A DNA stretch of 64,000 nt from a virus (Duplodnaviria > Heunggongvirae > Uroviricota > Caudoviricetes), in the IMG/VR virus record IMGVR_UViG_3300029288_007064; one strand, 5' to 3'. The position numbers were made by a program, and so were the translations under genes. The notes beneath the pieces were generated by a model, which was given only the letters and a program-made list of their open reading frames with translations, was not told where the DNA came from and ran no database searches. Below, piece by piece: positions 1 to 64,000 of the stretch (the stretch's first letter is position 1; every line of letters begins with the position of its first letter).

Positions 1-402
1 ATTTGGATTAACATTTCCCCAATATGTTTCTTTCTGTGGATGCACTAATGGGTCTCCATACACTTCTGAGGTGGATGCTTGAATAACTCTAACGTTAACA
101 TCACGTGCATATTCAAGAACATTACTCATCCCTTTAGAATTTGCCATAAGTGTATCAAATGGATACTTCTGATACATTACTGGACTTGCTGGAGACGCTA
201 AATTAAATATTAAATCCACTTCGTCATGAACTATGAAATCTGAAATATCATATTCTTCAAACTCCACTTCTATTCCTTTGAGATTGTCTTTATTTCCAGT
301 TATTAAGTTATCATATACAATAACTTCATCACCACGTTTAACTAACTTCTTGCATAGATGATTTCCAATGAATCCAGCTCCTCCACAAACCAATGTTCTC
401 AT
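1..402 (-). CDS. UDP-glucuronate decarboxylase / dTDP-glucose 4,6-dehydratase-like NAD-dependent extended SDR (N-terminal part; gene continues beyond window start)
   Basis: Own reverse translation from ATG at 400-402: MRTLVCGGAGFIGNHLCKKLVKRGDEVIVYDNLITGNK...QASTSEVYGDPLVHPQKETYWGNVNP. Has a GxxGxxG Rossmann motif and the STSEVYG / HPQxExYWG signature of UXS-type enzymes. Absent from the ORF track because it is truncated by the window edge. Confidence 0.7.
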   Translation of the reverse strand, partial: MRTLVCGGAGFIGNHLCKKLVKRGDEVIVYDNLITGNKDNLKGIEVEFEEYDISDFIVHDEVDLIFNLASPASPVMYQKYPFDTLMANSKGMSNVLEYARDVNVRVIQASTSEVYGDPLVHPQKETYWGNVNPN

Positions 403-665
403 TTTTTCACCCTTTCACAATTACACTTTCCATCTTTTGCAATACTGTAAGCATGTACCAAATTTGACCAAAGATGTAATGTTAATTTCCTGTTTGCTTT
501 CAATAACTTCTGACATTCTTTGCAGTTTAATTGCATTTCATAAATTTCTTCTTCTCTCATTGCATTTATGATTCCGCTATTATGTTTCTTACACAAAATC
601 CATGCAGTTATTAAATCTTCCAGTGCATCCAATTCAGAGTTTTTCACATCTAGACTTATTTTCAT
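399..665 (-). CDS. hypothetical small protein (CxxC pair)
   Basis: 88 aa ORF; 4-nt overlap with the downstream gene start, suggesting translational coupling. Confidence 0.35.
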   Translation of the reverse strand: MKISLDVKNSELDALEDLITAWILCKKHNSGIINAMREEEIYEMQLNCKECQKLLKANRKLTLHLWSNLVHAYSIAKDGKCNCERVKK

Positions 666-669
666 TTTA

Positions 670-1161
670 TCACCTTATTCGGAATAACTCTCTATTTACC
701 ATTACCTTTTGTATCATTTCTCTTATGTCTTTCTTTTCATACCAAGGTTTCTTTCCCAGTATCCATTCCATAATTTCTCTTGTATCAGTCATACAATATT
801 CTCTCATCGCATACACTACAGATACTAGAAGCTCTATTTTATCAAAATCATACATATCATCTGAAAATTCTTTACGTAGTTTTGAAATCCTTTCCATTTC
901 TAGTTGTGATAATAAATAACATGGTGGATTTTTACATTCTTTTATCTCATATCCCAATGTTGATATATGAAAAGAAAATGGTCCTTTAACATACCACTCT
1001 TGCTTCGGAAGTCTTGCTATTCCAATTGTTGTTAGTATGTAAGCCATCTCTTGTAATCGTATTTTATGTTCAAAGTTGTCAAATTCAAACTTTCTGTGAT
1101 AAGTTTCTACATATAAAGAATTTAACCTTGCTGCTTCGTCATTCATTAATATCACCAGCAT
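670..1161 (-). CDS. hypothetical protein
   Basis: 163 aa ORF in an operon-like arrangement with the sugar-nucleotide genes. Confidence 0.4.
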   Translation of the reverse strand: MLVILMNDEAARLNSLYVETYHRKFEFDNFEHKIRLQEMAYILTTIGIARLPKQEWYVKGPFSFHISTLGYEIKECKNPPCYLLSQLEMERISKLRKEFSDDMYDFDKIELLVSVVYAMREYCMTDTREIMEWILGKKPWYEKKDIREMIQKVMVNRELFRIR

Positions 1162-2423
1162 ACGCCTTCATAGTTACCATCACTTCTCTTATTCCACAAA
1201 TGTCTTCCATCAAACACCTGTTTTCCTTCATATAAACTCTCATCCATAAACTCCTCCCATTCTGTAAGGACGAATACTATATCAGCATCCTTGACTGCCT
1301 CTCTTGCTGAAGAAGCATACTTTATTCCATTACCCAATAACTTCGTAGCGTTCTCCATTGCTTTTGGGTCGTATGCTGTAACAAGTGCTCCCATCTGAAG
1401 CAATCTTGGTGCAATCGTAAGGAAAGGAGACTCTCTTATATCATCAGTATCAGGTTTAAATGCAATTCCAAGAACTGCAACATTCTTTCCTGACAGACCA
1501 CCTGTCTTTTCCTTTGCGAGCTTCAATAACCTCAAAGGCTGGAGTTCATTAGTATCCATCACCGCTTGAAGTATCTTAGGCTCTACATCATTTACTTTTG
1601 CAGTATGAATAAGTGATTTCACATCCTTTGGGAAACAACTTCCACCAAAGCCTACACCTGCATTTAAGAACTGTGGTCCTATTCTTTTATCTGCTCCAAC
1701 ACCTATCATTACATCGTACACATCAATACCTAACTTCTTGCAAATATTGCCTATTTCATTTGAGAATGATATCTTCGTTGCAAGCATAGCATTACTTGTG
1801 TATTTAATCATTTCAGCAACCTTTATTTCAGTTACAAGTAAAGGACCAGGAGACAATGTAAATGAATACAACTCCCTTAATTTGTCTGATGTTTCGTGCT
1901 TATTGCATCCAATAACAATCCTATCTGGATATAGAAAATCTTGTACAGCATGTCCTTCTCTTAGAAACTCTGGATTCATAGCAATGCCATAATTATTTGC
2001 ACCAGACATTTGCAAAGTCATATCAACCTTTTCTGTAGTTCCTGGAGGAACGGTGCTTTTTACTACGATAATGTGATGAGTATTCTTCTTTGCCAATACC
2101 TTTCCGATCTGTTCTGCTGCTTCAAATATGGAAGTAAGGTCTGTGCTTCCATCTTCATTTGAAGGAGTGCCTACACAAATGAAAGTGATATCTGTCTTTA
2201 GTATTGCATCTTCTGCATCTGCTGTGACTTTGAACTTTCCGTTATTGACTACATCACCAAGCATATTGTCTAGCTCTGGCTCATATATCGTGCTTATTCC
2301 CTTGTTCAACGTTCTTATCTTTGTAGGATTTCTGTCTATGCAGATTACATCATTTCCTAAGTGTGCAAAACAAACTCCAGAAACCAAACCCACATAGCCA
2401 GTACCGAATATAGATATTTTCAT
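1152..2423 (-). CDS. ugd: UDP-glucose 6-dehydrogenase (UDP-glucose/GDP-mannose dehydrogenase family)
   Basis: 423 aa. N-terminal MKISIFGTGYVGLVSG NAD-binding motif and the catalytic-Cys region GFGGSCFPKDV. Length and architecture are typical of the family. Confidence 0.9.
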   Translation of the reverse strand: MKISIFGTGYVGLVSGVCFAHLGNDVICIDRNPTKIRTLNKGISTIYEPELDNMLGDVVNNGKFKVTADAEDAILKTDITFICVGTPSNEDGSTDLTSIFEAAEQIGKVLAKKNTHHIIVVKSTVPPGTTEKVDMTLQMSGANNYGIAMNPEFLREGHAVQDFLYPDRIVIGCNKHETSDKLRELYSFTLSPGPLLVTEIKVAEMIKYTSNAMLATKISFSNEIGNICKKLGIDVYDVMIGVGADKRIGPQFLNAGVGFGGSCFPKDVKSLIHTAKVNDVEPKILQAVMDTNELQPLRLLKLAKEKTGGLSGKNVAVLGIAFKPDTDDIRESPFLTIAPRLLQMGALVTAYDPKAMENATKLLGNGIKYASSAREAVKDADIVFVLTEWEEFMDESLYEGKQVFDGRHLWNKRSDGNYEGVCW

Positions 2424-2668
2424 TTTTCCACCATCTCCTTTTCAATAAATGATTTATAAACAATTTCCTTTTCTTCGTCTGGTAAATTACGCAATAACGA
2501 CACATATTTGTTGACTGTGTTCTTTGATATTCCTAATCTTTCTGCAATTGTGGTATTATTGCATCCCAAAGCTCTATATTTCATGATGTATCTCATGAAT
2601 AGTGGAGTAATCCTATATCTTTTTACTATTTTGTTGAATTCCACTATCTCACCTTCATCCATTCCCAA
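2420..2668 (-). CDS. small HTH DNA-binding protein (sigma-70 region 4 / LuxR-like helix-turn-helix)
   Basis: 82 aa; ...TIAERLGISKNTVNKYVSLL... is a classic HTH. Confidence 0.45.
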   Translation of the reverse strand: MGMDEGEIVEFNKIVKRYRITPLFMRYIMKYRALGCNNTTIAERLGISKNTVNKYVSLLRNLPDEEKEIVYKSFIEKEMVEK

Positions 2669-3576
2669 TACTTTTGCAATCCTTCATCCAACTTTATTCT
2701 AGGACGCCATCCTAATTCGTGTGCTGCTTTTGTATGGTCAGCAAGCGTTTCCTGAACGTCGCCAGCTTGGTCTTCAATATATTTTATCTCGGATTTGCTG
2801 TCTGTTATTGCAATAATCTTCTCTGCAAGCACCTTTACTGTGACTTTATTTCCTCCTCCAAGATTGTAAGGTCCTGTCTTACCTTTCTCAAGAGCATGAA
2901 GTGTTCCATTTACTATGTCTGAAATGTAAGTAAAATCTCTTGCTTTTGAACCATCACCATATACTTCAATAACTTCATTCTTTCTTGCCTTCTGGAAGAA
3001 CTTATGGATTGCAAGGTCTGGTCTTACTCTTGGACCATAGACTGTGAAATAACGAAGCATTGGGATTGTTATTCCATAAAGCTCCGAATAAACCCTGCAC
3101 AAATGCTCTCCTGCTAACTTGGATACTCCATATGGAGATATTGGTTCTGTTGGATGCTTTTCGTCGTACGGAAGATACTTCATTTTTCCATATACTGAGG
3201 AAGATGAAACAAAAATCATCTTATTTATTCCACATGCTTTTGCTTCATTAAGAACTGTAAGTGTTCCATCAACATTTACAGATACAGTCTTCTCTGGGTC
3301 TTCCAAAGAAGCACGAACACCTGCTTGTGCTGCAAGATGAATAACTGCATCCACATCTCTTATTGCTTCATTTACTGTTTTGTCGTTTCGTATGTCTCCG
3401 ACAACCAATTCAAAGCGTGGATTATCCATTGCTTCAGATAAATTTCTGTATTTAATTTCCCTGTCGTAGTATCCATCAAAGTTGTCAAGACCTCTGACTG
3501 AAAATCCTCCCATTAGTAATCTTTCTGTAACATGAGAGCCGATGAATCCTGCAGAGCCTGTGACCAATATTTTCAT
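2644..3576 (-). CDS. NAD-dependent sugar-nucleotide epimerase/dehydratase (GalE / UDP-glucuronate 4-epimerase-like)
   Basis: 310 aa. MKILVTGSAGFIGSHV Rossmann motif and YxxxK catalytic dyad (YGVSKLAGE). Sits between ugd and the UXS-like gene. Confidence 0.85.
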   Translation of the reverse strand: MKILVTGSAGFIGSHVTERLLMGGFSVRGLDNFDGYYDREIKYRNLSEAMDNPRFELVVGDIRNDKTVNEAIRDVDAVIHLAAQAGVRASLEDPEKTVSVNVDGTLTVLNEAKACGINKMIFVSSSSVYGKMKYLPYDEKHPTEPISPYGVSKLAGEHLCRVYSELYGITIPMLRYFTVYGPRVRPDLAIHKFFQKARKNEVIEVYGDGSKARDFTYISDIVNGTLHALEKGKTGPYNLGGGNKVTVKVLAEKIIAITDSKSEIKYIEDQAGDVQETLADHTKAAHELGWRPRIKLDEGLQKYWEWMKVR

Positions 3577-4178
3577 AGCAACTCCTCCACAACATCTCTG
3601 TATTTTTGGAAAAACTTATCGTGTTTTGGTAAGTCTGTCTCTCTAATATAATCTTCAACAGTTTTAATTGCTGTTTCAATTTCTTCTTCTTTACGAATAC
3701 TAAAATTCTTCATATACATAATTGGAAGGTTTCCGTCCGCAACTGAGAAAGCACTTCTTAATCCTCTTTCTACATATTGTTGTCTCTTTGGAATAAGATT
3801 ATCTATATATTTGTAGTAGTTGTATTTCGCCATTGAGATGTAATGCATTGCTAATTTATAGCGATTAAACTCTCCACTTTTTGCAAGAACTCTAAATTTC
3901 ACGAATACTTCATCTGAAAATAAACTTGGTGATAACAAACATTCTATTGCTGTAGGATTACTATTTTCTAAGTGATGGAAGAATTTATCAAAAGACCAGA
4001 ATACTGTCTCAAGAGGTTCTAAGTTTTCAGGATGTATTTCTTGCATTTCTGGTACTTTGTGCAATAGGATTTCTTTATGACTTCTATAATATACTCCTCT
4101 GAGGTCTATGTCAGAGCTATCTTTGTCCCAGTATCCCCACCCAAGACTTCCAGCTACACATAAGTATCCAAGTTTCAT
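3573..4178 (-). CDS. Pol-beta superfamily nucleotidyltransferase
   Basis: 201 aa. N-terminal GSLGWGYWDKDSSDIDL matches the G[GS]x9-13DxD minimal nucleotidyltransferase motif. 4-nt overlap with the epimerase stop and immediately upstream of the Thg1-like gene. Confidence 0.55.
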   Translation of the reverse strand: MKLGYLCVAGSLGWGYWDKDSSDIDLRGVYYRSHKEILLHKVPEMQEIHPENLEPLETVFWSFDKFFHHLENSNPTAIECLLSPSLFSDEVFVKFRVLAKSGEFNRYKLAMHYISMAKYNYYKYIDNLIPKRQQYVERGLRSAFSVADGNLPIMYMKNFSIRKEEEIETAIKTVEDYIRETDLPKHDKFFQKYRDVVEELL

Positions 4179-4188
4179 TCGTTATCAC

Positions 4189-4953
4189 CTATTCCTTTAT
4201 AATAGCATCTATATTAAAATCTTTGTGTGATACGTCCATAGTATTCAATTCGTAGCGTTCTGTTTCTACCGCAACCTTTTTAATAGGGTTGTATCCTATT
4301 TTCATCTTCTTTACTTTATATATAAATGTTCCTAAACAAATCCATGCAGGAATATCTGCCCAGTTTATATCAAAATTTTCAAGTACTTTCTTTTTCTCGA
4401 AATCTTTCATTCTGTCCATTTCCTTTGTAACTTTACGTGTTGATTTTGATTCTTTACTGACCTTAGTCCATAATAGATATGTTGATATGGAATTTCTTGC
4501 ACTATCATAAATTCTCCACTTTATGTTCTTCTTGACTAACTCAAACGTAGGGAATACTAATATCCGACAGTCAAAGCATGGATTTAAGTCTGGTTCTGTT
4601 CCAGTATTGATAACTTTGTTGAATACTACACTAAAATATGAAGGAATAACACTACATAGTTTTTCTGGTCTCCTATTGAACAATAAACTATCTCTTGCAA
4701 GTATAAGTGTTACTTCATCACTTTCAGTATAGGCAAAAATGATATCTGGAAATTCCTTTATAAGATATTTTGTAGTTGTAACAAGTGCTTCTCTTAATTT
4801 CTTATCAAACGGTCTTTCTAAACCTAAGCGTTTTACTTCTGTATGAAATTTTCTACCATCTAAACGAAGACAAATATAATTGCCCATAGGTACTTTTAAG
4901 TTGGCATTAACTTCATATTCCATCATCGTCTTATCAAAGCTTTCTCCTTTCAT
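4189..4953 (-). CDS. tRNA-His guanylyltransferase (Thg1)-like 3'-5' nucleotide polymerase
   Basis: 254 aa. Block similarity to eukaryotic and archaeal Thg1: YICLRLDGRKFH, IIFAYTESDEVTLIL, FDCRILVFPT, ISTYLLW. Length matches archaeal Thg1-like proteins. Confidence 0.8.
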   Translation of the reverse strand: MKGESFDKTMMEYEVNANLKVPMGNYICLRLDGRKFHTEVKRLGLERPFDKKLREALVTTTKYLIKEFPDIIFAYTESDEVTLILARDSLLFNRRPEKLCSVIPSYFSVVFNKVINTGTEPDLNPCFDCRILVFPTFELVKKNIKWRIYDSARNSISTYLLWTKVSKESKSTRKVTKEMDRMKDFEKKKVLENFDINWADIPAWICLGTFIYKVKKMKIGYNPIKKVAVETERYELNTMDVSHKDFNIDAIIKE

Positions 4954-5228
4954 TTTTCCCCCATCTCCTTTTCTCGTTTGTGGAGAGCATCTGCAAAATC
5001 TTGTGCAGATTTAGATAAATACCTTCTTAAAAAATCTCCAGACGGCTCATTAGTTAAAATAGGAAATCCATTTAGTTCACAGGTGCTTTCTACGAGAACA
5101 TAATTCTTTCCACATTTCGTGCAGTGGTAATAGTCTGCTCCCCCTCGTTTGTCTGGGGTGAGATAATGCCAAGAATATATTTCAACTGCTTCTCGCTCTT
5201 TGCAAAATCTGCATTCATATAAGTGCAT
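4950..5228 (-). CDS. zinc-ribbon protein
   Basis: 92 aa with CRFC...CTKC pairs. 4-nt overlap with the Thg1-like gene. Preceded by the conserved GGAGTTGGGGTAATG RBS/start element. Confidence 0.45.
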   Translation of the reverse strand: MHLYECRFCKEREAVEIYSWHYLTPDKRGGADYYHCTKCGKNYVLVESTCELNGFPILTNEPSGDFLRRYLSKSAQDFADALHKREKEMGEK

Positions 5229-5455
5229 TACCCCAACTCCTTTACCCCTAAATTCAACATTCTCTCAACTTCATCATCTTCAACGTTCCAACCTATATTC
5301 TTAAACCCCCCAAAACAAATTAACAGTTGGTTCAGGCGTAGGTCGGGGTTCTTCTCCCATATCTTCCGTATCTTTCCGAGTATCCTATCTATTCGCTTTT
5401 TATCCCTCATTCCCCCAACTCCTTTACCCCTAAATCCAACATTCTTTCCTTTCAC
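5228..5455 (-). CDS. small hypothetical protein (true start probably internal Met at 5410, giving 5228..5410)
   Basis: 75 aa ORF. The internal ATG at 5408-5410 is preceded by the same 33-bp AGAATGTTG.ATTTAGGGGTAAAGGAGTTGGGG element found upstream of the neighbouring gene. Confidence 0.35.
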   Translation of the reverse strand: MKGKNVGFRGKGVGGMRDKKRIDRILGKIRKIWEKNPDLRLNQLLICFGGFKNIGWNVEDDEVERMLNLGVKELG

Positions 5456-5570
5456 TTAATAATCCATTATCAAATAAAATTTCAAGTATATATTCTGTAT
5501 CATGGTTTTGAATGCTTGTATTTGCTTGCCTTAAATCTTCAACCATATCTTTAATAGATTTTTCTTTCAT

Positions 5571-5804
5571 TTAATACACCGTTAGTACTATAATCAAAAG
5601 CATAATCAATGTAATACCAATTATTCTGAATTTCATTTGGTTTTCTTTGCACCATACATCATACACAAGATTACAGTTCTTGCACTCATAGGCATAATTT
5701 CCAGAAACTATACCTTCTATTGTATACTGTGGCATTTTTGATACTAATTCTCCACACTTACCACACTTGAAATGCAAATCTGAACCTTCTTTAGACCAAC
5801 ACAT
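5571..5804 (-). CDS. zinc-ribbon protein with C-terminal TM helix
   Basis: 77 aa; CGKCG...CKNC; hydrophobic C-terminus. Confidence 0.4.
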   Translation of the reverse strand: MCWSKEGSDLHFKCGKCGELVSKMPQYTIEGIVSGNYAYECKNCNLVYDVWCKENQMKFRIIGITLIMLLIIVLTVY

Positions 5805-5995
5805 TATTTCACCTTATACAACTCCCTTTTTACCCATTCCCACACACTCCGTTGCCCCTCCCGATAATCATTATGCATACCTCGCAGTTCATAGAGTTTT
5901 TCGTTTATTTTTTGGATTAATCTTTCTTTGAATTTCCTTTCTCCTGAACTTTCCCCCCTTCCAAATGCAACATCTGTTCCGTCTATAAACGCCAT
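5804..5995 (-). CDS. small hypothetical protein
   Basis: 63 aa; start preceded by GGAGTTGGGGTAAATG (third copy of the RBS element). Confidence 0.35.
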   Translation of the reverse strand: MAFIDGTDVAFGRGESSGERKFKERLIQKINEKLYELRGMHNDYREGQRSVWEWVKRELYKVK

Positions 5996-6466
5996 TTACC
6001 CCAACTCCTTCAGCAACCACCAAAACGCTTCTATTTTTCCGTTATAATGATTGCGAGAACCTTTACCTTCCTCTCGGAATATTGCTTCTGCTAATTTCAT
6101 TTCGTTCTCAACCTTCTCCCTCAACCCCTTCTTGTAGTTGGCGAGTTTGGCTTCTAACGCAAGTTCTTTTTCGTGGCTTCTATCGTATTCATCTGTTTGC
6201 CCTGCTTGAAAGCCAATTCTAAATGCTTCCTCTATGCTGAAACGGGAATAGAGTTCTGGAATACTCTCATTGGTTTCATCAACCATTACCCTTTTATGTG
6301 CTAATCCTTCTATTTCCTTTATTTTTTTCTCGGTCAGCACGGATTTTTCCTTTTCCTTGCAATCGCACTCCGAATAGGTATGCTTCGTATAACTTCCTTC
6401 TTCGTCAGTTCCTTTGATTTTCCCGTTGTCTATTACCCCTGTTCCGTTGCAGATTTTACAGACCAT
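5996..6466 (-). CDS. hypothetical protein with N-terminal CxxCxGxG zinc-finger-like motif
   Basis: 156 aa; MVCKICNGTGVID; ends ...KELG* overlapping the next RBS. Confidence 0.4.
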   Translation of the reverse strand: MVCKICNGTGVIDNGKIKGTDEEGSYTKHTYSECDCKEKEKSVLTEKKIKEIEGLAHKRVMVDETNESIPELYSRFSIEEAFRIGFQAGQTDEYDRSHEKELALEAKLANYKKGLREKVENEMKLAEAIFREEGKGSRNHYNGKIEAFWWLLKELG

Positions 6467-6740
6467 TCATTTCACCCTTCATCTTCGCTTCTGCGAACTT
6501 CTCCATTTCATCATATTGCTTCATCTTGGCGTGTGCAATTACCTCATCTGGGCTTCCCATCAAATGCTGTAGCCGTTCTGCATCATAAAAATCTCCTTTC
6601 TTCTTCGCGTAATCCCTCATCTCCTTGAAGGCGGAGAGGCGACCTTCTTCCTTTCCGTTTGTATGCCCACGTGCATATCCCACCATATACTCTGGGTGAG
6701 GCAACTGTCCAATTTCTTCCTTCGTTGGTTTGTCCATCAT
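6456..6740 (-). CDS. hypothetical protein
   Basis: 94 aa ORF in the same-strand tight array. Confidence 0.35.
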   Translation of the reverse strand: MMDKPTKEEIGQLPHPEYMVGYARGHTNGKEEGRLSAFKEMRDYAKKKGDFYDAERLQHLMGSPDEVIAHAKMKQYDEMEKFAEAKMKGEMNGL

Positions 6741-7021
6741 ATAAATCTACCTTTCCTTTCTCCACTTTTCTTCTGTGCTTCGTATAATTCACGATAGAAT
6801 TTCTCAGTTTTAATCTTCTCCAATTCCGCCTTCAGTTTTGCGTTCTCCTCAAAGAGGTTATTGGATTTTTCAACCATTTCTGCCCAAAGTTTCGTTTTCC
6901 ACGTTTCAGGGCGTTCCTTGTTGAGCAGGGCAACTACTTTTTTAACTACTTCTTCGCCTTTTGCTTCGTAGTTTTCCCAAACTTCATTTATAATTTCTTC
7001 TGCGAGTTCTCGTGTGTTCAT
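6737..7021 (-). CDS. hypothetical coiled-coil protein
   Basis: 94 aa, charged helical; 4-nt overlap with its neighbour. Confidence 0.35.
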   Translation of the reverse strand: MNTRELAEEIINEVWENYEAKGEEVVKKVVALLNKERPETWKTKLWAEMVEKSNNLFEENAKLKAELEKIKTEKFYRELYEAQKKSGERKGRFI

Positions 7022-7025
7022 TTAA

Positions 7026-7268
7026 TCACCGTCTAACAGATTTCTTTATTGCATATAATATTTCGTGGTAAGTATCTTTCCCTAAACTACATCTTATCCC
7101 ATATAGAAGTGCTTTTTCGTCATCTGAAAGTAATTTTTTATTGAGTTGTGGTTCAAACCAATTATCATCTAAAGGCATTTGTCTATCAAATCCTTTATCT
7201 GGATTACAATTTTTGCAGAATATTTCTATTTCTTCCATACTACATTTACATTTTGAACATCTTATCAT
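7026..7268 (-). CDS. zinc-ribbon protein
   Basis: 80 aa, CSKCKC...CKNC. Confidence 0.4.
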   Translation of the reverse strand: MIRCSKCKCSMEEIEIFCKNCNPDKGFDRQMPLDDNWFEPQLNKKLLSDDEKALLYGIRCSLGKDTYHEILYAIKKSVRR

Positions 7269-7283
7269 AGTCGTTTCACCCTT

Positions 7284-7601
7284 CTACCTCCCAATCTTCG
7301 GAGAGGACATATATCTTTTTTCATAACCCCATTTTTTAGTTCCGTTTAGGTAAAGCCAATCCTTTCCTTTAACCTCAATCGCAACCATTCTTCCAACCGA
7401 AACAAGCCATTTGTTAATGCACTTCTTTGAACAGAAGTGTTCCATAACGCCCTCTCGCAAACAATAGAATTTCTTTTGTGAGATTTCTTTGCCACATTCC
7501 ATACATTTGCAAGCATAATCTGGTAATGCCTCTACTTCAATTTCTCCTGTAATTCTGTTCTTATTAGTCTTATTGGCTTGACAGATAGGACACTCAATCA
7601 C
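7284..7601 (-). CDS. zinc-binding protein (CPIC..CKC..C plus FCS/TRASH-like HFCSKKC motif)
   Basis: 105 aa with multiple Cys pairs. Confidence 0.4.
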   Translation of the reverse strand: MIECPICQANKTNKNRITGEIEVEALPDYACKCMECGKEISQKKFYCLREGVMEHFCSKKCINKWLVSVGRMVAIEVKGKDWLYLNGTKKWGYEKRYMSSPKIGR

Positions 7602-7655
7602 AAATACACCCGCTTCCCTTCCTTTGCCGATTTTACTGCGTCTATGAAGTTCATT

Positions 7656-7880
7656 TTATGCACCCTTAATCACTATGATAAATGCTCCTTGTGGATAATC
7701 CTCTCGTTCGTCGTAAATATAGTTAAATCCGTCTCCATGCCTTGACGGTTCTAATGCAGTTGCTTTCTTTTCTGTTGCTATTTCTGCTCTTCCTTCCTTT
7801 GGAATGACATGAACTTCAGCACCGCGAAAGAGTAATTCATCCAAAATTTCCTGTTTTGTTGCATTTTTTAATTCTGTCAT
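7656..7880 (-). CDS. small hypothetical protein
   Basis: 74 aa; TATA-like TTTATAAA lies 32 bp upstream of its ATG. Confidence 0.35.
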   Translation of the reverse strand: MTELKNATKQEILDELLFRGAEVHVIPKEGRAEIATEKKATALEPSRHGDGFNYIYDEREDYPQGAFIIVIKGA

Positions 7881-7904
7881 TTAATTACCAATTATATATT
7901 AAAC

Positions 7905-7930
7905 CAAACTATTTATAAAGGTATGCTTTT
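7905..7930 (-). promoter_or_regulatory. archaeal-type TATA-box-like promoter element (TTTATAAAGGTATGCT)
   Basis: TTTATAAA at 7912-7919, 32 bp upstream of the ATG at 7880. Near-identical copy at 16175-16194. Confidence 0.4.
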
Positions 7931-9028
7931 ATACATTTCCCTTATTCTAGGCAGTATTCCTTCCCAGGAGAACTTCTTTGCAGTTTCCAAAGCATTCTCA
8001 GACAGTTTTACTCTTAATTTATCATCGGTCAATACCTTCTCAAGATACTCTGCAAGTTCTTCTGGATTATCAGGTTTAACAAGAATACCGTTTTCGTAAT
8101 GCTTTATGATGTCAGGTATTCCTCCAACCATTGTTCCAACTGGTGTTATTCCACAAGCCATCGCTTCAATAAACACGATGCCAAATCCTTCGTCTCTGGA
8201 AGGACGACAGAAGACATCTGCCGAGGAATACCATTTTGATATTTCTTCGTGCTTTACTGGTGGATGAAATATTACTTCATTAGATGCCAATTTCATTAAT
8301 CTTTCTTTCTCTTCTCCATCTCCAATGATTACTAGCTCCCAATCTGGATGCTTTGGTTTAAGAACGCTAAATGCTCTTATGAGAGTATCTATTCCATTTT
8401 TGTGAGTAAGCCTGGATACACTCAGTATTATCTTTGAAGGATTGTCATCAAAGAACTCTCCTCTTATGTCTTTTGTCTTTTCAAATAACTTCAAATCAAC
8501 GGCATTTGGAATGACCACTACGTTCTTTGCACCAAGTGCTTTTGCCTTGCGTTCTAGGTCGTTAGAAACAGCGTGTACAACGTCTGCATTTCGAAGTGTC
8601 CAAGATACTATCGGTCTCAATATCTTGCCGAATTTACCCGTATTCTCGCTGTAATCACACATATCTCCTCCCTGTATGGTGACTATTGCTTTCTTGCCTG
8701 TCAATTTTTTGAGTATAACTGCTGAAGTTCCGGCAGTGAAAGCCATCGTTCCGTGATAGCAATTTACATCTTTTCTTTGTATCCACCCTTCAATAACAGA
8801 AGTGAAAAGGAATGAAAAAAGTTTTACGTTCTTTATCATAATCATAGGAACACGATTTACCTTTACTCCATTTATTACTTCTTTGTCTGGAAGGTCTCCT
8901 TTGAACTTTCCTGTAATAACCGAGACATCATTATCCACTGCTAATCTTTCACATAAGTCTTTTGCGAATACTTCAGCTCCTCCTTCATTTATTGGATGAT
9001 AGAAGGCACATATATGTATGATTTTCAT
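7913..9028 (-). CDS. GT4-family (GT-B fold) glycosyltransferase
   Basis: 371 aa; MKIIHICAFYHP...; C-terminal EGFGIVFIEAMACGITPV EX7E motif. Confidence 0.85.
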   Translation of the reverse strand: MKIIHICAFYHPINEGGAEVFAKDLCERLAVDNDVSVITGKFKGDLPDKEVINGVKVNRVPMIMIKNVKLFSFLFTSVIEGWIQRKDVNCYHGTMAFTAGTSAVILKKLTGKKAIVTIQGGDMCDYSENTGKFGKILRPIVSWTLRNADVVHAVSNDLERKAKALGAKNVVVIPNAVDLKLFEKTKDIRGEFFDDNPSKIILSVSRLTHKNGIDTLIRAFSVLKPKHPDWELVIIGDGEEKERLMKLASNEVIFHPPVKHEEISKWYSSADVFCRPSRDEGFGIVFIEAMACGITPVGTMVGGIPDIIKHYENGILVKPDNPEELAEYLEKVLTDDKLRVKLSENALETAKKFSWEGILPRIREMYKSIPL

Positions 9029-9352
9029 TTTAGTCGTCCTCCTCTTCTTCTACCTCTTCATCTTCGTCGTCTTCGAAGTCATCATTTTTTCAATCCTCTT
9101 CTTCATCATACTTTTGTGTTCTATCTCTTCCCATAATTCTCACCGTCTTTTTATGTGATATTTATCCTCTCTCTAATCCCATCAAATTACAATAATCAAT
9201 TTCTGAAATATCAACCAATAACAACTTTCCACTAGGCATAACTAGTTCCAAATAGTATTCATCACCACGAAATGTTCGCACTTTCCTAACATTTCTATAT
9301 TCCAATGTTTTTCCTTCCATGTCCATTCACCTAATTATACTATAAATCATAC

Positions 9353-9372
9353 AATTTATAAACCTATGCTCT
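9353..9372 (-). promoter_or_regulatory. archaeal-type TATA-box-like promoter element (TTTATAAACCTATGCT)
   Basis: TTTATAAA at 9355-9362, 29 bp upstream of a small unlisted ORF beginning MDMEGK at 9326. 19-bp identical copy at 18631-18650. Confidence 0.35.
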
Positions 9373-9646
9373 ACCTATACATCTCGGTGTTATCCGGTTC
9401 TTTCTCTAGCATAATCGCTCCAGTATCCAATTTCGCCTTACATTTTTTACATTGAATAACAAACTCTCCTGTTTTCTTTAGTGTTAATATTGTAGTGTTA
9501 TTCGATATTTCGGTTTGACATTTCTTACAAAAGCTCTTTACAACAAATGTTTTCCTTCGTGGTGCTCCAAAGAAACTTTTCAAGATATCTAGCTTGAAAC
9601 CTTTCCTATTCTTATTTATGTCCTTTACTGCATCTTCGATTTCCAT
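9371..9646 (-). CDS. zinc-ribbon protein
   Basis: 91 aa; CKKCQ...CKKCK. Confidence 0.4.
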   Translation of the reverse strand: MEIEDAVKDINKNRKGFKLDILKSFFGAPRRKTFVVKSFCKKCQTEISNNTTILTLKKTGEFVIQCKKCKAKLDTGAIMLEKEPDNTEMYR

Positions 9647-9807
9647 TATTTCACCTCATACCATCCAGCAATTGCGCATATCTTTTCCAGGATTATAGGC
9701 AATTTCTCTTCAACCAAATCTGCTCTTTGCCATAGGTCTTCGGCACAGCTAATTTCTTCTTGGTCAATTATCCGTTTAATTGCTTCCAACTTTTTAGCTG
9801 CATCCAT

Positions 9808-10008
9808 TCATTTCACCTTCAATATCCGCAATGTTCTACCTTTCGTAGTTTTAGCAAATACATTATTGCATATCATACAAGCATCATCTGCTTTTGCTTT
9901 TACTATCTTAGCGTAGCGATAGTCTTTGTAAGAATAACCATTTAATTCTATTTTGTTATTCCAGCAATAATCGCAGCATCCGGTTCTCATCCTAATCCAC
10001 CCATACAT
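9808..10008 (-). CDS. small Cys-rich protein
   Basis: 66 aa; CCDYC...CMIC. Confidence 0.35.
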   Translation of the reverse strand: MYGWIRMRTGCCDYCWNNKIELNGYSYKDYRYAKIVKAKADDACMICNNVFAKTTKGRTLRILKVK

Positions 10009-10504
10009 ATCCTTCTTCTTCCAGTTCGCCTTCTCTTTCTCCAGGTTTTATGTCCTCTTTGAAAATTACTAGAACTTTTTCCTCTCCTGTGAGACCTCTT
10101 CCAAATTTTCTTGTCTTTAAGAACTTTTCAAAGGGAAGGAATTTGCCCCATGCAGACTTTTCTTCATCCTGTTTTTCAACATATTTTGCAGTTGCCCCAT
10201 TAACCATTCCTTCTCCGCAAACCCATGCCTCGTCTTTTGTGATTTCTTTTCCTTTCTTATCAAAGTATCCATACCTACAATTTCTATGATATCCCGTAAG
10301 TTGCTCTAAACTATCTCCCTCATCTATAGAATAATCACTACCACAGCCTGTGCATGTCACCCTATTGGGTTTTCTTCCAAAGCGATTTTGAAAGATTATC
10401 TCTGCTTCTTTCAGCGGTGCTTCTATAAATATAAAAGCCCAATCCAATTTCTGGCTACCGCCTGAATGCATATCCCAAAACTTTGTCCATTTAGTTGCTG
10501 TCAT
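9992..10504 (-). CDS. hypothetical protein
   Basis: 170 aa; contains CTGCG and several other Cys/His; acidic C-terminus. Confidence 0.4.
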   Translation of the reverse strand: MTATKWTKFWDMHSGGSQKLDWAFIFIEAPLKEAEIIFQNRFGRKPNRVTCTGCGSDYSIDEGDSLEQLTGYHRNCRYGYFDKKGKEITKDEAWVCGEGMVNGATAKYVEKQDEEKSAWGKFLPFEKFLKTRKFGRGLTGEEKVLVIFKEDIKPGEREGELEEEGYVWVD

Positions 10505-10937
10505 TGTTTACACCTTTTTTGAATGTTTCATACATCGGACACCAAATAACGCTTTCAATTACTTGGTAAGCTTTTCCTTCCTCAAATGCATATTTTGTAT
10601 TCCAATTAACCCTGTTTGCTGTGCAGTCTGTGTAATTACAAATGAGCAATAACGCATCCTCGTCATTGTAATAAACAAGCCGACCACACCCTCCTCCAAT
10701 AACACTTGTTTCCTCTATTCCGCAAGCTGCTAATCTATTTGCGAGCGTAACTTGGCTCCAATAACACTCTTCATTTTTAGATTCAATAATGGCGTTATTG
10801 CAAGCGTCTACTCTTTGTTGAGTCATCATCATTCCTATGTAGCATCCAATGACTACTAATATAATAATTCCAATAAATATTATAATGGGTGTCAAATCCA
10901 TCTTTGGCTTATTTTCTGTTTCACTCATGTAAATCAC
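10491..10937 (-). CDS. Cys-rich membrane-anchored protein
   Basis: 148 aa. N-terminal TM helix IIIFIGIIILVVIGCYIG followed by an ectodomain with about 10 Cys. Confidence 0.45.
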   Translation of the reverse strand: MIYMSETENKPKMDLTPIIIFIGIIILVVIGCYIGMMMTQQRVDACNNAIIESKNEECYWSQVTLANRLAACGIEETSVIGGGCGRLVYYNDEDALLLICNYTDCTANRVNWNTKYAFEEGKAYQVIESVIWCPMYETFKKGVNNDSN

Positions 10938-11139
10938 ACTCTGTTACTTCATCATCACTAAGTTCTTCTTCCTCGTCCTCTGCCTTTTGTTTATTCCTTG
11001 CTTTAGCTTCTTTTTCTTTCTTGAGGCAAGTATCACAAGTAAATGTAATGCTTTCAATTTCGTTCTGTCCTGCAATTTCTATTGTAATAACACCGCCCCT
11101 TAAACAAGAGCATTCAACTTCAAATTCATATTGTACCAT
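10921..11139 (-). CDS. small zinc-ribbon-like protein
   Basis: 72 aa; CSC...CDTC; acidic tail. Confidence 0.35.
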   Translation of the reverse strand: MVQYEFEVECSCLRGGVITIEIAGQNEIESITFTCDTCLKKEKEAKARNKQKAEDEEEELSDDEVTECDLHE

Positions 11140-11331
11140 TTATATCACCTTGATTTTAACTTCAATTTCAAACGATTTTTGTAATATGTTAGTCCAGCAC
11201 CCCTTTTCCTTGTTGTAACAATCTGCTCTTTTTAGCATTTGCATTTCTAAAAATTCTCCTATATTGTGAACAACCACAAATCTCTCTTCTTTGCGTTTCC
11301 CTTTGAGGAGTTTAAATTTTTTAGTAGTCAT
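11140..11331 (-). CDS. small hypothetical protein
   Basis: 63 aa. Confidence 0.3.
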   Translation of the reverse strand: MTTKKFKLLKGKRKEERFVVVHNIGEFLEMQMLKRADCYNKEKGCWTNILQKSFEIEVKIKVI

Positions 11332-11484
11332 TTGGTTTCACCCGTTTCTTTCCGTTTTTATATCCTCTTGAATATGCAATCATTATCGCGCGTTCAACTC
11401 CTGGATAATCTAAATAAAATCCCATAGTAGCATTTAATTGTTTAACCATATCACAATAACCACGAATATCCTTTAATCATAACT

Positions 11485-11682
11485 TTACTCCGTCGTTGGT
11501 TCTGCTTTAGTGCAACGGCATTCCCGCATACTTTCCGGCAACCGTTTATCTAAATCTTTATTCCTACTAGGGACAACTGTGCAATAACCACCGAATACCC
11601 CTTTATGGCAATGCCACCATGTTCCATAGTATTTAACTATCTTGTGTCTACAATTCTTACATAGAACAACTTTCTTAATCAT
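11485..11682 (-). CDS. zinc-ribbon protein
   Basis: 65 aa; CKNCRH...CHKG...CRC. Confidence 0.4.
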   Translation of the reverse strand: MIKKVVLCKNCRHKIVKYYGTWWHCHKGVFGGYCTVVPSRNKDLDKRLPESMRECRCTKAEPTTE

Positions 11683-11685
11683 GCG

Positions 11686-11931
11686 TTATTCCACCATAAA
11701 CCCGTTCTTCTCCCCAACCGCTTTAAGGTCATCAACACTAAGCGTTTTCTTGTTCCTAGCTAGCGTTATTTCACACGCTTGTTCCGTATAGCTTACCATC
11801 AACTGCGATACATACTTGTTCAATGCAGCAATGTATTCAGGTGACATCCTGCATTCCTTCGCAACTAAAGATGGCTTCACGATGCGAACAATTACTCCTT
11901 TCGGTATTAATTTTTTTGCTTCATCTTCCAT
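11686..11931 (-). CDS. histone-fold protein resembling archaeal histones (HMfB-like)
   Basis: 81 aa. Aligns by eye with HMfB: IPKGVIVRIVK ~ LPIAPIGRIIK; RMSPEYIAALNKYVSQLMVSYTEQACEIT ~ alpha2; ARNKKTLSVDDLKAV ~ HAGRKTIKAEDIELAV (loop 2 KT plus alpha3). Confidence 0.5.
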   Translation of the reverse strand: MEDEAKKLIPKGVIVRIVKPSLVAKECRMSPEYIAALNKYVSQLMVSYTEQACEITLARNKKTLSVDDLKAVGEKNGFMVE

Positions 11932-11943
11932 TTATTTCACCTT

Positions 11944-12141
11944 TTAATAGTATGTACGTTTCCTTTTGTATATATTTTTATGAAAAGAAGGTTGCGCATA
12001 TAGTTGTTGTCTTCTTATCATCGCTAACTTTCCCAAATCCAAGCAATTTAAACTTTTATTCCTAACCTCTTCTTCGAATAAGAATTGCTTATCTGATTCC
12101 TTCCACTTGAAACCTTTCTTTTTCTTTTCTATTATTTTCAT
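11944..12141 (-). CDS. small basic protein
   Basis: 65 aa, Lys-rich. Confidence 0.3.
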   Translation of the reverse strand: MKIIEKKKKGFKWKESDKQFLFEEEVRNKSLNCLDLGKLAMIRRQQLYAQPSFHKNIYKRKRTYY

Positions 12142-12445
12142 TCATTTCACCTTGTAAATATTTTCCCAATAGCAAGTTAAGGGAATTTTCTATGGAGGTA
12201 CTAAAACCTGCTATCGGGAATTGCACATGGAATAACACCAACATCTAGACGATATTTTTGGCGATTGCAGCCCAAATGTTATTCCACTTTGTGCTTCTTC
12301 TTTACTCCCTCCTTTAAACACTCCTTGCATATTTCTATCTTTTCACCTAATACCGTTTGATGTGATATCGTTTCTTTGTATGCCTTGCATTTCTTACATT
12401 GCTCCATTCATCATCACCCAATATTACTGTTCAGTAATTTTGCTT

Positions 12446-12688
12446 TTAGATTCTTCTGTATGATGTCTTCCGTACATAGGATTTTTTGTATCTTTTATCT
12501 TCATTTTTATCGTCCTCTTTTCTTTCAATTTTATTCATCCACGAATTTCGTAAGTATCCACATACTATACACCACTCGTCAGGAAATATTGTATCTTTTT
12601 TTGTATCAATCGTTGATTTTGTTCTTCCTTTGCATATCGGACACCATCTTTTACCATCTGGTTTCTGTCTAAATGAATTATACCACAT
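12446..12688 (-). CDS. zinc-ribbon protein
   Basis: 80 aa; CPICKG...CIVCG. Confidence 0.4.
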   Translation of the reverse strand: MWYNSFRQKPDGKRWCPICKGRTKSTIDTKKDTIFPDEWCIVCGYLRNSWMNKIERKEDDKNEDKRYKKSYVRKTSYRRI

Positions 12689-12839
12689 GTTATTCCCTCC
12701 ATTTCCATTTTATCATTCCTCAAACATTTCTTCTAAACCGTCTCCAAGCAAACCCCAATCCATATTATTGTCAAGGTCTTTCTCGCTTCCTCTCCAACTT
12801 GCTCGAATAAGGCGCAATATTTGTGAAATGTTTTTCATG

Positions 12840-13724
12840 TTATTCCCTCGATTTTCCCGTGTCCTCTTCCACAAATGCAGCAATAGGAGTACCTTCACTA
12901 GTAGGTTCTACATAGGGTTTAATCCTTCCATGTTTTATATTTGATTGCACGGTAGAAATAACACCAGATATTTTTCTACGCAACGTGTTATCAGGAATAT
13001 TGAACTTGCCTTTTGTTCGTGCTATTACATCGGTCTTTATTTCCTCTGGCGAATAACCCGCAGCAATTTTCCTTCTAGTGTAGTCAGTTAGTGTTAATCC
13101 ATCGAGCATTCCAGTAAAAACAAGTCTATCAGACGAAAGTACCTTCTTTACTTTGTAAAGTCCTTCGATAACTTTTTGTGAAATAGTTGCCTTGCCAAGT
13201 TTTCCTGTCATTAACTTGCTTACGGAAGTCTTTATCTGCCCCTCTGGGTATCCTTGCTCCTTCATGTCTTTAATGGCACGGAAAATCATTTCATCGTATG
13301 AAGCTACTTGTTCTGTTTTGGAAGTATCACCCCTTGTCATTTCCCAATGCTTATTCTTTACCACATTCCATACCTTTGTTCTCAACGTTTTCTCTGGAAT
13401 ATCCATTTTTCCTTTAGCAAGTGTTATTACATCATTTACTACTTCATCTGTGCTCTTTCCTTTATTAAGTTCATTAACGCTATATGTTGAAAGCGTCATT
13501 CCGATAATAGGAACCCAATCTATTTTACCAATCTTACTCCTCTTTACAACGGTCTTGATTTCATGCTCCTCTTCTTTCTTTTGTGTCGGAGCTTCACCTT
13601 TTGGAGTAGTTATTCCATTCATCCTCATCAGAGCAGTTAATAGCTCTTCAGCTTCCCCTTCCAATTTTATTTCCATTTTCATTTTATCCATCTCCGTTTG
13701 TTTCCATACCTGTCGAGATATCAT
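12840..13724 (-). CDS. hypothetical protein with two internal ~100-aa repeats
   Basis: 294 aa. Repeated block [ST]xxE[VI]xxDVIxxxKGKxxIPxxTLRxK occurs twice (around residues 95-130 and 215-250). Confidence 0.45.
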   Translation of the reverse strand: MISRQVWKQTEMDKMKMEIKLEGEAEELLTALMRMNGITTPKGEAPTQKKEEEHEIKTVVKRSKIGKIDWVPIIGMTLSTYSVNELNKGKSTDEVVNDVITLAKGKMDIPEKTLRTKVWNVVKNKHWEMTRGDTSKTEQVASYDEMIFRAIKDMKEQGYPEGQIKTSVSKLMTGKLGKATISQKVIEGLYKVKKVLSSDRLVFTGMLDGLTLTDYTRRKIAAGYSPEEIKTDVIARTKGKFNIPDNTLRRKISGVISTVQSNIKHGRIKPYVEPTSEGTPIAAFVEEDTGKSRE

Positions 13725-13890
13725 CTCGATTGATTATTACTTTGTTATTAAACTTGTCTATTATCACTAGTTCTTTATCGGTTACAGTTATTGCTTCGCC
13801 GGTATAATAACTAAGCGAATTGCCTCCTGGATTTTTAACTCTAAGACTATATCGCTTACCCACTTCATATGTTTCATTTTCCATGTTCAT
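13684..13890 (-). CDS. small hypothetical protein
   Basis: 68 aa. Confidence 0.3.
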   Translation of the reverse strand: MNMENETYEVGKRYSLRVKNPGGNSLSYYTGEAITVTDKELVIIDKFNNKVIINRDDISTGMETNGDG

Positions 13891-14491
13891 TCACCGTTGC
13901 CATTGCCTCATATAAATTATTTCCCAAGACTTTCTTGCATTTTGGACACTCTAGATATACGAATCCAATATCTTCATTTGGCTCTAGTTCATATCCGTTT
14001 GGAAATTTAGAGTCCACAAATACTTTTGCTTCGATAGTTGTGCCAAAGTAATCAATAATTTCTTGGCAATAAGGGCATACCATATCCTCTTCTTCCGATT
14101 CAATTAATTCTTCAGCAATTTGCTTTCTTTCTTCTTCCTCATCGGCTTGTCTTTCATGCATCCTATCTTCGTCCTCTTCTAGTTCATCTACTCTATTCAT
14201 TTTTTCTTTTATCATTTCTATAATATCGGTCTCCCTATTATGTACTGCATAAAACAGTGCATCTTTTCCTTGGCAGTTAGTTAAATAAATATCTGCACCT
14301 GTATCTAGTAATACTTTTACTATTTCAAGATGACCGTTGGCTACTGCACACATTAGTGGAGTTGTTCCATATTCTGTTGAAGAGTTTACGTTTACTCTCA
14401 TCGCAAGTAATTTTCTTACTTGTTTTATATCTCCGTTCCTTGCACTTTCAATTAAATCATCCTCTTGTAAAGTTTGTATTTTTATAACCAT
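13874..14491 (-). CDS. ankyrin-repeat protein with C-terminal zinc ribbon
   Basis: 205 aa. GTTPLMCAVANGHLEIVKVLLDTGADI and GKDALFYAVHN ankyrin repeats; C-terminal CPYCQ...CPKCKK. Confidence 0.6.
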   Translation of the reverse strand: MVIKIQTLQEDDLIESARNGDIKQVRKLLAMRVNVNSSTEYGTTPLMCAVANGHLEIVKVLLDTGADIYLTNCQGKDALFYAVHNRETDIIEMIKEKMNRVDELEEDEDRMHERQADEEEERKQIAEELIESEEEDMVCPYCQEIIDYFGTTIEAKVFVDSKFPNGYELEPNEDIGFVYLECPKCKKVLGNNLYEAMATVNEHGK

Positions 14492-14812
14492 TTATTTCAC
14501 CTTCGTAGGAGAAAATTTAACTCCTGTTGTATTCCATTCGGTTTTACAACGGGTACAATAGAAGGTTACTCCAAGTTCGAGTTTATTCTCCATATCAAAA
14601 CTATGTTCATATACACCATCTTGACGACATATTTCACCTGAATATTCTTCCTTTATTTTATTAATTTTCTTAGTAATATCTTCTTTTAGAACATCATATT
14701 CCTTTGCTGTCTTTTTGGAATACGCTTCTGATAGAATCGCTTCTAACTTTGCTATTTTCTCTTTTCCTTCCTTATTGCAAATTGGACATTCTACCCATTC
14801 ATCGGCTGACAT
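14492..14812 (-). CDS. zinc-ribbon protein
   Basis: 106 aa; CPICNK...CTRCK. Confidence 0.4.
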   Translation of the reverse strand: MSADEWVECPICNKEGKEKIAKLEAILSEAYSKKTAKEYDVLKEDITKKINKIKEEYSGEICRQDGVYEHSFDMENKLELGVTFYCTRCKTEWNTTGVKFSPTKVK

Positions 14813-14972
14813 ATTATTTCACCTCATCATAATAGGTGTCAAGTGCCGCACATATTGCATCTCGCCATCTATTTCACCCGTTTCAAGGTTGCCCCTACAT
14901 AGATAAGAGCCATGCTCTCCCCTAACGTATGCGTATTTTCCCTTTGTGCAAACTTTTATTTTTCCTTCCATC

Positions 14973-15173
14973 TCAATCCACCTCTTCGACGTTTGTTTTA
15001 CCTTCTTTTGTAAAGGTAAAAGTTATTCCCTTCTTCCCTTTCTTTTGTGCTTGCCTAACCATATCTGCAACTTTACATGCTGGCATAAGCTCTTTCGCAT
15101 CCAAAGCGCCTCCGTGTGCAAGGTTGCATAGAGTTTCCCAAGTTGGCTCTATGTCTATCGTGTGTTCTGCCAT
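14973..15173 (-). CDS. small hypothetical protein
   Basis: 66 aa. Confidence 0.3.
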   Translation of the reverse strand: MAEHTIDIEPTWETLCNLAHGGALDAKELMPACKVADMVRQAQKKGKKGITFTFTKEGKTNVEEVD

Positions 15174-15413
15174 TCAATCCACCTTCCTTCCGCATACTGA
15201 GCATTTTGGTTTGAGGCAAGCACCCTTGCAAACAGGGCAATAGCCCCATTCCTTCTTGGCTTCTTCCGCTTTCATCTTGCTCTTGAAACCAGTTATTATA
15301 GCATCACCGTAGGCATAGAGAACCCCCTTGAGTTCGTATCCCGCGTCCTCTTCACAGTATTCGCCTGTTTCCCCTGTTTTTGTGTTCAGATAAAATCTTG
15401 TAGTCATTTTCAT
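15174..15413 (-). CDS. zinc-ribbon protein
   Basis: 79 aa; CPVCKGAC..CSVCG. Confidence 0.4.
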   Translation of the reverse strand: MKMTTRFYLNTKTGETGEYCEEDAGYELKGVLYAYGDAIITGFKSKMKAEEAKKEWGYCPVCKGACLKPKCSVCGRKVD

Positions 15414-15422
15414 TCCCTCCGT

Positions 15423-16199
15423 TTAGTTCCTCTTTGGTATTCCTTTCTTTTCCACTATTGCTTTCATAGCATCATAAAACTCCTTTGCTTCTTCAGGTGT
15501 TACTTCCAACCGTATTTGTGCAGTAAAAGTTACCTTATCATTATGCGGTGTTAATTCAATTTGCACATAATCGCTAAAAACACTGTCGCGTTCATATGTC
15601 TCGTAAATTTTACGAGTTCCCCCATAAATAGGGAGATGCTCCGTTTTGTCCTTATTAAGCAAGTCACATAGAGAAGTCATGCCCTTCTTTTCGTTATCTT
15701 CAACTGTTTTGTTTCTTATATATTCTTCATTTTTCTTTTCAAGGTATTGCTCTAATGTTTCTTTAGAGCCAGAATACCAGCCACCATGATACCGTCCCGA
15801 ATCTATTTGTAATGACGCATCCACAACGGTTTTCCTCACCTTTTCGCCATCTATAGTCGCTACCCATTCGTATTTAAAATATGCGTTTGCACTTACTCTC
15901 AGGACGATGTTCTTGTAATGAATGTATACCCCATGATTAGTAGTATCGAAGGTTATCGCCTCGGTTTGGAGTTTAGCGATTTCTTGCTTTATAAACTCCG
16001 TTTCATATTCCTTTCTAACTAGTTCCTTCTGCTTGTACTCTTTCTTCCTTTGGTCCCTACTAGTAGATAGGTCATCAAGGTATGTATATTGTTCCACCAA
16101 TCCTTCCATTTTCGTTTTTTCGTTTCCTTCCATATCCTTCAACTCCTTGTAAGTAATACTATGTTCCATAGGGTTTATAAAGGTATGCTTTATTCCCAT
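15423..16199 (-). CDS. hypothetical protein
   Basis: 258 aa; TATA-like TTTATAAA at 16228-16235, 29 bp upstream of its ATG. Confidence 0.45.
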   Translation of the reverse strand: MGIKHTFINPMEHSITYKELKDMEGNEKTKMEGLVEQYTYLDDLSTSRDQRKKEYKQKELVRKEYETEFIKQEIAKLQTEAITFDTTNHGVYIHYKNIVLRVSANAYFKYEWVATIDGEKVRKTVVDASLQIDSGRYHGGWYSGSKETLEQYLEKKNEEYIRNKTVEDNEKKGMTSLCDLLNKDKTEHLPIYGGTRKIYETYERDSVFSDYVQIELTPHNDKVTFTAQIRLEVTPEEAKEFYDAMKAIVEKKGIPKRN

Positions 16200-16237
16200 C
16201 TTCTACGTCGTGAATCCCTCAATCCCATTTATAAAGG

Positions 16238-16723
16238 TTATGTTGCTATTTCGGGCGAATATACGCCTATTCTAGCCATGTTTTCCTTGAACCACGTGTT
16301 AACCCCGATATAAACGAATAACAACGGCGAAAGCACCCCCACAACCACCGTATTGCCGATAAGGTGGCTTATTGTGAATGGAATCTGCCCAATAAATGCA
16401 TCCGCAAAGCTCATCGGAAATAACAACGGTCCTCCTATGACACCCGTAAGCAAATCGAATAACAACGTGCCTACAAAACTCATTCCTAGAAAGTTTATTG
16501 GATTTGCGGTAGGTTTAAAGTATGTGAAAGTTAATCCAACAATTCCCCATGCAATAAAGCACATTAAAGTCCATATACCCATCATTCCGGTTATTACATC
16601 AACTAACGCATACAACAATCCTCCCAACATGAATGCGTATTGTTTTTTAAGAAGTGGACAGAACGTAGTGGTCGCTACCATCAGCAATCCAAATGTCCAT
16701 GCAATAGTGATTGTAGTTTCCAC
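16238..16723 (-). CDS. polytopic membrane protein (ECF-transporter S-component-like size and topology; uncertain)
   Basis: 161 aa with about 5 predicted TM helices, Gly/Phe-rich. Confidence 0.35.
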   Translation of the reverse strand: METTITIAWTFGLLMVATTTFCPLLKKQYAFMLGGLLYALVDVITGMMGIWTLMCFIAWGIVGLTFTYFKPTANPINFLGMSFVGTLLFDLLTGVIGGPLLFPMSFADAFIGQIPFTISHLIGNTVVVGVLSPLLFVYIGVNTWFKENMARIGVYSPEIAT

Positions 16724-16724
16724 A

Positions 16725-17009
16725 TTAACACGCTCCTATTAAATAATTGCGTTGCTTTATTCGATGGAATTTTCCTTTTTTCAAAGCATTCCCAAATAAC
16801 GCGGCGGACATTACTAGTCCTACGAATATCGAAACAATTGGTGCATATTCGGTTATCCACAAATTAGCTAGATTAAATAATCCGAATGCTAATGCGAATC
16901 CGAATAAGAACCAAAATTCCAACATTACAATTGTGTGCCAATTCAAACCTATTGTTTTGACACACAATATTCCTTCCTTCTCGTTTAGGTATATTTTTCC
17001 GTTAATCAT
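16725..17009 (-). CDS. small membrane protein
   Basis: 94 aa with two hydrophobic helices. Confidence 0.35.
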   Translation of the reverse strand: MINGKIYLNEKEGILCVKTIGLNWHTIVMLEFWFLFGFALAFGLFNLANLWITEYAPIVSIFVGLVMSAALFGNALKKGKFHRIKQRNYLIGAC

Positions 17010-17205
17010 TTTTCTTCGCCCTCAATACTACTTCGTATTCTGTTGGTGTATGCAATCCTGCTAAAAATATCTCGTGCAAGGCACTTAGTGTTTTAGCCCT
17101 TCCCTCGAATACATAATTGTCGTTGAAAATACTGCCGTGCAATATTTTATCCAAGAGGTCTTTTGGTTTCCTTATTATTCCTGTTTCTATTACCAGTTCG
17201 ATCAT
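17002..17205 (-). CDS. small hypothetical protein
   Basis: 67 aa. Confidence 0.3.
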   Translation of the reverse strand: MIELVIETGIIRKPKDLLDKILHGSIFNDNYVFEGRAKTLSALHEIFLAGLHTPTEYEVVLRAKKND

Positions 17206-17945
17206 TTTTTCACCTTATATAACTCCTTTATGTTATCCGGAAACGTATTCCCAGGTTTATTGGTGAATGTGATATCTCCTTTCTCAGCACAGAACCAAAG
17301 ATTCGGTCCGAATCTTTTCCAAAACCACTCAGTAATAAAGTTCAATTGCGGTGGAAAGAACCTCGTATATGCTGCTTCATTAATTACTTTGTATCCGGAG
17401 TGCTGCAATAAATACTTCAGTGTGGGATAATTGAAGGTGTAGAAATGGCAGTCGCTTTCATATGTCTTCTTAATTCCTTGTGGAATAAGTGAAGTGTATT
17501 GTGGTATTTGTAATATCAGCTTCCCATCTTCTTTAAGCAATTCTCTACATTGAAGTAAGAAAGCATAAGGAGCAGTCAGATGTATGAGCATATCTGTGCA
17601 CCAAATGTAGTCAAACTTTTCACCGTTGAACTTATCATAAAATCTTTCTTCAACATTTAATCTTCTGACATCAAGACCTAATTTGCTACAAAAACCATAA
17701 TGCTCGTCTGAAATATCAATACCAACTGAACCTTTTCCAAAGTGAATCAAGTTCTGACCATAAGCACATCCAATGTCAAGAAGTTTCTTGCTCAAATCCA
17801 TATTAAATTTTCCATAGATGTATCTATGGTCTTTGAACCAATCTTTGAAGTAGAGATTGTATACTACTTCGTTCTGTTCTTTCGTGTATGCACCTTTATT
17901 CAATATTAGTTCTTCAAGGGTATTCGTTTCAATTATTTTTTCCAT
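17202..17945 (-). CDS. class I SAM-dependent methyltransferase
   Basis: 247 aa. Motif I LLDIGCAYGQN and post-I acidic residue (GIDISDE). Confidence 0.75.
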   Translation of the reverse strand: MEKIIETNTLEELILNKGAYTKEQNEVVYNLYFKDWFKDHRYIYGKFNMDLSKKLLDIGCAYGQNLIHFGKGSVGIDISDEHYGFCSKLGLDVRRLNVEERFYDKFNGEKFDYIWCTDMLIHLTAPYAFLLQCRELLKEDGKLILQIPQYTSLIPQGIKKTYESDCHFYTFNYPTLKYLLQHSGYKVINEAAYTRFFPPQLNFITEWFWKRFGPNLWFCAEKGDITFTNKPGNTFPDNIKELYKVKK

Positions 17946-18083
17946 TTGCTACACTTCCGGTTCTGGTACTGTACAATCTCTATATTTTAGATTTTGTTCT
18001 TTGAATGGATAAAACTTTTCCCTTTTATGATAATAACCATATTGATTACCACAAAGTTGTGTTCCGCAATGTTTGCATTTCAT

Positions 18084-18314
18084 TTACTCTCCCTCCTCGT
18101 CCTTGTCAATCACGTTGTCCACATAGTCCGTTAAATCATCTAAAACTCTTAGACGAATTATATACATTTTTCTTTCTTCATCAGCCACTTCCGGATTAAG
18201 TATTTCTCCATTCAGAGTTCCCTTTTCGGAAATCTCCTTTGCTTTCTCTTGGTACACCTTTTGGAGTTTCCAAATATATTTCAGCAATTTTGCATAGTCT
18301 TTCATTTTAATCAC
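18084..18314 (-). CDS. small acidic hypothetical protein
   Basis: 76 aa. Confidence 0.3.
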   Translation of the reverse strand: MIKMKDYAKLLKYIWKLQKVYQEKAKEISEKGTLNGEILNPEVADEERKMYIIRLRVLDDLTDYVDNVIDKDEEGE

Positions 18315-18507
18315 TTTGTTTTTTATTCGAGAATAATTTATAATGTAATTCTTTCGCTCTATCTAAACAAGATTTTTCTCCTTTCTTTGCTTCGGCATGA
18401 AAATGCATTCCGTCAAATTCATCATAAGGAACATTATGTATAATCTCTCTTCCACATCCATCACAACATAGATATGAAATGATACGTGCTTCTTCTTTCC
18501 AAGTCAT
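18307..18507 (-). CDS. zinc-binding small protein
   Basis: 66 aa; CCDGCG...H..H. Confidence 0.35.
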   Translation of the reverse strand: MTWKEEARIISYLCCDGCGREIIHNVPYDEFDGMHFHAEAKKGEKSCLDRAKELHYKLFSNKKQSD

Positions 18508-18632
18508 TTAATCGTCCTCTTCTTCAGCAACAAATATTTCCCTCGTAAATTTAAGTTGTCCAACCAAATTCTTTTCCTCTTCTGTCATTCCGTATTCCAT
18601 AGGTTTTCACCAAGAAATACCTTGAAACAAAC

Positions 18633-18652
18633 AATTTATAAACCTATGCTTT
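18633..18652 (-). promoter_or_regulatory. archaeal-type TATA-box-like promoter element (TTTATAAACCTATGCT)
   Basis: TTTATAAA at 18635-18642, 35 bp upstream of a tiny unlisted ORF (MEYGMTEEEK..., ATG at 18600) that is coupled to the 18307..18507 gene. Confidence 0.35.
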
Positions 18653-18898
18653 TCACATGTATCCAAGTTCTTGCTCTATTTCTCCGAACACCTTATTATA
18701 TTCTTTTTCATTTTTACGCATAATGTACGCTTCACGTAAAGATGCGATAATAAGACCAACACCTATGACGAAAAATACTATCCCAACACCAAGCTCAATG
18801 ATGCTTTCTGAGATTACAATTTGTTGATAACCCACTACTACAAAATACATCCACAATAAGCAATACATTACATAATCTCTCCATTTATCTCCTAGCAC
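18653..18898 (-). CDS. small membrane protein
   Basis: 81 aa with two TM helices. Confidence 0.35.
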   Translation of the reverse strand: MLGDKWRDYVMYCLLWMYFVVVGYQQIVISESIIELGVGIVFFVIGVGLIIASLREAYIMRKNEKEYNKVFGEIEQELGYM

Positions 18899-20004
18899 TT
18901 AATCACCTTCTTAAATTCAATTTCTGTTTGCTTTACATTATTCTCCCAAGAGTGTTCTGTTGCAACTTTGTTGTATCCATTTGTTCTTAATGTTTTCATC
19001 AATTTCTGATTATCTAATTTCTCAACTACTTCTATCAATGCCTTAATATTTTCTTCTCTTGGTTCTGATGGAATAAGCAAACCATTAACTTTATCTTCAA
19101 TAAGTTCCTTATTTGGTTCAATATCGCTTGCAATTACTGGAACCTTTTCTGAGAACGCTTCTAGTATTGAATGAGACATTCCTTCATATGAAGAGTTCAG
19201 AATAAATGCTTTAGAGCAAGTAAGAATATTCATAAGCATAGCATTAGACAACTTTCCAGCAATCCGGATGTTTTTATATGGTTTTGCTTGTGCTCGTAAT
19301 TCTTTTTCAAGTGGTCCATCTCCTATTATGAGTATTTCTCTTTTTGGCATTCGTGAAAATGCTTCAATAATTCTATCAAATCTTTTCCATGGGACATATC
19401 TTCCATAAGCAATACATTTATCAGACCCAATTGCATCGTTATTTGGAGCATGTATTGCATTGTTTATTGCAACAATCTTTTTATCCTCTATTCCATAACA
19501 TTCATGTATAATCCTCTTCAAATATTTACTCGGAGTTATTACCAGAGAGCAATACTTCAATACTTCTTTCTGTATTTTTATTATATGCGGATTTGCGTCT
19601 GGGTCTTTAAGAAATGGTTCAAGTTCCTTTTCACTCGTGTTTTCTCTTCTTGCTTTCTCCCATGCAGTATCGCCAGCATATCTTATTGCTACAGGAATTT
19701 TAAACATATTTCCAAACACAACACAATTGGAACCTATCGCTGCGATATCTAAACCATATATAAGGTCGCTATCTCTTGCATACTGAGAAAGAGCTTTTAC
19801 TATTCTCATACTATTCATTATTTCTCCTTGTCGTATTATACTGTACACTTCTAGTCCATATTTCTGTTTTGGATGTTCTTTACATAATGTAATGATTTTT
19901 ACTTCATGTCCTTTCTTCTTTAAACCTAATGCCAAAGGCACAACATATGTTGCTGGACCACCAATCTCCGGAGGGAATAGTGGTGTTACGATTGTTATTT
20001 TCAT
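18892..20004 (-). CDS. GT4-family glycosyltransferase
   Basis: 370 aa; GT-B architecture; C-terminal EGMSHSILEAFSEKVPVIASD EX7E-like motif. Confidence 0.8.
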   Translation of the reverse strand: MKITIVTPLFPPEIGGPATYVVPLALGLKKKGHEVKIITLCKEHPKQKYGLEVYSIIRQGEIMNSMRIVKALSQYARDSDLIYGLDIAAIGSNCVVFGNMFKIPVAIRYAGDTAWEKARRENTSEKELEPFLKDPDANPHIIKIQKEVLKYCSLVITPSKYLKRIIHECYGIEDKKIVAINNAIHAPNNDAIGSDKCIAYGRYVPWKRFDRIIEAFSRMPKREILIIGDGPLEKELRAQAKPYKNIRIAGKLSNAMLMNILTCSKAFILNSSYEGMSHSILEAFSEKVPVIASDIEPNKELIEDKVNGLLIPSEPREENIKALIEVVEKLDNQKLMKTLRTNGYNKVATEHSWENNVKQTEIEFKKVIKC

Positions 20005-21506
20005 GGCTTAATCACCTGACCATTTTGGTCATATGAACACTTTTTCATTTTCTTAGTTCTCCCTTTCAAATATTTATTCGCGATAATGTATTCAATAGGG
20101 AAGTCAAAGTATTTAAATTTCCACCTTAGTTTTGAAGCTGTTATGAACAATCTCTTAAACAGATTATTCACTTTTATTCCTCCTTCCATTAGTCTTGTCT
20201 CTGGTGTAAGTGCAAAGTTCATGTATGCCCAAATTGCTTCAACAAAGTCTGGCTCATTCACCCATGGAAGTTTTGTTACTGAAATGTAGCTCCATTCTGT
20301 TTCCATTAAGTCAGACCATGCTTGCAAACTATCCGGTGCTTTCCATCCAAACGCTTCACATTCGTTATCCAAAGGACTTCCTGGATATGGACGGTAAGGT
20401 TGTGGTCCAATAAATTCAGCGTTAGGATTGGCTTCATAGAGCCTTGCAAACGCATCTATGGTTAGGAGCATATCTTCCTTTGTTTCATTAGGAAGACCTA
20501 TCATGAATGAATACTCAGGAGTGATTCCGAACTCCTTGGATTTCTTTGCCGATAAAACCAACTGGTCTGTACTTACATCTTTTTTAATCATACGCAATAT
20601 TCTTGGCGAACCGCTTTCTGCCCCAAAGCAGAACTTGTAACACCCAGAATCTTTTATCAACTGTAAGTATTCATCTGTTATAACTTTTGTGAAGTAATCA
20701 CCACGTACAGTCGTCTCCCATTCTACTTTTAATCCTCTGTCTATAATTCCTTGCATTATTTCTTTGGAGCGTTTTGGGTTATTAAAGAAGTTTTCATCCC
20801 AAAACCTTATCTTTCTTCCAGGATATTTCTTTGCAACCTGTTCAAGTTCATCAAGCACTCTCTTAGGAGACATTCCTCTCCAGCCACATCCGGTTATTGG
20901 ATTGATGCAATAAGCACATCTATGTGAGCACCCTCTGCTTGTATGTGAAGGCAATAACTTAATTTTATTCATTACTTCTTTATTTAGCAAGTCATAATTT
21001 ATGTATGGTGCTTTGTCCATATTAATGTAAGGTCTTCTAGGAGTGTGAATTACTTTACCATCTTTTTTAAATGTCAATCCTAATATTTTATCCAAACTTT
21101 TACTTTCACTTAAAGCTTTAGTTAATTCTACGCATGTTACTTCTCCTTCGTCTCTTACAACAATATCAACACGAGAGTCTATTACAGTTTGTGCTGGAAA
21201 TAAAGTTGGATGTGGACCACCCCAAACAATTGGAACTTCTGGTGCAAACTTCTTTATGTATTCGCTTAAAAATAATGCATGCGGTATCTGCACAGTCATT
21301 ACTGATAAGCCAATCCAAGTACAATTTTCTATCTCTTTTTTTATTTCTACTAGATGTTCTTTTGTAGTAAGACAATCAATAATTTTAACATCTATTCCTG
21401 CTTCCTTTAATGCCGAACCAACATATGCTATTCCTATCGGTATGCTTGTTGCATTACTATCAAATTCCAATCCGCTAAACACAGGATTAATCAATAACAC
21501 TTTCAC
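20001..21506 (-). CDS. B12-binding-domain radical SAM enzyme (class B)
   Basis: 501 aa. N-terminal Rossmann-like B12-binding domain (MKVLLINPVFS...IIDC...VWGGPHPT), then a CxxxCxxC cluster (SRGCSHRCAYCINP). Confidence 0.85.
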   Translation of the reverse strand: MKVLLINPVFSGLEFDSNATSIPIGIAYVGSALKEAGIDVKIIDCLTTKEHLVEIKKEIENCTWIGLSVMTVQIPHALFLSEYIKKFAPEVPIVWGGPHPTLFPAQTVIDSRVDIVVRDEGEVTCVELTKALSESKSLDKILGLTFKKDGKVIHTPRRPYINMDKAPYINYDLLNKEVMNKIKLLPSHTSRGCSHRCAYCINPITGCGWRGMSPKRVLDELEQVAKKYPGRKIRFWDENFFNNPKRSKEIMQGIIDRGLKVEWETTVRGDYFTKVITDEYLQLIKDSGCYKFCFGAESGSPRILRMIKKDVSTDQLVLSAKKSKEFGITPEYSFMIGLPNETKEDMLLTIDAFARLYEANPNAEFIGPQPYRPYPGSPLDNECEAFGWKAPDSLQAWSDLMETEWSYISVTKLPWVNEPDFVEAIWAYMNFALTPETRLMEGGIKVNNLFKRLFITASKLRWKFKYFDFPIEYIIANKYLKGRTKKMKKCSYDQNGQVIKP

Positions 21507-21925
21507 GATTTCTCTACCTCCTCTTTTACTAAAGCTAAATCCATTGCTACATCACGCATAAAATCTTCAAACTTTCTTGTTTCTAATTCTCCTTTTGCAC
21601 TTACGGGATTTATTACTAATGCTATTTGAACTTTGTAATATTTCTCCATCATATCTGCCAAGTCCTTCAAAAAAACTGCCGTTTTTATTTTGCTTTCTTC
21701 CATCTTACTATATGTATAATTCGTTTTGATATTGAACATACTTTCTAGTAAAAAGGCAGTTCTCCTTTTTTGGTCTGTGCTTAACTCTAAATCGACGCCA
21801 TTTAAAGATATATCAAGACTATCCGCCGGAATAATTACACATCCACAATTTCTTCCATACAAAGGTTCAAAATCAACCACATAATCATCGTGTCCTATTC
21901 TTATGCTAACAGATTCCGTATCCAT
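21503..21925 (-). CDS. hypothetical protein
   Basis: 140 aa; 4-nt overlap with the rSAM gene. Confidence 0.35.
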   Translation of the reverse strand: MDTESVSIRIGHDDYVVDFEPLYGRNCGCVIIPADSLDISLNGVDLELSTDQKRRTAFLLESMFNIKTNYTYSKMEESKIKTAVFLKDLADMMEKYYKVQIALVINPVSAKGELETRKFEDFMRDVAMDLALVKEEVEKS

Positions 21926-22384
21926 TTATTTCACCTTTTGAATATACTTTAACACATCATTATCCATATTAAACATTCCATCCACCGCCTTATCCGATAA
22001 CTTTCTCTTTTTATTTATTACAGAATAAACATAATTCTCTACATCACCTGATATAAGGTGTACGACCGTTTTTCTACGAGTGCTATCGAGCCTATGAATT
22101 CTATCTTCCACTTGCGATAGAACAGCAGGATTCCAAGGGAGTGTATAAACAATCAAAGTATCAAATTCATCCAAGTTCATTCCATACGATAATATCTTTG
22201 TAAAAATCATTATTACATTTTTGTCTGTGCTTTTTGCTAATTTAATTGCTTGCTCTCTATCTTCTTGTTCTGTATCACCAGATAATAGAATAATCTCCGT
22301 ATTCTCATATTTATCCTTTAGTTCATTATAAATTATATTAGCAACTGTCTTGAACTCAGAATAAATAGCAACTTTTTCACTCAT
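21926..22384 (-). CDS. SNF2-family ATPase, C-terminal helicase lobe (motifs IV-VI) as a separate ORF
   Basis: 152 aa. KVAIYSEF (motif IV-like), SYGMNL (motif V-like) and QVEDRIHRLDST (motif VI, QxxxRxxRxGQ-like). Confidence 0.7.
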   Translation of the reverse strand: MSEKVAIYSEFKTVANIIYNELKDKYENTEIILLSGDTEQEDREQAIKLAKSTDKNVIMIFTKILSYGMNLDEFDTLIVYTLPWNPAVLSQVEDRIHRLDSTRRKTVVHLISGDVENYVYSVINKKRKLSDKAVDGMFNMDNDVLKYIQKVK

Positions 22385-23669
22385 AGTTTTTCACCTTCTC
22401 CTTGAAACCTAATTCTTGCAAAATATCTTTTACTTCATCTATTTTTCCACTTCCTCCATCTATTTGTAAATTCTTCGCTATTTCGGATTTACTTTCTTTC
22501 AATGCCATAGGATGAGCAGCATTTATTCGGAGCAAAGCGAATAAGCCAAATGTATTTGTAGTGTTGTTATTTATTCCCTTTACTAGAGTTTTTAATTGAT
22601 ATTCAATCGATTCTTGACACTTTGTCAGAGGAATTTTTCTTACTTCATAATTCTTTGGAAGTAAATCTGTTACTTCTTCTTTTGTTCTTCTTATGAAATA
22701 AGGCAAAGCCTCTTTTCTAAATTCTTCTATACCTTTAAAGCCAACAATCTTTCTATAATCTCTTCCATTAACTTCTATAAAATCCCAAACACAATATTCA
22801 CCGTAAAATTTGTTTTTTGACATCCAATTTGGCTTTACTATGTTAAGTATGTTATGGAAATCCGATAACGAATTTTCAAGAGGAGTTCCTGTAAGTAATA
22901 ATACATCGCTTGCTTCCTTTCTTGCACGTTCCATTGTGAAATAAAGCAAACTCTTTGACGATTTGCATCGACTAATTTCATCGCCAATTATAAAGTAGTT
23001 GCTTAGATTTGGCTTATCATTCCTAAGTGTTTCATAACTAACAATGCTCCATTTCTTGTCGTTATTCCATAGTTCCGCCCTCTTCTTCTTTTGACCTTCA
23101 ATAATCTGAATTTCATCCGAAACTTCTGGGAGCCATTTTTCTATTTCTTGTTTCCATTGCAATTTAAGAGAATTTGGACACGTAATAAGTATTTTTTCAT
23201 TAAAAATTCTATTTCTAATATCTGCAAGATGTATTGCTTGAGTCGATTTTCCTAATCCCATCTCGTCTGCGATAAGAAACGAACCAGTTTTTATTGCTTG
23301 CCTTATTCCTTCTTTTTGAAAATCTTTTAGTTGACTTCCTGTATATAATTGATTAAATAACGCAAGTGCTTTTAAATACTTTTCCTTCTTTTCTTGTGCG
23401 TTTTTAACGAATAAGGACGCCTTGGCAGACAAAATAGGGCTAAAGATAAGGAGCTTTCGCTGAATGTCCTCGAAATCGTTATTCTCTAATGGAATTATCC
23501 ACGCTCCTTTTCCAGATTTGGTAATTATTGATGGATTCCAAATTGCCCTTGTAAAGTTTTCCTTAATAACTTTTATGATATTCGGATTGTAAGGTGTAAT
23601 AACCATTGCATATTCATTTTCTATATCGAGTTCTACAACCATGCTTATTCCACCTTTTCCCTCCTCCAT
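22377..23669 (-). CDS. SNF2-family ATPase, N-terminal lobe (motifs I-III) as a separate ORF
   Basis: 430 aa. LKDFQKEGIRQ (Q motif), LIADEMGLGKSTQAI (Walker A) and IIGDEISRCKS (DExx box). Stop overlaps the ATG of the C-lobe ORF. Confidence 0.75.
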   Translation of the reverse strand: MEEGKGGISMVVELDIENEYAMVITPYNPNIIKVIKENFTRAIWNPSIITKSGKGAWIIPLENNDFEDIQRKLLIFSPILSAKASLFVKNAQEKKEKYLKALALFNQLYTGSQLKDFQKEGIRQAIKTGSFLIADEMGLGKSTQAIHLADIRNRIFNEKILITCPNSLKLQWKQEIEKWLPEVSDEIQIIEGQKKKRAELWNNDKKWSIVSYETLRNDKPNLSNYFIIGDEISRCKSSKSLLYFTMERARKEASDVLLLTGTPLENSLSDFHNILNIVKPNWMSKNKFYGEYCVWDFIEVNGRDYRKIVGFKGIEEFRKEALPYFIRRTKEEVTDLLPKNYEVRKIPLTKCQESIEYQLKTLVKGINNNTTNTFGLFALLRINAAHPMALKESKSEIAKNLQIDGGSGKIDEVKDILQELGFKEKVKNYE

Positions 23670-23854
23670 ATTTCACCGCACTTTGTGCAAAGCAAAATAA
23701 ATTGGTCTTGATATTTGATTTTTGCCATGACTTCCTTTCCTTTTATCTTGCAATCACATTCAACTTCAGGGTCTTCCTTTGCAAATACCGTTTCATCTTC
23801 TATTTTGGTTATTTTGTCTTCATCTGGTATTGTTTCTTCATCCATATATATCAC
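23645..23854 (-). CDS. zinc-ribbon protein
   Basis: 69 aa; CDC...CTKCG. Confidence 0.35.
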   Translation of the reverse strand: MIYMDEETIPDEDKITKIEDETVFAKEDPEVECDCKIKGKEVMAKIKYQDQFILLCTKCGEIWRREKVE

Positions 23855-23855
23855 C

Positions 23856-24068
23856 TTAAATAAATGCTTTCAATTCTTCATCTACTTGCTTATCACATTT
23901 ATCTTTGCAATAAGCTAGTTTATATTCTTCACCACGTTTAATCTTTCCTTCTTTTTTCTTACACCGTGGACAAATTGTTGCCATCATATCACCCTGTACA
24001 TGCTTTATCATAAGGTCTTGACATAAACTCTTGTACATCTTCTTCGTATAAATATCTATCACACACAC
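23856..24068 (-). CDS. zinc-ribbon protein
   Basis: 70 aa; CPRC...C..C. Confidence 0.35.
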   Translation of the reverse strand: MCVIDIYTKKMYKSLCQDLMIKHVQGDMMATICPRCKKKEGKIKRGEEYKLAYCKDKCDKQVDEELKAFI

Positions 24069-24348
24069 CCATATAATCTCTGAATTTATTGTCTCTTCTT
24101 ATCATTTCGCGAGAGTGTTCATCTATTTTATATTCTAGATGTAATAACTCATGATAAACAGTTGCTACAAATCTATGATAATTTTTATCTTCAGCAACTA
24201 CAATTGTATTGTTTTGTAGTATTGCACAACCACGACCTATATGTGGACAGTATTGTTCAGTTGCTTCCCAATCCGGCACAACAATTATATGTGGTGTTGA
24301 ATTAAGTGTAAGGCAAAATGCTGCAAATGTCATACAAAATGTCCACAT
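23989..24348 (-). CDS. small secreted or membrane-anchored HExxH zinc-metallopeptidase-like protein
   Basis: 119 aa. Hydrophobic N-terminus (MWTFCMTFAAFCLTL) and HELLH motif (VYHELLHLEY). Overlaps the upstream ORF end, so the true start is uncertain. Confidence 0.4.
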   Translation of the reverse strand: MWTFCMTFAAFCLTLNSTPHIIVVPDWEATEQYCPHIGRGCAILQNNTIVVAEDKNYHRFVATVYHELLHLEYKIDEHSREMIRRDNKFRDYMGVCDRYLYEEDVQEFMSRPYDKACTG

Positions 24349-25368
24349 TTATTTTACCACCGCTTTTATTTCTTTAGACATATTCTTCATCAAGTTTTTT
24401 AATGAATGTTGTTTACGAACTCTCAATTTTAGTTCATCACCTATCCATCGTGCTTCATTTGGATGGTTTAATAACCATTGCATTTTCTTTGCTAAATCTT
24501 TTACATCTCCCTTTTCAAATATACATTCTTTTTCATAATCTCTCAGAATTTCATTAAATGCTTCATTGCATACGAGTACAGGTTTGCCAGAAGCCATCGC
24601 TTCTAGTGCAGTCTTATCTAAACTACCAGTTCTACTCGCCGAAACAAAAAATAAGCACTCTGAATACATTTTTGGCATCATTGTATTTGGAATACTCCCA
24701 AGCAATGCTACTTTCTTACAAATCTTTCTATCAAATATCAATTTTTGTAATTTAGCTAGAGTTTCTTTTTCTGGATAAGGGTCTTCTCCAGCAATTTCTA
24801 AATGAACTTTGTTTTTAAGTTTTGCAAATGCTTCAATAACTACGTCATTATCTTTGATTGGTGACAATCTTCCAGCACTAAAAATATACCATCCTTTTGA
24901 TGAATAAAATTTAGAACAATCTATTCCTTGACTTAATACGACTTTCTTTTTGCTTAGAACTCTAAATCCAGATTCAGTAGATGTAATAACTTTAGTAGCA
25001 ATCTTTTCTGCTATTTGTAATTCTTTAGTTATTGCACCATGAGCATGAAACATCACTATTGGTATTTCATAAAGTGCTGCCGAAGGGAATATTGCGATAA
25101 CGAACTCTGGACACATGTGAGTTAGTATTACAGTTGGTTGTATTTGTGAGACTCTTCTGTTTATTTGCCATGTCTTTGCGGATTTGCAACCTGAAATCTT
25201 ATGTAGTTTTACATTCTCTGGCATTTCCATACCTTTGCCTCTCATATAGAAAACATCTATCTGCTCGAAATGATGTGATAAAAGAATTACCCAATTGGCA
25301 AAGAAGCCAAGTAAGTCTCCATCTTCATCTATTTCTTGAGTAATTATCAGCAGTTTCATTTTATTCAC
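24349..25368 (-). CDS. GT4-family glycosyltransferase
   Basis: 339 aa; GT-B fold; C-terminal ALEAMASGKPVL motif. Confidence 0.75.
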   Translation of the reverse strand: MNKMKLLIITQEIDEDGDLLGFFANWVILLSHHFEQIDVFYMRGKGMEMPENVKLHKISGCKSAKTWQINRRVSQIQPTVILTHMCPEFVIAIFPSAALYEIPIVMFHAHGAITKELQIAEKIATKVITSTESGFRVLSKKKVVLSQGIDCSKFYSSKGWYIFSAGRLSPIKDNDVVIEAFAKLKNKVHLEIAGEDPYPEKETLAKLQKLIFDRKICKKVALLGSIPNTMMPKMYSECLFFVSASRTGSLDKTALEAMASGKPVLVCNEAFNEILRDYEKECIFEKGDVKDLAKKMQWLLNHPNEARWIGDELKLRVRKQHSLKNLMKNMSKEIKAVVK

Positions 25369-25506
25369 CCAAATAAATATTCCACCACTTTCAAAAGTAT
25401 ATAAAATCCAATAACTCCTATCATAACTCCTGCCAGTATTCCTCTATAGAATGAATCATTTGAAGAACCAAACTTACTTGCAATTTCTAATGCTCTCTTT
25501 TCTTTT

Positions 25507-26637
25507 TCATCCATTCATTTCACCCGCAATTAACTCAAACATTCTTCCTTTCATTTCTGATGTTTTCGTAATGTCATATTCCTTTATTGCTTTCTTTGCA
25601 TTATTAACTCTTATTTCTGTTGCTTCTTTATTTTCTGGAATTAGTACATTTAATATTGCATCTACAAGAGCATCTTCGTAATCGCCAGATACCATTGCTG
25701 TGTTTTCACTTATTATTGGATTAACTCTTCTTACAGCATTACTAACAACTACTGGAATACCATGTGCCATTGCCTCAATAACAACTAGTCCCCACCCTTC
25801 ATGCTTGGAAGGAAGAACCAAACAAGTCGCAGTATCATATTCACGATTTAAATCATTTTCATTAAGTCTTCCCAAGAAAGATACTTCATTTTGAACTTCT
25901 AATTGCTGACATAGATTTTCTAGGTTTTCTTCTTCTGGTCCTTCTCCTACTATTCTTAATTGATATTGATATCCTTCATCAATTAGTGTTGCAAATGCTT
26001 TGATAAGTAACTGAACATTCTTCTGAGGTACAAGTCTTCCTACAAACAGTATGGTGTTATCAGACCGTATTGACTTTACAACAGACTCTTTTATTTGAAT
26101 ATTTGTGCCTACGGGGATAAAGAAAACCTTATGAGGAGGAATACTCAACTTCAGCATATCGCTTAGTAGTTTTGGTGAAACAGTTCTAACTGCATCTGCT
26201 CTTTTGAGTAATTCCTTGCCAATGATATTTAGTATCCAATTATACCATCTTTCTTCTATCCATACTGGATTGTCAATCATTTCTGAATGCAAGTCAATTA
26301 CCAGCGGTATGCTTTTCTTTTCGAATAACCAGAAATACTTCTTTAGTATCCATCCAAGAAATCCTGTAAGGAAGGGGTCTTGGGTATTGAGGATGTGAAA
26401 GGACAGTTTCTTCAGTTCCCAAAACCCTTCCCACAGGAATAAAATGGGATTGTGTGATAAGCCAATATATTCTACGTTGTCTTCTTGCTTTGTTATTGGA
26501 TGCTGATTGCAAAGTGAGGTCATATATACATACTCATGATACGAGGAATAATATTTCATTCTATCGTGTAAATCACCTACAGGATTATCAGAGAATATGG
26601 AAGGGTCTCTTCCTATCATGAGTATGCGTGGTTTCAT
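25507..26637 (-). CDS. GT4-family glycosyltransferase
   Basis: 376 aa; HEGWGLVVIEAMAHGIPVVVS EX7E motif. Confidence 0.85.
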   Translation of the reverse strand: MKPRILMIGRDPSIFSDNPVGDLHDRMKYYSSYHEYVYMTSLCNQHPITKQEDNVEYIGLSHNPILFLWEGFWELKKLSFHILNTQDPFLTGFLGWILKKYFWLFEKKSIPLVIDLHSEMIDNPVWIEERWYNWILNIIGKELLKRADAVRTVSPKLLSDMLKLSIPPHKVFFIPVGTNIQIKESVVKSIRSDNTILFVGRLVPQKNVQLLIKAFATLIDEGYQYQLRIVGEGPEEENLENLCQQLEVQNEVSFLGRLNENDLNREYDTATCLVLPSKHEGWGLVVIEAMAHGIPVVVSNAVRRVNPIISENTAMVSGDYEDALVDAILNVLIPENKEATEIRVNNAKKAIKEYDITKTSEMKGRMFELIAGEMNG

Positions 26638-26673
26638 ATATTCACCTTATAAAAGAAAAATAAGAAAGGAGCT

Positions 26674-28098
26674 TTACCTCCTTCCTTTCTTTTTCTTAAA
26701 GTTTCTTTCTTCTGGCTGCTCCTCTGGTGTAGGCTCTTCTTCTGCAATTTCGTCTTCTATGGGCAGGTCTTCATCTGGTATGACTTCTTGCTTCTCTTCT
26801 GTTGGTGACTCTTTCCTTACAAACCCAAGCTGAGATGCAATTTTATTAATCATCTCCATGTTATTCTTTCCTGCAGCTTGTGCCATCTGGTTTAAAGCCA
26901 TCCCTTCCTCTGGACCCACGCTTATATCACCTAGCAATCCCTTGCTTACGAGATTTTTGGTTTGTCCTGTTATTATGTTGATGTGGGCATTATTCAAACC
27001 AACCTCATATGCCTTTGCATAAGCAATTTGCACTTCCTTACCTGCTTTAATCAGTTCAATGTTTGTTGCTGCATCATTGAACTTCCTTTGTGCATCTGCA
27101 AGTTTTGAAGTACCAGCGGCATCTGCTTCCTTCTTTGCCTGTATAATTCTTGCTTCAGATGTTCCTATTTGCTGCACTTTAGATGCTTCTCCTTCTGCTT
27201 CAAGTTTGAGTTTTTCTCTTGTCGCAGTTGCTCTTTGTACAGTTGCTTCCTTTTCAACTTCAGCAGACCCAACTTCAATCTTCCTCTTAGCTTCTATCTT
27301 TTTGATGTTTGCAAGTGCTTCTGCTTCTGCTTTTTTCTGCTCCTTTTCTTGCTCAGCAACTGCAATAGTTCTGTCTCTTTCAACTTGTCTCTTTTTCCAT
27401 TGCTCTTCTGTTTCTGCTTTTCTCATTTCAGCAGCTTGTGTTGCTTCTGCTTCAACAATTCTTGCTTCTTTGTCTTTGTTCGCAACTACAATTCTCTTTT
27501 CTGAATTAATTTCTGCAGCTCTTTTTGCTTCAATATCTGAAATTATAGTTGAACCAGCCATATCTTTAATGTCTTTGATTTCCAAATCAACCAGTTCTAG
27601 TCCCCATCTAGGAAATACCGTTGACACCTCTTTTGTTACGGCTTCATCCAGTTTGTTTCTATCCATATAAATTTCCAGAATAGTTTGCTTTGTTGATACT
27701 GTCCTTCCTACAGATTCCATGATAATTCTTAGGTCAGAGGCAACTTTTTCAATGCTTTCCTCATAATTCTCCTGAGCAGACGTAATGTCTGTTCTTTCTG
27801 CACAAAGCATTGGGTCTGAAATGTTTACGAAACAAGTTACATCGCAAGAAAACTTTGCCATGTTCTTGTCGTTTAACTTTACATCAGGTACCTCAACTCT
27901 AAGATTTGTAAGAGGAAGCTTGTGCAATTTTGTTACAAATGGAATAACCCAATAACTAGGTTTGAACCTTTCCCTGCAGCAAAATGCTTCTCTCTTATCA
28001 AACATTACCCTCACGTGCACTTCATTCGCTGGAACCACACGATACATCCCTAAAATACCACCTAAAAAGTTTATCGCTTGCATATCCTTCACCTTCAA
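26674..28098 (-). CDS. SPFH/band-7 (flotillin/YqiK-like) protein with long Glu/Ala/Lys-rich coiled-coil
   Basis: 474 aa. N-terminal membrane-associated SPFH domain, then an EA-rich repeat region (AEAEATQAAEMRKAETEE...) and an acidic C-terminus. Confidence 0.75.
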   Translation of the reverse strand: MKVKDMQAINFLGGILGMYRVVPANEVHVRVMFDKREAFCCRERFKPSYWVIPFVTKLHKLPLTNLRVEVPDVKLNDKNMAKFSCDVTCFVNISDPMLCAERTDITSAQENYEESIEKVASDLRIIMESVGRTVSTKQTILEIYMDRNKLDEAVTKEVSTVFPRWGLELVDLEIKDIKDMAGSTIISDIEAKRAAEINSEKRIVVANKDKEARIVEAEATQAAEMRKAETEEQWKKRQVERDRTIAVAEQEKEQKKAEAEALANIKKIEAKRKIEVGSAEVEKEATVQRATATREKLKLEAEGEASKVQQIGTSEARIIQAKKEADAAGTSKLADAQRKFNDAATNIELIKAGKEVQIAYAKAYEVGLNNAHINIITGQTKNLVSKGLLGDISVGPEEGMALNQMAQAAGKNNMEMINKIASQLGFVRKESPTEEKQEVIPDEDLPIEDEIAEEEPTPEEQPEERNFKKKKGRR

Positions 28099-28574
28099 TT
28101 ATCCACTTCACTTCCTATTACTGAATACCTATATATTTTTCCATCATCTGCCATAAAACTTAGACGTACTTCATCGTTATCTGTATCGTCTTCGTCTTCA
28201 TATTTGCAGATATACATTTTATTGAACATCCACATTTTCTTGAAGATTTCAACAAACAAGTCCCATTCACAGACACGAATACTACGAATACTATAATCGT
28301 CCATGCTAGATTCTTGTCCATTCCATTCTTCTATCAAACGGATGTTCTCCGTTTCCTTCAATACCAAGTTTGGTATATCTTCCTTTTGTATTTTCTTCTT
28401 AAGTTCTTTGTATTCATCTTCTATGTCCATACCTTCACCTTCTTCTTCATTATTTTCTTCTTCCTCCTCTTCTTCAGTCTCTTCTTCTTCTTTGGTCAAA
28501 AAAGAAAGAATTACTGATATCCCCATAAAAGCTGCAAAAATCCAAACTATATTTTGTGTAAACCATTCAATCAT
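28095..28574 (-). CDS. membrane protein with acidic linker, possible NfeD-like partner of the SPFH protein
   Basis: 159 aa. N-terminal TM helix, poly-Glu stretch, beta-rich C-terminus. 4-nt overlap with the SPFH gene. Confidence 0.3.
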   Translation of the reverse strand: MIEWFTQNIVWIFAAFMGISVILSFLTKEEEETEEEEEEENNEEEGEGMDIEDEYKELKKKIQKEDIPNLVLKETENIRLIEEWNGQESSMDDYSIRSIRVCEWDLFVEIFKKMWMFNKMYICKYEDEDDTDNDEVRLSFMADDGKIYRYSVIGSEVDN

Positions 28575-28578
28575 TTTA

Positions 28579-29019
28579 TCACCTTTGTCTAAACCTACAG
28601 AAATAACTTTCCATGGTTCTTGGATTTAATTTTCCTTTCCACGAGGCAGCGTAAACTCTGCATACACTGGCGGGAGTAAGACAGTTTTCAATCATATATA
28701 GTTCCATTTCTCTTCCATATATTTTTACATATTCTTGAAGTGTCCTTCCGAGAAGTTTGACATATTTTGTTTTTCTTCCTCTACGAACATAAACTTTGTC
28801 GAATATCAATTCTTCTGCATCACCAATATCAAACTCTAAATTTCTAAATGATTTCAGCACTCCCCTTTCTATTTCGTCATCAGTATTACCATAATCGTCG
28901 ATAGTATATATTGCCTTTGCAATAACTACCACTTTAATCTTTTCTGGTTTCTTCGTCATATTTTCACCTTTCCTTTTGCTCTCATTTCTAATACCAACTG
29001 ATTCCTGCAAGGGTCGCAA
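28579..29019 (-). CDS. hypothetical protein
   Basis: 146 aa. Confidence 0.35.
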   Translation of the reverse strand: MRPLQESVGIRNESKRKGENMTKKPEKIKVVVIAKAIYTIDDYGNTDDEIERGVLKSFRNLEFDIGDAEELIFDKVYVRRGRKTKYVKLLGRTLQEYVKIYGREMELYMIENCLTPASVCRVYAASWKGKLNPRTMESYFCRFRQR

Positions 29020-29192
29020 ATACTGTGGCTTAATGTTTGTCCCTTCATAATATCCTCAACCCAAGGTGGAGCAATATTTCCACTTATTCTGTTTCTCCAT
29101 ATGTCTTTTCCTTCCTTGTGCCATGCACAGCATACATAGAACTTCCTTATACGGTCTTCCCTTTTATCAAGCAATACATCTCTCATTTGCAC
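28956..29192 (-). CDS. zinc-binding small protein
   Basis: 78 aa; CCAWH...CDPC. Confidence 0.35.
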   Translation of the reverse strand: MQMRDVLLDKREDRIRKFYVCCAWHKEGKDIWRNRISGNIAPPWVEDIMKGQTLSHSICDPCRNQLVLEMRAKGKVKI

Positions 29193-29647
29193 ACACCTGA
29201 GAATATTGATTATTTCTTTAATCTGTCCAATAAGGACTCAAATCCTATCCATAGGAGGAATACTAATGTGCCACCTACACCAATCCCTACACCCACCAAA
29301 AATCCAGTTGCTATTATTTCCAATGGTTCCATTTATTCACATCTCTGTTTCTATTACTAGTATTGTCTTTCCGTCGTTGTACTCGATATCACATAATATA
29401 ACTTCATCAGTTATATTAAATGCTTTTTTTAATTCTTCTTCAGATATTTCATATCTTTTTCGTTCTGTCTTTTTCATCTTACCACCTCATGATTCTTCTA
29501 GCTTCTTCTCTTGCAAGAGCAGAAATTACTAATCCTTTTGCACGATGTTCAACTTTACCTCTACACCCACCACAAATTTTTATCTTTCCTTGTTTTAGTA
29601 CTCCGTATTTACTTCCACAAATATCACATGTTTCTATTTTCATTATT

Positions 29648-30274
29648 TCACCTTATTGCCTTTATCATATTTACCAAATAAAACTGCTTGCCTAACTTCC
29701 TTTCTGATGGTAATATTAAGTTGTTATCCATCCACTTTACTATTGGTCTATACAAACCATGCAGAGGTCGGAGAGGTACAGGTGTTGTGAATAAAGTCAC
29801 TTCAGAAATAACTCCATACCTTCCTCCCAACTGCTCCACTTGTACCGATTTAAAGTGTGATTGTGCTTCTATTTGCATTTTTCTTCCTGTCCAGCGAATA
29901 TAATCTCCATAAACATCGGAGCCATGATAAGGATAAATAAATGGAATAGTGGCAAACAGCGTTCCTCCTCTCTTCAATACACGAGAGCACTCTCTAAAGA
30001 AGTGTTCTGTGTAATCAAGGTGTTCAAGAATATTCAAAGCCAGGATGCCGTCAAAGTGCTGGTCAGGAAGTGGGAATATCTCCGTAGCATCCATGACGAC
30101 ATCTGGCTTTGTTTCTGGGTCGATGTCTGCTCGTGTGATATCCGCTGTCTGAAGAGGGAGAGCAGACAATTCCGACTTTCCAGCACCAAGATTTAACCAC
30201 TTGCCTTGGAAGGACTGCTTCTTTAGATAATCATATTCCAGTTCTCTTGTTAGGGAAATCATTTTAGCACCCAC
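29648..30274 (-). CDS. class I SAM-dependent methyltransferase
   Basis: 208 aa; WLNLGAGKS motif I; Methyltransf_11-like layout. Confidence 0.65.
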   Translation of the reverse strand: MGAKMISLTRELEYDYLKKQSFQGKWLNLGAGKSELSALPLQTADITRADIDPETKPDVVMDATEIFPLPDQHFDGILALNILEHLDYTEHFFRECSRVLKRGGTLFATIPFIYPYHGSDVYGDYIRWTGRKMQIEAQSHFKSVQVEQLGGRYGVISEVTLFTTPVPLRPLHGLYRPIVKWMDNNLILPSERKLGKQFYLVNMIKAIR

Positions 30275-30555
30275 CTACTTGTTCTTAATGTCATGCTTCC
30301 TTCACATCCATCCCATTTACCATCATGTTCTGTCATATAATCTATTGCTTGTTTCATGGTTGTAAAGACACCTACAACTCCGTGACTATAATGACGTACG
30401 GATTCACCATCTTCAACAATCCATACAACATTTGGTTCTACGATATCAGTAATAATTGGATTGCGGTCTTCTTCTTTGCAGTTTTTATATCCAATAGGTC
30501 CAGCAAATTCGTAGTATCTTCTATGTACTCTTATTAAATATCTTTCCTTACTCAT
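30259..30555 (-). CDS. hypothetical protein
   Basis: 98 aa. Confidence 0.35.
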   Translation of the reverse strand: MSKERYLIRVHRRYYEFAGPIGYKNCKEEDRNPIITDIVEPNVVWIVEDGESVRHYSHGVVGVFTTMKQAIDYMTEHDGKWDGCEGSMTLRTSRWVLK

Positions 30556-30821
30556 TTTTTCTCCTCCAATTCTATCTCTTTTTCTTTTACCATTTTTAAT
30601 GGATTATTTATAAGATGTACAAGAAATATTATAGATGCAAAAAAGAAAAACCATCCAAAAAATGTACCAAACATTATCTTTATATCTCCATTTGTGCAAA
30701 TGAACAAACACACAATCATGATTATTGCAAATGCGATTATTGCTAATATCGTAAATATTATTCTTATCCAATCTATTCTTTCTTCCCTTAAAATATACGT
30801 TTTTGTAGTCATATTTACCAC
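30552..30821 (-). CDS. small membrane protein
   Basis: 89 aa, two TM helices. Confidence 0.35.
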   Translation of the reverse strand: MVNMTTKTYILREERIDWIRIIFTILAIIAFAIIMIVCLFICTNGDIKIMFGTFFGWFFFFASIIFLVHLINNPLKMVKEKEIELEEKK

Positions 30822-31207
30822 CTCTCATCTAGCTTCTTCTCAATCCTTTCAAGTATTTTTGTTACATTTGTCAATCCAGGATTGCGTTTATAGTTCTGTA
30901 AATTTACTTCTTGTGTAAGTCCTATTCGTGATTCCAATACAAATCCGGCAAGCCATACACAGAACATTCCAAGAGGAACGAATATTATAACTACTGTTTC
31001 TGTTTCTTGAATACCTGTTAGCACTTTCAGTTTATCAGATGCTGTGACCACAAGGAGCACGAAGTTTGTAATAGTCAGCAATTGCATTCCTTGAAGCCAG
31101 CGATAGTATTGCTCTGCTGTGAATGTTCTACCTTTACGGAGAACGGATTTTACTTTTTCTATCATAATCTCATCCATATTTCTAGACACTCTAACCAATA
31201 TATCCAA
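30815..31207 (-). CDS. membrane protein
   Basis: 130 aa, 2-3 TM helices. Confidence 0.35.
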   Translation of the reverse strand: MDILVRVSRNMDEIMIEKVKSVLRKGRTFTAEQYYRWLQGMQLLTITNFVLLVVTASDKLKVLTGIQETETVVIIFVPLGMFCVWLAGFVLESRIGLTQEVNLQNYKRNPGLTNVTKILERIEKKLDERW

Positions 31208-31251
31208 TTACGTTTTGCTATTTTTAATTGAAACAAATAATCTTTAAACAT

Positions 31252-31710
31252 TTATTCCACCTTCTTAATCTCCTTTGCAGGAACACCTACAACAACTGTG
31301 AATGGGTCCACATCATCAGTTACAACTGCACCTGCTCCGACAACTGCTCCTTCTCCAATTGTAACTCCTGGAAGGATTATGCATCCTATTCCTAACCACA
31401 CACCTTTGCAAATTTTTATTGGTTCTGAGACGTGTGTTCTTTCTGAATAGTGTTGATTTAAATCTAACCCTGAAGAAGAGATACAAACGTGAGGAGAAAT
31501 TCTAACATAATCTTCTATGGTTATGCGTTCTAATCCTGAAATAACCACGCCATCATTTATACTTACATTATCGCCAATATCGACGTTTTCTGGAACGGGA
31601 ATGTATATTCTACCATTTACTCTAAAGTTCTTTCCGCAATGTAATAACACTAGCTTCCAATAAAGTGTTCGTAGTCTTCTAGATACTTCAGAATAAATAA
31701 TTCCAATCAT
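31252..31710 (-). CDS. hexapeptide-repeat (left-handed beta-helix) acyl/acetyltransferase (sugar O-acetyltransferase-like)
   Basis: 152 aa with tandem [LIV]G-x4 hexapeptides (VWLGIGCIILPGVTIGEGAVVGAGAVV). Confidence 0.8.
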   Translation of the reverse strand: MIGIIYSEVSRRLRTLYWKLVLLHCGKNFRVNGRIYIPVPENVDIGDNVSINDGVVISGLERITIEDYVRISPHVCISSSGLDLNQHYSERTHVSEPIKICKGVWLGIGCIILPGVTIGEGAVVGAGAVVTDDVDPFTVVVGVPAKEIKKVE

Positions 31711-31711
31711 G

Positions 31712-32308
31712 TTATTCCACCATTATTTTACATAGATTAGTGTGAAATTTCGCACTCGCCGCCAAACAAAATTCCCATTGCTTAAATACAAGCAACGAAT
31801 GATGGTCTCCTGTTAGTTCCGGATATTTCTCGAATAAAACTTGATGCGCCATCTCGTGTCCTATTACACAATACGAATCAGAACATTCCGGATGAATAAA
31901 TACTTTCCCGTCACTTGTTGTCCAAGCGCAAGGTGAATATTCCTCACCATCACTACCTAATGCAGAAATATTTTGTTTAGTTATCGTTGTTTGAATTGCT
32001 GGTATATCTATTCCTAATTCTCTAATAAAACTAGATAACTCTTGAACTTCTGCGTCTGTATATTCGTTACTTATTATGTTCGGATTACCATTATATGTAG
32101 TAGTATTTATTTCTGAACATAAAGACATTGTATATAGGTCTAGGATAAGTAAGAATAAGCAAAGTGTACCTTTTATCTTATTTCCTACATACGGTCGAAT
32201 AACACGACGACTTCTTTCTACGTGTTTTTTTACCTTTCTTTCACTAGATAGAGCACGTAATCTCCTTTTTTGCTTCTTATGATATTTGCGTCGTTTATTC
32301 TTTCTCAT
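31712..32308 (-). CDS. HExxH zinc-metallopeptidase-like protein with basic N-terminus and TM segment
   Basis: 198 aa. Arg/Lys-rich N-terminus, a hydrophobic segment, then CVIGHEMAHQVLFEKYP. TATA-like element 36 bp upstream. Confidence 0.45.
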   Translation of the reverse strand: MRKNKRRKYHKKQKRRLRALSSERKVKKHVERSRRVIRPYVGNKIKGTLCLFLLILDLYTMSLCSEINTTTYNGNPNIISNEYTDAEVQELSSFIRELGIDIPAIQTTITKQNISALGSDGEEYSPCAWTTSDGKVFIHPECSDSYCVIGHEMAHQVLFEKYPELTGDHHSLLVFKQWEFCLAASAKFHTNLCKIMVE

Positions 32309-32334
32309 GAGTAAATCCTCTTTATAATTAATGA

Positions 32335-32362
32335 TACATACTATTTATAACCCTTTGCTCTT
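32335..32362 (-). promoter_or_regulatory. archaeal-type TATA-box-like promoter (CATACTATTTATAACCCTTTGCTCTTC)
   Basis: TTTATAAC at 32344-32351, 36 bp upstream of the ATG at 32308. 27-bp identical copy at 51978-52004. Confidence 0.4.
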
Positions 32363-32968
32363 CCTTATTTTCATGAAATAACCATCTCTAAATAATGGTA
32401 AGATATTCGCAATAATAGCAAACACCCGATTACTCGACGTATAAATGAAATATTCTATTTCTAATCCTTCTATGCCTTCTACTTTGTGATAAACTTTTTC
32501 TTGTTTTAAAAACTTCTCTATACAAGATGGCGGATAGGGTCTTATGTGGTCCATTGTATTCCACACTACCGGTTGAAGTGGTGAAGATATATACGCTATC
32601 CCTTCCGGTTTAAGATGACGTGAAATAAACACGAATAATTGTTGCGCATCTTCTGGTGTTAAATGCTCTAATAATTGGTGTGCGGTTATTCCATCAATAC
32701 TCCCCCACTCGAAACTACAATTTTTAAATGTATCATGGAAAACTTTTATTCCTTTGTTCTCGCATTCCTTTGCACATATTTCGCTATTTTCAATTCCTAT
32801 CCAATTTTCCTTATCAAGAATTGCATCACCCGAACCGCAACCTATATCTATAACTTTCTTCCCTATAAGATGCTTCATTTGCAACTCTCCAGATTGCTTT
32901 TCTTTCCAATATTGTAACATTCCGTTTATATTCATATATTCACCAAGGGTTATCATAACCATAACCAT
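32345..32968 (-). CDS. class I SAM-dependent methyltransferase
   Basis: 207 aa; VIDIGCGSGDAI motif I. Confidence 0.75.
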   Translation of the reverse strand: MVMVMITLGEYMNINGMLQYWKEKQSGELQMKHLIGKKVIDIGCGSGDAILDKENWIGIENSEICAKECENKGIKVFHDTFKNCSFEWGSIDGITAHQLLEHLTPEDAQQLFVFISRHLKPEGIAYISSPLQPVVWNTMDHIRPYPPSCIEKFLKQEKVYHKVEGIEGLEIEYFIYTSSNRVFAIIANILPLFRDGYFMKIRKSKGL

Positions 32969-33184
32969 GATAATTATCTTTATCTACTTCATCGAATAAC
33001 CACACCATAAGAATAATTATTGCAGGTGCAAAACCTATTCCAAGGAATATTCCACTTATAAAATAGTTCAATAATTCTATCATTTGTTTACCCACCAGAG
33101 ATATACAAAGCATATTAGCCCTGCACCAATACCTATTCCTAAACCCATTGCTATTCCATTAATGAATAATTCTAGCATTTCATA

Positions 33185-33505
33185 TCACCTTATATACGTT
33201 AAATCTTTTGGTTGTACAACATTTTCATCATCAAGAGCTTCTCCTTGTTTTACTGTTTTCTTTGCACTTTCATTTCGTATGAATCTTTCTCTTTCGTTTA
33301 AAGAATTATACATCGATGGAAGAATATTCATATAGTAATCATCTAATTTGAAACCCGTATCACCAGATATAGTGATTATTCTACCTTCTTTGTCTTTGAA
33401 TAACACCACCCAAGCAGAAGAAAGGACGTGTTTTTTATTCACTTTTTTCATTACATTTAAAATCTCTTCCCCAATATATTTAGCTATCTTTTCTTGTTTA
33501 TCCAT
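33185..33505 (-). CDS. hypothetical protein
   Basis: 106 aa. Confidence 0.35.
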   Translation of the reverse strand: MDKQEKIAKYIGEEILNVMKKVNKKHVLSSAWVVLFKDKEGRIITISGDTGFKLDDYYMNILPSMYNSLNERERFIRNESAKKTVKQGEALDDENVVQPKDLTYIR

Positions 33506-33506
33506 T

Positions 33507-33752
33507 TTACATCACCTGAGATAATTGATTCAAAAATTTCTTTGGTGGGTCGCCATCTTTATAGTGAGCAATGATATCAAATTGTGCTCTATGCATTTCT
33601 TTCCGTCTTTTTACTACTATTTCAATAACCTTATCAGAGAATCCATATTCGAATTCATTTTTGAATCGTGTAAATAAACTATGGATATCGGCATAATCGG
33701 AGTACTTGCTAGGCAAGTTCTTATATTTTATTTTGATTTGGTATTCTTTCAT
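33507..33752 (-). CDS. hypothetical protein
   Basis: 81 aa; 4-nt overlap with the XPF-like gene. Confidence 0.35.
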   Translation of the reverse strand: MKEYQIKIKYKNLPSKYSDYADIHSLFTRFKNEFEYGFSDKVIEIVVKRRKEMHRAQFDIIAHYKDGDPPKKFLNQLSQVM

Positions 33753-34441
33753 TTTAACACCTCTTTTCCTTCTATGAATGTCATTATTTCTTTTGCTGTT
33801 TTTGGACCGATTCCCTCTAGCTCGCTCAACTCTTTTTCTGATGCCGTCATCAATATTTTTAGACTAGGATATTTTTTTGCAATTACTTTTGCTCTTTTTG
33901 CACCTATTCCAGCTATTGCTGTAAACATGCTAGCGAATCTCTGTTCAAAAGAAAATGAAAGTTTTACTATATCTTTTGGTGAAGGGCATTCTCCAGATTT
34001 TTCACAAATCGCTTTAAGTTTGTATGAAAATTCAGAAGGGGTATCTGTTCGAATAACCTTTATTCCATATTTTTCTATTAAAGAAATTTCTGCACCAAAA
34101 CATTGATGCAATATTGCTCCGGCTTCTTGTTGATTAAATCTCTTCATAGATTTTAATAACTTCTCCCAATTACCTACAATAATAATATAACAATTTTTGT
34201 AGTTGGAAGTGAGATTCAATGCTTGATCGAAAATTCTACCATTCTTTATTGAAGAATAAAAATCTCCAACCGATTTCACTTCTATCGCGATGCCCTTGGT
34301 TTCGTATAAAATGTCCCCAATTAATAATCTTTTGCGTTCCACAACAAAATATTCTTTTAATGCCTCTAACCGCGTTTCGATTATCGAGTTCATTTCTTCT
34401 CGGTCGTCTAAAAATATTGTTGGTTTTTCTTCCTTTTCCAT
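33749..34441 (-). CDS. XPF/Hef/Mus81-family ERCC4 nuclease (short archaeal form) with tandem helix-hairpin-helix
   Basis: 230 aa. ERCC4 motif IFLDDREE...VVERKRLLIGDIL; (HhH)2: IAGIGAKRAKVI and LEGIGPKTAKEI. Confidence 0.75.
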   Translation of the reverse strand: MEKEEKPTIFLDDREEMNSIIETRLEALKEYFVVERKRLLIGDILYETKGIAIEVKSVGDFYSSIKNGRIFDQALNLTSNYKNCYIIIVGNWEKLLKSMKRFNQQEAGAILHQCFGAEISLIEKYGIKVIRTDTPSEFSYKLKAICEKSGECPSPKDIVKLSFSFEQRFASMFTAIAGIGAKRAKVIAKKYPSLKILMTASEKELSELEGIGPKTAKEIMTFIEGKEVLK

Positions 34442-34445
34442 GGCG

Positions 34446-34790
34446 TTATTCCTCCTGTTTTATCAATGCTAGCATAACTTTTAATTCATTTTTCAAGTTA
34501 TCGCAATCTATTTTTACCATTTCTTTTTGCCTAAGAAGACTAACTAATCTTTGTTTTACATCTTGATATTCTTTATCTTGGAATAACCGATTATCTATCT
34601 CCAATTCTCTGCGTGCTTCGTTGGAATAAACACTCTTACCCGTGTTCGTTATTTCATCATAAACTCCTATTTTCGTTGGTAATTCCAAGCGTGCCTTTTG
34701 GTCGGCAACTTCAAATATCTGCTCATTTAGAGTAGATAACGCCAATTCCTTGTCCCTTATTAGTTTAGGTAGTTCTTCAAGTTTATTCAT
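34446..34790 (-). CDS. coiled-coil hypothetical protein
   Basis: 114 aa. Confidence 0.35.
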   Translation of the reverse strand: MNKLEELPKLIRDKELALSTLNEQIFEVADQKARLELPTKIGVYDEITNTGKSVYSNEARRELEIDNRLFQDKEYQDVKQRLVSLLRQKEMVKIDCDNLKNELKVMLALIKQEE

Positions 34791-35050
34791 TCTTTCACCT
34801 TCTTCATCAATTTTTTTAACTCTTTCATAAATTCTATCTTTTTGTGTCTTGTAATAACTATTTCATATGGGGTTGTATATGTTTTCCTATGGTATAATAC
34901 AAACATTCCATTATAATCTTCTTCTCCTTCCAATCTATCCTTAATGAAATCTAAACAAGATAAATATCGTGGATAACCATGAGTATAGATTTCTGTTTTT
35001 GGCTTATAGTAACATATTTTCCATAGCACTTTACAACGTCTTGTAACCAT
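34787..35050 (-). CDS. hypothetical protein
   Basis: 87 aa. Confidence 0.35.
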   Translation of the reverse strand: MVTRRCKVLWKICYYKPKTEIYTHGYPRYLSCLDFIKDRLEGEEDYNGMFVLYHRKTYTTPYEIVITRHKKIEFMKELKKLMKKVKE

Positions 35051-35173
35051 ATTTATCCCTTTCTTTTGCTAATTTTTTCATATAAATGATTTTTGTATCT
35101 ATCAAATTCTTCCCAAAACTCTTTCCACTTAACGTTGTTAGCTTTTATCAACGAACCATTTCTTTCTTGCATA

Positions 35174-37348
35174 TTATATCCACTCATCTAATTTTTGTTG
35201 TGATGTTTTTGCTTTCCATCCAAGTGCTTCATAGATACGTTCTACATTATTATCAATTATTAGTGGCATTTGCTTATTCCAATCAATTTTAAAATCTTCT
35301 GGGAATTTATCATAGAAACCAACTACATTTGTCTTTGGCTTATTCGGTGGTGAAATAACATACGCCCATTTTACCTTTTCCATAGGGTCGAATGTTATTC
35401 CAAGATTATCCATAGAATATTTAATTGCTCTAACATGAATTGGTAAATTTTTATAATCTTCAAACTTTCTAGATACTGATTTTGGTATTCCTATTTCATC
35501 GTACTTTGTGTTTTTCATCATTTCTTCTTTTTCTATTGTTATGTACTTTTCTATATCTTCTTGTGTTTTTTCATCTAATAACATTCTAAACACTTTTTCT
35601 TGTATACGTTTTCCTGCTTTTGGTGTATCTGAACGTACTAATTCAAAACCAGTTACACTTAGAATATCTGCCAATTCTTTTCCATCTTTATAACAAAGAT
35701 AACCTACGTATCTTTTTTTGGCAGATGAAAAGTATATCTTACTAAATACTTTTTCGAACTCGAGGAATAACACATGCTTCTTTATTCCCTTTTGCTTAGT
35801 AAATTCCTCGAATGAATCGTTTATGTGTTTTTGTATTGTTTGTGCTTCTTTTACTACATTTTGTAATTCTTTTTCGTTTGCTTGTATAAATATACTATCC
35901 GTATCCGAAGCTTGTATCTTATATCCTTTCTCTTCTATTTTTTTTATTACAAATTTAATCACTTCTCTTCCCATATATGTTACGCTTTCGGCTGCTTCCC
36001 TCTTATAGAGACGGAATCCTGGATAACCTTGTGCTCCATACGCGGAATTTAATACACATTTTACTGCGTATTGTTTCAAATAATATGAATGATATTCAGA
36101 AGTGTTATATGGATATTTTTTCATTTCTTCTTTATATTTCTTTCTTAATTCAAACAAGTCTTTAATAACCGACGGAATGAGACCTTCCGGTGTTGATTTG
36201 AAACGATGTCCATTACCTATGTCGATATCACCATTCTTATCGTATGATTCCCCTCCGATATTGCAAGAAACGATTATACTCGGGTACAAGCTTTTCATAT
36301 CAAATACTATTACATTTTTATAAACTCCAGATGTAGGCGAATGAACATATGCGCCTTCTATCGGTTCTTCTTGTGTATGTCTTATTTTTGTCGGTAATAT
36401 AATTCCACGTTCTTTTGCTTTTCTTAAAACTAAAGTATCTATTATCATGCTATTTTGTTCTAGCATAGACCACGGACAACCGACCATTCTTCTTAATTCA
36501 TCGAAGTAGTTAATTATAGAAATCTTTTTATCCAATTCTACGATTAACTTTACGTCTTCTAAATTGTAATCAAGAAGTTTTTGTACGTCATTCTCCCACA
36601 TTTCTCCGATAGATTGCTCGTTTTTTATTTTTCCTCTTCCTAGTTCTTTTTGTGCGACGAATTCAAGTGAAAAACTTTCTAGTTGTGTAAATGCAAGTTT
36701 TTTATATGCGTTTTTCAAATCAAATACTATTCTACCTTTTAATCGAATATCATATTCTTCTCCTTTACCTATATATCCTTGCCCGAATCTACATAATTTA
36801 TTTGCATCGATTTTTAACTTTAACATTCTATTAAATAAATACTTCACATCATAGTAGACATGCCAACCCGTTATTAAATCTGGATTAGTTTTTTTAATAA
36901 AATCGAGGAATAACACTAACATGTCTTCTTCGCTTTTACATGCGTATATACTCCATTCTTCCGTTTTCTTGCTTTCTCCTTTCCATGTAAATGTTATATA
37001 TTTTTTTAATTTTGTGTCATAACAACAAATAGAAAGGATTGGTTCTGGAGTGTTTTCATCATCAATAGACATTAGCGTTTCTATATCTAGATAATTTATT
37101 CTTATGTCTTCTTTTGGCATGGGTATTTTTATTCTATCGATAAGGAAGCGTTGCAAATATGGAACATCGGCTTCAAAAGTTATTGGATAATTCTTGCGCA
37201 TATCTCTAACGTCATTTGGCTGTTGTGCTATTACTTTGTTCTTTTTATCATCATAAAAGTATGGTTGGAAATCTCTGATAGTTTCTATTTTACCATTAGC
37301 ATGGAATAATAATATGTCTTTTTGGTTTACTATTTCACAAGTAATCAT
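35174..37348 (-). CDS. polB: family B DNA polymerase with 3'-5' exonuclease domain
   Basis: 724 aa. Exo I YLDIETL; motif A DMKSLYPSII; motif B KCVLNSAYG; motif C ASDTDSIF. Confidence 0.95.
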   Translation of the reverse strand: MITCEIVNQKDILLFHANGKIETIRDFQPYFYDDKKNKVIAQQPNDVRDMRKNYPITFEADVPYLQRFLIDRIKIPMPKEDIRINYLDIETLMSIDDENTPEPILSICCYDTKLKKYITFTWKGESKKTEEWSIYACKSEEDMLVLFLDFIKKTNPDLITGWHVYYDVKYLFNRMLKLKIDANKLCRFGQGYIGKGEEYDIRLKGRIVFDLKNAYKKLAFTQLESFSLEFVAQKELGRGKIKNEQSIGEMWENDVQKLLDYNLEDVKLIVELDKKISIINYFDELRRMVGCPWSMLEQNSMIIDTLVLRKAKERGIILPTKIRHTQEEPIEGAYVHSPTSGVYKNVIVFDMKSLYPSIIVSCNIGGESYDKNGDIDIGNGHRFKSTPEGLIPSVIKDLFELRKKYKEEMKKYPYNTSEYHSYYLKQYAVKCVLNSAYGAQGYPGFRLYKREAAESVTYMGREVIKFVIKKIEEKGYKIQASDTDSIFIQANEKELQNVVKEAQTIQKHINDSFEEFTKQKGIKKHVLFLEFEKVFSKIYFSSAKKRYVGYLCYKDGKELADILSVTGFELVRSDTPKAGKRIQEKVFRMLLDEKTQEDIEKYITIEKEEMMKNTKYDEIGIPKSVSRKFEDYKNLPIHVRAIKYSMDNLGITFDPMEKVKWAYVISPPNKPKTNVVGFYDKFPEDFKIDWNKQMPLIIDNNVERIYEALGWKAKTSQQKLDEWI

Positions 37349-38535
37349 TCGGTATCACCTAACCAATCATACAATTTTCCTTGCTTCGTTTCTCCTTTTA
37401 TTCTTTCTTCTGCTATCTTAAAATATTCTGGTGAAAGTTCTATTCCAATAAAATTCCTTCCCAATGCGTCGCAAGCAATTCCAGTTGTGCCACTACCCAT
37501 AAAAGGGTCTAATACAGTGTACCCTATTTTGGTCGTGAGTTTAATTAGGTGCTCCATAAGGGCAACTGGCTTGACAGTTGGATGATTGTTGATTCGTGGA
37601 TTTAATTTCCATTCCTCTAATTCTCCTGTTTTTGAATTTACTCTTTTTTCATAACCAGAATAAAATTGATTTTGATTTCCTTCATAAACCAAATTCTCTT
37701 CCTTCTCCCCCTTACTCGTCTTCGGTATTAGAAAGAACTTGCTCAACTTCCCGAAGCACTCTTCCTGCATTAATAGGTTGGATGGGAAACGACCTTTATC
37801 ATTACACTCTCTATTTTCTGGAGCATCTTTCCTTTCAGCTTCCCCATAAACATTCGTGCTTCTTTTCTTATATTGAAAGGGGATTACTTCTTCTCCTTCT
37901 TCGTAAGGTATCCGGCACTCATCCACGTTATACCCGCCTACCCCGTGCTTCATTACATTCTCCGTTATGCTCCCCTCGCACGGCTTCTGTGCAACCACTA
38001 TCGGTTCAAACGCAGGTTTAAGGGCGGGAGTTTTCCAACCCGACCATTCCTTTGCTTGCGGGAGAGTTGGTTCTTTCCAAGTAAATTCCTTTGTGTTCTT
38101 TCCCCCGTCAGCAACATACTCCCTTCCTTCACAATTAGGGCGAGCATTAGGAGAGGGCACTCCCGTATCCTCTCCTTTTCCCCCTAACTTCTTTTCTATC
38201 AGCATCCCCAAATCCTGTGCTTTCGGGAATCCTTGCATATACACCCAACACAGTTCATCCCGTATCATAAACCCCGCATCCTCAATCCCGCAGGTCAAAC
38301 GGTGATGCGTTCTCGTTCCGCCCATAGCAAACATGAACCCGCCTGGTTTGAGAATGCGGAGAGCTTCGGTTGCCCATTTAAAATTAAATTCTTGAAAATC
38401 TTTTCCTGTTCCTATACAATCAAATTCTTTTTTCATGAAGAATAAATTATATGGTGGATCTGTTATGATTGCATCTATGCTATTCGATGGAAGTTCCTTC
38501 ATTTTCTCTATGCAATCTCCCAATATAAGTTTCAT
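37345..38535 (-). CDS. DNA methyltransferase (N6-adenine/N4-cytosine; motif IV before motif I)
   Basis: 396 aa. N-terminal IITDPPYNL (motif IV) and C-terminal VLDPFMGSGTTGIA (motif I). 4-nt overlaps with polB and with the next MTase. Confidence 0.85.
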   Translation of the reverse strand: MKLILGDCIEKMKELPSNSIDAIITDPPYNLFFMKKEFDCIGTGKDFQEFNFKWATEALRILKPGGFMFAMGGTRTHHRLTCGIEDAGFMIRDELCWVYMQGFPKAQDLGMLIEKKLGGKGEDTGVPSPNARPNCEGREYVADGGKNTKEFTWKEPTLPQAKEWSGWKTPALKPAFEPIVVAQKPCEGSITENVMKHGVGGYNVDECRIPYEEGEEVIPFQYKKRSTNVYGEAERKDAPENRECNDKGRFPSNLLMQEECFGKLSKFFLIPKTSKGEKEENLVYEGNQNQFYSGYEKRVNSKTGELEEWKLNPRINNHPTVKPVALMEHLIKLTTKIGYTVLDPFMGSGTTGIACDALGRNFIGIELSPEYFKIAEERIKGETKQGKLYDWLGDTE

Positions 38536-39566
38536 TCCAACACCGCTTGCTTATTCTCTATCATGAAATCAAATTTATCCTTTATAGCATTAACATCTCC
38601 CTTGTAAAACACATATAGTTGCTCATGCGCCTTCCCAACTTTTTTACTACCGTTGAACGTTCTAGTTGCGCGAATGGGCAACGTGCCAAACGGTTTTAAT
38701 ATTATTATTTCATTGTATTTTTTGCAACCGTTTCTTGTAAAAATATCAACCGTGCGTTCCGGAAAGTTTTTGTAATAACCACTCTTATCTCGTATATCTC
38801 CAACAACTATTGCATAAAAACTATTGTCATTTAATTTCTCTATGCTTTTCTTGATAATACTTTCATATACGGTCAAAAATGTGTCATAATCCATATTAGA
38901 TAAATCAGAAGGGTCATCACAATACGTTTCTAAATCGTGATATGGCGGACAAGTAAAAACAAAATCGAATTTTTCATTTATAGTATCTAACACTACATTG
39001 CTGTCTCCGGTGATATATGAAGGTTGATTGTTTGGTGTAATAACTTTACCTTGTTCTATATTTTCTTCTACTTGTTCCGCTCTAAGTTCTATTCCGGTGT
39101 ATTTGTAATCCAAATATGATGCTACTATTCCCCGAACGCTTCCCCCCGCGAAAGGGTCAAGTATTTTACCCTTTTTAACGCAAAACCATCTATACATTAT
39201 TTCACAAACAACAGGGTCAAAAACCGAAGTTCCTATCATGGGTTTTCTTCCGTATGCAACCCATTTTTCTTGAGTCATTAGCATGTTGCAAGGTGCGTCT
39301 CTCCCCTTTTCACTTTTAATTCCGAGCGAAAGCCAAAAATGTTTTCTATCTAACCAATAAGATTGCATTGAGTCTAAAATGCTAAAAGGTGGAACTATAA
39401 ATTTGTCAACTAATTTCTTGGGCGTTTGAACAACAAATGTTTTATTTGGGGTGCTAAGTATGGCGGGTTCTTCGGGCATTTTCTCCGTTAATTGTGTGGG
39501 TGCTACGGTTGGTATTTGTTCGTTCTGTTCGCCCGTAAAATAAGCGTCTAGTGCTTTTTGTGCCAT
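38532..39566 (-). CDS. DNA methyltransferase (motif I before motif IV)
   Basis: 344 aa. ILDPFAGGSVRGIVA (motif I) followed by FVFTCPPYHD (PPY motif IV). Confidence 0.75.
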   Translation of the reverse strand: MAQKALDAYFTGEQNEQIPTVAPTQLTEKMPEEPAILSTPNKTFVVQTPKKLVDKFIVPPFSILDSMQSYWLDRKHFWLSLGIKSEKGRDAPCNMLMTQEKWVAYGRKPMIGTSVFDPVVCEIMYRWFCVKKGKILDPFAGGSVRGIVASYLDYKYTGIELRAEQVEENIEQGKVITPNNQPSYITGDSNVVLDTINEKFDFVFTCPPYHDLETYCDDPSDLSNMDYDTFLTVYESIIKKSIEKLNDNSFYAIVVGDIRDKSGYYKNFPERTVDIFTRNGCKKYNEIIILKPFGTLPIRATRTFNGSKKVGKAHEQLYVFYKGDVNAIKDKFDFMIENKQAVLE

Positions 39567-39570
39567 AATA

Positions 39571-40062
39571 TCAACCCATCCATTGTTCTAAGTTCGTTAT
39601 TGGTTTCTTGTCTTTTATTTCAATTTTAACTTGCTCAATTTTCACTCCCAATTGTTCTGCTTGTTTTTTGTCAAAACCGAATGCCTTCACTAATCTTCTT
39701 TTTTCTTCTTCGTCAATTAATCCAATATTTTGTTTTAATTCACGTTCACTCCAATTAAAGTATCGTTTTAGAGAATCTCTCCAAAATAACAACTTTTCAT
39801 CTTTCTTACTCTTTTTCGTGAATTGCACCCAAGGTTGTTTTTGTTTTGGAATGGAATAATACATTATTGAATACCATAAGTTTTTCGGTATCCAAAATGT
39901 ATATTTATTTAATTCGTTGCATATCTTTGTATTTGGTTTATGTAATGCTAAGAAACGATTTACTATGAAAGGAGATATAGTAGTTTCGGTATTAAGTGGT
40001 GTTGCTTTAGAATAAAAATTGTTTATAAACCCGAATAAATCTTCCGCCATTATTCCACCCAA
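39571..40062 (-). CDS. hypothetical protein in replication cluster
   Basis: 163 aa, Trp/Tyr-rich. Confidence 0.35.
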   Translation of the reverse strand: MGGIMAEDLFGFINNFYSKATPLNTETTISPFIVNRFLALHKPNTKICNELNKYTFWIPKNLWYSIMYYSIPKQKQPWVQFTKKSKKDEKLLFWRDSLKRYFNWSERELKQNIGLIDEEEKRRLVKAFGFDKKQAEQLGVKIEQVKIEIKDKKPITNLEQWMG

Positions 40063-40194
40063 GTTCCTAAATTACTTTGCTTTGCGTTTGATATTTTGTG
40101 TATGCAAACCGACCCATATAATTGTCCATTCATTGATTTAGGATGCTTTAGTTTTCTATTGCATCGATAACATTTTTCTTCTTGTTCCATACAT

Positions 40195-41091
40195 TCACAT
40201 CAAATCTGATAACACTTCCAAGAATGCTAAAAAGTTTATACTTTCATCCGCAATAAATGTAGTTCGGTATAATCTTTCTGCTATTTCGATAAGTATTTTA
40301 CTTTTCTTCCTGGCTTCCATTTTTTCATTAAATACTCTATCGAATATATCTTTATATAAGTCTACATAATCTATATTATGTTCTTCTATCAATTGTTTTA
40401 TTTCCACCGTTTTCTTTTGTTTCATTAGTTCCCATATGGAATTAAAAACGCTAATATGTTCTACTAATGTTGATTTTGAAACCTTTCCGTTTTTAATAGA
40501 ATATTGTAAAGAATTTATGGTTTTTCTCAAATCAGGAAACTCACGATTTACTATATCTTTAAGTGCATCTTCCTCATATTCTATTTTCTCTTCCTTACAT
40601 ATTTTAATTAATCTATTTAGTATTTTTACTTTATCAGATGGTTTAAACTCAATAGATACTGTTCTTGAAATTAATGGTTCTATTATTTTATTCTTGTAGT
40701 TTGCAGTTAAAATAAATCTACAACTTCGTGAATACGTCTCCATTAAATTACGAAGAGATTGTTGCGCTTCACCAGTCATTCCGTCTGCTTCATCAAGACA
40801 TACTATGCGGATTTTATTATCTGAAACACATGCAAATGCTTTTATCTTATCACGAACTACTTGAATACCACGTTCGTCTGAAGAATTTAAAATTAAAACA
40901 TTAGACCCTATTTTATTTGCTATTATACGAGCCAATGTCGATTTACCAGTACCAGCTTTGCCATGAAATAACAAATGAGGAAGTTTTTCTTGTGGTGATT
41001 CTATCATGGAAATTATTTGATGCTTTATTGCATCATCTAGAATCATGTCGTCCAATTCTTTTGGTCTCCATTTTTCGCACAAGATATTCAT
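40195..41091 (-). CDS. replication factor C small-subunit-like clamp loader AAA+ ATPase
   Basis: 298 aa. WRPKELDD (RFC box II), PHLLFHGKAGTGKST (Walker A), CLDEADGM (DEAD), ISRTV (SRC-like). Confidence 0.9.
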   Translation of the reverse strand: MNILCEKWRPKELDDMILDDAIKHQIISMIESPQEKLPHLLFHGKAGTGKSTLARIIANKIGSNVLILNSSDERGIQVVRDKIKAFACVSDNKIRIVCLDEADGMTGEAQQSLRNLMETYSRSCRFILTANYKNKIIEPLISRTVSIEFKPSDKVKILNRLIKICKEEKIEYEEDALKDIVNREFPDLRKTINSLQYSIKNGKVSKSTLVEHISVFNSIWELMKQKKTVEIKQLIEEHNIDYVDLYKDIFDRVFNEKMEARKKSKILIEIAERLYRTTFIADESINFLAFLEVLSDLM

Positions 41092-41846
41092 GCCTTCGCC
41101 TCTTCTGTTTTTACCTCTTCATCTACTGTGAACGGTGGACATACATTAGTAAACTTCATTCCGTTCTTTTCGTAGTAAGTTTGCATTGGACCACCTTCCA
41201 TCATGGAAACTTTTATTTTTCCATTTGCATTGGCGAATAGACTTTCAAATCCAGCTTTGAAATAGGATTTTATATTGCCGACTCCAACAATAGATGTCTT
41301 TTCTACAAAATAATCCATTTTTCTATCACCAGAGCAAATATAAAGTTGCCCGTCTTTTATTCCAACTTCGTATATGGAATCCTTTCCTATTGCACCCGCA
41401 TTTGATATCGCATCTTGGAATAACTCAACATTTATATCAAACGTGTGTGTATATGGAATTGTTTTTGACATTTTAGCAACTTGGACATAATCCTTAGCTG
41501 GCATAACAAAATATGCTTCTTTTTCCCCAGCTTTAATAAGCAAGCGGTTATCTTGCGTTGCTACAGTAATCTTTTTCTTGAACCTTCCTAAATATCCAAT
41601 AAGTTTTACAATATCTATCGTAGATATGAATTCTTCGGGTTGTCCTTCAAAAGATGAAATAATCGCTTTTGGCATCTCTGCTTTTACCATTCTAGTCACT
41701 TCTGGGTTTTTAGCAGAACAAACCAAACCATCGGGAGAATATTCTATAAGAATTTCGACTATTTTCCCGTCATCACTACCCTTTATACCTTCGAGGTATT
41801 CCACTAGTGTTTCGACATCTATGTTAAATTTCATTTCAATCACCAT
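41088..41846 (-). CDS. PCNA-like sliding clamp (candidate)
   Basis: 252 aa, the size of a two-domain PCNA, between RFC and primase with 4-nt overlap. No decisive motif by eye. Confidence 0.5.
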   Translation of the reverse strand: MVIEMKFNIDVETLVEYLEGIKGSDDGKIVEILIEYSPDGLVCSAKNPEVTRMVKAEMPKAIISSFEGQPEEFISTIDIVKLIGYLGRFKKKITVATQDNRLLIKAGEKEAYFVMPAKDYVQVAKMSKTIPYTHTFDINVELFQDAISNAGAIGKDSIYEVGIKDGQLYICSGDRKMDYFVEKTSIVGVGNIKSYFKAGFESLFANANGKIKVSMMEGGPMQTYYEKNGMKFTNVCPPFTVDEEVKTEEAKA

Positions 41847-42887
41847 TTATACGTACACATTATGATTACAATCTTTGAAAAAACAAAAACCATTTTGCAC
41901 CAAAGTTTGATGCGAAGGGAAGAACCAATCATCACCCTTCTTCCTATAAACGTATTCCAATTGATTTTCACATTTCTTTCCATTGTACCTCTCATGTATT
42001 TTTCCTACACAATGATAATATTTTTCTGATATCAAATATTTCTTCAGAACACTATCTATCATTTTTAATGTATAACCCGTTTCCATCAAATATGTAATAA
42101 TGACTCCTCTCTCCCTGTGATTAGGGTTCCCCTTTTTTAAATGGTACGCAACACACTTGGGGAGGGAGGATAAAAACTTGTCATCTTTAACTTCCGCAAT
42201 AACATCTTCATTTACTTGAGCATTTTGCAAGTTATTCGTAAAGAATTTGGAATAACCTTCTAGTTTCAATAATTTTTCTCCTTCTATTTTATAGGATTTA
42301 CGCTGTTGTTTTGCTATTTCAGAGATTTGTTCTTCTGAAAGAGACAGCAATTCGTCACCGGAGAGTGGAATAGCATACCTCATACGTTTTGTATTCAGAG
42401 TAAAGGGTATTGTTGCTATTCGTGCTAAATCACCTACTACTTGGTGGTCTACGGTCACATCTAATTCTTTTTCCAAATAAAATTGGAATCCTCTTAATTC
42501 TGTTTTATCTGTAGTTTCTTCTGTAAAAACGTAAATATGAAATCCCTTACCGGAAAAAATAACTACATGCTTTATATTTCTTTCTATGAGCCACTTGTGG
42601 ATTTTTCTTGCGTTGGAAATGCCGTCATCCAAATCTATGAAAACAGACGTTATGCTAGGTGTTCTGTTTTTGTCATGATAATCATATACCGTTGCAAAAC
42701 AACGTGTTGTTCCATTTGTTTTGTTTATTAAATCCGATAACTCATTCATATTATTTACTTTGATTCTGTACGGGCGAGCGAATTCCCGTGGAAATTTATT
42801 ATAAAGTATCTTTAGTAGCCCCATCTTCCTTCCCCTCCTCTTCAAGCAAATCTTCGTCATCTGTCCAATGTGAACACGTTTCTGCAT
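41847..42887 (-). CDS. archaeo-eukaryotic primase (AEP) superfamily primase / PrimPol-like with C-terminal Cys/His cluster
   Basis: 346 aa. Motif I VFIDLDD, motif II SGKGFHIYV, motif III HQVVGDLARIATIPFTLNTK. Start may be an internal Met (42824 or 42749) because of overlap with the next ORF. Confidence 0.7.
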   Translation of the reverse strand: MQKRVHIGQMTKICLKRRGRKMGLLKILYNKFPREFARPYRIKVNNMNELSDLINKTNGTTRCFATVYDYHDKNRTPSITSVFIDLDDGISNARKIHKWLIERNIKHVVIFSGKGFHIYVFTEETTDKTELRGFQFYLEKELDVTVDHQVVGDLARIATIPFTLNTKRMRYAIPLSGDELLSLSEEQISEIAKQQRKSYKIEGEKLLKLEGYSKFFTNNLQNAQVNEDVIAEVKDDKFLSSLPKCVAYHLKKGNPNHRERGVIITYLMETGYTLKMIDSVLKKYLISEKYYHCVGKIHERYNGKKCENQLEYVYRKKGDDWFFPSHQTLVQNGFCFFKDCNHNVYV

Positions 42888-43095
42888 TTAATTGATATTG
42901 ATGAACCATTCCACACATTGAACATTTATACAACATAATAGTAGTAAGATTATATTTTGGGTCTCTAGGCATACCCATACAACATTTGTTTCTAACTTCT
43001 TCTGACCTATATTGCTTACCACAGGTTTGACAAATATAAAAAGTAATGGGAATAGCACGAATAACTTTTTGCTTATTCCCTTCTTCTGTGGTCAT
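42799..43095 (-). CDS. zinc-ribbon protein
   Basis: 98 aa; CQTCG...CSMCG. Confidence 0.4.
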   Translation of the reverse strand: MTTEEGNKQKVIRAIPITFYICQTCGKQYRSEEVRNKCCMGMPRDPKYNLTTIMLYKCSMCGMVHQYQLNAETCSHWTDDEDLLEEEGKEDGATKDTL

Positions 43096-43115
43096 TATGT
43101 ATCACCCTATATATA

Positions 43116-44000
43116 CTATTCTCCCAACGGTTTTAGTTCTTTTATTTTATCAAAAGTTAATTCTTCAATTGGTGTTGTAGGTGGTCTCCTTATTCCACAT
43201 TTTTCACATACTGCTATATATTTTCCATTTGATTTCTTCATATTAAAAATTAAATCAGAAGAGAAAGGAATATCTTTTTGGCATCTAATTTTTTCCTTAT
43301 TCTGTGCAAGAGCATTCCCTACTTGATATTCAGGTACGGACTTTTCTCTTGCTGTGAATACTACAAAAATTCCTTTCTTAACAAGAGAACGTAGTATTCT
43401 TACTATACCATCATGTTTATTTGTAGCTACTTTCCAGTCGAGTTGACTCAATACTGTTTGCATATCAGCATCAGCACGTGCTTCTCCTTTCTTTGTTCGC
43501 ATAGTTGATAATTTATCAAACATATAAGCCATGCACCATCCCCAACAATCAGTTACACTATCAATTACTAATGTTCCTCCTTTTATTTTTCCACTATTTA
43601 CCGCCTTTACATAAGATGAAAGAAAATCCGTTAAGTTATTTATGCTAGCAACTTCATCAAATATATCATCCATGCTTCTATTTACATTCTCTTTTATTTC
43701 TGTTGGTTCAAATACATATATTTTCTTTCCTTTATGAAGCTGTTTAGTATTAATTGCTCTGTTTTCTGTATCAATAACAAATATAGGTTCCTGGAATGTA
43801 AATGCAGTAAAAGTTTTTCCTGTAGCGGTATCCCCGTACAAAAGAGTAACAAAACCTCTCTTCTTTACATCTTCTTCGGTTATTTCTTCAAACCCTTCGT
43901 ATGTAAATGGATCATCAGAAACTTCTTCTTTCTTTGGTAAAGAAGAAGGAGAAGAAGATGGAATTTTTATTCCATCAAGTACTCCTACCATACTTACCAT
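43116..44000 (-). CDS. RecA-superfamily P-loop ATPase (Sak4/AAA_24-like or DnaB-core-like; exact family unresolved)
   Basis: 294 aa. Walker A LLYGDTATGKTFTA; Walker B-like TLVIDSVTD; C-terminal CEKCG zinc ribbon. Confidence 0.5.
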   Translation of the reverse strand: MVSMVGVLDGIKIPSSSPSSLPKKEEVSDDPFTYEGFEEITEEDVKKRGFVTLLYGDTATGKTFTAFTFQEPIFVIDTENRAINTKQLHKGKKIYVFEPTEIKENVNRSMDDIFDEVASINNLTDFLSSYVKAVNSGKIKGGTLVIDSVTDCWGWCMAYMFDKLSTMRTKKGEARADADMQTVLSQLDWKVATNKHDGIVRILRSLVKKGIFVVFTAREKSVPEYQVGNALAQNKEKIRCQKDIPFSSDLIFNMKKSNGKYIAVCEKCGIRRPPTTPIEELTFDKIKELKPLGE

Positions 44001-45010
44001 TCTCCTGTTACCTTAGTTGGCTCTGCTACTTCCTCGTTTTTCTTTACGAACTCCGGAGATAACCAATAAAGTATAGAATTTGCTGCGATACTTTTAGTTT
44101 CTGCATTATATCCAGAAATTTCGCAAAGAATATTTATAGAATAATTTTCAACTATTCTTTGTCCATTCAATGTTTGTGCATATACCTTTATTTGAGATAT
44201 TGTATCAAAATCTGGGGTATCTAAGGTTATCTCATATTTCTTATCATCACCAACATCCCCTCTTACGTTTTGCACTAGGAAGTTTTTTAACAAAACCCTA
44301 GAGTTTTTGTTATCTTTTATTTTAATTAATTCATCAAAACTTCCTTCTTTGCTATAATCTATTGTCAAAACATCTTTGCAAAATAGTTCTGAAATAGTTG
44401 ATATTTCTTCTGGTTTTGCTTTTTCTAGAACCTTTGCATCGTTTCCATACAATTGATAATACATTTTATTTTCTGTAGACCACTTAGTTATTTTTTGTGC
44501 TCTAACAACTATCTCGTGTCCGATAATTATTTTATTTGCTATTTCTGGTAACCGTATTTCTAAATCTACTGGGATTATCTTACCATTTACATTCGTAACG
44601 CAATAAAATATCGCTTTAAAATCTTGTGTGGGGATTACTTTTCCTGCCCTTTTTGCATCGGTATATAAGTAATTTCCCTCATCATCTATCATTCCAAGAT
44701 TTATTGCTTCTTCTTTTCCTTTACTAGATATTACTCTTTTTATTTTATCACGACTTTTTTTTGCCCAATCAATGGATGTAGAACCCAATACTATTAATGA
44801 AACATTCTCAATTCCTTGCCTAGTTTTCAATTTCAAAGAAGACCTTGTTCTTTCATACGCTCTCTCTTTAATGACTTCTTCGGGTGCTTCAATAGTTTCC
44901 TTTAGAGTTTTAAAATTTTCCTCAAAAAGCCCCGTTACTTCCTCAAAATTCAATCCGGTTTTCTGGGCTAGCGCCCTCAACTTTTCATTCATCGTATCAC
45001 CGATTAACAA
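43994..45010 (-). CDS. hypothetical replication-cluster protein, possible OB-fold ssDNA-binding protein
   Basis: 338 aa; first gene next to the iteron region; beta-rich repeated segments. Weak call. Confidence 0.3.
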   Translation of the reverse strand: MLIGDTMNEKLRALAQKTGLNFEEVTGLFEENFKTLKETIEAPEEVIKERAYERTRSSLKLKTRQGIENVSLIVLGSTSIDWAKKSRDKIKRVISSKGKEEAINLGMIDDEGNYLYTDAKRAGKVIPTQDFKAIFYCVTNVNGKIIPVDLEIRLPEIANKIIIGHEIVVRAQKITKWSTENKMYYQLYGNDAKVLEKAKPEEISTISELFCKDVLTIDYSKEGSFDELIKIKDNKNSRVLLKNFLVQNVRGDVGDDKKYEITLDTPDFDTISQIKVYAQTLNGQRIVENYSINILCEISGYNAETKSIAANSILYWLSPEFVKKNEEVAEPTKVTGEW

Positions 45011-45124
45011 TAGTATTCGCTTACCTTATTTAAATACTTTGTGGTACTCCTTTTTGTTTATAAATCTACGTTAATTTAGTATTTTTAAAACTCCACTTTC
45101 TATAACTAATTTATGCAATCTTTT

Positions 45125-45336
45125 CTTCGACGTGAAATTTAATTTCTACGACGTAAAAGTTTAAATTTTAAACCAAAACATCAAAAAATATTTTTCTACC
45201 GTCGTGAAATTTGGTTTAAAAAATAAACCACGAACACGGAAATATAAATTCACCGTCGTGACGGTTTAAAAATTAAACCACTTTTGCGAAAAATAAAAAT
45301 TTACCGTCGTAAATTCCGGTTTAAAAATTAAACCGG
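45125..45336. repeat. iteron array: four ~51-55 bp direct repeats, each with a CCGTCGTGA-type box and a GGTTTAAAAATTAAACC palindrome (putative replication origin)
   Basis: Palindromes centred near 45166, 45221, 45271 and 45326. CGTCGT boxes at 45128, 45148, 45200, 45253 and 45303, with another at 45494. Lies between divergent replication genes and the plus-strand block. Confidence 0.7.
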
Positions 45337-45578
45337 ATATCAACACCGCTATTTTATACTAACTATAACGAATAGGCAAAGGTTTAAGAAACCTTGTGAA
45401 AACAAAGATTTAAATAACTTTGCAAAGAAGAATTATTGAAACTATTATTTTGTTGAACACGTTTCTACCGCCATGTTTTTGGCGACCAAAATATTCACTG
45501 TCGTAAAATGTCGGAAAAAGCAAAGGATTAAAAAGAGGGACTACCTAATATAAGAGATTGGAAGAATAGGTGATTGGA

Positions 45579-45749
45579 ATGGGTCCGAAAAAATGTACTT
45601 TTTGTGGAAAAGAATTAAGATATAAAGATGGGATTTTTTGTAAAACTGATTTAGAATGTAAAAAAGTAAGAGCTCTTGAAACTATTGCGGATAGACTCCT
45701 TTCTATTGAATGTATTCTTGAAAATATTTATAATACATTAGAAAAATAA
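45579..45749 (+). CDS. zinc-ribbon protein
   Basis: 56 aa MGPKKCTFCGKELRYKDGIFCK...; preceded by AGGTGATTGG SD-like sequence. Confidence 0.35.
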   Translation: MGPKKCTFCGKELRYKDGIFCKTDLECKKVRALETIADRLLSIECILENIYNTLEK

Positions 45750-45767
45750 ACTTCAATAATTATTAAG

Positions 45768-45989
45768 GTGATTAGAATGGAAAACAAAGAATGGAGAAAA
45801 ATAATTTATGATGATTATGGTAGAGCTACTCCCAAAAGTGGTATATTTGTTCGAGAAGATACCGATTTCGTCTACTTAATGACAAATGAAGAGAAAAATA
45901 TAATAGAAGCAATTCAGAAAAAGAAAATAGTTCGAATGGAAATTAGAATGGATGAAACATCTTCCAAAGAAGGTGAGCGGGATGTCTAA
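45768..45989 (+). CDS. small hypothetical protein
   Basis: 73 aa. Confidence 0.3.
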   Translation: MIRMENKEWRKIIYDDYGRATPKSGIFVREDTDFVYLMTNEEKNIIEAIQKKKIVRMEIRMDETSSKEGERDV

Positions 45990-47349
45990 CTATGATGTGT
46001 TACTAGATGCTTATATAAAGTTATTCAAAGAAAGAGTAGCACTTAGTGAGCGTCTTATCAAACCGTATCTTCATGTCTTTCTTGGTCAAGCATTGTGTAA
46101 TTATACTCGAACAGATTCAAATAAAAAGAAAGAATATTATTTTAGAACATCAGGTTACTATTCCGCAATAGGAGAAACTATTGTTTCTAATCGTATAAAT
46201 ATTTTTTCTTATCAATCAACAGGAACCGGAAAAGGAATCGTAATGAAATTTAATCGTACTTTATTCGATGCGTATGGAATATCTTCTATTTATGCAGATT
46301 CTTCTGTTAGTTCACAATGGCTTAAAGGAGGCAATGATACGCAAAGCAAACAAACAAAATGGATCGATGGCACTCTACAAGGATATCATTGTGTAATGTG
46401 GTCAGAAGGAGAAAATATTGTTCAGCCAAACAAACAAGAATATGGAGATTTTGGTACGACTTTACGTTCCGTATTGGATGAACCTGGAGAGTACTCTTTC
46501 GGAACAAGAAAGGATTTAAATAAAGACGGAACTTCACCTATTTTTTATACGAACGCTAGTATCTGTTCAGCCGCTATCATTAATCAAACAACGCTTAATA
46601 ATTCCATCCTTAGTAATGGTACTCTTCAAAGGTTTCTATTGACTTATAATTTACTTTCAAAAGAAGAAAGTGCAAAACTAAGAGACGAAATAGATAATAG
46701 AGATGCAACGACCAAATATTATAATGAAAAAGAAGAAGAATTAAAAAAGTTTTGTGATATAGCAAAAGGAATCATTACACCATTAAAAAATAAAAACGAC
46801 CATTGGAACAAAATAGGTTTTAATTTATCTATCATGAAAGACTATTCGAGAGGAAGAAGGGAAATTGAAGATAAAATTTTAGAGCAATTTCCAGATGGCG
46901 AAAAACAAAATTTAATGCAAGGTTTTTTCAATAGAAACATTATGTATGATAAAAAAATAGCTAGTCAAGTCGCAATTATTAACGGATGTTCGGAAATAGG
47001 TTTAGATGAGCTTAAGATAGGGACAGAAATTGCTATAAAAGGAATGGATGCAATTTCATCTTTATTTACAAAAAAATATCTACCTTCGTTAGATAAAGAC
47101 GACGCAGTCCGTTTGCTTATTATTTATAACGCAATCGAACTTATTACGCAAGAAGGCAAAGTTCCTACGCAAAGTAGACTTGTTTTTGCTTTGCTAAATT
47201 TATTTAAAAAGGATTGGGATTTAGGAGAGAATAGAACTAAAGACTTTCTTACAGATTTAGTTGCGGGAAAGTATCTAATTTTAAAGAAAGGCGAGAGAAA
47301 CGCAAATATTTATCAAGTTCCTCTCACGGCAGCAAATAATCCATCATAG
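45952..47349 (+). CDS. candidate replication initiator: divergent AAA+-like protein with C-terminal winged-helix-like region (likely start at ATG 45982)
   Basis: 465 aa. Degenerate Walker A QSTGTGKG, Walker B-like VLDEPGE about 85 aa later, sensor-1-like FYTNAS. Flanked on both sides by repeat-rich non-coding regions. Confidence 0.35.
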   Translation: MKHLPKKVSGMSNYDVLLDAYIKLFKERVALSERLIKPYLHVFLGQALCNYTRTDSNKKKEYYFRTSGYYSAIGETIVSNRINIFSYQSTGTGKGIVMKFNRTLFDAYGISSIYADSSVSSQWLKGGNDTQSKQTKWIDGTLQGYHCVMWSEGENIVQPNKQEYGDFGTTLRSVLDEPGEYSFGTRKDLNKDGTSPIFYTNASICSAAIINQTTLNNSILSNGTLQRFLLTYNLLSKEESAKLRDEIDNRDATTKYYNEKEEELKKFCDIAKGIITPLKNKNDHWNKIGFNLSIMKDYSRGRREIEDKILEQFPDGEKQNLMQGFFNRNIMYDKKIASQVAIINGCSEIGLDELKIGTEIAIKGMDAISSLFTKKYLPSLDKDDAVRLLIIYNAIELITQEGKVPTQSRLVFALLNLFKKDWDLGENRTKDFLTDLVAGKYLILKKGERNANIYQVPLTAANNPS

Positions 47350-47367
47350 ATAAAATCGTAGAACTTC

Positions 47368-47686
47368 CAGTTATTTAATTTTTAAGCCAGTTATTTACTA
47401 GTTCTATGGGCACGTTCTACGTCGTTAAATTTCAGTTATTTAAATAACTAAACTATATAAAAAACACCGTCGAGCGCCAACCTTGATTTCTCGGTATACA
47501 ATCCACAAATACAAGCGTGTAAACAAGATATTCACGTCTGAGAACTAGGTAATACAAGAACCGTGTAACTAGTTTTTTTATATCTCCTTATAGTTGTTTA
47601 TAAATAACTAAATAACTGGCATGTTTTCACGACGTAAAACTAAGAAAAAACCACCCTTAAATAACTGTAAATAACTAAATAACTGA
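47368..47686. repeat. non-coding region with about 9 copies of AAATAACT/AGTTATTT in two inverted clusters, a perfect 16-bp palindrome AGTTATTTAAATAACT (47434-47449) and inverted ACGTCG boxes
   Basis: Left cluster AGTTATTT at 47369, 47389 and 47434. Right cluster AAATAACT at 47602, 47610, 47659, 47669 and 47677. CGTCGTTAAA at 47420 versus CGACGTAAAA at 47630. Confidence 0.65.
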
Positions 47687-47863
47687 TTAAACGGTCGCAA
47701 ACGCCCTTTTTAGCGTACTTGCCTTATTTTAATAGTGGATTAGGGACACCCTAAGATAATCGAAATTTACCCCCTTGTAGGCGGTGTAGTTTAGGTTAGA
47801 ACCTATTTTCAGGATTAGATTATATCACTATAAAAAGAAAGAAAAAGAAGATAAAGAAGGAAT

Positions 47864-48406
47864 TTACTCCTTCTTCATGGCATCTGCACGCTCACGTGCT
47901 TGCTTTGCCTTGGCTTCGTATTTCGCTGCAATCTTGTTTCTCCTATCTGCAGCATCCTCTAGTTTCTTTGCCTTGTCGGATTCGCGCTTTGCCTTGTTCT
48001 TAGCACGCTCCTTTGCCTTGGCTTCCTTTTCTGCCTCACGCTTCTCCTTGCGCTCCGCTCTCGCTGCCTTATTGGATGCACCGAAAACAAGAACTTTGGA
48101 ACCGTCCTTATTTGCTTGCTCCACATCCGCCCTAAGCTGGTCAAAAAGGTCTCCTCTCAGCATCGACTTAATCTTGGAAGCGTACTGGTTGGTCAACACC
48201 TTACCTTTCAATTCGTCTTTAAGGTCTTCCGTCAAAACGCTTTTCCCGAGCCTGCGGTTCTTGTATGGACGCCCTGCCCTTTCCTCAAGATACCGCGCCA
48301 TATCCTTTTTCTCGGCGTCAGACATCTTTACTTCCTCGCCCATCCTCATTTTTACGAGGAACGGCTTCACTTTCTTTCCTATTGCTTCAAATTCTTGGTC
48401 ATTCAT
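47864..48406 (-). CDS. highly charged Lys/Glu/Ala-rich protein (possible nucleic-acid-binding)
   Basis: 180 aa. C-terminal half is a KEKREAEKEAKAKERAK-type low-complexity helix. TTTAAATA element 27 bp upstream. Confidence 0.4.
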   Translation of the reverse strand: MNDQEFEAIGKKVKPFLVKMRMGEEVKMSDAEKKDMARYLEERAGRPYKNRRLGKSVLTEDLKDELKGKVLTNQYASKIKSMLRGDLFDQLRADVEQANKDGSKVLVFGASNKAARAERKEKREAEKEAKAKERAKNKAKRESDKAKKLEDAADRRNKIAAKYEAKAKQARERADAMKKE

Positions 48407-48576
48407 TGGTTTTCACCATTAAACTTCTAGATGGCAAGGATTTAAATAAGAGTAGGTTTGAAAAAGCAAAGATTTAAATATATCCTAATCGTAAAGGGGC
48501 GAAAAAGTAGAAAAAATCGAATAATTTATGAGAAAAATAAAAATTAGATGAAATAACAAAGGCACTATATTCGATG

Positions 48577-48825
48577 TTATTGCGTTAATGAATCCGCTTT
48601 CTTCGTCACCCTCCTAGCGAATTTAAGGGCTTCTTGCTTAGTGGTAAAGATTACATCATCCCAAGTACGAATGGTGCTTCTGAAAACCACAATATAGTAT
48701 GTTTTTCCGTGATAAAATATGTTCTCCGACCAAACGTTTTTGAACGGCGAAAAATAAAAGGGCTTGCTATGCTTGCCTTCGGAACGTATTTTATCTTCTA
48801 GTTCATAATTTGGTAGTCTAGGCAT
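48577..48825 (-). CDS. small hypothetical protein
   Basis: 82 aa. Confidence 0.3.
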   Translation of the reverse strand: MPRLPNYELEDKIRSEGKHSKPFYFSPFKNVWSENIFYHGKTYYIVVFRSTIRTWDDVIFTTKQEALKFARRVTKKADSLTQ

Positions 48826-48827
48826 TG

Positions 48828-49010
48828 TTATTTCACCCCGTCATATTCATTCAAAACTTTATTTTTAGCAACCAATTTTGCTTTTGCTCCCACTCTTTTG
48901 TGTGTCATTTCATAAACAAATTGTTTCCATTTGTCTTCGACTTCTTTTGTTGAATGCCCCCATGCTAGAACTTTCTGTCCGCGTATAGTTACGACGTATG
49001 TATTTATCAT
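48828..49010 (-). CDS. small hypothetical protein
   Basis: 60 aa. Confidence 0.3.
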   Translation of the reverse strand: MINTYVVTIRGQKVLAWGHSTKEVEDKWKQFVYEMTHKRVGAKAKLVAKNKVLNEYDGVK

Positions 49011-49027
49011 ATTATCACTCTCGTTTC

Positions 49028-49321
49028 TTATTTCCCATATCTCCTTACGCGATTATCTAATTCATCTCTTACTTCTACAACAAATCCATGTGTTCTTGAT
49101 GCCTTGAGCATATTAATTACCTTATTATGATAAGGTTGTTTTGCATATGTTTTAACAAAACCTCCTCCTAAATTCCTACATTCTTCGATTGAAGGCATCG
49201 GTTCTACGGGAAGATTATGTTTTTCTCCATAGTCGTTTATTCTATTTGCTGTCGCATTCCACCATGATTTATTTCCACTTTTTAATATTTTAAAATGTAT
49301 TGTCGTTCCCATAGTTATCAC
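49028..49321 (-). CDS. hypothetical protein
   Basis: 97 aa. Confidence 0.35.
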   Translation of the reverse strand: MITMGTTIHFKILKSGNKSWWNATANRINDYGEKHNLPVEPMPSIEECRNLGGGFVKTYAKQPYHNKVINMLKASRTHGFVVEVRDELDNRVRRYGK

Positions 49322-49323
49322 CT

Positions 49324-49554
49324 TTATAAATTCCTTAATCCGACAGAAAGCGTTAATATCATGTTTGGTGTCACCTTTTTGTATTCTTCTTTGGCTTCTT
49401 CTAGTGTGTTAAATTTACCAAACACTTCCCCGCTTCCTTCGTGCCATTGTCCTCGAACTTTTCTATAAGGATACAATCTATATCCATCTCTGAAATAGAC
49501 AAGTTCTACCATATAGTTTTTTCCTATTTTTTTTCTTGCAATTGTTCTTCCCAT
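49324..49554 (-). CDS. small hypothetical protein
   Basis: 76 aa. Confidence 0.3.
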   Translation of the reverse strand: MGRTIARKKIGKNYMVELVYFRDGYRLYPYRKVRGQWHEGSGEVFGKFNTLEEAKEEYKKVTPNMILTLSVGLRNL

Positions 49555-49555
49555 T

Positions 49556-49753
49556 TCATATCACCTGTTTTCGTTTTTGTATTGCTACTAACTTTTTATT
49601 TATACGACGTAATCTAGATAAAGCGGTCTCACCTCTTTTTCTAGGAGTGTTATTCCATAATCTAGCTACGTCTCGGTCATATTCTCCAGATTCAAAATAT
49701 ACTGCTCTATCGATATATCTTGATGTTTCAGTTTTCTTCTTTTTTCTTAACAT
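49556..49753 (-). CDS. small basic protein
   Basis: 65 aa. Confidence 0.3.
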   Translation of the reverse strand: MLRKKKKTETSRYIDRAVYFESGEYDRDVARLWNNTPRKRGETALSRLRRINKKLVAIQKRKQVI

Positions 49754-49756
49754 AGT

Positions 49757-50143
49757 TCACCTCATTTTGGTTATTCTACTCTTTATTTTTCTTCTTACCC
49801 TAAGATAAAGTTCTTCAATAAATCCTCGTTGATAATTTACTTCTCCTTCATAAAAGAACTCATGCAAAGCATTTGCTTCTTGAAATAACTCACTTAATTC
49901 TTTTTCTCTAATGTGCCTTGTTCGCTCTCCATGATTTCCAAATGAAGTATTATTCACGAAATCGATATATTCTCCAAACGCAGAAACAAGTTTTTCTCCT
50001 GCTTGTTGTAGGTGTATTATTTTTTGTCTATCGCTACTAAGATATCTTTGATATTCTTTACTAGAGTATTCTAACATACCTTTAGCGTTGTATTTAACCA
50101 TCTCTCTTTGATTTTGAGAAAGTTCAAATGGCTCATGACCCAT
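49757..50143 (-). CDS. paralog family member A (LQQAGEKL...ALHEFFYEGE family)
   Basis: 128 aa; shares conserved blocks with 50156..50512 and 51384..51791. Confidence 0.5.
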   Translation of the reverse strand: MGHEPFELSQNQREMVKYNAKGMLEYSSKEYQRYLSSDRQKIIHLQQAGEKLVSAFGEYIDFVNNTSFGNHGERTRHIREKELSELFQEANALHEFFYEGEVNYQRGFIEELYLRVRRKIKSRITKMR

Positions 50144-50155
50144 AGTTATTTCACC

Positions 50156-50512
50156 TCATAAAGCATTAATTCTATTTTCTAACGATTTAACGACTTCATT
50201 ATAAGTTTTCTTCGCATATCCATGCGCTTCACTCATACCACCATGATAAAAAAATTCATGTAAAGCATCCATTTTAGACATTAGGTCAAAATTTCTTTGG
50301 TCTCTTGTAGATAGCATCCTTATATCATCATGATTTGTTGTTATCACATTATATTTTATTTCTAAATATCTAGAAAACGCATTGAATAGTTTCTCTCCCG
50401 CTTGCTGAAGATAAACGATTTCTCCCGTTTTTTCATATTGCGTATATTCTAATTTAGAATGTTTAAGCATCTCCTTTGCGTTTATTTTCAATAAATCCCA
50501 CTTTGTTATCAT
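50156..50512 (-). CDS. paralog family member B
   Basis: 118 aa; YLQQAGEKLFNAF...ALHEFFYHGG. Confidence 0.5.
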   Translation of the reverse strand: MITKWDLLKINAKEMLKHSKLEYTQYEKTGEIVYLQQAGEKLFNAFSRYLEIKYNVITTNHDDIRMLSTRDQRNFDLMSKMDALHEFFYHGGMSEAHGYAKKTYNEVVKSLENRINAL

Positions 50513-50524
50513 GTTATTTCACCT

Positions 50525-50722
50525 TCACATTTTCAATCCATAATGTTTTTTCCTAACTTCTAATATATGCTTGCAAGGTTGCCCGTGCCTAAATCTATAA
50601 GATAAGCATGTGCAATGCCCCGCATACTCGTCATAGGTATCTATCTCTACTAAGTAATGCTTCCTTGCATCTCGTTCGGAAAAGACCCAATAGACATTGT
50701 CTTGGATGTGTTTTATTTTCAT
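50525..50722 (-). CDS. SWIM-type zinc-finger small protein
   Basis: 65 aa; CTCLSYRFRHGQPCKHI = CxCxnCxH. Confidence 0.45.
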   Translation of the reverse strand: MKIKHIQDNVYWVFSERDARKHYLVEIDTYDEYAGHCTCLSYRFRHGQPCKHILEVRKKHYGLKM

Positions 50723-50733
50723 TTACATCGCCG

Positions 50734-51117
50734 TTATTCATATACAAACTGTATATTATTATAAAACCTTACATTTTTAATACTATGCCAAAAAGCTTGT
50801 GCGCTTATTGTGTTCGCTTCTCCTATAAACTTACCAAATTTCCTTCGCACCATTTTAGCAACCTTAGTTCCGAATCCTTTTCGCTGAAAAGGTTCATCAA
50901 ATCCAATACCAAATAACATCGGATAACAACCTAATTCTTTTACTAACCAATTCCTACTACAATGTTCCGAATTGCGTTTAAGGCAACACATAAATAACAT
51001 CTCTACGTCTCCTATTTCTCCTATGTCTGTTTCTATTGTTGCATATTTCTTTATTATACAATCACACATTGAATTTTTATTTTGTGTTTTGTAAATAAAC
51101 TTTATTATCGGTATCAC
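50734..51117 (-). CDS. GNAT-family N-acetyltransferase (candidate)
   Basis: 127 aa; FQRKGFGTKVAKMV resembles the GNAT acetyl-CoA-binding motif A. Confidence 0.45.
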   Translation of the reverse strand: MIPIIKFIYKTQNKNSMCDCIIKKYATIETDIGEIGDVEMLFMCCLKRNSEHCSRNWLVKELGCYPMLFGIGFDEPFQRKGFGTKVAKMVRRKFGKFIGEANTISAQAFWHSIKNVRFYNNIQFVYE

Positions 51118-51125
51118 CTTTTTAT

Positions 51126-51377
51126 TTATTCCACCTTCTTCGGCATTCCCTCTCCAGGAAGCTCAGACCTTGGTATATAGCTAACCCAAAGTTCATAGTC
51201 TTGGGTGGTGGAATTGCTTCTTACATGTGCAATAAACCCATCCATTTCAGCTTCTCTTTTCCATCGTTCAGCTTCTGCTCTAGTAGGAAAGTTTCTTCCT
51301 TCCTTATCTACTATACGATGGCAAAGAATACCCTCGATTGTCTTTTCATCCGGTTCATCTGGTCCTAATAGTCCCAT
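51126..51377 (-). CDS. small hypothetical protein
   Basis: 83 aa. Confidence 0.3.
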   Translation of the reverse strand: MGLLGPDEPDEKTIEGILCHRIVDKEGRNFPTRAEAERWKREAEMDGFIAHVRSNSTTQDYELWVSYIPRSELPGEGMPKKVE

Positions 51378-51383
51378 GTTATT

Positions 51384-51791
51384 TCACCTCAATCTTGCTT
51401 TTAATTTATTTATAACACTCTTGTATCTTCTTTCTGCTATCTGTCTCAATGCACTTACTTCTCCATTATAGAAAAAATAATGTAATTGCACGGCATCATT
51501 TAACAAACTACTATCTTTTTCGTTGTTCATCACACGATAAGATATTGCTTGATATCCTCTTTCTTGTTTATCATATTTTGCCATGAGAAAATTCTCAACA
51601 GCACTATACAACTTCTCACACGCTTCTTGCAAATGTATCATATTGTTATTTTCATCTTCTTTATATTTTTTATATTCAATATCCGCTTCTCGCATTTTTA
51701 TTTTTAAATCCTCTTTAAAAATTGTTTTCCAATTTTCAATATTTTGATTAAATTGTTGAGACTCTCTACTTGATAAAACATATGGTTTCAT
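51384..51791 (-). CDS. paralog family member C
   Basis: 135 aa; HLQEACEKLYSAV...QLHYFFYNGE. Confidence 0.45.
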   Translation of the reverse strand: MKPYVLSSRESQQFNQNIENWKTIFKEDLKIKMREADIEYKKYKEDENNNMIHLQEACEKLYSAVENFLMAKYDKQERGYQAISYRVMNNEKDSSLLNDAVQLHYFFYNGEVSALRQIAERRYKSVINKLKARLR

Positions 51792-51977
51792 TTTATTTCA
51801 CCTTATAGATTATCAAATCCTTGGTCTATGTATTTCCTTTTAACAAAATTCATCAAACCTTTAAGCGTCTTAAAGTCGGGTGTCATAGCCATATTTGGAC
51901 CACCACTTTTTGGTATCACGATTACCATATACGTATCTTTTGTTCTTACCATAGTTTATCACCTTATATCATATATT

Positions 51978-52004
51978 CCATACTATTTATAACCCTTTGC
52001 TCTT
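51978..52004 (-). promoter_or_regulatory. archaeal-type TATA-box-like promoter, 27-bp duplicate of the element at 32335
   Basis: TTTATAAC at 51986-51993, 34 bp upstream of a small unlisted ORF (MVRTKDTYMVIV..., ATG at 51952). Confidence 0.35.
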
Positions 52005-52009
52005 CTTCT

Positions 52010-52246
52010 TTATTTATTTTTTAACACTATTAATTCACCATTTCCCGTTTCATTATATATAATATCTATTCCATAACGGGCATTGGTAAAGAGACGATAG
52101 GGCATAGAGTCCCCATATAAAATTCTACTCTCTACTTTATATCCGCGTCGCTTTAAAATATTGGCAACTTTTACCAAATCTTTTTTGCTATAATACATAT
52201 CCATTTGTTTCAGGTTTTTGGGTGGTGCTTTAGACCAAGCATTCAT
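52010..52246 (-). CDS. small hypothetical protein
   Basis: 78 aa. Confidence 0.3.
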   Translation of the reverse strand: MNAWSKAPPKNLKQMDMYYSKKDLVKVANILKRRGYKVESRILYGDSMPYRLFTNARYGIDIIYNETGNGELIVLKNK

Positions 52247-52393
52247 GTTTTCATCACCTTCTTGTTCTTTGCATTTTATTTAATATATTTGCATATTGCA
52301 TTCTAACCTTTTCATTTACGTTCACATTTGCTAAATAAGATACTATTGCTTGCGTAATAAAGATTTTCTCATGGTCTGATAGATATACTTGAT

Positions 52394-52612
52394 TCACTTT
52401 TTCACCTTCGTGGATATAAAATTCTTAACAGTTTGTATTACACCACCATTAGAAAATAACGCGCCAACTATTATCATGCCTATTCCTAGCAATATAAGCG
52501 TGCTTGCATCACCAATATAGGTTTCTGCGATAGTCACTATTCCCCAAATCATAATAGTAAATCCAAAGAACATGAGCAATAACAACAGGTAGTGTTTTAT
52601 TGTTCGTATCAT
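52394..52612 (-). CDS. small membrane protein
   Basis: 72 aa, two TM helices. Confidence 0.35.
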   Translation of the reverse strand: MIRTIKHYLLLLLMFFGFTIMIWGIVTIAETYIGDASTLILLGIGMIIVGALFSNGGVIQTVKNFISTKVKK

Positions 52613-52804
52613 ATTTTTACCTCATTCTTCGGCATGCGCTTTTATATCTACTTCGAAATAACCATATTCTTTCCTTATTCTTTCTAGTATAGTTGATAGA
52701 CCAGATAGACTTGTGAACTTTTCATGTATTGTAGAACGCCCAAGACCACCTTGACCATGTCCAATAACCAAACCTTCAAATATTCCTTTCTTTGTCATGT
52801 TATT

Positions 52805-52999
52805 TCACCTCATTAATTTATCTATATCATTTTTTATTCTATTAAATGCTTCTCTCCGATTGGCGAATTCACCATCTTGAAGACATACTTTCTTTCCTCT
52901 TGCGACTATGTATACGCCTTCTGGTTTGTCTATGTATGTTATTTCAAAATCTTTATAAATACACATGTCTTGTTTATCACCTCCTTTGTCATCGCGCAC
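52805..52999 (-). CDS. small hypothetical protein
   Basis: 64 aa. Confidence 0.3.
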   Translation of the reverse strand: MRDDKGGDKQDMCIYKDFEITYIDKPEGVYIVARGKKVCLQDGEFANRREAFNRIKNDIDKLMR

Positions 53000-53105
53000 A
53001 CATAAAATAATTATTTCTTTTTCTTCTTAAACCTATTGTGTGCATACATCTTTGCAAACTGTTTTCTCCATGCTTTCTGCTTTGCTGTTGCCATAATTTA
53101 TCACC

Positions 53106-53405
53106 TTATATTTTTATAATACTTACATCGTGTTTCATTATAAGTTTGTGGAGTATCTGGTCGATTACAATATAACCCAATAACCACACGACCGATGTTA
53201 GGTATACATTACCTAAAAAGTTCATCAGAGGAATCCATATAGCTAAAAGTGCTATTCCTCCTACAATATAGTGCGCCAATTCTTTCCAATTTATTTTCAT
53301 ATATATCACCTCACGACGAACTTCCACTTTGTTTATACTGATTTTCTTGTCCCTCTTCTGTTTGAGAAGTTCCAGATTGCTCTTGTGTTTGCAACATGGT
53401 TTCAA
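53106..53405 (-). CDS. small membrane protein (probable start at internal Met, about 53300)
   Basis: Two TM helices; an internal start at about 53300 would remove the overlap with the upstream gene. Confidence 0.35.
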   Translation of the reverse strand: MKPCCKHKSNLELLKQKRDKKISINKVEVRREVIYMKINWKELAHYIVGGIALLAIWIPLMNFLGNVYLTSVVWLLGYIVIDQILHKLIMKHDVSIIKI

Positions 53406-53853
53406 TAGAGGTTTGAGATTTTTCTTGCAATTGAGTTTGAAGTTGGGTTTGTTGCTGTGTCATCGTTTGCTCATGCAGATTTATTTCTAGTTGAAGTCTT
53501 TCTCTTTGTTTTTGAAGAATAATTTCATCCTTGCTTGCAGACGTTGTGCCAAGAGTTACCGCAGCAATCCTTGTTTGTATTTCGTTTCTTATCTGTATTT
53601 CCTTTGATTCAAGTGCTGTAATTGGTTTTCCTAATTGCATCTCTTTATTCATTTCTAAATACAATTGCTGCTGAATTTCCATTCTTACCTTTGCTTGTGA
53701 AACTTCATCTCCAATAATGTCGGTTATCACAACATTTATATTCCTCGTCATCTCTTTAATGGTATAAGCAAATCCATCACTAGGAGAAACTACATCTGCT
53801 GTTTGTGCAAACAGTATTCCAATAATACATAGTGCCATTATTTCGTTTTTCAT
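53311..53853 (-). CDS. secreted Gln-rich coiled-coil protein
   Basis: 180 aa; N-terminal signal-like MKNEIMALCIIGILFAQTA; QQQTQLQTQLQ stretch. Confidence 0.45.
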   Translation of the reverse strand: MKNEIMALCIIGILFAQTADVVSPSDGFAYTIKEMTRNINVVITDIIGDEVSQAKVRMEIQQQLYLEMNKEMQLGKPITALESKEIQIRNEIQTRIAAVTLGTTSASKDEIILQKQRERLQLEINLHEQTMTQQQTQLQTQLQEKSQTSIETMLQTQEQSGTSQTEEGQENQYKQSGSSS

Positions 53854-54024
53854 TTCATATCACCCATTTACCAATATTTTTTTGTCCAAAAAAGAAAGCA
53901 ACTTATTCCAGCAAACACATCAACGATTCCTTGCAACAAAATTCCTTCTACAACAAAAAACACAGCGAGTAGAAGTACCCAATGGTTTTTGATAAAAGTT
54001 TCTATATTTTTCATAATTATCACA

Positions 54025-54207
54025 TCACCAAGATTTTATAAAAATAAATCCAATTACCGCAAATACCATTCCCGCAAATACTCTTTGCACCATATAAGAG
54101 AATTGTATGACATCCGGGAAAAAAGATGATAGAGCAATGCTTCCACCAAAAACTATAAGAAATATCCCAATCATCTGACCTACAGTAATTTCTTTTTTCT
54201 TTTTCAT
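54025..54207 (-). CDS. small membrane protein
   Basis: 60 aa, two TM helices. Confidence 0.35.
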   Translation of the reverse strand: MKKKKEITVGQMIGIFLIVFGGSIALSSFFPDVIQFSYMVQRVFAGMVFAVIGFIFIKSW

Positions 54208-55338
54208 TCAAGCCACCCTCACGCAATAGATGTGTTGCGCATCTTTGCATTCTTTTGTTATAGTATTCTCAATCCAAGGAACCGCATTACTTCCTGAATT
54301 TCCAACAATACCAAAGTATCCTGCTGTAACCCATCCCCAATTATGGCAATTAGTTCCCAAATCCCCGCCATTATAGGAATTTCCACCTACGTTAGTTCCG
54401 GTCCAAACATCTACACCCCCTGTAAGCAAATTATTCTCATCTCTATCAACTGCATGTGATAAAGTTCCATCGAATAAATCCGCTTTGCTATTTGCTATTA
54501 AATCTCCATTAATCGTTCTATACGTTGTATCGGTTATTCTATCTTTTGCATTAATCGTTGCATCGCTTGCAAGTATTTTCCAAGTTCCGGTAAGACCAAG
54601 GGTTGAATACTGAGAAGCAACTTGGCACTTCTCATCACCACCTGTAAGACCTCCGAATGCTCCGTTCCACTTTGTTGCGGAAACAAATATTGTTCCAACC
54701 GAATGTATTTCTTGTTCAATTGGTGGTTTGCATTCACATGCTTCTGCACCCGTTTGCTGGCAAGTAGTTCCTTGCGGGAAAGTTCCATCGCATTGTCCTG
54801 TTTGGGATAATACTATGCTATGCCAAGCACAAGTGTATTGGTCTTGGTTATCATCTTGTGCTTCAGGTGGATTTTTATCGCAAAGACACCCAACATAATG
54901 AGCTGTATTGCTGCATACCCAATCTGCTTTTAATGTATTCACGCAATAGTTCTCAAGCTGATTTAAGAACATAGTTCCGCATGTTATTGTATATGCAGGA
55001 GGCACAGAACATCCAACTTCATCAGCGTCTGCTTTCCATATTCCTCCACCACTAGTACAAGAATTTCCAAATGCTGCAAGATTACTTGCACCCATCCAAT
55101 TACTAAATTCAGTTGCTAAATTTAATGATGCGCAAGTTGTTGCTGGCTCTGGTGTATAATCTGGATTATCCGGATTGCTACCAGAACCAAATCCACCGCC
55201 TTCTATATAGTTATTAATGATTATTTTAAATTCTGGAATAATATAATATGCTGTTATGCATATAGCTATTATAGCTAAGAATATCCAAACTCCGGTGTTC
55301 ATTGTCAAATTATTTATTATATCGTTTTTCTTTTTCAT
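54208..55338 (-). CDS. membrane-anchored Cys-rich (about 22 Cys) extracellular protein
   Basis: 376 aa; N-terminal TM helix then Gly/Asn/Thr/Cys-rich ectodomain. Confidence 0.5.
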   Translation of the reverse strand: MKKKNDIINNLTMNTGVWIFLAIIAICITAYYIIPEFKIIINNYIEGGGFGSGSNPDNPDYTPEPATTCASLNLATEFSNWMGASNLAAFGNSCTSGGGIWKADADEVGCSVPPAYTITCGTMFLNQLENYCVNTLKADWVCSNTAHYVGCLCDKNPPEAQDDNQDQYTCAWHSIVLSQTGQCDGTFPQGTTCQQTGAEACECKPPIEQEIHSVGTIFVSATKWNGAFGGLTGGDEKCQVASQYSTLGLTGTWKILASDATINAKDRITDTTYRTINGDLIANSKADLFDGTLSHAVDRDENNLLTGGVDVWTGTNVGGNSYNGGDLGTNCHNWGWVTAGYFGIVGNSGSNAVPWIENTITKECKDAQHIYCVRVA

Positions 55339-55606
55339 TTATTCCACCTCTAGTGCTATTTGATAAATCCAAAGACATGCTATTGTTAATGTAGTGAAGC
55401 ATATAAATAACCCATAGAAAATCCCTACGAGTAATCCTGTCATTAGCATTTCAATTCGTATTCACCATTCCAATCTTGGTTTAACTTTGCGATAACATTT
55501 TAAGCATACATGGTCTTTACCGATTTTCATCTTACTTTCCTTTTTTACAGAATATTTCTTTCTGCAAATTGGACATATGTTTTTTCCAGACACCATAGTA
55601 TTCACC

Positions 55607-58600
55607 TCAATCTTTCTTTCTTCTTCTAGCAAACCACAAATAACCTATTATTATTATTGCGCCGAAGCCAAATACCGGACAACACAATTGCTTTTCTTCC
55701 ATGCCCGTCAATATTTTTTCCACGGTTATTGCTACTGTGTTTCCAAAACTTGTAATTCCATCTATGCTCGCTATCGGAAGTGCGGGTAATTCTATTTCTA
55801 TCGATTCTTCTTCTGACACTTCCTCGGTTTCATTCGCACCTACTCCATCTTCTTCACCTATACCTGCTCCTCCACCACCTCCTTCGCCCATATCTATTCC
55901 TTCCACGGTTATAATATATGTTAAAGAAGAAACCGTTACAGAAGCATTATCAATTATTTCAAAGTGATACGGATAAACACCCGCCACAAATGCATGATTA
56001 TATGTGCAATTATTAGCGGTATCAACACAACTATCGGGATTAAATGTATGTCCTTCTAATGTAATAAGGAGAGGCATATCTATTCCATACGGGTTATAAT
56101 ACTCTGCCTCAAATGGTACAGGTATTCCATCACCCCAAGTTGAAGTGTGTGGAGTAGCATTTATTAATTGCGGGAAATAATAAAATGTATAATTTCCAAC
56201 ACTTAAATTTGTTCCGGTTGTAGAACAATTCATACTAACTATAGTTGGACCTAATGTTGTTCCGTTTATCGTATAAATATGTGTTCCGTTAGTGGTATAT
56301 ATAACAGTGTTATTTAAGATACCATCTACATAATAACTACACAAATATGTGCTATTGCTTCCATTTACATAGAAAGTTACATTTGTAGAATTGTTAAAGT
56401 AATATGAATTATTGAGTGGTCCAACATATGAGAAATTTATATACAAGAAGTTAGATACCGAATCGCTTCCTATGTTGTTTGCCGTATCATTAGCCCAAAT
56501 TGTTATATTGTTTGGTCCTTCTGCTAATATAGCCGTAAAGTTATTACATAAAGGTATCGTGGTATTTGTACCGCCGTTTAATGAATACCAACAATAATCT
56601 ACTCCTAATGCGCTAAATGCAGTATAATTTATTGACGTCGTTGTTCCGTTATAAATATAATCTTCTATTGGTATAATTATTGTTACCACTATGGGAGTTC
56701 CATTAATCTCCATAAGCCATGCAGAAGAATTTATACAATATGCTCCATCACAACTCTCTATTACAAATGAATAATTTCCAGATGCTAAAGATGGACTAGC
56801 AGTAATGTTGTTTAAAGTGTTATTAAGAGACGTTGTATTTATTCCATAACTTGTTCCGTTAATAAACAATTCTCCGGTTGAAACACTATTCACCGTATTT
56901 GTAATATTATATTCCACGGTTGGAGTACTATCATTTAAACTAGTGTTATTCGCTTGCGAATCTATACTAGTTATGTTAATAGTTGGAATAACATAACCAA
57001 TCGTAAGGTTAGTAGAATTTCCTGTTCCTGAAGTTCCTACAATATTTGAAGTGTAAGCAGAGCACGAATAATTTGTCCAAAAATGTAGTCCTTCTGAATA
57101 CAAAACGGTATCGTTTATTGTCCATCCACTATGTTGATTAAGATATGTTGCATTATACGCATCTATTATTGTTCCGTTCTCATAATAGAAGAATGTTACG
57201 TTTATTCCCGCTCCTATTGCATCGTAAATTGTTGCATTACAAGTAAGATTAGTTGGAGCATATATTGGTGTTCTATCTGCGGAAATACTTACATTCGGAG
57301 TGTTCGGAATACCCGCATACGTTTCTTGCCATTGTAATGAAACATTCGTGCTTATTACATCAGTACAATTCACAGTAAAGTTATATGTTACTCCATATGG
57401 AAGAGTTTGATTAATTGTAATGTTTGTAGAAGTATAATTCGTGGTGCTATTCCATCCACTAGCAACTCCATTTACATAAACCGTACAATTAAGTGTCGTA
57501 TTATCTGCATCATGAAAAATAAATTCTACGTTTGGTGTTTGGTCTGTAATTGTAGAAGCATTAAGTTGACTATCTATATGTGTTATGTTTATTCCACTTG
57601 GACCATAGTTATTATTATTCGTGAGTGGCAAATAATCAATTTCTCCAACGCTTACAATATAAGTTGCTGTATTTCCAATGCCATCTCCATTCGTATCCCA
57701 TCCATTGTAATTACTCCAATAATTACCACCTATGTTTGAACCTCCAATGATATTAGTTATAAGAACGTTGGTAGTATTCCAAAAATTATTTATTCCTACA
57801 TTATTTGCTACTCCTTGTATTCCGTATGCTGTGAAATTATTGTTATAGAAATAACAATTATCATTATTAGATACTAATTGGTAATCTACATTATTATAAA
57901 TCGTATTATTAGCATAAACAATATCATTCGCTCCTGCCATAAGTCCTGCTAGAGTATTATTATATGCGGTATTATTGAATATGGTACTAGTTGTTCCTCT
58001 AACGGAAAGACCATAGTTAGCGTTATTGAATATCACGTTTAAGGAAACGTTTGCTGATGATTCAATATCTATTCCAGTTGTTGAACCATATGCGGTATTA
58101 TTAGTCACATTATTAAAACTTCCTTGTACATAAATTCCTGTTCCCGTGCTATATACTAGATTGTTTTCTATTTTAATAAAATCTGAATCGGTAGCAGTCG
58201 TTATTCCGTATGTAGTATCTCCAAATGCAACATTGTTAGTCACATTGTTTAAAGTGCTATTCCACACATAAATACCATAAGTGTTGCTTGATAGAGTATT
58301 ATTATTAATAGTATTATAATCGCTTTCTTTAATTCTAATTCCATTTGTAAAATCTGTTATATGACATTCTTGAATAGTGTTGTTTTCTACCAAATAAGAA
58401 TAAATACCATATGTAGCTGCTGCATCATTTCCATCTATCCAATAACTATTACAATCAATAGTTATTCCACTAGCGTTCATAGTAAGGCAAGTTATTCCGC
58501 TTCCATCAAGATTAGATAAAAGATTTGCATTAGAATTAACATATCCACAACCATAATAGTTAAAAGTTCTATTAGAACCATTGTAATATGTTCCAGAAAA

Positions 58601-61600
58601 GTTCATATAACATATTGCATCGTAGGAGTTGTTGAATACGTGTTCTGAATATGGTAATGAATATGAACATGTAAGGTTATTTGTACCCATTATACAAGAT
58701 TTGTTTGCGCCATCTATTTCTATGTATGAATCATCAGTAATAGGGACATCAGAAGAGCAATTGAATTTTATTCCATAAGTAAAATTATTTACGCTATCGG
58801 TAGGAGTAGGGTTTTCCCAACCTATAGTTGGGGTTGTAGTGTTCTCTACCCATTCTTCACTTGCTAATAATATTAATCCATCAGAGCATTTGATAACAAA
58901 ATGATATTCTGTTCCATACAATAATGTAAAGTCTGGTGTGATGTTTGTTAATGTGTTATTCGCTACCGTGCTATTTGTTCCGTGTGTAGCTCCATCTACC
59001 CATAATGTACATTCTAATGTAGTGTTATCTGGGTCTTGAACATAAAATTCTACGTTAGGTGTTGTATCTGTTATTATTGAACCATTAAGTTCTCCATCTA
59101 TTTGTGTTATATTAACTAACGTAGGACCATATCTACTTATGTTCATCGTTAATGAAGAACTATTCACCGTAAAAGTTCCATCGTTACAAGATACGATAAA
59201 CACATAACTTCCGTTAGCTAAAGAAGGAGATGTAGTTATTAAAGTATTTGTGTTATTTAAAGTAGATGTATTTTGACCATAATTTGTACCGTTTATTAAC
59301 ACCGTGCAATTAGTTGTTGCACTATCATTATCCGTTACATTATAGCTTACATTTAATAATCCGGTTAGTGAATAAAATGAAGAATTTACGGAATAACCAT
59401 TTACATTAATCAAATTAACAACATTTGGAGCATATCCACTTTCTATTTCATAATATTTATTAGATGACGTAGGTGCTTCTATTCTAACATAATAAGTTGC
59501 TCCTGAAGCAAGAACACAGGCTCCATGTAATCCTCCATCTGCTAGAGTATAAGTAAGTGTAGGTATTTCACCGATGCAATCTGCATTACCGTTTGTATAT
59601 CCTAATCCCGTTACATTGTATCTTATGAAATACAACGAGTCGGTTGCTAGTTGTTGTTCATAAACAAGAATTGGAATATCATAAGTTTTTGCACTAACTA
59701 TGGTTATATTATATCCTTCTTTTGTTGTAGTAATATGATAAGCATTAGAAGCAGTTATAGTTGTTATTCCCGTGTCTATCGCCGTTGAATAACTTCTATT
59801 AATAGTTAAATTAAAGTCCCAATTAACTGTTTGGTTATTACCTGTTACTCCACTTCTTCCATATTCAGACCATGATACGGGAGCACCATTTGAAGTATCA
59901 TTATACCAAGAATGAACTCCTGTTTCGGTATTTGCTCTATTCCACACATTCATTCCGGTTGTATTTGCTCTATCTTTTGGATAAATCCAAATGTAATAAT
60001 GACCAGAAGGTTGGTAATCTATAGTAGCATTAAATGTTTTTGTTACCGTTCCACCAGCCCAAGAAACAGCACCTACGTCCGTACATTCGTCAACTTCTTG
60101 TTTGGTTGCATCGGTCCAATTAAGGACTATGTATTGATTGTGACCAGAGCCACAATTCTCAAATCCGGTAACTTGGAAAAACGCAGACACAGTTATTGCA
60201 TTTATTGTTTCCCCATTATCAAACCAATAATACTTTCCATTTACAAATGGAACTGTTCTAGTTGGGTCGAAATGCACTATTCCATTTGAATAAACTCTAT
60301 ACCAATTTGTAGCGTTTGCTTTAACCATTGAAGAAAGTTGTGTTCCATAGTCTGCTACTCTTACTTCTCTTTGTGATTGAAAATCTGGTTGTGCGTATCT
60401 AAATGCATTTCCTTCTGTTCCATATAATACTGCAAATCCTGCATAATCATACGCAAGTTTATCATAATCATCTACATCACCGAACGCCATACACCATACG
60501 GGTTTATTAATACTATTCAAATAATTCGCATTTGCTTCCATTAACGTCATATTTTCATAATAATAAATAGGAGCACTTGCATTCACCCCATCCCATCTTG
60601 AAATGCAACTTTCTCTCATTACATAATCTCCATAGTGAGATACGTTTTGATATACGGTATACGTATTCGCAGCGAGTTTTAAATTTAAACTATGACCATA
60701 ATCCATTAGTCTCTTTATTCTAGCTTCAAAACAAGCAGAATAATAGTACGCACCTATATCAAATCCATCTATAAATACTCCTCCTATGGAATAATTAACT
60801 TTCCAATCAAGTATTTCTATTTTCTTAGCGGTTTCCCAAGCATTTATTGCAGAACAATTACTTTCCGAAGAATTATCATAATTCGCAACTGACATGTATC
60901 CAAATGTTTTATTTAGATTGGTTGCACCAATTGATGCAGTCACAATTGCAGGAGTATTGCTTCCCTTTGCTATTACAATGTAATCATAATCTGTGAAGTT
61001 TACTACTTTTGTATATGGTAAAAGTTCATAAGTATGGAATAAGTTAGATTTAATATAAGAACCATCCCACGCTTCACCTCTAATATCCGTAGTCTCTTTT
61101 GATTGATAAGAACCATCTGCCGTTCCACCGGAAAAGTAATCTTGTTCGTATTCAGTTGTAGCAACATTCTTTCTAAGAGTAGAAAGAGAATCACTATACA
61201 TTTCTATTCTAGTGAAGTTATCTATAAATAACATAGTAGCATTATAACCTTGAACTTCAACATCTATATTACCTGCGTTTGTTATATTAGCATAAAGAGC
61301 ATATGTCTGTTTATCCCATCCATCGTTTGGATATTTGGATGTTAAATCTACGCTAACATTTGTTGTTGTTGAACCATTATTATATATTATGACATCTCCA
61401 TTACTTATTTCACCTACATTTGCATCATCCGCGAATGCTACTCCGGTTGGAATTCCTCTCAAATTTAATATTATTTTATTGTAATAACTTGATGAAGTAG
61501 ATTTAAATGCAGAATTTTCTCCAGAATAAATTCTGGTTATAGAAGATGAATTCCTTATAAATCCTTTTTCTGTTTCTATGTATGTCGTTAAATTTCCATC

Positions 61601-63382
61601 ATCCGTTATTTTATTAAATGAATAATTACTTACAAAATCTGTATCTAGACTTGCATTTTTATATTCTGAATATATGTTAAACCTATTTGCTGTTGCATTC
61701 ATGATACATTCAGATATTTTATTAACGAATAGAGTCTGATTTCCCTCTGTAGCACTTGTGTTTATTTCAATGACTACAAAAGCAATTCCATCTGAATACG
61801 GATATGATTTTAAATCTGTGAAGTTTGCATTTATTTTTTCGCATTCTGTATTATAAACACTCCAATTAGCACTAGTGAAATAAATAGTAAAGAATGTCGG
61901 TATATTGTGTTCTATATAAGAATAATTTATTCTATTTTTAACCAATGTCCAATTTGTATCAAAATCTGAGTAATTCAAATGTAATCCAACAAGAGTATAA
62001 CCATATGTAGTTAATGACGTGTTTATTGTGCTTTCTGCAGGTATTGTTTCGCTATCCCATCCAAAGAACCCATCTGAAAGAGAAGGTGTCTGTGGTCTAT
62101 ATAAATCCCATGTTGAACTTGTTGCATTTATAGTTTGGTTATTTGTCGTGTTTTCATCTCCAATAATAAAGGCATACCAACTATGTGCTCCCAAACTTAT
62201 GCTTTGTGCTGTTGTGCTAGTTGTTCCGTTAATAGTTAATAGAGAAGAATTTACGGTATTCACTCCATCTAGATAAAATAGAACAGTTGCATTTGTACAG
62301 CCTACATTAAGAGTAGCATTTGCGGTTAAGGTTTGGCTACTTGCTGTGCTGGAAGTTTCGTCTGTGGGAGAGGATAGGGAAACCGCGACCGTGCAGTTGC
62401 TTGCTCCTGATGGCTGTGTTTCTTCCGCTCCCCAACTCCCGAAGGTTGGCGCTGTGGTTTGTTCTCTTACTGTGCAGTTATCCCAAGCGCAATAGTTTGT
62501 AGTGCTTCCGGCACAGGTTAACCCGACAACAGGGGAAGAACTTGCCAACGGAGTGGTAGCGGAAGAATATGCACCTAAAGAAGTTGTCGTGGTAATCCCA
62601 ACCGAAGAGATATTAACGATTGTATCATACCACACATTTGCCGTATATGTTCCCAAATCAGAAGTGGTGTATGTCGCATTGATTAGGTTTCCTGTTCTTC
62701 CATCTAACAACCATTCCCCTTCCATTCTTTCATAGGGGAACGTGGTTGAGTGCGTTTTATTTGCAACTCCAAATCCGTTCCAATTCCCGCCAGGGTTTGC
62801 TTTCATCAAACATTCAAAAATTATATTTGTTTTAGGTATCGGTTGGTTGCTAAATGCCCACCCTCCATCTACTCCGGCTTTCCCCTGACAATCCCATTCA
62901 TCACTTCCTAAAGAGCATACGGTGGGGGTTGAACCATAACCCACTCCAGTTCTATTTACCCACGTTGCGTTGAAGTCATCCCAATAAAAGAACACCTTGC
63001 TCCCGTTTGAGTTGTCTAAAACTCCCGTTGCATTGTAGTAAATGCAGAGTTGGGCATTTGTTCTATCCGTTCCTTGAATCGCAGTCGTATTAACCCAAAT
63101 GCTCCCGCTTGCATTTGCAGAAGTCCATAGGTAAGTAGTTCCTATGTTCGTAAATCCTGCCCGCCAAAATGAGAGTTCGGTTGTTGAGTTCTCCCACACA
63201 ACCCTAATATCGTTTCCGTTGGTTTTGCTTTCATTCAAATCCACGAGAGGAAGAAGGGTTTGGTTTGAGGTTATGTTTGAAATAATGCATGACCTAAACG
63301 CATAAGAACTGTTCGCCCACGTTGCAAAACTCACGCTGGAGAGGATAAGAAGAAAAACCAAGAGGGGAAGTAGAGGGCGCAT
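55607..63382 (-). CDS. giant (2591 aa) secreted surface protein: right-handed parallel beta-helix repeats, extremely N-glycosylation-sequon-rich, Gly/Glu-rich linker, C-terminal PGF-CTERM-like TM anchor
   Basis: Signal peptide MRPLLPLLVFLLILSSVSFATWA. Dozens of NxS/T sequons. PbH1-type repeats (NNTLSSNTYGIYVWNSTLNNVTNNVAFGDTTYGITT...). C-terminus PVFGFGAIIIIGYLWFARRRKKD. Confidence 0.85.
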   Translation of the reverse strand: MRPLLPLLVFLLILSSVSFATWANSSYAFRSCIISNITSNQTLLPLVDLNESKTNGNDIRVVWENSTTELSFWRAGFTNIGTTYLWTSANASGSIWVNTTAIQGTDRTNAQLCIYYNATGVLDNSNGSKVFFYWDDFNATWVNRTGVGYGSTPTVCSLGSDEWDCQGKAGVDGGWAFSNQPIPKTNIIFECLMKANPGGNWNGFGVANKTHSTTFPYERMEGEWLLDGRTGNLINATYTTSDLGTYTANVWYDTIVNISSVGITTTTSLGAYSSATTPLASSSPVVGLTCAGSTTNYCAWDNCTVREQTTAPTFGSWGAEETQPSGASNCTVAVSLSSPTDETSSTASSQTLTANATLNVGCTNATVLFYLDGVNTVNSSLLTINGTTSTTAQSISLGAHSWYAFIIGDENTTNNQTINATSSTWDLYRPQTPSLSDGFFGWDSETIPAESTINTSLTTYGYTLVGLHLNYSDFDTNWTLVKNRINYSYIEHNIPTFFTIYFTSANWSVYNTECEKINANFTDLKSYPYSDGIAFVVIEINTSATEGNQTLFVNKISECIMNATANRFNIYSEYKNASLDTDFVSNYSFNKITDDGNLTTYIETEKGFIRNSSSITRIYSGENSAFKSTSSSYYNKIILNLRGIPTGVAFADDANVGEISNGDVIIYNNGSTTTNVSVDLTSKYPNDGWDKQTYALYANITNAGNIDVEVQGYNATMLFIDNFTRIEMYSDSLSTLRKNVATTEYEQDYFSGGTADGSYQSKETTDIRGEAWDGSYIKSNLFHTYELLPYTKVVNFTDYDYIVIAKGSNTPAIVTASIGATNLNKTFGYMSVANYDNSSESNCSAINAWETAKKIEILDWKVNYSIGGVFIDGFDIGAYYYSACFEARIKRLMDYGHSLNLKLAANTYTVYQNVSHYGDYVMRESCISRWDGVNASAPIYYYENMTLMEANANYLNSINKPVWCMAFGDVDDYDKLAYDYAGFAVLYGTEGNAFRYAQPDFQSQREVRVADYGTQLSSMVKANATNWYRVYSNGIVHFDPTRTVPFVNGKYYWFDNGETINAITVSAFFQVTGFENCGSGHNQYIVLNWTDATKQEVDECTDVGAVSWAGGTVTKTFNATIDYQPSGHYYIWIYPKDRANTTGMNVWNRANTETGVHSWYNDTSNGAPVSWSEYGRSGVTGNNQTVNWDFNLTINRSYSTAIDTGITTITASNAYHITTTKEGYNITIVSAKTYDIPILVYEQQLATDSLYFIRYNVTGLGYTNGNADCIGEIPTLTYTLADGGLHGACVLASGATYYVRIEAPTSSNKYYEIESGYAPNVVNLINVNGYSVNSSFYSLTGLLNVSYNVTDNDSATTNCTVLINGTNYGQNTSTLNNTNTLITTSPSLANGSYVFIVSCNDGTFTVNSSSLTMNISRYGPTLVNITQIDGELNGSIITDTTPNVEFYVQDPDNTTLECTLWVDGATHGTNSTVANNTLTNITPDFTLLYGTEYHFVIKCSDGLILLASEEWVENTTTPTIGWENPTPTDSVNNFTYGIKFNCSSDVPITDDSYIEIDGANKSCIMGTNNLTCSYSLPYSEHVFNNSYDAICYMNFSGTYYNGSNRTFNYYGCGYVNSNANLLSNLDGSGITCLTMNASGITIDCNSYWIDGNDAAATYGIYSYLVENNTIQECHITDFTNGIRIKESDYNTINNNTLSSNTYGIYVWNSTLNNVTNNVAFGDTTYGITTATDSDFIKIENNLVYSTGTGIYVQGSFNNVTNNTAYGSTTGIDIESSANVSLNVIFNNANYGLSVRGTTSTIFNNTAYNNTLAGLMAGANDIVYANNTIYNNVDYQLVSNNDNCYFYNNNFTAYGIQGVANNVGINNFWNTTNVLITNIIGGSNIGGNYWSNYNGWDTNGDGIGNTATYIVSVGEIDYLPLTNNNNYGPSGINITHIDSQLNASTITDQTPNVEFIFHDADNTTLNCTVYVNGVASGWNSTTNYTSTNITINQTLPYGVTYNFTVNCTDVISTNVSLQWQETYAGIPNTPNVSISADRTPIYAPTNLTCNATIYDAIGAGINVTFFYYENGTIIDAYNATYLNQHSGWTINDTVLYSEGLHFWTNYSCSAYTSNIVGTSGTGNSTNLTIGYVIPTINITSIDSQANNTSLNDSTPTVEYNITNTVNSVSTGELFINGTSYGINTTSLNNTLNNITASPSLASGNYSFVIESCDGAYCINSSAWLMEINGTPIVVTIIIPIEDYIYNGTTTSINYTAFSALGVDYCWYSLNGGTNTTIPLCNNFTAILAEGPNNITIWANDTANNIGSDSVSNFLYINFSYVGPLNNSYYFNNSTNVTFYVNGSNSTYLCSYYVDGILNNTVIYTTNGTHIYTINGTTLGPTIVSMNCSTTGTNLSVGNYTFYYFPQLINATPHTSTWGDGIPVPFEAEYYNPYGIDMPLLITLEGHTFNPDSCVDTANNCTYNHAFVAGVYPYHFEIIDNASVTVSSLTYIITVEGIDMGEGGGGGAGIGEEDGVGANETEEVSEEESIEIELPALPIASIDGITSFGNTVAITVEKILTGMEEKQLCCPVFGFGAIIIIGYLWFARRRKKD

Positions 63383-63504
63383 TTACATCAATCCTCCGTT
63401 TGCATACGTTATTCCAGCACAAAGAACAATCAAACCTATTAGTATTAGTAATGCTCTTGTCATAGAAAATCCTCTTTTATTTTCTTCACCATTTTCCATA
63501 AACA

Positions 63505-64000
63505 TCACTTTAATTTTATTGCGTAACCATCTTCTAGCAAATGACAGAAATATCCCATTCCTATTCCTGCAAATATCAACATTCCCATCTCCATGCTACA
63601 TCCAAGTAATGTAACTGCTGATAAAGAAATAACTATTGCAACGATGCACCCACAAGTATGTGAATGAACAAATCCTCTGTGTCTTGGTCTAAAGAACGAT
63701 TGGCACACAAGAGAGGGAACCGCGATAACTATGAATATTATTGCTTGTTGCACTAAGTCCTGACCAACTGTATAAGCAACTGCAGCAGCCAAAACTATTG
63801 TTGCTCCCTTCAGATACTGGCTCATCTTGCTATGCTCGGCATCCATATCTGGAATAAGAGCAGCGAAGACCGCTAAGGCAATGAACATCGCTGCATATTC
63901 GTAAGTTTGTGGAGTATCCTCGATTATACCGAAATGAAGCAATCCCCACACTAAGACAACCGCAAGGATTAACGTCGATACCTGATGTCCTATCCAGTTC
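63505..64000 (-). CDS. polytopic membrane protein (DUF457-like membrane-bound hydrolase candidate), 5' end beyond window
   Basis: ORF open to the window end; the listed start is GTG but the frame continues upstream (…NWIGHQVSTLILAVVLVWGLLHF…). About 5 TM helices with His/Cys-rich loops. Confidence 0.4.
   Translation of the reverse strand, partial: NWIGHQVSTLILAVVLVWGLLHFGIIEDTPQTYEYAAMFIALAVFAALIPDMDAEHSKMSQYLKGATIVLAAAVAYTVGQDLVQQAIIFIVIAVPSLVCQSFFRPRHRGFVHSHTCGCIVAIVISLSAVTLLGCSMEMGMLIFAGIGMGYFCHLLEDGYAIKLK

What the first reader, a model, noticed from the sequence alone, without database searches (positions are those of the whole stretch)
3573..5228. Nucleotidyltransferase + Thg1-like 3'-5' polymerase + Zn-ribbon operon: possible tRNA end-repair or anti-defence module
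Three overlapping genes (4-nt ATGA overlaps) encode a minimal Pol-beta nucleotidyltransferase (GSx11DID), a full-length Thg1-like protein with the conserved Thg1 blocks, and a CxxC zinc-ribbon protein.
Thg1-like proteins add nucleotides 3'-to-5' and repair tRNA 5' ends. A template-independent 3' nucleotidyltransferase beside it suggests a module that restores both tRNA termini, for example against host tRNA-cleaving defence nucleases.
A Thg1-like enzyme inside a virus-like element, paired this way, is to my knowledge not a described system.
Basis: partly seen in the sequence, partly recalled or inferred. Interest (0 to 1): 0.75.

Follow-up and report, generated by a model that had tools for sequence, protein, structure and literature searches.

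The report
Viral tRNA-end repair gene pair
Two adjacent genes in a ~94-kb circular virus-like genome encode known RNA-repair enzymes, one extending RNA 5' ends and one extending 3' ends; this pairing recurs in bacteria and giant phages, so it is a new example of a known kind of system, not a new system.

Summary
The three minus-strand ORFs exist as described. ORF 4189..4953 is a Thg1-like protein (TLP) with all three catalytic carboxylates. ORF 3573..4178 is a short RlaP-family (PF10127) Pol-beta nucleotidyltransferase, not a toxin-antitoxin MNT. ORF 4950..5228 is a CxxC...CxxC zinc-ribbon protein.

- Only the Zn-ribbon/TLP junction is an ATGA overlap. TLP and RlaP are 10 nt apart, and RlaP overlaps the unrelated sugar epimerase downstream.
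- The trio is not conserved. The closest homologue of each gene sits in an unrelated context, and small zinc-ribbon ORFs make up about 10% of this genome's genes.
- Thg1-like genes in viruses are well known: PHROG 4717, 157 GenBank phage records, at least 588 IMG/VR contigs, and papers from 2010 and 2021.

The TLP-RlaP link does appear to be real. RlaP lies on the same strand within 8 kb of TLP in 14 of 80 bacterial TLP loci, in operons with PNK-type kinases, RtcB or Rnl1 ligases and KptA. Independent jumbo-phage contigs carry Thg1 followed by RlaP, either adjacent or one gene apart.

Best reading: a pared-down RNA/tRNA end-repair pair with no kinase or ligase nearby, probably countering tRNA-damaging nucleases. 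Its substrate and purpose are inferred, not shown. Interest is modest.

The parts
4189..4953 (-). Thg1-like protein (TLP) gene, 254 aa: a 3'-5' RNA polymerase of the bacterial TLP type
   Evidence: PF04446 E=5e-33 and phrog_4717 7e-42. Matches PDB Thg1/TLP chains at 1e-16 to 1e-18. D32, D79 and E80 align with human Thg1 D29, D76 and E77 and are invariant in 26 relatives. It has 'DSARNSIS' where eukaryotic Thg1 has HINNLYN, like BtTLP 'DASKNSIS'. The closest cellular relatives are bacterial TLPs at 30-35% identity.
3573..4178 (-). Short RlaP-family (PF10127) Pol-beta-fold RNA 3' nucleotidyltransferase gene, 201 aa
   Evidence: PF10127 E=2.6e-19 (70 bits, cut-off 23, profile positions 19-147 of 249); phrog_14344 and phrog_388 'nucleotidyltransferase'. 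G10, S11, D23, D25, K65, N74, E79, H112, Y113 and K131 sit at columns that are at least 98% conserved in 147 family members. The AF2 model has pLDDT 92.9, with an NTase domain plus a helical domain. The canonical third acidic position is S62, and D64 is conserved within the short subfamily.
4179..4191 (-). TLP/RlaP junction: TAG stop of TLP, AGGTGA Shine-Dalgarno-like motif overlapping the stop, 10-nt spacer before the RlaP ATG
   Evidence: Read directly from the sequence. No minus-strand terminator-like or above-chance promoter-like site lies between the two genes.
4950..5228 (-). Neighbouring zinc-ribbon ORF (92 aa; C6xxC9...C36xxC39), ATGA overlap with TLP. Examined and judged NOT a component of the repair pair.
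   Evidence: No Pfam, PHROG or PADLOC match. The only relative (P0043, 72% identity) lies in a contig without TLP or RlaP and shares nothing else with the window. 12 of 120 minus-strand ORFs are small 2xCxxC proteins. The AF2 model is unusable at pLDDT 51.7.

Best explanation
The core of the finding is a two-gene RNA (most likely tRNA) end-repair pair carried by a ~93.8-kb circular virus-like element.

Gene 1 (4189..4953) is a bacterial-type Thg1-like protein. By homology it activates an RNA 5'-phosphate and adds nucleotides in the 3'-to-5' direction. It uses the opposite strand of the tRNA acceptor stem as template and so rebuilds 5'-truncated tRNAs.

Gene 2 (3573..4178), 10 nt downstream, is a short RlaP-family Pol-beta nucleotidyltransferase. 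[quoted passage not shown]

Together they would replace nucleotides lost from the 5' side and the 3' side of damaged RNA ends. Any sealing, phosphorylation or CCA completion would be left to host enzymes, or to genes in the unseen 15% of the genome. No kinase, ligase or CCA-adding enzyme lies nearby.

The likely purpose is to keep the tRNA pool usable when nucleases from host defence, toxin-antitoxin systems or competitors attack it.

Shown here: family membership, an intact TLP active site, and recurrent linkage of the two families in bacteria and phages. Inferred: substrate, cooperation of the two enzymes, and a counter-defence role. The upstream zinc-ribbon ORF is not part of the pair.
For: Family identity:
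- TLP: PF04446 5e-33, phrog_4717 7e-42, PDB Thg1/TLP hits at about 1e-18, and D32/D79/E80 conserved (residue roles from PMC6471195).
- RlaP: PF10127 2.6e-19 and a confident NTase-plus-helical-domain model.

Biochemistry of the families:
- TLPs repair 5'-truncated tRNAs by templated 3'-5' addition (PMC3061083, PMC4820378, listed).
- RlaP adds 1-2 NMP to RNA 3'-OH, and this raised the aminoacylation of repaired, over-damaged tRNA in vitro.

Linkage in bacteria:
- RlaP lies within 8 kb and on the same strand in 14 of 80 TLP loci.
- Pfam confirmed four different operon designs:
  - Phascolarctobacterium: MBL-RlaP-WYL-WCX-x-KptA-TLP-kinase/phosphatase/Rnl1.
  - Chryseobacterium: RlaP-x-R2K-kinase-TLP-x-x-RlaP.
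  - Bacteroidales: RlaP-kinase-TLP-WYL/WCX.
  - Flammeovirgaceae: Band7-RtcB-kinase-TLP-x-RlaP.
- Random placement in genomes of about 4 Mb would give roughly 0.3 of 80 (my estimate).

Linkage in viruses:
- 4 of 80 IMG/VR RlaP loci have Thg1 within 10 kb.
- L239, a 279-kb CcrColossus-like phage, has Thg1 then RlaP in the same order with a TGATG overlap.
- L185 and L201 have one gene between them.
- These Thg1 proteins are only 30-35% identical to the window's. The L239 and L185 RlaPs give no BLASTP match to the window RlaP, and L184's is 29% identical. The pairings therefore arose independently.

Viral relatives of this TLP sit beside other tRNA-repair genes: RtcB, CCA-adding enzyme, PTH2 and an RNA ligase. 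A weak PTH2 match lies about 8 kb away in the same genome.
Against: - Adjacency means little in this genome. About 80% of gene junctions are 20 nt or less, and RlaP is just as tightly joined to a sugar epimerase.
- The closest homologues of TLP (41-46% identity) and of RlaP (42-50% identity) are never neighbours of each other.
- Among 80 IMG/VR Thg1 loci, RlaP is never adjacent and lies about 5 kb away in only 2-3.
- Cultured phages that carry both genes usually keep them 8-128 kb apart.
- The PNK-type kinase found next to TLP in 59 of 80 bacterial loci is absent here. No RNA ligase or CCA-adding enzyme was found in the ~79 kb examined.
- The window RlaP matches only the N-terminal half of the Pfam profile. 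It has Ser (S62) where 90% of family members have Asp or Glu, the third catalytic carboxylate. An Asp conserved within the subfamily lies two residues later (D64). Its activity may therefore differ or be lost.
- Characterised RlaPs prefer anticodon-loop breaks, where TLP has no template.
- No experiment addresses either protein.
Confidence: 0.6

Rival explanations
1. The two genes are independent accessory genes that happen to be adjacent. The TLP works alone in tRNA-His G-1 addition or general tRNA 5'-end quality control. The RlaP works separately, for example with a host RtcB or Rnl ligase on anticodon-loop breaks. There is no joint module.
For: Genes are tightly packed on one strand throughout the genome. 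RlaP overlaps the sugar epimerase, not TLP. The nearest homologues are unlinked. Cultured phages with both genes keep them far apart. Phage annotations uniformly call the gene 'tRNA-His guanylyltransferase'. Bacterial TLPs can add G-1 opposite C73 (family literature, PMC3061083).
Against: The two families are linked on the same strand in at least four bacterial operon designs and in at least two independent phage lineages. No tRNA gene, and so no virus-encoded tRNA-His needing G-1, was found in the ~79 kb seen. The protein lacks the HINNLYN anticodon-recognition motif of true tRNA-His guanylyltransferases.
Confidence: 0.27
2. All three genes form one system: zinc-ribbon protein (RNA or tRNA recognition) plus TLP plus NTase.
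For: ATGA overlap between the zinc-ribbon ORF and TLP. In one viral relative (L173) a 45-aa 2xCxxC ORF also precedes TLP.
Against: The only zinc-ribbon homologue (72% identity) lies in a contig without TLP or RlaP. The ORFs upstream of TLP in L002, L003 and L174 have no CxxC motif, and the one in L171 has a single CxxC. 12 of 120 ORFs in this genome are small 2xCxxC proteins, so having one as a neighbour is expected by chance about one time in five. Bacterial operons have a P-loop kinase at that position instead.
Confidence: 0.04
3. The 201-aa NTase is not an RNA-repair enzyme. It would instead be an oligonucleotide-synthesising or small-molecule or protein-modifying NTase, such as a HalB-like enzyme of Hailong defence, a KNTase-like enzyme or an MNT antitoxin. 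A virus might use it as a decoy or anti-defence factor.
For: The best structural neighbours of the AF2 model are Hailong HalB (9dbj/9dbh, E about 4e-5, TM 0.49) and kanamycin nucleotidyltransferase. The canonical third carboxylate is displaced (S62/D64). Only half of the RlaP profile is matched.
Against: The Pfam RlaP score is three times the curated cut-off, and no other NTase family was reported at E<=0.1. Ten RlaP signature residues are conserved. There is no sequence match to HalB or any PDB chain even at E=10 with a profile, and no PADLOC match. TM of 0.4-0.5 with rmsd of about 10 A shows only a shared fold. No RlaP structure was among the PDB matches by sequence or by fold, so the search could not have returned one.
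Confidence: 0.06

Closest known systems
Bacterial TLP-centred RNA-repair operons: P-loop polynucleotide kinase plus Thg1-like protein, with or without RNA ligase and Macro (Anantharaman, Iyer & Aravind 2010, PMC2904730). Seen here also with RlaP, RtcB or Rnl1, KptA, R2K ATP-grasp and WYL/WCX regulators.
   Same: Same two enzyme families (bacterial-type TLP, RlaP), co-directional and close together. The TLP active site is conserved.
   Different: The window lacks the kinase present in 59 of 80 bacterial loci, any RNA ligase, KptA and a WYL regulator. TLP is only 30-35% identical. The RlaP belongs to a ~200-aa subfamily that lacks the N-terminal ~24 residues and a C-terminal insert, and its third carboxylate is shifted. 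The carrier is a virus-like element.
RNA-repair gene sets of jumbo phages (Iyer et al. 2021, PMC7824862, section 3.4.9): RlaP alongside RNA ligases, CCA-adding enzyme, sporadic Thg1, PTH2.
   Same: Same families in a large viral genome with the same proposed role of restoring bases lost from RNA ends after host nuclease attack. A weak PTH2 match also occurs in this genome. L239 shows the same Thg1-then-RlaP order.
   Different: The genome is ~94 kb, below the usual jumbo-phage size. No RNA ligase was seen. In cultured phages the two genes are usually far apart. I could not find direct TLP-RlaP adjacency described in the searchable literature. Burroughs & Aravind 2016 (NAR 44:8525) could not be read.
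Bacillus thuringiensis TLP (PDB 4KGK/4KGM) and Methanosarcina acetivorans TLP (5AXK-5AXN): templated 5'-end tRNA repair enzymes.
   Same: Alignable over about 200 residues (E about 1e-18). The carboxylates and the SDE motif are conserved. The 'D[AS]x[KR]NSIS' segment resembles BtTLP.
   Different: About 30% identity or less. The Thg1C domain is below the Pfam cut-off. Activity is untested.
Pseudomonas fluorescens / P. aeruginosa RlaP (bioRxiv 10.64898/2025.12.29.696909) and T4 NrdC.11.
   Same: Same Pfam family PF10127, same GS...DxD motif, and an NTase plus helical-domain fold in the model.
   Different: The characterised enzymes lie in RtcB-RlaP-RtcA operons and have three canonical Asp residues. 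The window protein is ~50 aa shorter, has S62/D64 in place of the third Asp, and sits next to a TLP with no ligase.
Phage T4 Pnkp/Rnl1 repair of PrrC-cleaved tRNA-Lys (from general knowledge).
   Same: The logic is the same: phage enzymes mend host-inflicted tRNA damage.
   Different: T4 heals and seals a clean break using a kinase-phosphatase plus a ligase. The pair here would add missing nucleotides and has no healing or sealing enzyme.

Membership tests
Thg1 superfamily (PF04446), 3'-5' nucleotidyltransferases | Match to the catalytic N-terminal Thg1 domain above the curated threshold | tested here: met
   114.2 bits against a cut-off of 29.2, E=5e-33, profile positions 3-130 of 130. phrog_4717 at 7e-42.
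Thg1 superfamily (PF04446), 3'-5' nucleotidyltransferases | Three metal-binding carboxylates equivalent to human Thg1 D29, D76, E77 | tested here: met
   D32, D79 and E80 align with RLDGR and SDE of 3OTB, 5XOX, 4KGK and 5AXK. They are invariant in 26 homologues. Residue roles come from PMC6471195.
Thg1 superfamily (PF04446), 3'-5' nucleotidyltransferases | C-terminal Thg1C domain (PF14413) | tested here: inconclusive
   20.5 bits against a cut-off of 26.3. The region aligns with relatives that carry precomputed PF14413 hits.
Bona fide tRNA-His guanylyltransferase (eukaryotic-type Thg1) | HINNLYN anticodon-recognition motif | tested here: not met
   The window has RIYDSARNSISTY where yeast and human have THINNLYN / CHINNLYN. 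The motif's role is given in PMC6471195. The protein is therefore filed as a TLP, not as Thg1 proper.
Thg1-like proteins (TLP), templated tRNA 5'-end repair | Watson-Crick templated 3'-5' addition to 5'-truncated tRNA | not testable with these tools
   Needs an enzyme assay. Inferred from homology to BtTLP and MaTLP and from the nearest cellular relatives being bacterial TLPs.
RlaP (PF10127), RNA-repair Pol-beta nucleotidyltransferases | Match to the family profile above the curated threshold | tested here: met
   70.3 bits against a cut-off of 23, E=2.6e-19, but only profile positions 19-147 of 249. 441 relatives at E<=1e-3 in the representative library, and only 8 at E<=1e-10.
RlaP (PF10127), RNA-repair Pol-beta nucleotidyltransferases | Pol-beta NTase motif G-S...D-x-D plus a third catalytic carboxylate (the preprint describes 'three strictly conserved aspartic acids') | tested here: inconclusive
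   G10, S11, D23 and D25 are present at columns at least 98% conserved. The third acidic column (D or E in 132 of 147 sequences) is S62 in the window and its short subfamily, with D64 conserved two residues later.
RlaP (PF10127), RNA-repair Pol-beta nucleotidyltransferases | Genomic association with an RNA ligase (the basis of the family name) | tested here: not met
   No RtcB, Rnl1, Rnl2-type or PF09414 ligase was found in the window, L001 or L170, about 79 of 93.8 kb. 14.6 kb of the genome was not seen.
RlaP (PF10127), RNA-repair Pol-beta nucleotidyltransferases | Addition of 1-2 NMP to RNA 3'-OH | not testable with these tools
   Needs an enzyme assay. Shown only for PfRlaP and PaRlaP.
   RlaP was the only Pfam family reported at E<=0.1. 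The neighbours are TLP and a sugar epimerase. No PADLOC hit.
Hailong HalB-type oligodeoxyadenylate synthase | Sequence relationship to HalB and an adjacent HalA membrane effector | tested here: not met
   Similarity is at fold level only (TM 0.49, 15% identity). A profile search of the PDB found nothing at E<=10. There is no membrane-protein partner next to it.

The most novel reading that the evidence does not exclude
TLP followed by RlaP is a self-sufficient, recurrently assembled two-enzyme 'end-rebuilding' cassette. It would restore nucleotides removed from both strands of the tRNA acceptor stem, or from both sides of a break, by a class of host defence nucleases that leave 3'-OH and 5'-phosphate ends. 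It would therefore need neither kinase nor ligase. The short RlaP subfamily with its shifted third carboxylate (S62/D64) would be specialised for this job. This would be a counter-defence mechanism not yet shown experimentally and the first physiological role for a prokaryote-type TLP.
Probability: 0.18. Interest if true: 0.6.

Novelty: new member of a known kind. Interest (0 to 1): 0.3.

Why it matters
The physiological role of bacterial-type Thg1-like proteins is still unknown. In vitro they repair 5'-truncated tRNAs, but no natural damage source has been identified. RlaP was first characterised biochemically only in a December 2025 preprint.

This work adds a compact viral TLP-RlaP pair, the bacterial operons found here that combine TLP, RlaP, a kinase and a ligase, and independent phage pairings. 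Together they suggest that the two enzymes act in one pathway. They also give a simple two-gene construct to test against tRNA-targeting defence nucleases.

If the pair turns out to be only two neighbouring accessory genes, the finding is routine annotation of known phage gene families.

Tried and rejected
1. Zinc-ribbon protein as a third component. Rejected on lack of conservation and the high background of such ORFs. Its structure prediction was too poor to use (pLDDT 51.7).
2. MNT antitoxin reading of the NTase. Rejected.
3. Maturation of virus-encoded tRNA-His. No tRNA was found by ARAGORN or Rfam in the window, L001 or L170.
4. Operon boundaries. The promoter and terminator scan was no better than shuffled sequence.
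5. Synteny with relatives. tblastx of L002-L007 against the window shares only the single query gene each time.
6. Finding the short RlaP subfamily in IMG/VR. The first alignment was too diverse, and the narrow one gave no confirmed locus.
7. PDB sequence searches for RlaP found nothing.
8. Looking for a kinase, ligase, CCA-adding enzyme or KptA elsewhere in the genome. None was found in ~79 kb. The look-up of the window-end protein failed, and 14.6 kb of the circular genome stayed unseen.
9. Hallmark virion genes. None was recognised, so 'virus' is not proven.
10. Burroughs & Aravind 2016, which defined RlaP, could not be retrieved. Whether it already reports TLP-RlaP linkage is unknown.
Full report
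OBSERVATION

The three minus-strand ORFs are real: 4950..5228 (92 aa), 4189..4953 (254 aa) and 3573..4178 (201 aa).
- The 254-aa protein matches Pfam Thg1 (PF04446, E=5e-33, 114 bits against a 29-bit cut-off) and PHROG 4717 'tRNA-His guanylyltransferase' (7e-42).
It matches Pfam RlaP, 'RNA repair pathway DNA polymerase beta family' (PF10127, E=2.6e-19, 70 bits against 23).
- The 92-aa protein has two CxxC pairs and matches nothing.

The overlap claim is only partly right. Zn-ribbon/TLP share ATGA, but TLP and RlaP are separated by 10 nt, with a Shine-Dalgarno-like AGGTGA over the TAG stop. The second ATGA overlap joins RlaP to the next gene, an NAD-dependent sugar epimerase.

In this genome 93% of the minus strand is coding. 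Of 119 gene junctions, 18 are 4-nt overlaps and about 80% are 20 nt or less. Promoter and terminator scans do not exceed shuffled controls. Overlap and adjacency carry little information here.

THE ELEMENT

The window is a stretch of co-directional genes at about 35% GC. It encodes:
- a family-B DNA polymerase, an SNF2-type helicase, two N6/N4 DNA methyltransferases, an RFC-like clamp loader, an ERCC4-HhH nuclease and a Sak4-like protein;
- many glycosyltransferases and sugar-nucleotide enzymes;
- a 2591-aa DUF2341 protein.

The window spans the two ends of an ENA contig of 93,958 nt whose coordinates wrap with a 141-nt offset. The genome is therefore a ~93.8-kb circle or is terminally redundant.

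An integrase lies just outside the window. No capsid or terminase gene was recognised in the ~79 kb I could see, so 'virus-like' is plausible but not proven. No tRNA or Rfam RNA was found.

THE THG1-LIKE PROTEIN

It aligns with solved Thg1 and TLP structures at E about 1e-16 to 1e-18. D32, D79 and E80 correspond to the three metal-binding carboxylates D29, D76 and E77 of human Thg1 (role stated in PMC6471195). They are invariant in 26 homologues, as are R30, S78, K98 and R130.

It lacks the eukaryote-specific HINNLYN anticodon-recognition motif. It has DSARNSIS there instead, close to DASKNSIS of the Bacillus thuringiensis TLP. Its nearest cellular relatives are bacterial TLPs at 30-35% identity.

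It is therefore a bacterial-type TLP. Members of this group repair 5'-truncated tRNAs in vitro by templated 3'-5' addition (PMC3061083, PMC4820378, PMC6471195).

THE NUCLEOTIDYLTRANSFERASE

It is an RlaP-family protein, not an MNT antitoxin. No other NTase family appears at E<=0.1 and there is no PADLOC hit.

RlaP was named for its association with RNA ligases. Two Pseudomonas RlaPs have now been shown to do the following (bioRxiv 10.64898/2025.12.29.696909):
- add one or two NMPs to RNA 3'-OH ends with little NTP specificity;
- prefer the 3' end of the 5' half of an anticodon-loop-cleaved tRNA over the acceptor end;
- raise the aminoacylation of repaired tRNA that had lost a nucleotide.

The window protein belongs to a rare ~200-aa subfamily. 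Only 8 of 441 relatives score at E<=1e-10 in 1.8 billion representatives. The subfamily lacks about 24 N-terminal residues and a C-terminal insert.

Ten signature residues are conserved. However, the column holding the third catalytic acid (Asp or Glu in 132 of 147 relatives) is Ser62, and an Asp conserved in the subfamily lies two residues later (D64).

The AlphaFold model is confident (pLDDT 92.9) and shows an NTase domain plus a helical domain. Its best PDB neighbours are Hailong HalB and kanamycin nucleotidyltransferase at TM 0.4-0.5. There is no sequence-level relationship to either. I treat this as a shared fold only.

IS THE TRIO A CONSERVED MODULE?

It is not.
- The only zinc-ribbon relative (72% identity) sits in a contig without TLP or RlaP.
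- The closest RlaP relatives (42-50% identity) sit among unrelated small genes, in one case beside a protein-primed PolB.
- The closest TLP relatives (41-46% identity) have no RlaP.
- tblastx shows that each of these contigs shares only that single gene with the window.
- Small 2xCxxC proteins are 12 of 120 minus-strand ORFs, so a zinc-ribbon neighbour is unremarkable.

IS THE TLP-RLAP PAIR MEANINGFUL?

The evidence here is better.

Bacteria:
- Among the 80 best bacterial TLP loci (plus or minus 8 kb), a broad RlaP profile found an RlaP gene on the same strand in 14.
- Pfam confirmed four operon designs:
  - Phascolarctobacterium: metallo-beta-lactamase, RlaP, WYL, WCX, x, KptA, TLP, kinase-phosphatase-Rnl1.
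  - Chryseobacterium: RlaP, x, R2K ATP-grasp, kinase, TLP, x, x, second RlaP.
  - Bacteroidales: RlaP, kinase, TLP, WYL/WCX.
  - Flammeovirgaceae: Band-7, RtcB, kinase, TLP, x, RlaP.
- The same loci reproduce the published kinase-TLP link (59 of 80) and hold Rnl1-type (16) or RtcB (6) ligases (PMC2904730).
- Random placement in a ~4-Mb genome would give about 0.3 RlaP per 80 loci (my estimate).

Viruses:
- Among 80 IMG/VR Thg1 loci, RlaP lay within 10 kb in only two or three and was never adjacent.
- Among 80 IMG/VR RlaP loci, four had Thg1 within 10 kb. L239, a 279-kb CcrColossus-like contig, has Thg1 then RlaP in the same order with a TGATG overlap. L185 and L201 have one 186-aa gene between them.
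- These Thg1 proteins are 30-35% identical to the window's. The L239 and L185 RlaPs give no BLASTP match to the window RlaP, and L184's is 29% identical. The pairings are therefore independent.
- Cultured relatives (CcrColossus, Kikimora, BcepSauron, FLC9) carry both genes 8-128 kb apart. Their RlaP sits near an RNA ligase or next to a peptidyl-tRNA hydrolase.
- In the viral clade closest to the window's TLP, TLP sits near RtcB, CCA-adding enzyme, PTH2 or an RNA ligase.
- Immediate neighbours of viral Thg1 genes include 2H/Acb1-type and metallophosphoesterases, RNA ligases and a 'Swiss-army-knife' RNA-repair HAD domain.

Overall the TLP repeatedly sits among RNA-repair genes, and its 3'-end nucleotidyltransferase partner varies. 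In this genome that partner is RlaP.

MECHANISM (INFERRED)

TLP needs a 5'-phosphate or 5'-triphosphate and a template strand. RlaP needs a 3'-OH. The pair has no end-healing kinase or phosphatase and no ligase within reach. It would therefore suit ends left by metal-dependent nucleases or exonucleases, which carry 3'-OH and 5'-P.

One possibility is trimming of the acceptor stem, with host CCA-adding enzyme finishing the 3' end. Another is that the pair feeds a host ligase at an internal break, as the bacterial operons suggest.

Which RNA is repaired, and against which nuclease, is unknown. I put 0.6 on 'cooperating RNA/tRNA end-repair pair' and about 0.27 on 'two independent accessory genes adjacent by chance'. 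The three-gene version and a non-repair NTase get small probabilities.

NOVELTY

Thg1 in large DNA viruses was reported in 2010 for mimivirus and phage 201phi2-1, with an RNA-repair or counter-defence role already suggested (PMC2904730).

The 2021 jumbo-phage survey lists RlaP, CCA-adding enzyme and Thg1 together as enzymes that restore missing bases at RNA ends (PMC7824862).

PHROGs has a dedicated family. 157 GenBank phage records and at least 588 IMG/VR contigs carry a homologue.

What may be new is the direct TLP-RlaP linkage and the short RlaP subfamily. I found no paper in the searchable library that describes either. The 2016 paper that defined RlaP could not be read.

I file this as a new member of a known kind, with modest interest (0.3).

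Noticed in passing
window 45010-45952 (repeats at 45122-45164 and 45197-45334): This is the only long intergenic region and the point where gene orientation switches. It holds tandem repeats of 21 nt (2 copies) and about 50 nt (2.6 copies), and GC skew turns positive at 46-48 kb. It may be a replication origin with iterons.
   Followed up: no
whole window; ENA contig ERZ27247363:k141_2937403: The window runs across both ends of a 93,958-nt contig, and the two coordinate mappings differ by 93,817 nt, which fits a 141-nt end overlap. The genome is a ~93.8-kb circle or is terminally redundant. About 14.6 kb of it was never seen.
   Followed up: partly
window 55607..63382 (-) and beyond the window end (L170 4407-9878): A giant 2591-aa ORF (DUF2341) is preceded by a 1314-aa NosD/beta-helix protein, an Rce1-like protease and a YdjM membrane protein. 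These may be surface, adhesion or tail-fibre-like proteins. No capsid or terminase gene was recognised anywhere in the ~79 kb seen.
   Followed up: partly
window 1152..3576, 7913..9028, 17202..21506, 24349..26637, 29648..32968 (-): The window holds a large set of glycan and sugar-nucleotide genes: UDP-glucose dehydrogenase, NAD epimerase, four GT4 glycosyltransferases (some matching 'GT4-conflict'), a B12-radical SAM enzyme, three SAM methyltransferases and a hexapeptide acyltransferase. They suggest modification of DNA, the virion or the host surface.
   Followed up: no
window 26674..28098 (-); L093 4771-5901: A 474-aa Band-7/SPFH protein is encoded in the window. A Band-7 gene also heads the Band7-RtcB-kinase-TLP-x-RlaP operon of a Flammeovirgaceae MAG. 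A link to RNA repair is possible but was not examined.
   Followed up: no
window 33749..34441, 35174..37348, 40195..41091, 13874..14491 (-): The window encodes an ERCC4-(HhH)2 nuclease, a family-B polymerase and an RFC-like clamp loader, which is an archaeal or eukaryote-flavoured replication and repair set, plus an ankyrin-repeat protein. The host domain was not determined.
   Followed up: no
window, 12 ORFs including 5571..5804, 7026..7268, 7284..7601, 9371..9646, 9808..10008 (-): About 10% of the minus-strand ORFs are small proteins with two CxxC pairs (zinc ribbons), and none has a family assignment.
   Followed up: partly
window 3573..4178 (-), residues S62/D64: The short RlaP subfamily has W-S-F-D-K where canonical RlaPs have W-D-x-x-K. 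The third catalytic carboxylate appears to have moved two residues along. One subfamily member (P0046) has A/N at these positions and may be inactive.
   Followed up: partly
L108, L103, L147, L154, L093 (bacterial loci): Bacterial TLP operons combine RlaP (sometimes two paralogues), a P-loop kinase, KptA/Tpt1, an R2K ATP-grasp protein, WYL/WCX regulators and RtcB or a kinase-phosphatase-Rnl1 fusion. These are richer than the kinase-TLP pair described in 2010.
   Followed up: partly
L239 9135-10777; L256 (Brevundimonas phage Kikimora) 3603-4855; L255 (CcrColossus) 3998-7420: In CcrColossus-like jumbo phages the slot just upstream of RlaP varies. It is Thg1 in the metagenomic L239, peptidyl-tRNA hydrolase in Kikimora, and a small hypothetical gene in CcrColossus, where an RNA ligase lies 1.4 kb downstream. 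Kikimora's RlaP is annotated 'DNA polymerase'.
   Followed up: partly
RlaP AF2 model m9bc0b8cfba4d: The best PDB fold neighbours are Hailong HalB, an anti-phage oligo-dA synthase, at TM about 0.49, and kanamycin nucleotidyltransferase. No RlaP structure appeared among the matches.
   Followed up: partly

What the first reader, a model, noticed from the sequence alone, without database searches (positions are those of the whole stretch)
11686..11931. Archaeal-histone-like histone-fold protein encoded among Zn-ribbon mini-genes
An 81-aa ORF aligns by eye along its whole length with HMfB-type archaeal histones (alpha1 IPKGVIVRIVK, long alpha2, loop-2 KT, alpha3 LSVDDLKAV).
Element-encoded histones are rare outside eukaryotic giant viruses. 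Together with the split SNF2 ATPase at 21.9-23.7 kb it suggests chromatin-level manipulation of the element or host DNA.
Basis: partly seen in the sequence, partly recalled or inferred. Interest (0 to 1): 0.7.

Follow-up and report, generated by a model that had tools for sequence, protein, structure and literature searches.

The report
Divergent histone in an archaeal virus
A small gene on a ~94-kb virus-like DNA element from landfill archaea does encode a histone-type fold, but it belongs to a rare, divergent lineage that probably cannot build the stacked chromatin fibres of archaeal hosts, and histones carried by prokaryotic viruses have already been reported.

Summary

The canonical DNA-contact residues are present: R16, R28 and K61-K62-T63, with D68 seven residues after K61. 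It is not a typical HMfB-type histone. It aligns better with the NF-YB class (93.8% vs 72% hhalign probability). Its alpha1/L1 is 3 residues longer. It also replaces two residues canonical archaeal histones use to oligomerise: the stacking glycine (K25, invariant in the family) and the four-helix-bundle histidine (A58).

The family is tiny, 7 clusters among 5.8 billion proteins, and every member with enough flanking DNA sits on a related low-GC, virus-like archaeal contig. No second histone-fold gene exists in the genome.

The "rare outside giant viruses" premise is outdated, and the SNF2 link is weak.

Most likely it is a DNA-binding histone dimer that bends DNA or caps host histone fibres rather than wrapping DNA. 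That function is inferred, not shown.

The parts
11686..11931 (-). 81-aa singlet histone-fold protein with no tails. Predicted layout: alpha1 about residues 10-19, a long L1 at 20-30, alpha2 at 31-58, L2 at 59-65, alpha3 at 66-75, and a conserved C-terminal EKxG[FI] motif.
11937..11941 (-). Shine-Dalgarno-like GGTGA, 5 nt upstream of the histone ATG.
   Evidence: Read directly from the sequence. GGTG lies within 20 nt upstream of 69 of 117 genes in the window.
11944..12141 (-). Upstream operon neighbour, 65 aa, no detectable family. It is preceded by a 137-nt gap that may hold the local promoter.
   Evidence: Not conserved next to the histone gene in other lineages.
11485..11682 (-). Downstream operon neighbour, 65 aa, Cys/His-rich (CxxC...HCH...CRC). 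Its start lies 3 nt after the histone stop.
   Evidence: Not conserved next to the histone gene in other lineages.
22377..23669 (-). SNF2-family ATPase N-lobe (430 aa). It co-occurs with the histone gene, but a functional link is unproven.
   Evidence: PF00176 E = 1.4e-30; PDB hits; a homolog lies on histone-carrying contigs L007 and L008; equally similar SNF2 genes occur in 502 phage records.
21926..22384 (-). SNF2-family ATPase C-lobe (152 aa, Helicase_C). It is a separate ORF overlapping the N-lobe ORF by 8 nt (ATGAGTGA) and has its own AGGTGA ribosome-binding site.
   Evidence: It is a single 512-aa ORF in L008.

Best explanation
The gene encodes a stand-alone, tail-less histone-fold protein of the CBF/NF-YB/archaeal-histone superfamily. 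It is carried by a ~93.8-kb, circularly assembling, virus-like element of an uncultivated low-GC archaeon from anoxic landfill leachate. DPANN-type archaea are the best host guess.

Shown: the gene is real and under purifying selection. It has the histone fold, with a 28-residue alpha2, L2 and a 10-residue alpha3. It keeps the alpha1 arginine (R16), the L1 'sprocket' arginine (R28) paired with the L2 threonine (T63), the invariant L2 lysine (K62), and an acidic residue (D68) seven positions after K61.

Inferred: like all histone folds it works as a handshake dimer. Because the genome has no second histone-fold gene, this would be a homodimer or a heterodimer with a host histone. The dimer would bind about 30 bp of DNA non-specifically through the alpha1-alpha1 and L1-L2 sites and bend it.

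Its family replaces two residues canonical archaeal histones use to oligomerise. The L1 glycine needed for stacking hypernucleosome turns is an invariant lysine (K25). The four-helix-bundle histidine is a small residue (A58). It therefore most likely does not build extended hypernucleosomes. It would act either as a dimer-limited DNA bender or coater on replicating element DNA, or as a chain terminator ('capstone') within host histone fibres. Either would alter chromatin-dependent access to DNA during infection.
For: - Fold and family: PF00808 24.1 bits vs cutoff 21.4; 5 of 6 members hit PF00808. Profile vs PDB gives ORP1 1e-5, archaeal histone A 3.5e-3, then HapC, NC2-alpha, HPhA, NF-YBs and CHRAC-14. 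hhalign gives 93.8% vs the NF-YB class and 72% vs archaeal histones.
- Residue mapping, read against the signature list in PMC13260811.
- Basic character: pI 8.6, and 7.8-9.6 across the family, compared with 9.6 for HMfB.
- Real gene: dN/dS 0.06.
- No partner: only 1 of 98 small window ORFs hits PF00808. Three HMMs find no second histone fold in the window plus L011-L013.
- Element: the contig offsets differ by exactly k = 141, which implies a circle. PolB is closest to haloarchaeal tailed viruses. There is a clamp loader, primase-like protein and Sak4, an integrase, and 31 of 32 PolB relatives lie in archaeal MAGs, with DPANN lineages filling most of the top ranks. The sample is landfill leachate.
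- Candidate host lineages have canonical histones: a Woesearchaeota contig encodes one.
- The capstone concept and promoter repression by archaeal histones are described in PMC11894787.
Against:
- The host is not identified; PolB identities are only 24-33%.
- No capsid or portal gene was detected, so 'virus' rests on the replication module, the genome architecture and one weak TerL/HerA-like ATPase.
Confidence: 0.55

Rival explanations
1. It is a canonical nucleosomal archaeal histone of the HMfB type. It would polymerise on the element's DNA into hypernucleosomes to compact or package it, inside the cell or the capsid. This is essentially the first reader's reading.
For: - This member has near-canonical L1 and L2 residues (R28-M29; K61-K62-T63-L64; D68).
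- alpha2 is 28 residues, as in nucleosomal histones (PMC13260811).
- Two archaeal histones are among the profile hits.
- The protein is basic.
Against: - The L1 glycine required for stacking is an invariant lysine, the four-helix-bundle His is Ala or Gly, and L62 is Ala.
- L1 is 3 residues longer than in HMfB.
- HMfB and HMfA are not hit at E <= 10.
- Identity is only 20-27% to canonical cellular and viral HMf-like histones, all of which keep AKHAGRKT.
- The gene sits among small accessory or replication-side genes, not in the putative morphogenesis block.
Confidence: 0.15
2. It is a protein-protein interaction module rather than a DNA packager. It would be an NC2/NF-Y/TAF-like histone fold that docks onto host histones or onto the TBP/TFB-promoter complex, to shut down or redirect host transcription.
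For: - The best full-length profile match is to the NF-YB class, including the C-terminal 'LGF'-like motif.
- NC2-alpha is among the PDB hits.
- A related histone-carrying contig encodes its own TBP-family protein.
- The canonical L1 Arg and clamp Asp are poorly conserved in the family.
Against: - No NF-YC/NC2-alpha-like partner is encoded.
- There is no alphaC helix after alpha3.
- The invariant residues are mostly basic and sit at DNA-facing positions (R16, K25, K62, K70, K75).
Confidence: 0.2
3. It is a chance ORF or a decayed pseudogene that only superficially resembles a histone.
For: It is short (81 aa) and lies in an AT-rich genome. The single-sequence Pfam E-value is only 4.4e-5, and the single-sequence AF2 model was poor.
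Against: - Seven diverged homologs have conserved length and motifs.
- dN/dS is 0.06.
- It has a proper ribosome-binding site and operon packing.
- Sequence, profile and fold evidence all agree.
Confidence: 0.02

Closest known systems
HMf-like viral histones in Caudoviricetes ('MFVH' in Liu et al., bioRxiv 10.1101/2024.12.06.627149), and the canonical HMf-like histones I recovered from IMG/VR contigs (L046-L055)
   Same: They are single histone-fold genes of about 63-73 aa without tails, carried by low-GC prokaryotic virus contigs. Hosts are predicted to be archaeal. One of the IMG/VR contigs comes from the same landfill study (3300028602).
   Different: Those proteins are 38-60% identical to HMfB and keep the AKHAGRKT[VI] motif, the His and a short L1. 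Ours is at most 27.5% identical to them. It has a longer L1, K in place of the stacking Gly, A in place of the His, and a conserved C-terminal EKxG[FI]xxE tail. No member of our family was found in IMG/VR.
Archaeal nucleosomal histones (HMfB, HMfA, HTkA, HPhA; PDB 1a7w, 5t5k, 1ku5)
   Same: Same fold and size class, a 28-residue alpha2, the alpha1 Arg, the L1 Arg / L2 Thr pair and the L2 Lys. Both fall within Pfam PF00808.
   Different: About 20% identity. The G16, H49 and L62 equivalents are K25, A58 and A71. L1 is 3 residues longer, and R52 is K61. Hypernucleosome formation is therefore doubtful.
Eukaryotic NF-YB / NC2-beta / CHRAC-14 / Plasmodium ORP1 (H2B-like histone-fold proteins)
   Same: These give the best full-length profile match (93.8%, E = 1.8e-7, 74 columns). 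L1 length is similar. The alpha1 motif LPxxxxxRIxK and the end-of-alpha3 'LGF'-like motif are shared.
   Different: There is no alphaC helix. No H2A-like partner is encoded. The genetic context is prokaryotic and viral. Identity is only 23-27%.
'Phage histones' of Schwab et al. 2024 (PMC11390915) and the VTTH cluster of Liu et al.
   Same: They are histone-fold proteins encoded by tailed prokaryotic viruses.
   Different: Those have an alpha3 truncated to 3-4 residues, a shorter alpha2 and a long C-terminal tetramerisation helix. Ours has a full 10-residue alpha3, a 28-residue alpha2 and no extra helix.
Archaeal 'capstone' histone variants (Stevens et al. 2020, as summarised in PMC11894787)
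   Same: These are histone paralogs whose substitutions at oligomerisation interfaces are proposed to stop hypernucleosome growth. Our family carries substitutions at just such positions (K25, A58).
   Different: Capstones are cellular paralogs closely related to their partner histones. Ours is element-encoded and highly diverged, and heterodimerisation with a host histone is untested.
Borg-encoded histones (PMC12660748)
   Same: They are histone-fold genes on large archaeal extrachromosomal, virus-like elements that also encode SNF2-type helicases.
   Different: Borgs are linear, ~1-Mb elements of Methanoperedens, often with adjacent histone pairs predicted to heterodimerise. This element is ~94 kb, assembles as a circle and has a single histone gene.

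Membership tests
Histone fold, Pfam PF00808 (CBFD_NFYB_HMF) | Sequence score at or above the family's curated gathering threshold | tested here: met
   24.1 bits vs 21.4, E = 4.4e-5. 5 of 6 family members also match.
Histone fold, Pfam PF00808 (CBFD_NFYB_HMF) | Helix-loop-helix-loop-helix architecture with a long central alpha2 (~28 aa) | tested here: inconclusive
   alpha2 31-58 (28 aa), L2 and alpha3 66-75 are predicted at pLDDT 80-88. alpha1 (residues 1-18) is unresolved at pLDDT < 50. alpha1 is supported only by alignment to NF-YB and HMfB alpha1.
Histone fold, Pfam PF00808 (CBFD_NFYB_HMF) | Structural similarity to solved histone-fold proteins | tested here: met
Histone fold, Pfam PF00808 (CBFD_NFYB_HMF) | Antiparallel 'handshake' dimer | not testable with these tools
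Archaeal nucleosomal (HMfB-type) histones | L2 'RKTV' motif | tested here: inconclusive
   The query has K61-K62-T63-L64, i.e. R to K and V to L. In the family only K62 is invariant. Motif definition from PMC13260811.
Archaeal nucleosomal (HMfB-type) histones | L1 'RV' sprocket arginine paired with the L2 threonine (R-T pair) | tested here: met
   R28-M29 and T63 are present in this protein. The Arg is present in only 2 of 7 family members.
Archaeal nucleosomal (HMfB-type) histones | R-D clamp (Asp 7 residues after the L2 Arg) | tested here: inconclusive
   D68 lies 7 residues after K61, but the Arg is a Lys. The Asp is present in 2 of 7 members; the others have an Asp one position earlier.
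Archaeal nucleosomal (HMfB-type) histones | L1 glycine (HMfB G16 / HTkA G17) needed for closely stacked hypernucleosomes | tested here: not met
   It aligns with K25, which is invariant in all 7 family members. Feature definition from PMC13260811.
Archaeal nucleosomal (HMfB-type) histones | Four-helix-bundle histidine (HMfB H49) and Leu62 at the dimer-dimer interface | tested here: not met
   These positions are A58 (A/G/A/L/A/A/A across the family) and A71. H49 is invariant in the 4 reference histones and in all 10 IMG/VR viral HMf-like histones. The role of H49 is from my knowledge of the HMfB hypernucleosome structure (5t5k).
Archaeal nucleosomal (HMfB-type) histones | Wraps ~30 bp per dimer and polymerises on DNA | not testable with these tools
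   Needs multimer-plus-DNA modelling or biochemistry.
NF-YB / NC2-beta (H2B-like) class | Full-length profile similarity, including the longer alpha1-L1 and the end-of-alpha3 LGF motif | tested here: met
   hhalign 93.8%, E = 1.8e-7, 74 columns. The reference alignment has only 3 sequences.
NF-YB / NC2-beta (H2B-like) class | alphaC helix after alpha3 | tested here: not met
   Only 6 residues follow alpha3, and they are not helical.
NF-YB / NC2-beta (H2B-like) class | Obligate H2A-like (NF-YC / NC2-alpha) heterodimer partner | tested here: not met
   No second histone-fold gene among 98 small window ORFs by Pfam, nor in the whole ~94-kb genome with three HMMs.
'Phage histones' (alpha3-truncated; Schwab 2024) | alpha3 of 3-4 residues, shortened alpha2, and a C-terminal tetramerisation helix | tested here: not met
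   alpha3 is 10 residues, alpha2 is 28 residues, and there is no C-terminal helix. Definition from PMC11390915.
Caudoviricetes (tailed virus) genome as carrier | HK97-fold capsid, portal and large terminase genes | tested here: inconclusive
   The only signal is a 485-aa ATPase with weak TerL (phrog_2666, 9e-5) and HerA (0.001-0.003) matches. No capsid or portal was detected. PolB is nearest to haloarchaeal tailed viruses.

The most novel reading that the evidence does not exclude
The element encodes an anti-chromatin weapon. This would be a diverged histone that heterodimerises with the host's canonical histones or caps their fibres. Lacking the stacking glycine and the four-helix-bundle histidine, it would terminate or loosen host hypernucleosomes. 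That could unpack host DNA for degradation or recombination, or keep the incoming element's DNA free of repressive host chromatin. A related reading is that an H2B/NF-YB-class histone fold exists in archaeal viruses independently of eukaryotes.
Probability: 0.15. Interest if true: 0.8.

Novelty: new variant of a known kind. Interest (0 to 1): 0.45.

Why it matters
No histone encoded by a virus of archaea has a demonstrated function, as far as I could find. Archaeal hosts package their DNA with histones that repress promoters in vitro (PMC11894787), so a virus-borne histone altered at the oligomerisation interfaces is a natural candidate for viral control of chromatin.

This family is small, cloneable (81 aa) and carries clear, testable sequence differences from canonical histones: K25 vs Gly, A58 vs His, and a longer L1. 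It would be a compact system for asking whether viruses of archaea manipulate chromatin, and which residues decide between DNA wrapping, bending and capping.

Its intermediate sequence position between archaeal histones and the NF-YB/H2B-like class is also of some interest for histone-fold evolution. The general phenomenon of histones in prokaryotic viruses and Borgs is already on record, which limits the surprise.

Tried and rejected
- Single-sequence AF2 gave a poor, partly beta model (pLDDT 51) and was discarded.
- PHROGs has no family for the histone.
- tblastn against 50,697 phage and archaeal-virus records gave only noise (E >= 2); against 72,556 plasmids there was no match.
- The word-indexed protein search found only the protein itself. 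The exhaustive HMMER search was needed to find relatives. P0007 (434 aa, repetitive, E = 7e-4) was judged a low-complexity false positive and excluded.
- An IMG/VR scan with the family pattern found no member. A GTDB scan with close patterns found none. The first attempt, with the 6-sequence alignment, failed for lack of a conserved stretch.
- I looked for a partner histone gene and found none.
- I tried to identify capsid, portal or terminase genes in the previously unseen 11.6 kb. PHROGs, Pfam, NCBIfam, tblastn vs phages, PDB and IMG/VR gave only a weak TerL/HerA-like ATPase.
- Host assignment through PolB relatives gave archaeal MAGs, mostly DPANN near the top, at 24-33% identity. This is suggestive only. 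The top hit is a 9.4-kb contig binned with a Spirochaetes MAG, probably a mis-binned viral contig.
- I considered a Borg-like element because of the one-strand gene orientation and low GC. I rejected it because the genome is 94 kb, assembles as a circle and lacks pervasive tandem repeats.
- No tRNAs and no Rfam families are present in the window.

Full report
**1. The observation**

The ORF exists exactly as described: 11686..11931 on the minus strand, ATG start, 81 aa, MEDEAKKLIPKGVIVRIVKPSLVAKECRMSPEYIAALNKYVSQLMVSYTEQACEITLARNKKTLSVDDLKAVGEKNGFMVE. A GGTGA ribosome-binding site lies 5 nt upstream (11937-11941). The upstream gene's stop codon is at 11944-11946 and the downstream gene starts 3 nt after the histone stop, so the gene sits in a tightly packed, co-directional run of small genes.

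GGTG occurs within 20 nt upstream of 69 of 117 genes in the window. Twelve of 99 small ORFs have two or more CxxC pairs, and ten of those lie between 4.9 and 15.4 kb. The 'Zn-ribbon mini-gene' setting is therefore real.

**2. Is it a real gene?**

The word-indexed search found only the protein itself, on four contigs from several samples. The exhaustive HMMER search of 1.84 billion representatives found five credible relatives of 78-89 aa at 32-55% identity. A profile search added one more.

The closest pair (P0005 and P0008) differs at 35 of 237 nucleotides but at only 8 conservative residues. That gives dN = 0.053, dS = 0.85 and dN/dS = 0.06. The chance-ORF reading is rejected.

**3. Is it a histone fold?**

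- Pfam PF00808 (CBFD_NFYB_HMF) matches residues 9-71 at 24.1 bits, above the curated cutoff of 21.4 (E = 4.4e-5). PF00125 scores 22.7, below its cutoff. Five of six family members hit PF00808.
- A profile of the family searched against all PDB sequences returns ORP1 (an NF-YB-like histone fold) at 1e-5 and an archaeal histone A at 3.5e-3. HapC, NC2-alpha, HPhA, several NF-YBs and CHRAC-14 follow.
- AlphaFold2 on the single sequence failed (pLDDT 51). With the 7-sequence alignment it gives pLDDT 71.8, with alpha2 = 31-58 (28 residues), L2, and alpha3 = 66-75. The N-terminal 18 residues are not resolved.

Each line of evidence is modest, as expected for an 81-residue helical protein, but they agree.

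**4. Which kind of histone fold?**

I verified my recalled HMfB sequence against PDB 1a7w/5t5k and took HMfA, HPhA, archaeal histone A, ORP1, HapC and NF-YB sequences from tool outputs. I then aligned them with the family.

| Query residue | HMfB equivalent | Note |
|---|---|---|
| R16 | R10 | alpha1 arginine, invariant within the family |
| K25 | G16 | stacking glycine replaced; K25 invariant in the family |
| R28-M29 | R19-V20 | L1 'RV' sprocket arginine |
| A58 | H49 | four-helix-bundle histidine replaced |
| K61-K62-T63-L64 | R52-K53-T54-I55 | L2 'RKTV'; K62 invariant in all 14 aligned sequences |
| D68 | D59 | clamp aspartate, 7 residues after K61 |
| A71 | L62 | interface leucine replaced |

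The alpha1-L1 segment is 3 residues longer than in archaeal histones and 1 longer than in NF-YB.

Measured against the 'universal histone signature' (RKTV, RV, R-T pair, R-D clamp; PMC13260811), this protein is near-canonical.

Three things argue against 'HMfB-type'.

1. hhalign gives 93.8% (E = 1.8e-7, 74 columns, full length including alpha1 and the C-terminal EKxGF) against the NF-YB-class alignment. Against the archaeal-histone alignment it gives 72% (E = 3.4e-5, 53 columns, L1 to alpha3 only). HMfB and HMfA are not among the PDB hits at E <= 10.
2. The L1 glycine that PMC13260811 describes as essential for hypernucleosome formation is an invariant lysine here.
3. The histidine is invariant in the reference archaeal histones and in all ten canonical viral HMf-like histones I recovered. 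It sits in the four-helix bundle of the HMfB hypernucleosome (my knowledge of 5t5k). Here it is Ala or Gly.

Within the family the L1 arginine and the clamp aspartate occur in only 2 of 7 members. The invariant residues are G12, R16, K25, L37, K62, K70, K75 and G77. The reference alignments are small, so I do not assign the family to the NF-YB class. It lies between the two.

**5. The carrier**

The exact protein lies on a 93,958-bp MEGAHIT contig. Window-to-contig coordinate offsets for the histone and the PolB gene differ by exactly 141 bp, which is the assembler's k. The contig therefore closes on itself, giving a genome of about 93.8 kb that assembles as a circle.

Nearly all genes are on one strand, and GC is 31-42% across the window. 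Identified genes include:
- a family B DNA polymerase;
- gp44-like large and small clamp-loader subunits;
- a primase-like protein and a Sak4-like ATPase;
- two N6/N4 DNA methylases and an ERCC4-HhH2 nuclease;
- a split SNF2 ATPase;
- five GT4 glycosyltransferases, a B12-radical-SAM enzyme and sugar-nucleotide enzymes;
- Thg1 and RlaP, an ankyrin protein, an SPFH protein and a 2,591-aa surface-type protein.

Outside the window lie a tyrosine integrase and a 1,314-aa beta-helix protein.

The polymerase's closest annotated relatives are haloarchaeal tailed viruses such as HRTV-27, HVTV-1 and HCTV-5 (26-29% identity, E down to 7e-72). Among GTDB species representatives, 31 of 32 polymerase relatives are in archaeal MAGs. 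Woese-, Nano- and Micrarchaeota fill most of the upper ranks, at 24-33% identity.

I fetched the 11.6 kb not otherwise visible. It holds a block of 120-694-aa genes with no detectable capsid or portal. There is one 485-aa ATPase with weak terminase (phrog_2666, 9e-5) and HerA (0.001-0.003) similarity.

One sample carrying the exact gene (IMG 3300037067) is a leachate well of a municipal landfill (bioRxiv 10.1101/2024.05.30.596742).

I conclude that this is a virus-like element of an uncultivated, low-GC, anaerobic archaeon. A tailed virus is the most likely form, but the virion type is unproven.

**6. The family's distribution**

Every relative with enough flanking DNA to judge lies on a low-GC (30-33%) virus-like contig.
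- L006 carries PolB (38% identical to ours), ERCC4 (41%), a primase-like gene, a TBP-family gene and nucleotide-modification genes.
- L007 and L008 carry SNF2, a resolvase and ERCC4.
- L010 carries giant beta-helix proteins.

Across lineages the histone is the only conserved gene in its immediate neighbourhood.

No member was found in IMG/VR, GTDB representatives, phage records or plasmids. No second histone-fold gene exists in the genome.

A Woesearchaeota chromosomal contig encodes a textbook HMfB-type histone that is only 23.5% identical to ours. The viral gene is therefore not a recent capture of such a host gene, and plausible host lineages do have histone chromatin.

**7. Mechanism**

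Shown: a conserved, selected, basic (pI 8.6) singlet histone fold with canonical DNA-contact residues and non-canonical oligomerisation residues.

Inferred:
- It forms a handshake dimer, either a homodimer or a heterodimer with a host histone.
- It binds DNA non-specifically.
- It does not build stacked hypernucleosomes.
- It therefore acts as a local bender or coater of element DNA, or as a terminator of host histone fibres. This is analogous to the proposed cellular 'capstone' variants (PMC11894787).

Archaeal histones repress promoters in vitro (same review), so either activity could change access to DNA during infection. The gene lies among accessory or replication-side genes in all lineages rather than in the putative morphogenesis block. 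This weakly favours an intracellular role over capsid packaging.

**8. The SNF2 argument**

The N-lobe's best PDB matches are eukaryotic remodelers (E about 1e-21), but the PDB is dominated by those proteins. Equally similar SNF2 genes occur in 502 phage records, mostly from hosts without histones such as Gordonia, Bacteroides and Pseudomonas. The 2024 survey found the histone-SNF2 association significant only in Megaviricetes.

SNF2 does co-occur with the histone in a second lineage (L007/L008), so a link is possible but unsupported.

The split looks genuine. The two ORFs overlap by 8 nt (ATGAGTGA), and the second has its own AGGTGA site.

**9. Novelty**

Histones in prokaryotic viruses and archaeal elements are already documented:
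- more than 1,500 viral histones, including HMf-like singlets in Caudoviricetes with predicted Methanobacteriota hosts (bioRxiv 10.1101/2024.12.06.627149);
- alpha3-truncated 'phage histones' (PMC11390915);
- Borg histones (PMC12660748).

I confirmed ten canonical HMf-like histones on IMG/VR contigs. The present family is distinct from all of these in sequence and in its signature residues, and it appears to be absent from IMG/VR.

I rate it a new variant of a known kind, of moderate interest. Its main value is as a compact experimental entry point into virus-chromatin conflict in archaea.

Noticed in passing
L006:9379-12519 and L006:14500-15899, L006:19747-20004: On the relative contig carrying P0002, the histone gene lies directly between an AAA_28 ATPase and genes matching Pfam TAGT and HMUDK_hel. 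As I recall, the latter is the 5-hydroxymethyl-dU DNA kinase of thymidine-hypermodification systems. Thymidylate-synthase-like and dCMP-deaminase genes lie downstream, along with an 85-aa TBP-family gene. Together these suggest DNA hypermodification and a virus-encoded TBP in an archaeal virus-like element.
   Followed up: no
window 21926-23669 (-): The SNF2 ATPase is split into N-lobe and C-lobe ORFs that overlap by 8 nt (ATGAGTGA), and the second ORF has its own AGGTGA site. The homolog is one 512-aa ORF in L008 and is interrupted at a different place in L007.
   Followed up: partly
window 45011-45951: This is the only large non-coding gap in the window, and it sits at the single strand switch. 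It contains a 21-bp x2 and a 50-bp x2.6 tandem repeat (45122-45334). It is a candidate replication origin or regulatory region.
   Followed up: no
window 1-15287 joined to 15288-64000; contig k141_2937403: The coordinate offsets of two genes differ by exactly 141 bp, the assembler's k-mer. The 93,958-bp contig is therefore a closed circle of about 93.8 kb, i.e. a complete genome.
   Followed up: yes
window 3573-4953 (-): There are adjacent Thg1-like (tRNA-His guanylyltransferase family) and RlaP (RNA-repair-pathway nucleotidyltransferase) genes. This is an unusual RNA-repair pair for a viral genome.
   Followed up: no
window 55607-63382 (-) and L013:15142-19086: A 2,591-aa protein with a DUF2341 domain and a 1,314-aa NosD/beta-helix protein lie next to Rce1-like and YdjM membrane proteins. 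They are probably host-recognition or surface proteins.
   Followed up: no
window 670-9028 and 15423-26637 (-): There is a large glycan-biosynthesis load: five GT4 glycosyltransferases, UDP-glucose dehydrogenase, two epimerase/dehydratases, a hexapeptide transferase and a B12-binding radical-SAM enzyme.
   Followed up: no
L013:1-13100 (contig 55.9-69.0 kb, outside the window): The putative morphogenesis block has no detectable capsid, portal or tail homologs in Pfam, PHROGs, NCBIfam or phage genomes. The only signal is a 485-aa P-loop ATPase with weak terminase and HerA similarity, so the virion type is unknown.
   Followed up: partly
L023:2061-2291, L023:8685-8876, L025:2062-2253: The Woesearchaeota MAG contigs found through PolB encode one canonical HMfB-type histone and two 63-aa histone-like ORFs that end right after the L2 motif (...GRKTVMAKDL). 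The latter resemble alpha3-truncated histones.
   Followed up: partly
window 13874-14491 (-): A 205-aa protein combines N-terminal ankyrin repeats, an acidic linker and a C-terminal CxxC...CxxC zinc ribbon.
   Followed up: no
L014 (QNBN01000096.1): The closest PolB relative in GTDB genomes (33% identity) is on a 9.4-kb contig binned into a Guaymas Basin 'Spirochaetes' MAG. It is probably a mis-binned viral contig.
   Followed up: no

What the first reader, a model, noticed from the sequence alone, without database searches (positions are those of the whole stretch)
17202..32968. Large element-borne glycan biosynthesis and modification island, including a B12-radical-SAM enzyme
The set comprises four GT4 glycosyltransferases (7913, 18892, 24349, 25507), Ugd plus epimerase plus a UXS-like enzyme (0-3.6 kb), three class I SAM methyltransferases, a hexapeptide O-acetyltransferase and a class B radical SAM enzyme (B12-binding domain + CxxxCxxC).
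This is a near-autonomous pathway for an acidic (GlcA/GalA/Xyl), methylated and acetylated glycan. The likely target is the sequon-rich giant protein at 55.6-63.4 kb.
A B12-rSAM enzyme embedded in a glycosylation island (C-methylation or another radical sugar modification) is unusual for a mobile element.
Basis: partly seen in the sequence, partly recalled or inferred. Interest (0 to 1): 0.6.

Follow-up and report, generated by a model that had tools for sequence, protein, structure and literature searches.

The report
Host-derived glycan pathway on archaeal element
A closed 94-kb virus-like DNA circle, probably of a tiny DPANN archaeon, carries its own copy of most of its host lineage's surface-sugar pathway, including an uncharacterised vitamin-B12 radical enzyme, together with two huge secreted proteins packed with sugar-attachment sites.

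Summary
All listed genes are real: four GT4 glycosyltransferases, Ugd, a UDP-GlcA-epimerase-like SDR, a UXS cut by the window start, three class I methyltransferases, a hexapeptide acetyltransferase and a class B radical SAM enzyme (rSAM).

They are not one contiguous island. They lie in patches between replication genes on a closed 93,817-bp circle. Outside the window the circle also encodes a sugar-1-P nucleotidyltransferase and a DPAGT1/AglH-type initiating transferase.

At least 13 of these genes are 33-69% identical to genes of one cellular glycan cluster. Its only named source is a Micrarchaeota MAG. The block p140-rSAM-GT4 is syntenic with that cluster.

The rSAM-GT4 pairing is not an oddity of the element. 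It is the core of a cluster conserved in all 80 genome loci retrieved (79 labelled Patescibacteria or with generic labels). This rSAM subfamily matches no curated family.

The proposed target is supported statistically. The 2,591-aa protein has 154 N-X-S/T sequons against 64 expected (z=14). It has a signal peptide and a C-terminal anchor. A neighbouring 1,314-aa beta-helix protein is similarly enriched (z=7.6).

Best reading: a host-derived lipid-linked N-glycan assembly pathway that decorates the element's own surface proteins. It would rely on the host's flippase and oligosaccharyltransferase. The rSAM chemistry is unresolved.

The parts
1..402 (-). N-terminal third of UDP-xylose synthase (UXS, 306 aa in full); the gene runs off the window start
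   Evidence: The full gene is seen in L009 12022-12942. It scores 306 bits, E 2e-90, to human UXS1; the next family scores 126 bits. It carries the motifs STSEVYGDP and YDEGKR. It is 66% identical to the SDR of cellular locus L006.
1152..2423 (-). UDP-glucose 6-dehydrogenase (Ugd/AglM-like): UDP-Glc to UDP-GlcA
   Evidence: Three UDPG_MGDP_dh domains. TIGR03026 at 457 bits is above its cut-off; AglM scores 440 bits. It is 62% identical to the L006 Ugd.
2644..3576 (-). SDR nucleotide-sugar 4-epimerase, probably UDP-GlcA 4-epimerase
   Evidence: PF01370/PF16363. Motifs SSSSVYG and YGVSK. The best solved relative is the 6zl6/6zla epimerase at 213 bits. It is 65% identical to the L006 homologue. 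Substrate is inferred.
7913..9028 (-). GT4 glycosyltransferase 'a'; its orthologues sit directly after Ugd in cellular clusters, so it is possibly a GlcA transferase
   Evidence: PF00534 E 6e-48 plus PF13439. It is 61% identical to the L006 GT4 adjacent to Ugd. The Ugd-GT4a adjacency recurs in CPR loci.
17202..17945 (-). Class I SAM methyltransferase 1
   Evidence: PF13489 E 1e-13. It is 58% identical to the L004 methyltransferase in the Micrarchaeota cluster.
18892..20004 (-). GT4 glycosyltransferase 'b'; its start codon overlaps the rSAM stop codon (ATGA)
   Evidence: PF00534 E 2e-26 plus PF13439. It is 50-53% identical to the GT4 directly downstream of the rSAM in L004/L006. The overlap is seen in the sequence.
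20001..21506 (-). Cobalamin-dependent (class B) radical SAM enzyme of an uncharacterised CPR/DPANN subfamily
   Evidence: PF02310 plus PF04055. CxxxCxxC is invariant in the family alignment. No NCBIfam equivalog is reached; the best is HpnJ at 151 bits against a 578-bit cut-off. It is 68-71% identical to three cellular proteins and 38-50% to hundreds of others, those that carry a name being Patescibacteria. The AF2 model has pLDDT 80.5 and a class B fold.
21503..21925 (-). p140: a 140-aa protein of unknown function, the conserved upstream partner of the rSAM
   Evidence: It is 52-54% identical to the 144/145-aa ORF directly upstream of the rSAM in L004/L006. It has no Pfam or NCBIfam match. 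It is absent from the other 79 loci of the genome scan, nearly all Patescibacteria.
24349..25368 (-). GT4 glycosyltransferase 'c' (the C-terminal GT-B domain is recognised)
   Evidence: PF00534 E 9e-24. It maps to the 'GT4c' position of the conserved CPR cluster, at up to 34% identity.
25507..26637 (-). GT4 glycosyltransferase 'd'
   Evidence: PF00534 E 4e-38. It maps to the GT4 directly downstream of the rSAM in CPR clusters, at up to 31% identity.
29648..30274 (-). Class I SAM methyltransferase 2
   Evidence: PF08241 E 9e-13. It is 29-34% identical to cluster methyltransferases in L004/L006 and in CPR loci.
30815..31207 (-). 130-aa membrane protein that co-occurs with the cluster
   Evidence: It is 42% identical to the 113-aa ORF next to the SDR in the Micrarchaeota cluster L004. 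It has no family match.
31252..31710 (-). Hexapeptide-repeat O-acetyltransferase (WcaF/LacA-like)
   Evidence: PF00132 E 2e-14. WcaF-family 80 bits and LacA 78 bits, both below cut-off. It is 45% identical to the L006 hexapeptide gene.
32345..32968 (-). Class I SAM methyltransferase 3
   Evidence: PF13649/PF13489. It is 33% identical to an L006 cluster methyltransferase.
55607..63382 (-). Giant secreted, C-terminally anchored protein (2,591 aa): the proposed N-glycan acceptor
   Evidence: It has 154 N-X-S/T sequons against 64.3 expected from its own composition, z=14.1. It has a signal peptide, a C-terminal TM helix and an RRRKKD tail, and the sequons are spread along the whole length. It has a DUF2341 domain.
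21926..23669 (-). Split SNF2 helicase (430 aa + 152 aa). It is not part of the pathway. It shows that glycan genes are interleaved with the replication backbone
   Evidence: PF00176 and PF00271 lie on two ORFs that overlap by 8 nt. It is a single 552-aa ORF in relative L092.

Best explanation
The window is two thirds of a closed 93.8-kb extrachromosomal circle, most likely a virus of a low-GC DPANN archaeon. The circle carries a host-derived pathway that assembles a lipid-linked oligosaccharide.

Proposed sequence of steps:
1. An element-encoded sugar-1-P nucleotidyltransferase, Ugd, UXS and a GlcA-4-epimerase-like SDR supply UDP-GlcA, UDP-Xyl and probably UDP-GalA.
2. A DPAGT1/AglH-type transferase primes dolichyl phosphate with HexNAc-1-P.
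3. Four distinct GT4 enzymes extend the chain.
4. Three SAM methyltransferases, one hexapeptide acetyltransferase and the p140-rSAM pair modify it. The B12-radical SAM enzyme performs a radical modification of a sugar, either C-methylation or a rearrangement.
5. The host's flippase and AglB oligosaccharyltransferase then transfer the glycan to N-X-S/T sites. The main acceptors would be the element's own two secreted, hyper-sequon proteins (2,591 aa and 1,314 aa).

Shown: gene identities, the closed circle, homology and synteny with the cellular cluster, sequon enrichment.

Inferred: the lipid carrier, N-linkage, the order of steps, the acceptor, the rSAM chemistry, and the host.
For: - Gene identities.
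- Closed circle: record = window-15146 and record = window+78671, which differ by 93,817 = 93,958-141. Identity is 100% over 16,360 and 12,423 bases. No tRNA was found.
- Interleaving with PolB, clamp loader, AAA_24, the primase-like protein, ERCC4 and SNF2. These backbone genes are shared with relatives L092/L093, which show no glycan genes in the about 20 kb seen.
- Viral backbone lineage: relatives carry a terminase large subunit (L095) or 7-deazaguanine DNA-modification genes (L093, L094).
- Host-derived: Ugd 62%, UXS 66%, NTP_transferase 60%, SDR1 65%, GT4a 61%, MT1 58%, GT4b 53%, rSAM 69%, p140 54%, 130-aa protein 42%, acetyltransferase 45%, and MT2/MT3 about 33% identical to genes of loci L004/L006. 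L004 carries ABCE1 and Alba and is labelled Candidatus Micrarchaeota.
- The rSAM is sister to that clade in an NJ tree.
- N-glycan reading: the initiator matches dolichyl-P GlcNAc-1-P transferase (58 bits) better than MraY (33 bits), and has NxxNxxAGxNGxE instead of the bacterial DGxDG.
- Acceptors: the two large secreted proteins are 2-2.4 times enriched in sequons (z=14.1 and 7.6). The other element proteins are not clearly enriched; the next highest z is about 3, on one to four sites.
Against: - No oligosaccharyltransferase or flippase was found on the element. 2,887 bp of the circle could not be read.
- The cellular clusters also hold a polysaccharide deacetylase and a FemAB-like acyltransferase. 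These would fit a wall polymer or polysaccharide as well as an N-glycan.
- The closest cellular loci have 53-56% GC against 35% for the element, so they are not the actual host. No CRISPR or other direct host link was obtained.
- No capsid, portal or clear terminase was detected on this element. There is only a HerA/FtsK-like ATPase (PDB HerA E 0.003; phrog terminase large subunit E 9e-5) followed by nine proteins with N-terminal TM helices. It could therefore be a plasmid-like element.
- GT4c and GT4d are only 27-34% identical to any homologue found.
- Sequon enrichment is statistical evidence, not proof of glycosylation by this pathway.
Confidence: 0.55

Rival explanations
1. The same enzymes mainly remodel or boost the host cell's own surface glycan. 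The purpose would be superinfection exclusion, receptor masking, or changed adhesion of the episymbiont to its partner cell, rather than serving the element's own proteins.
For: The genes are orthologues of the host-type cluster, so they probably make a similar glycan. Published surveys interpret glycosyltransferase and nucleotide-sugar genes of CPR/DPANN viruses as cell-surface modification genes (PMC11310336; PMC12647753). Lysogenic conversion by phage glycan-modifying genes is well established (own knowledge). An integrase is present.
Against: It does not explain why the element itself encodes two secreted proteins carrying 234 sequons, far above expectation. The two readings are not exclusive.
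Confidence: 0.25
2. The pathway makes a non-protein product, such as a capsule-like or wall polysaccharide, or a glycolipid, assembled on a polyprenyl carrier and not transferred to Asn.
For: Cellular versions of the cluster include a Wzx-type flippase (Polysacc_synt), a polysaccharide deacetylase and a FemAB-like acyltransferase. In CPR bacteria, which lack AglB-type N-glycosylation as far as I know, the same core is conserved. GT4 best matches include TuaC, EpsE and BshA.
Against: The initiator is of the DPAGT1/AglH type. Sequon enrichment of neighbouring secreted proteins is strong. No polymerase (Wzy) or chain-length regulator was seen on the element.
Confidence: 0.15
3. The SNF2-p140-rSAM-GT4 block modifies nucleic acid, or is a conflict/defence module, rather than making a glycan.
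For: The block is tightly packed, with overlapping start and stop codons, and includes a helicase. Three of the GT4s also hit the Pfam family 'GT4-conflict' above its threshold. Relatives of the element modify their DNA with 7-deazaguanine.
Against: The orthologous p140-rSAM-GT4 block sits in cellular sugar clusters without any helicase. PADLOC gives nothing for the GT4s and only a weak generic hit for the rSAM. The SNF2 gene belongs to the shared replication backbone.
Confidence: 0.03
4. The genes are a fragment of a host chromosomal LPS or S-layer locus, or a chimeric mis-assembly, and are not truly element-borne.
For: The gene content resembles a cellular cluster. The element is absent from IMG/VR.
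Against: The circle closes with exactly the k-mer overlap. The window is identical across the junction, apart from three clustered SNPs that suggest it comes from a separate assembly. Glycan genes alternate with backbone genes on one strand. GC3 is uniform: 0.29 for glycan genes against 0.26 for the backbone. There are no ribosomal, tRNA or other housekeeping genes.
Confidence: 0.02

Closest known systems
Archaeal Agl N-glycosylation pathway (AglH-type priming, soluble GTs, AglM Ugd, AglF nucleotidyltransferase, AglP methyltransferase, AglB OST)
   Same: It has a DPAGT1/AglH-type initiator, an AglM-like Ugd (440 bits), a nucleotidyltransferase, several cytoplasmic GTs, a SAM methyltransferase and sequon-rich, C-terminally anchored surface acceptors.
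   Different: It is encoded on an extrachromosomal element. No AglB or flippase was found. None of the GTs reaches an Agl equivalog cut-off (Agl16 48-73 bits against 575). It contains a B12-radical SAM enzyme, which to my knowledge is not part of any characterised Agl pathway.
Cell-surface-modification auxiliary genes of CPR/DPANN viruses (PMC11310336; PMC12647753)
   Same: Viruses linked to DPANN, including Micrarchaeota, and to CPR are reported to carry glycosyltransferases, nucleotide-sugar genes and ConA/LamG-type surface proteins. This element has all three; DUF2341 is the N-terminal domain of the giant protein.
   Different: Those reports describe single or few genes on genomes of about 40 kb. 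Here at least 16 genes, about 13.7 kb or roughly 15% of a 94-kb circle, reproduce most of one host cluster. They include the initiator, a class B rSAM and its partner protein, and they are paired with hyper-sequon acceptor proteins.
Autonomous glycosylation machineries of giant eukaryotic viruses (chloroviruses, Mimiviridae); own knowledge
   Same: In both, the virus encodes nucleotide-sugar synthesis, GTs and methyltransferases or acetyltransferases that are used to glycosylate its own structural or surface proteins.
   Different: The host is archaeal and the element is far smaller. The pathway appears to be lipid-linked and dependent on the host OST. The genes are clearly host-lineage orthologues.
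Sugar-modifying cobalamin-dependent radical SAM enzymes (GenK/GenD1 C-methylases, OxsB ring contraction, HpnJ; plus AprD4 diol dehydratase, a structural neighbour)
   Same: It has an N-terminal B12 domain, a CxxxCxxC radical SAM core, a sugar-pathway context and a class B fold. Foldseek TM-scores are 0.60-0.67 to TsrM, MgmA, OxsB, AprD4, CysS and TokK.
   Different: It is below every curated family cut-off. It forms its own clade of roughly 480-500-aa proteins confined to CPR/DPANN glycan clusters. The substrate and reaction are unknown.
Phage seroconversion modules (Gtr, Oac and similar); own knowledge
   Same: Both are mobile-element genes that alter a surface glycan using host lipid-carrier machinery.
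   Different: Those modules add one residue or an acetyl group to an existing O-antigen. This is a near-complete de novo assembly pathway.

Membership tests
Class B (cobalamin-dependent) radical SAM enzymes | N-terminal Rossmann-type B12-binding domain | tested here: met
   PF02310 E 2.9e-21 over residues 22-128. The AF2 model superposes on TsrM, MgmA, OxsB and TokK.
Class B (cobalamin-dependent) radical SAM enzymes | Radical SAM core with a CxxxCxxC [4Fe-4S] motif | tested here: met
   PF04055 E 4.9e-20. C193, C197 and C200 are invariant in the 12-sequence alignment.
Class B (cobalamin-dependent) radical SAM enzymes | Actual cobalamin binding and methyl transfer or rearrangement activity | not testable with these tools
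   This needs purified protein, reconstitution and assay.
Named class B subfamilies (HpnJ, PhpK, BchE, BzaD, MgmA, HpnR, TsrM and others) | Score at or above the curated equivalog cut-off | tested here: not met
   The best scores are HpnJ 151 against 578, PhpK 140 against 600 and BchE 135 against 481. It is therefore not a member of any curated subfamily.
CAZy GT4 (GT-B, retaining) glycosyltransferases | C-terminal Glycos_transf_1 domain with an N-terminal GT4-type domain | tested here: met
   PF00534 is present in all four. PF13439 or PF13579 is present in three. For 24349-25368 only the C-terminal domain is recognised. No CAZy or dbCAN run was available.
Archaeal N-glycosylation (Agl) pathway | Polyprenyl-phosphate HexNAc-1-P transferase of the GPT/AglH type | tested here: met
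   PF00953 protein on the same circle, outside the window. DPAGT1 scores 58 bits against 33 for MraY. The NxxNxxAGxNGxE motif is present.
Archaeal N-glycosylation (Agl) pathway | Oligosaccharyltransferase AglB (STT3) and a flippase | tested here: not met
   No STT3 or Polysacc_synt hit was found among the genes called on the 97% of the circle that was read. 2.9 kb remain unread. The function is presumably supplied by the host.
Archaeal N-glycosylation (Agl) pathway | Secreted acceptor proteins with N-X-S/T sequons | tested here: met
   The giant protein has 154 sequons, z=14.1. The beta-helix protein has 80, z=7.6. Both have signal peptides.
Archaeal N-glycosylation (Agl) pathway | Glycan actually N-linked to protein | not testable with these tools
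   This needs glycoproteomics.
UDP-xylose synthase (UXS) | Specific similarity to UXS, with the STSEVYGDP and YDEGKR catalytic motifs | tested here: met
   It scores 306 bits to human UXS1; the next family scores 126 bits. The motifs are shown.
Virus (as opposed to plasmid or other extrachromosomal element) | Capsid protein and a genome-packaging enzyme | tested here: inconclusive
   No capsid or portal was found in Pfam or PHROGs. A 485-aa HerA/FtsK-like ATPase gives only weak hits: a phrog terminase large subunit at 9e-5 and HerA at 0.003. Relatives by PolB include one with a bona fide terminase large subunit.
Conserved CPR/DPANN 'GT4-rSAM-GT4' glycan cluster (defined here) | An rSAM of this subfamily directly flanked by GT4 genes, with Ugd/SDR and methyltransferase genes nearby | tested here: met
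   Across 80 genomic loci, a GT4 lies directly upstream in 60 and directly downstream in 41. The window's four GT4s map to four different cluster positions. In the element the genes are dispersed, but p140-rSAM-GT4b stays intact.

The most novel reading that the evidence does not exclude
The rSAM, with p140 and its flanking GT4s, would define a new radical sugar-modifying chemistry. An example would be C-methylation, epimerisation or ring rearrangement of a residue on a lipid-linked glycan. This chemistry would be a signature of CPR/DPANN surface glycans. A DPANN virus or extrachromosomal element would have captured the whole pathway so that its own giant adhesin-like proteins wear the host's glycan coat. 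Adhesion or host range in these episymbioses would then be under mobile-element control.
Probability: 0.3. Interest if true: 0.7.

Novelty: new variant of a known kind. Interest (0 to 1): 0.5.

Why it matters
DPANN archaea and CPR bacteria live attached to other cells, and their surface glycoproteins are thought to mediate that contact.

This is a complete mobile replicon that carries both giant surface proteins and most of the pathway to glycosylate them. If the reading is right, surface identity in these organisms can be moved or rewritten by a virus-like element.

The work also brings out an uncharacterised cobalamin-dependent radical SAM subfamily. It is conserved next to glycosyltransferases in all 80 genome loci retrieved, nearly all of them Patescibacteria (CPR). 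As far as is known, these organisms cannot make B12. The compact three-gene unit p140-rSAM-GT4 is a practical candidate for biochemical study.

The general idea that DPANN/CPR viruses carry glycosylation genes is already published, so the advance is in completeness and detail rather than in kind.

Tried and rejected
- IMG/VR scans with the rSAM and with a neighbouring 679-aa protein found nothing. One JGI metagenome scan also found nothing. No closely related element carrying this pathway was therefore found.
- Virion genes: PHROGs and Pfam on 30 unknown proteins of the element gave no capsid or portal. The 358-aa candidate has no homologue at all among 5.8 billion proteins. tblastn of the ATPase against 50,697 phage records found nothing.
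- Borg-like element: rejected. Tandem repeats are few and the molecule is a circle.
- CPR bacterial host: considered because hundreds of rSAM homologues are from Patescibacteria. It is disfavoured by the following:
  - the 69% match to a Micrarchaeota locus that carries ABCE1 and Alba;
  - the DPAGT1-type initiator;
  - the XerA-like integrase;
  - PolB relatives binned with Aenigmarchaeota and Micrarchaeaceae.
- Recent capture from the sampled Micrarchaeota: rejected. Their GC is 53-56% against 35%, the glycan genes are compositionally the same as the backbone, and the rSAM is sister to that clade, not nested in it.
- Assigning the rSAM reaction failed. Profile and fold comparisons hit methylases (TsrM, MgmA, TokK, CysS) and non-methylases (OxsB, AprD4, HpnJ, BchE) about equally.
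- A p140 profile search of the CPR loci found no homologue.
- PADLOC gave no defence-system assignment.
- A 2026 review of B12-rSAM enzymes mentions no glycan, phage or archaeal case.

Full report
**What is in the window**

The window has about 35% GC. Nearly all genes are on the minus strand and there is no tRNA.

- Four GT4 glycosyltransferases: 7913-9028, 18892-20004, 24349-25368 and 25507-26637.
- Ugd at 1152-2423.
- An SDR epimerase at 2644-3576.
- Three class I methyltransferases: 17202-17945, 29648-30274 and 32345-32968.
- A WcaF/LacA-like hexapeptide acetyltransferase at 31252-31710.
- A 501-aa enzyme at 20001-21506 with a B12-binding domain, a radical SAM (rSAM) core and CxxxCxxC.

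The 'UXS-like' gene is cut by the window start; window 1-402 is its N-terminus. The complete 306-aa protein scores 306 bits to human UXS1 and has the STSEVYGDP and YDEGKR motifs.

The other SDR has SSSSVYG and YGVSK. Its best solved relative is the 6zl6/6zla epimerase, which I recall to be the Bacillus cereus UDP-GlcA 4-epimerase. A supply of UDP-GlcA, UDP-Xyl and probably UDP-GalA is therefore well founded.

**Not a contiguous island**

Non-glycan genes lie between the glycan genes. They include a split SNF2 helicase, a flotillin-like SPFH protein, an ERCC4 nuclease and many small ORFs. PolB, two DNA methyltransferases, a clamp loader, a primase-like protein and an AAA_24 ATPase follow at 35-44 kb. 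The 13 glycan-related genes cover 11.4 kb, 17.8% of the window.

**The replicon**

The window is 100% identical to ENA contig ERZ27247363:k141_2937403 (93,958 bp) in two segments. Window 15,147 onward equals record 1 onward. Window 1-15,146 equals record 78,672-93,817.

The two offsets differ by 93,817 = 93,958 - 141, which is exactly a terminal k-mer overlap. Three clustered mismatches at 51,410-51,420 suggest that the window comes from another assembly that spans the junction. The molecule is therefore a closed 93.8-kb circle.

Outside the window the circle adds:
- a sugar-1-P nucleotidyltransferase;
- a PF00953 transferase;
- a XerA-like integrase;
- a 1,314-aa beta-helix protein;
- a HerA/FtsK-like ATPase followed by nine proteins with N-terminal TM helices.

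No tRNA was found in the 97% of the circle that I could read, and no ribosomal-protein or other housekeeping family appears among the Pfam hits of its called genes. 2,887 bp remain unread.

**Virus or plasmid**

No capsid or portal was recognised. The ATPase gives only weak hits: a phrog terminase large subunit at 9e-5 and HerA at 0.003.

The replication backbone is shared with metagenomic relatives. PolB is 60% identical in L092, 43% in L093, 42% in L094 and 37% in L095. L093 and L094 carry 7-deazaguanine DNA-modification genes. L095 was binned with an Aenigmarchaeota MAG and has a bona fide terminase large subunit.

I consider a virus more likely than a plasmid, at roughly two to one. None of these relatives shows glycan genes in the about 20 kb seen, so the pathway is accessory cargo of this particular element.

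**Origin of the glycan genes**

The rSAM has three close relatives at 68-71% identity. After those come hundreds of proteins at 38-50% identity over 96% of the length, the named ones being from Patescibacteria.

The close ones sit in cellular loci. L004/L011 is a 92-kb contig labelled Candidatus Micrarchaeota and has ABCE1 and Alba nearby. L006 is a 34-kb contig with a Wzx-type flippase, a nucleotidyltransferase, Ugd, GT4s, a deacetylase and PGM/PMM.

Identities between element genes and genes of these loci:

| Element gene | Identity to L004/L006 gene |
|---|---|
| rSAM | 69% |
| UXS | 66% |
| SDR1 | 65% |
| Ugd | 62% |
| GT4a | 61% |
| Nucleotidyltransferase | 60% |
| MT1 | 58% |
| p140 | 52-54% |
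| GT4b | 53% |
| Acetyltransferase | 45% |
| 130-aa membrane protein | 42% |
| MT2, MT3 | about 33% |

The block p140-rSAM-GT4b keeps the cellular order, and its start and stop codons overlap.

The element's rSAM is sister to the three cellular sequences, which are 79-81% identical to each other. Those loci have 53-56% GC against 35% for the element. The glycan genes have the same GC3 as the backbone, 0.29 against 0.26. The capture is therefore old, or came from an unsampled low-GC relative. The sampled Micrarchaeota are not the host.

**The rSAM-GT4 module is a conserved cellular unit**

One scan of species-representative genomes returned 80 loci. One is the Micrarchaeota locus. The other 79 carry Patescibacteria names or generic 'bacterium'/'Gammaproteobacteria' MAG labels.

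The typical order is [SDR/Ugd]-GT4a-GT4b-rSAM-GT4d-GT4c-MT. A GT4 lies directly upstream of the rSAM in 60 loci and directly downstream in 41. There are often two or three rSAM paralogues. The window's four GT4s each match a different position of this cluster.

A B12-rSAM next to GTs is thus the rule in this lineage pool, not an oddity. It is rare on mobile elements, however. Only 9 of 50,697 phage records hold any class B rSAM, all at 25% identity or less. Plasmid hits are below 31% identity.

**What the rSAM does**

Membership of class B is met: both domains, the motif, and an AF2 model with pLDDT 80.5 that superposes on class B structures.

No curated subfamily is reached. The best is HpnJ at 151 bits against a 578-bit cut-off.

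Sequence and fold neighbours mix C-methylases (MgmA, TokK, CysS, TsrM) with non-methylases acting on sugars or nucleosides (OxsB, AprD4, HpnJ). The reaction cannot be assigned.

My estimate is about 45% sugar C-methylation, 35% another radical sugar transformation and 20% a non-sugar substrate. Seven invariant tryptophans in the family alignment fit a carbohydrate substrate, but this is only a hint.

**The target**

The 2,591-aa protein has a signal peptide, a C-terminal TM helix with a basic tail, and 154 N-X-S/T sequons spread along its length. Shuffles of its own composition give 64.3, so z=14.1.

The 1,314-aa beta-helix protein upstream has 80 sequons against 41 expected, z=7.6. The membrane proteins nearby are, if anything, depleted.

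The initiating enzyme resembles dolichyl-P GlcNAc-1-P transferase (DPAGT1, 58 bits) more than MraY (33 bits). It has the AGxNGxE variant of the active-site motif, which I recall as typical of the eukaryotic/archaeal GPT/AglH type.

Together these points favour N-glycosylation of the element's own surface proteins through the host's AglB. The link remains an inference.

**Comparison with what is known**

Surveys of groundwater and acid-mine-drainage viromes already report glycosyltransferases, nucleotide-sugar genes and ConA/LamG proteins on CPR/DPANN viruses, including Micrarchaeota-linked ones. The complete DPANN viral genomes they describe are about 41 kb.

What is new here is the scale and coherence:
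- at least 16 genes reproduce most of one host cluster on a 94-kb circle;
- an initiator is included;
- a class B rSAM with its conserved partner is included;
- the pathway is paired with hyper-sequon acceptor proteins.

A 2026 review of B12-rSAM enzymes mentions no glycan, phage or archaeal example.

**Verdict**

The finding is a richer variant of a known kind. Interest is moderate (0.5).

Noticed in passing
window 21926-23669 (-): The SNF2 helicase is split into two ORFs: 430 aa holding the SNF2 N-lobe and 152 aa holding Helicase_C. They overlap by 8 nt (ATGA-type junction at 22377-22384). The homologue in the closest relative, L092, is a single 552-aa ORF. It could be a functional two-subunit split, a frameshift or a pseudogene.
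   Followed up: partly
window 3573-4953 (-): A Thg1-like protein (tRNA-His guanylyltransferase family, 254 aa) and an RlaP nucleotidyltransferase (201 aa) are adjacent, between the sugar genes and small ORFs. This looks like an RNA/tRNA 5'-end repair pair carried by the element. A weak PTH2 peptidyl-tRNA hydrolase hit lies outside the window (L009 16454-16864).
   Followed up: no
window 45000-46000, with the plus-strand ORF 45952-47349: This is the only long intergenic region. It has imperfect direct repeats of about 50 and 105 bp containing TACCGTCGT, plus AT-rich inverted repeats. It sits at the one strand switch, where GC skew changes sign, and lies next to a divergent 465-aa ORF with no family match. 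It may be the replication origin and its initiator.
   Followed up: partly
L091 2576-12815 (same circle, outside the window; would be about window 66.6-76.8 kb): A HerA/FtsK-like ATPase (485 aa, Walker B IVTVMDEAD) is followed by nine consecutive proteins of 90-694 aa, each with an N-terminal TM helix. None has any family match, and one was shown to be an ORFan. This could be a packaging/membrane module of a non-tailed virus or a DNA-transfer apparatus.
   Followed up: partly
L091 13106-18577 (outside the window, just upstream of the giant gene): A 1,314-aa NosD/beta-helix secreted protein with 80 sequons (z=7.6) is followed by an Rce1-like CAAX protease and a YdjM-family membrane protein. These are possible processing factors for the two giant surface proteins.
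   Followed up: partly
window 37345-39566 (-): Two adjacent N6/N4 DNA methyltransferases lie directly upstream of PolB. Relatives of the element instead carry 7-deazaguanine (QueC/QueE/FolE/TGT) DNA-modification genes at the equivalent place (L093, L094).
   Followed up: no
window 13874-14491 (-): An ankyrin-repeat protein (205 aa) with a possible C-terminal zinc ribbon. Ankyrin repeats are uncommon in archaeal mobile elements.
   Followed up: no
window 23989-24348 (-) and 31712-32308 (-): Two small proteins with HExxH zinc-metallopeptidase motifs (HELLH; HEMAH) sit beside glycosyltransferase or acetyltransferase genes. The first gives a faint 'phage metallopeptidase' hit. The second begins with a very basic K/R-rich N-terminal stretch, followed by a hydrophobic segment.
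   Followed up: no
window 26674-28098 (-) and 28095-28574 (-): A flotillin-like SPFH/Band 7 protein (474 aa) has a long E/K/A-rich coiled region. It is followed by a 159-aa protein with a poly-Glu tract, which corresponds to a 15-bp tandem repeat at 28435-28492.
   Followed up: no
window 51410-51420: Three clustered base differences (T/C, A/C, C/A) are the only mismatches between the window and the ENA contig over the 47,177 bases I aligned directly (16,360 + 12,423 + 18,394). They fall inside the small ORF 51384-51791. This is microheterogeneity between assemblies or strains.
   Followed up: partly
L002, L008 and many of L012-L090 (Patescibacteria loci): The conserved CPR cluster often holds two or three paralogous B12-rSAM genes alternating with GT4 genes. 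In L002 and L008 there is also a SPASM-type rSAM, and L002 has a UbiA prenyltransferase and an amine-oxidase-like gene nearby. This suggests repeated radical modification steps in organisms not known to make cobalamin.
   Followed up: partly
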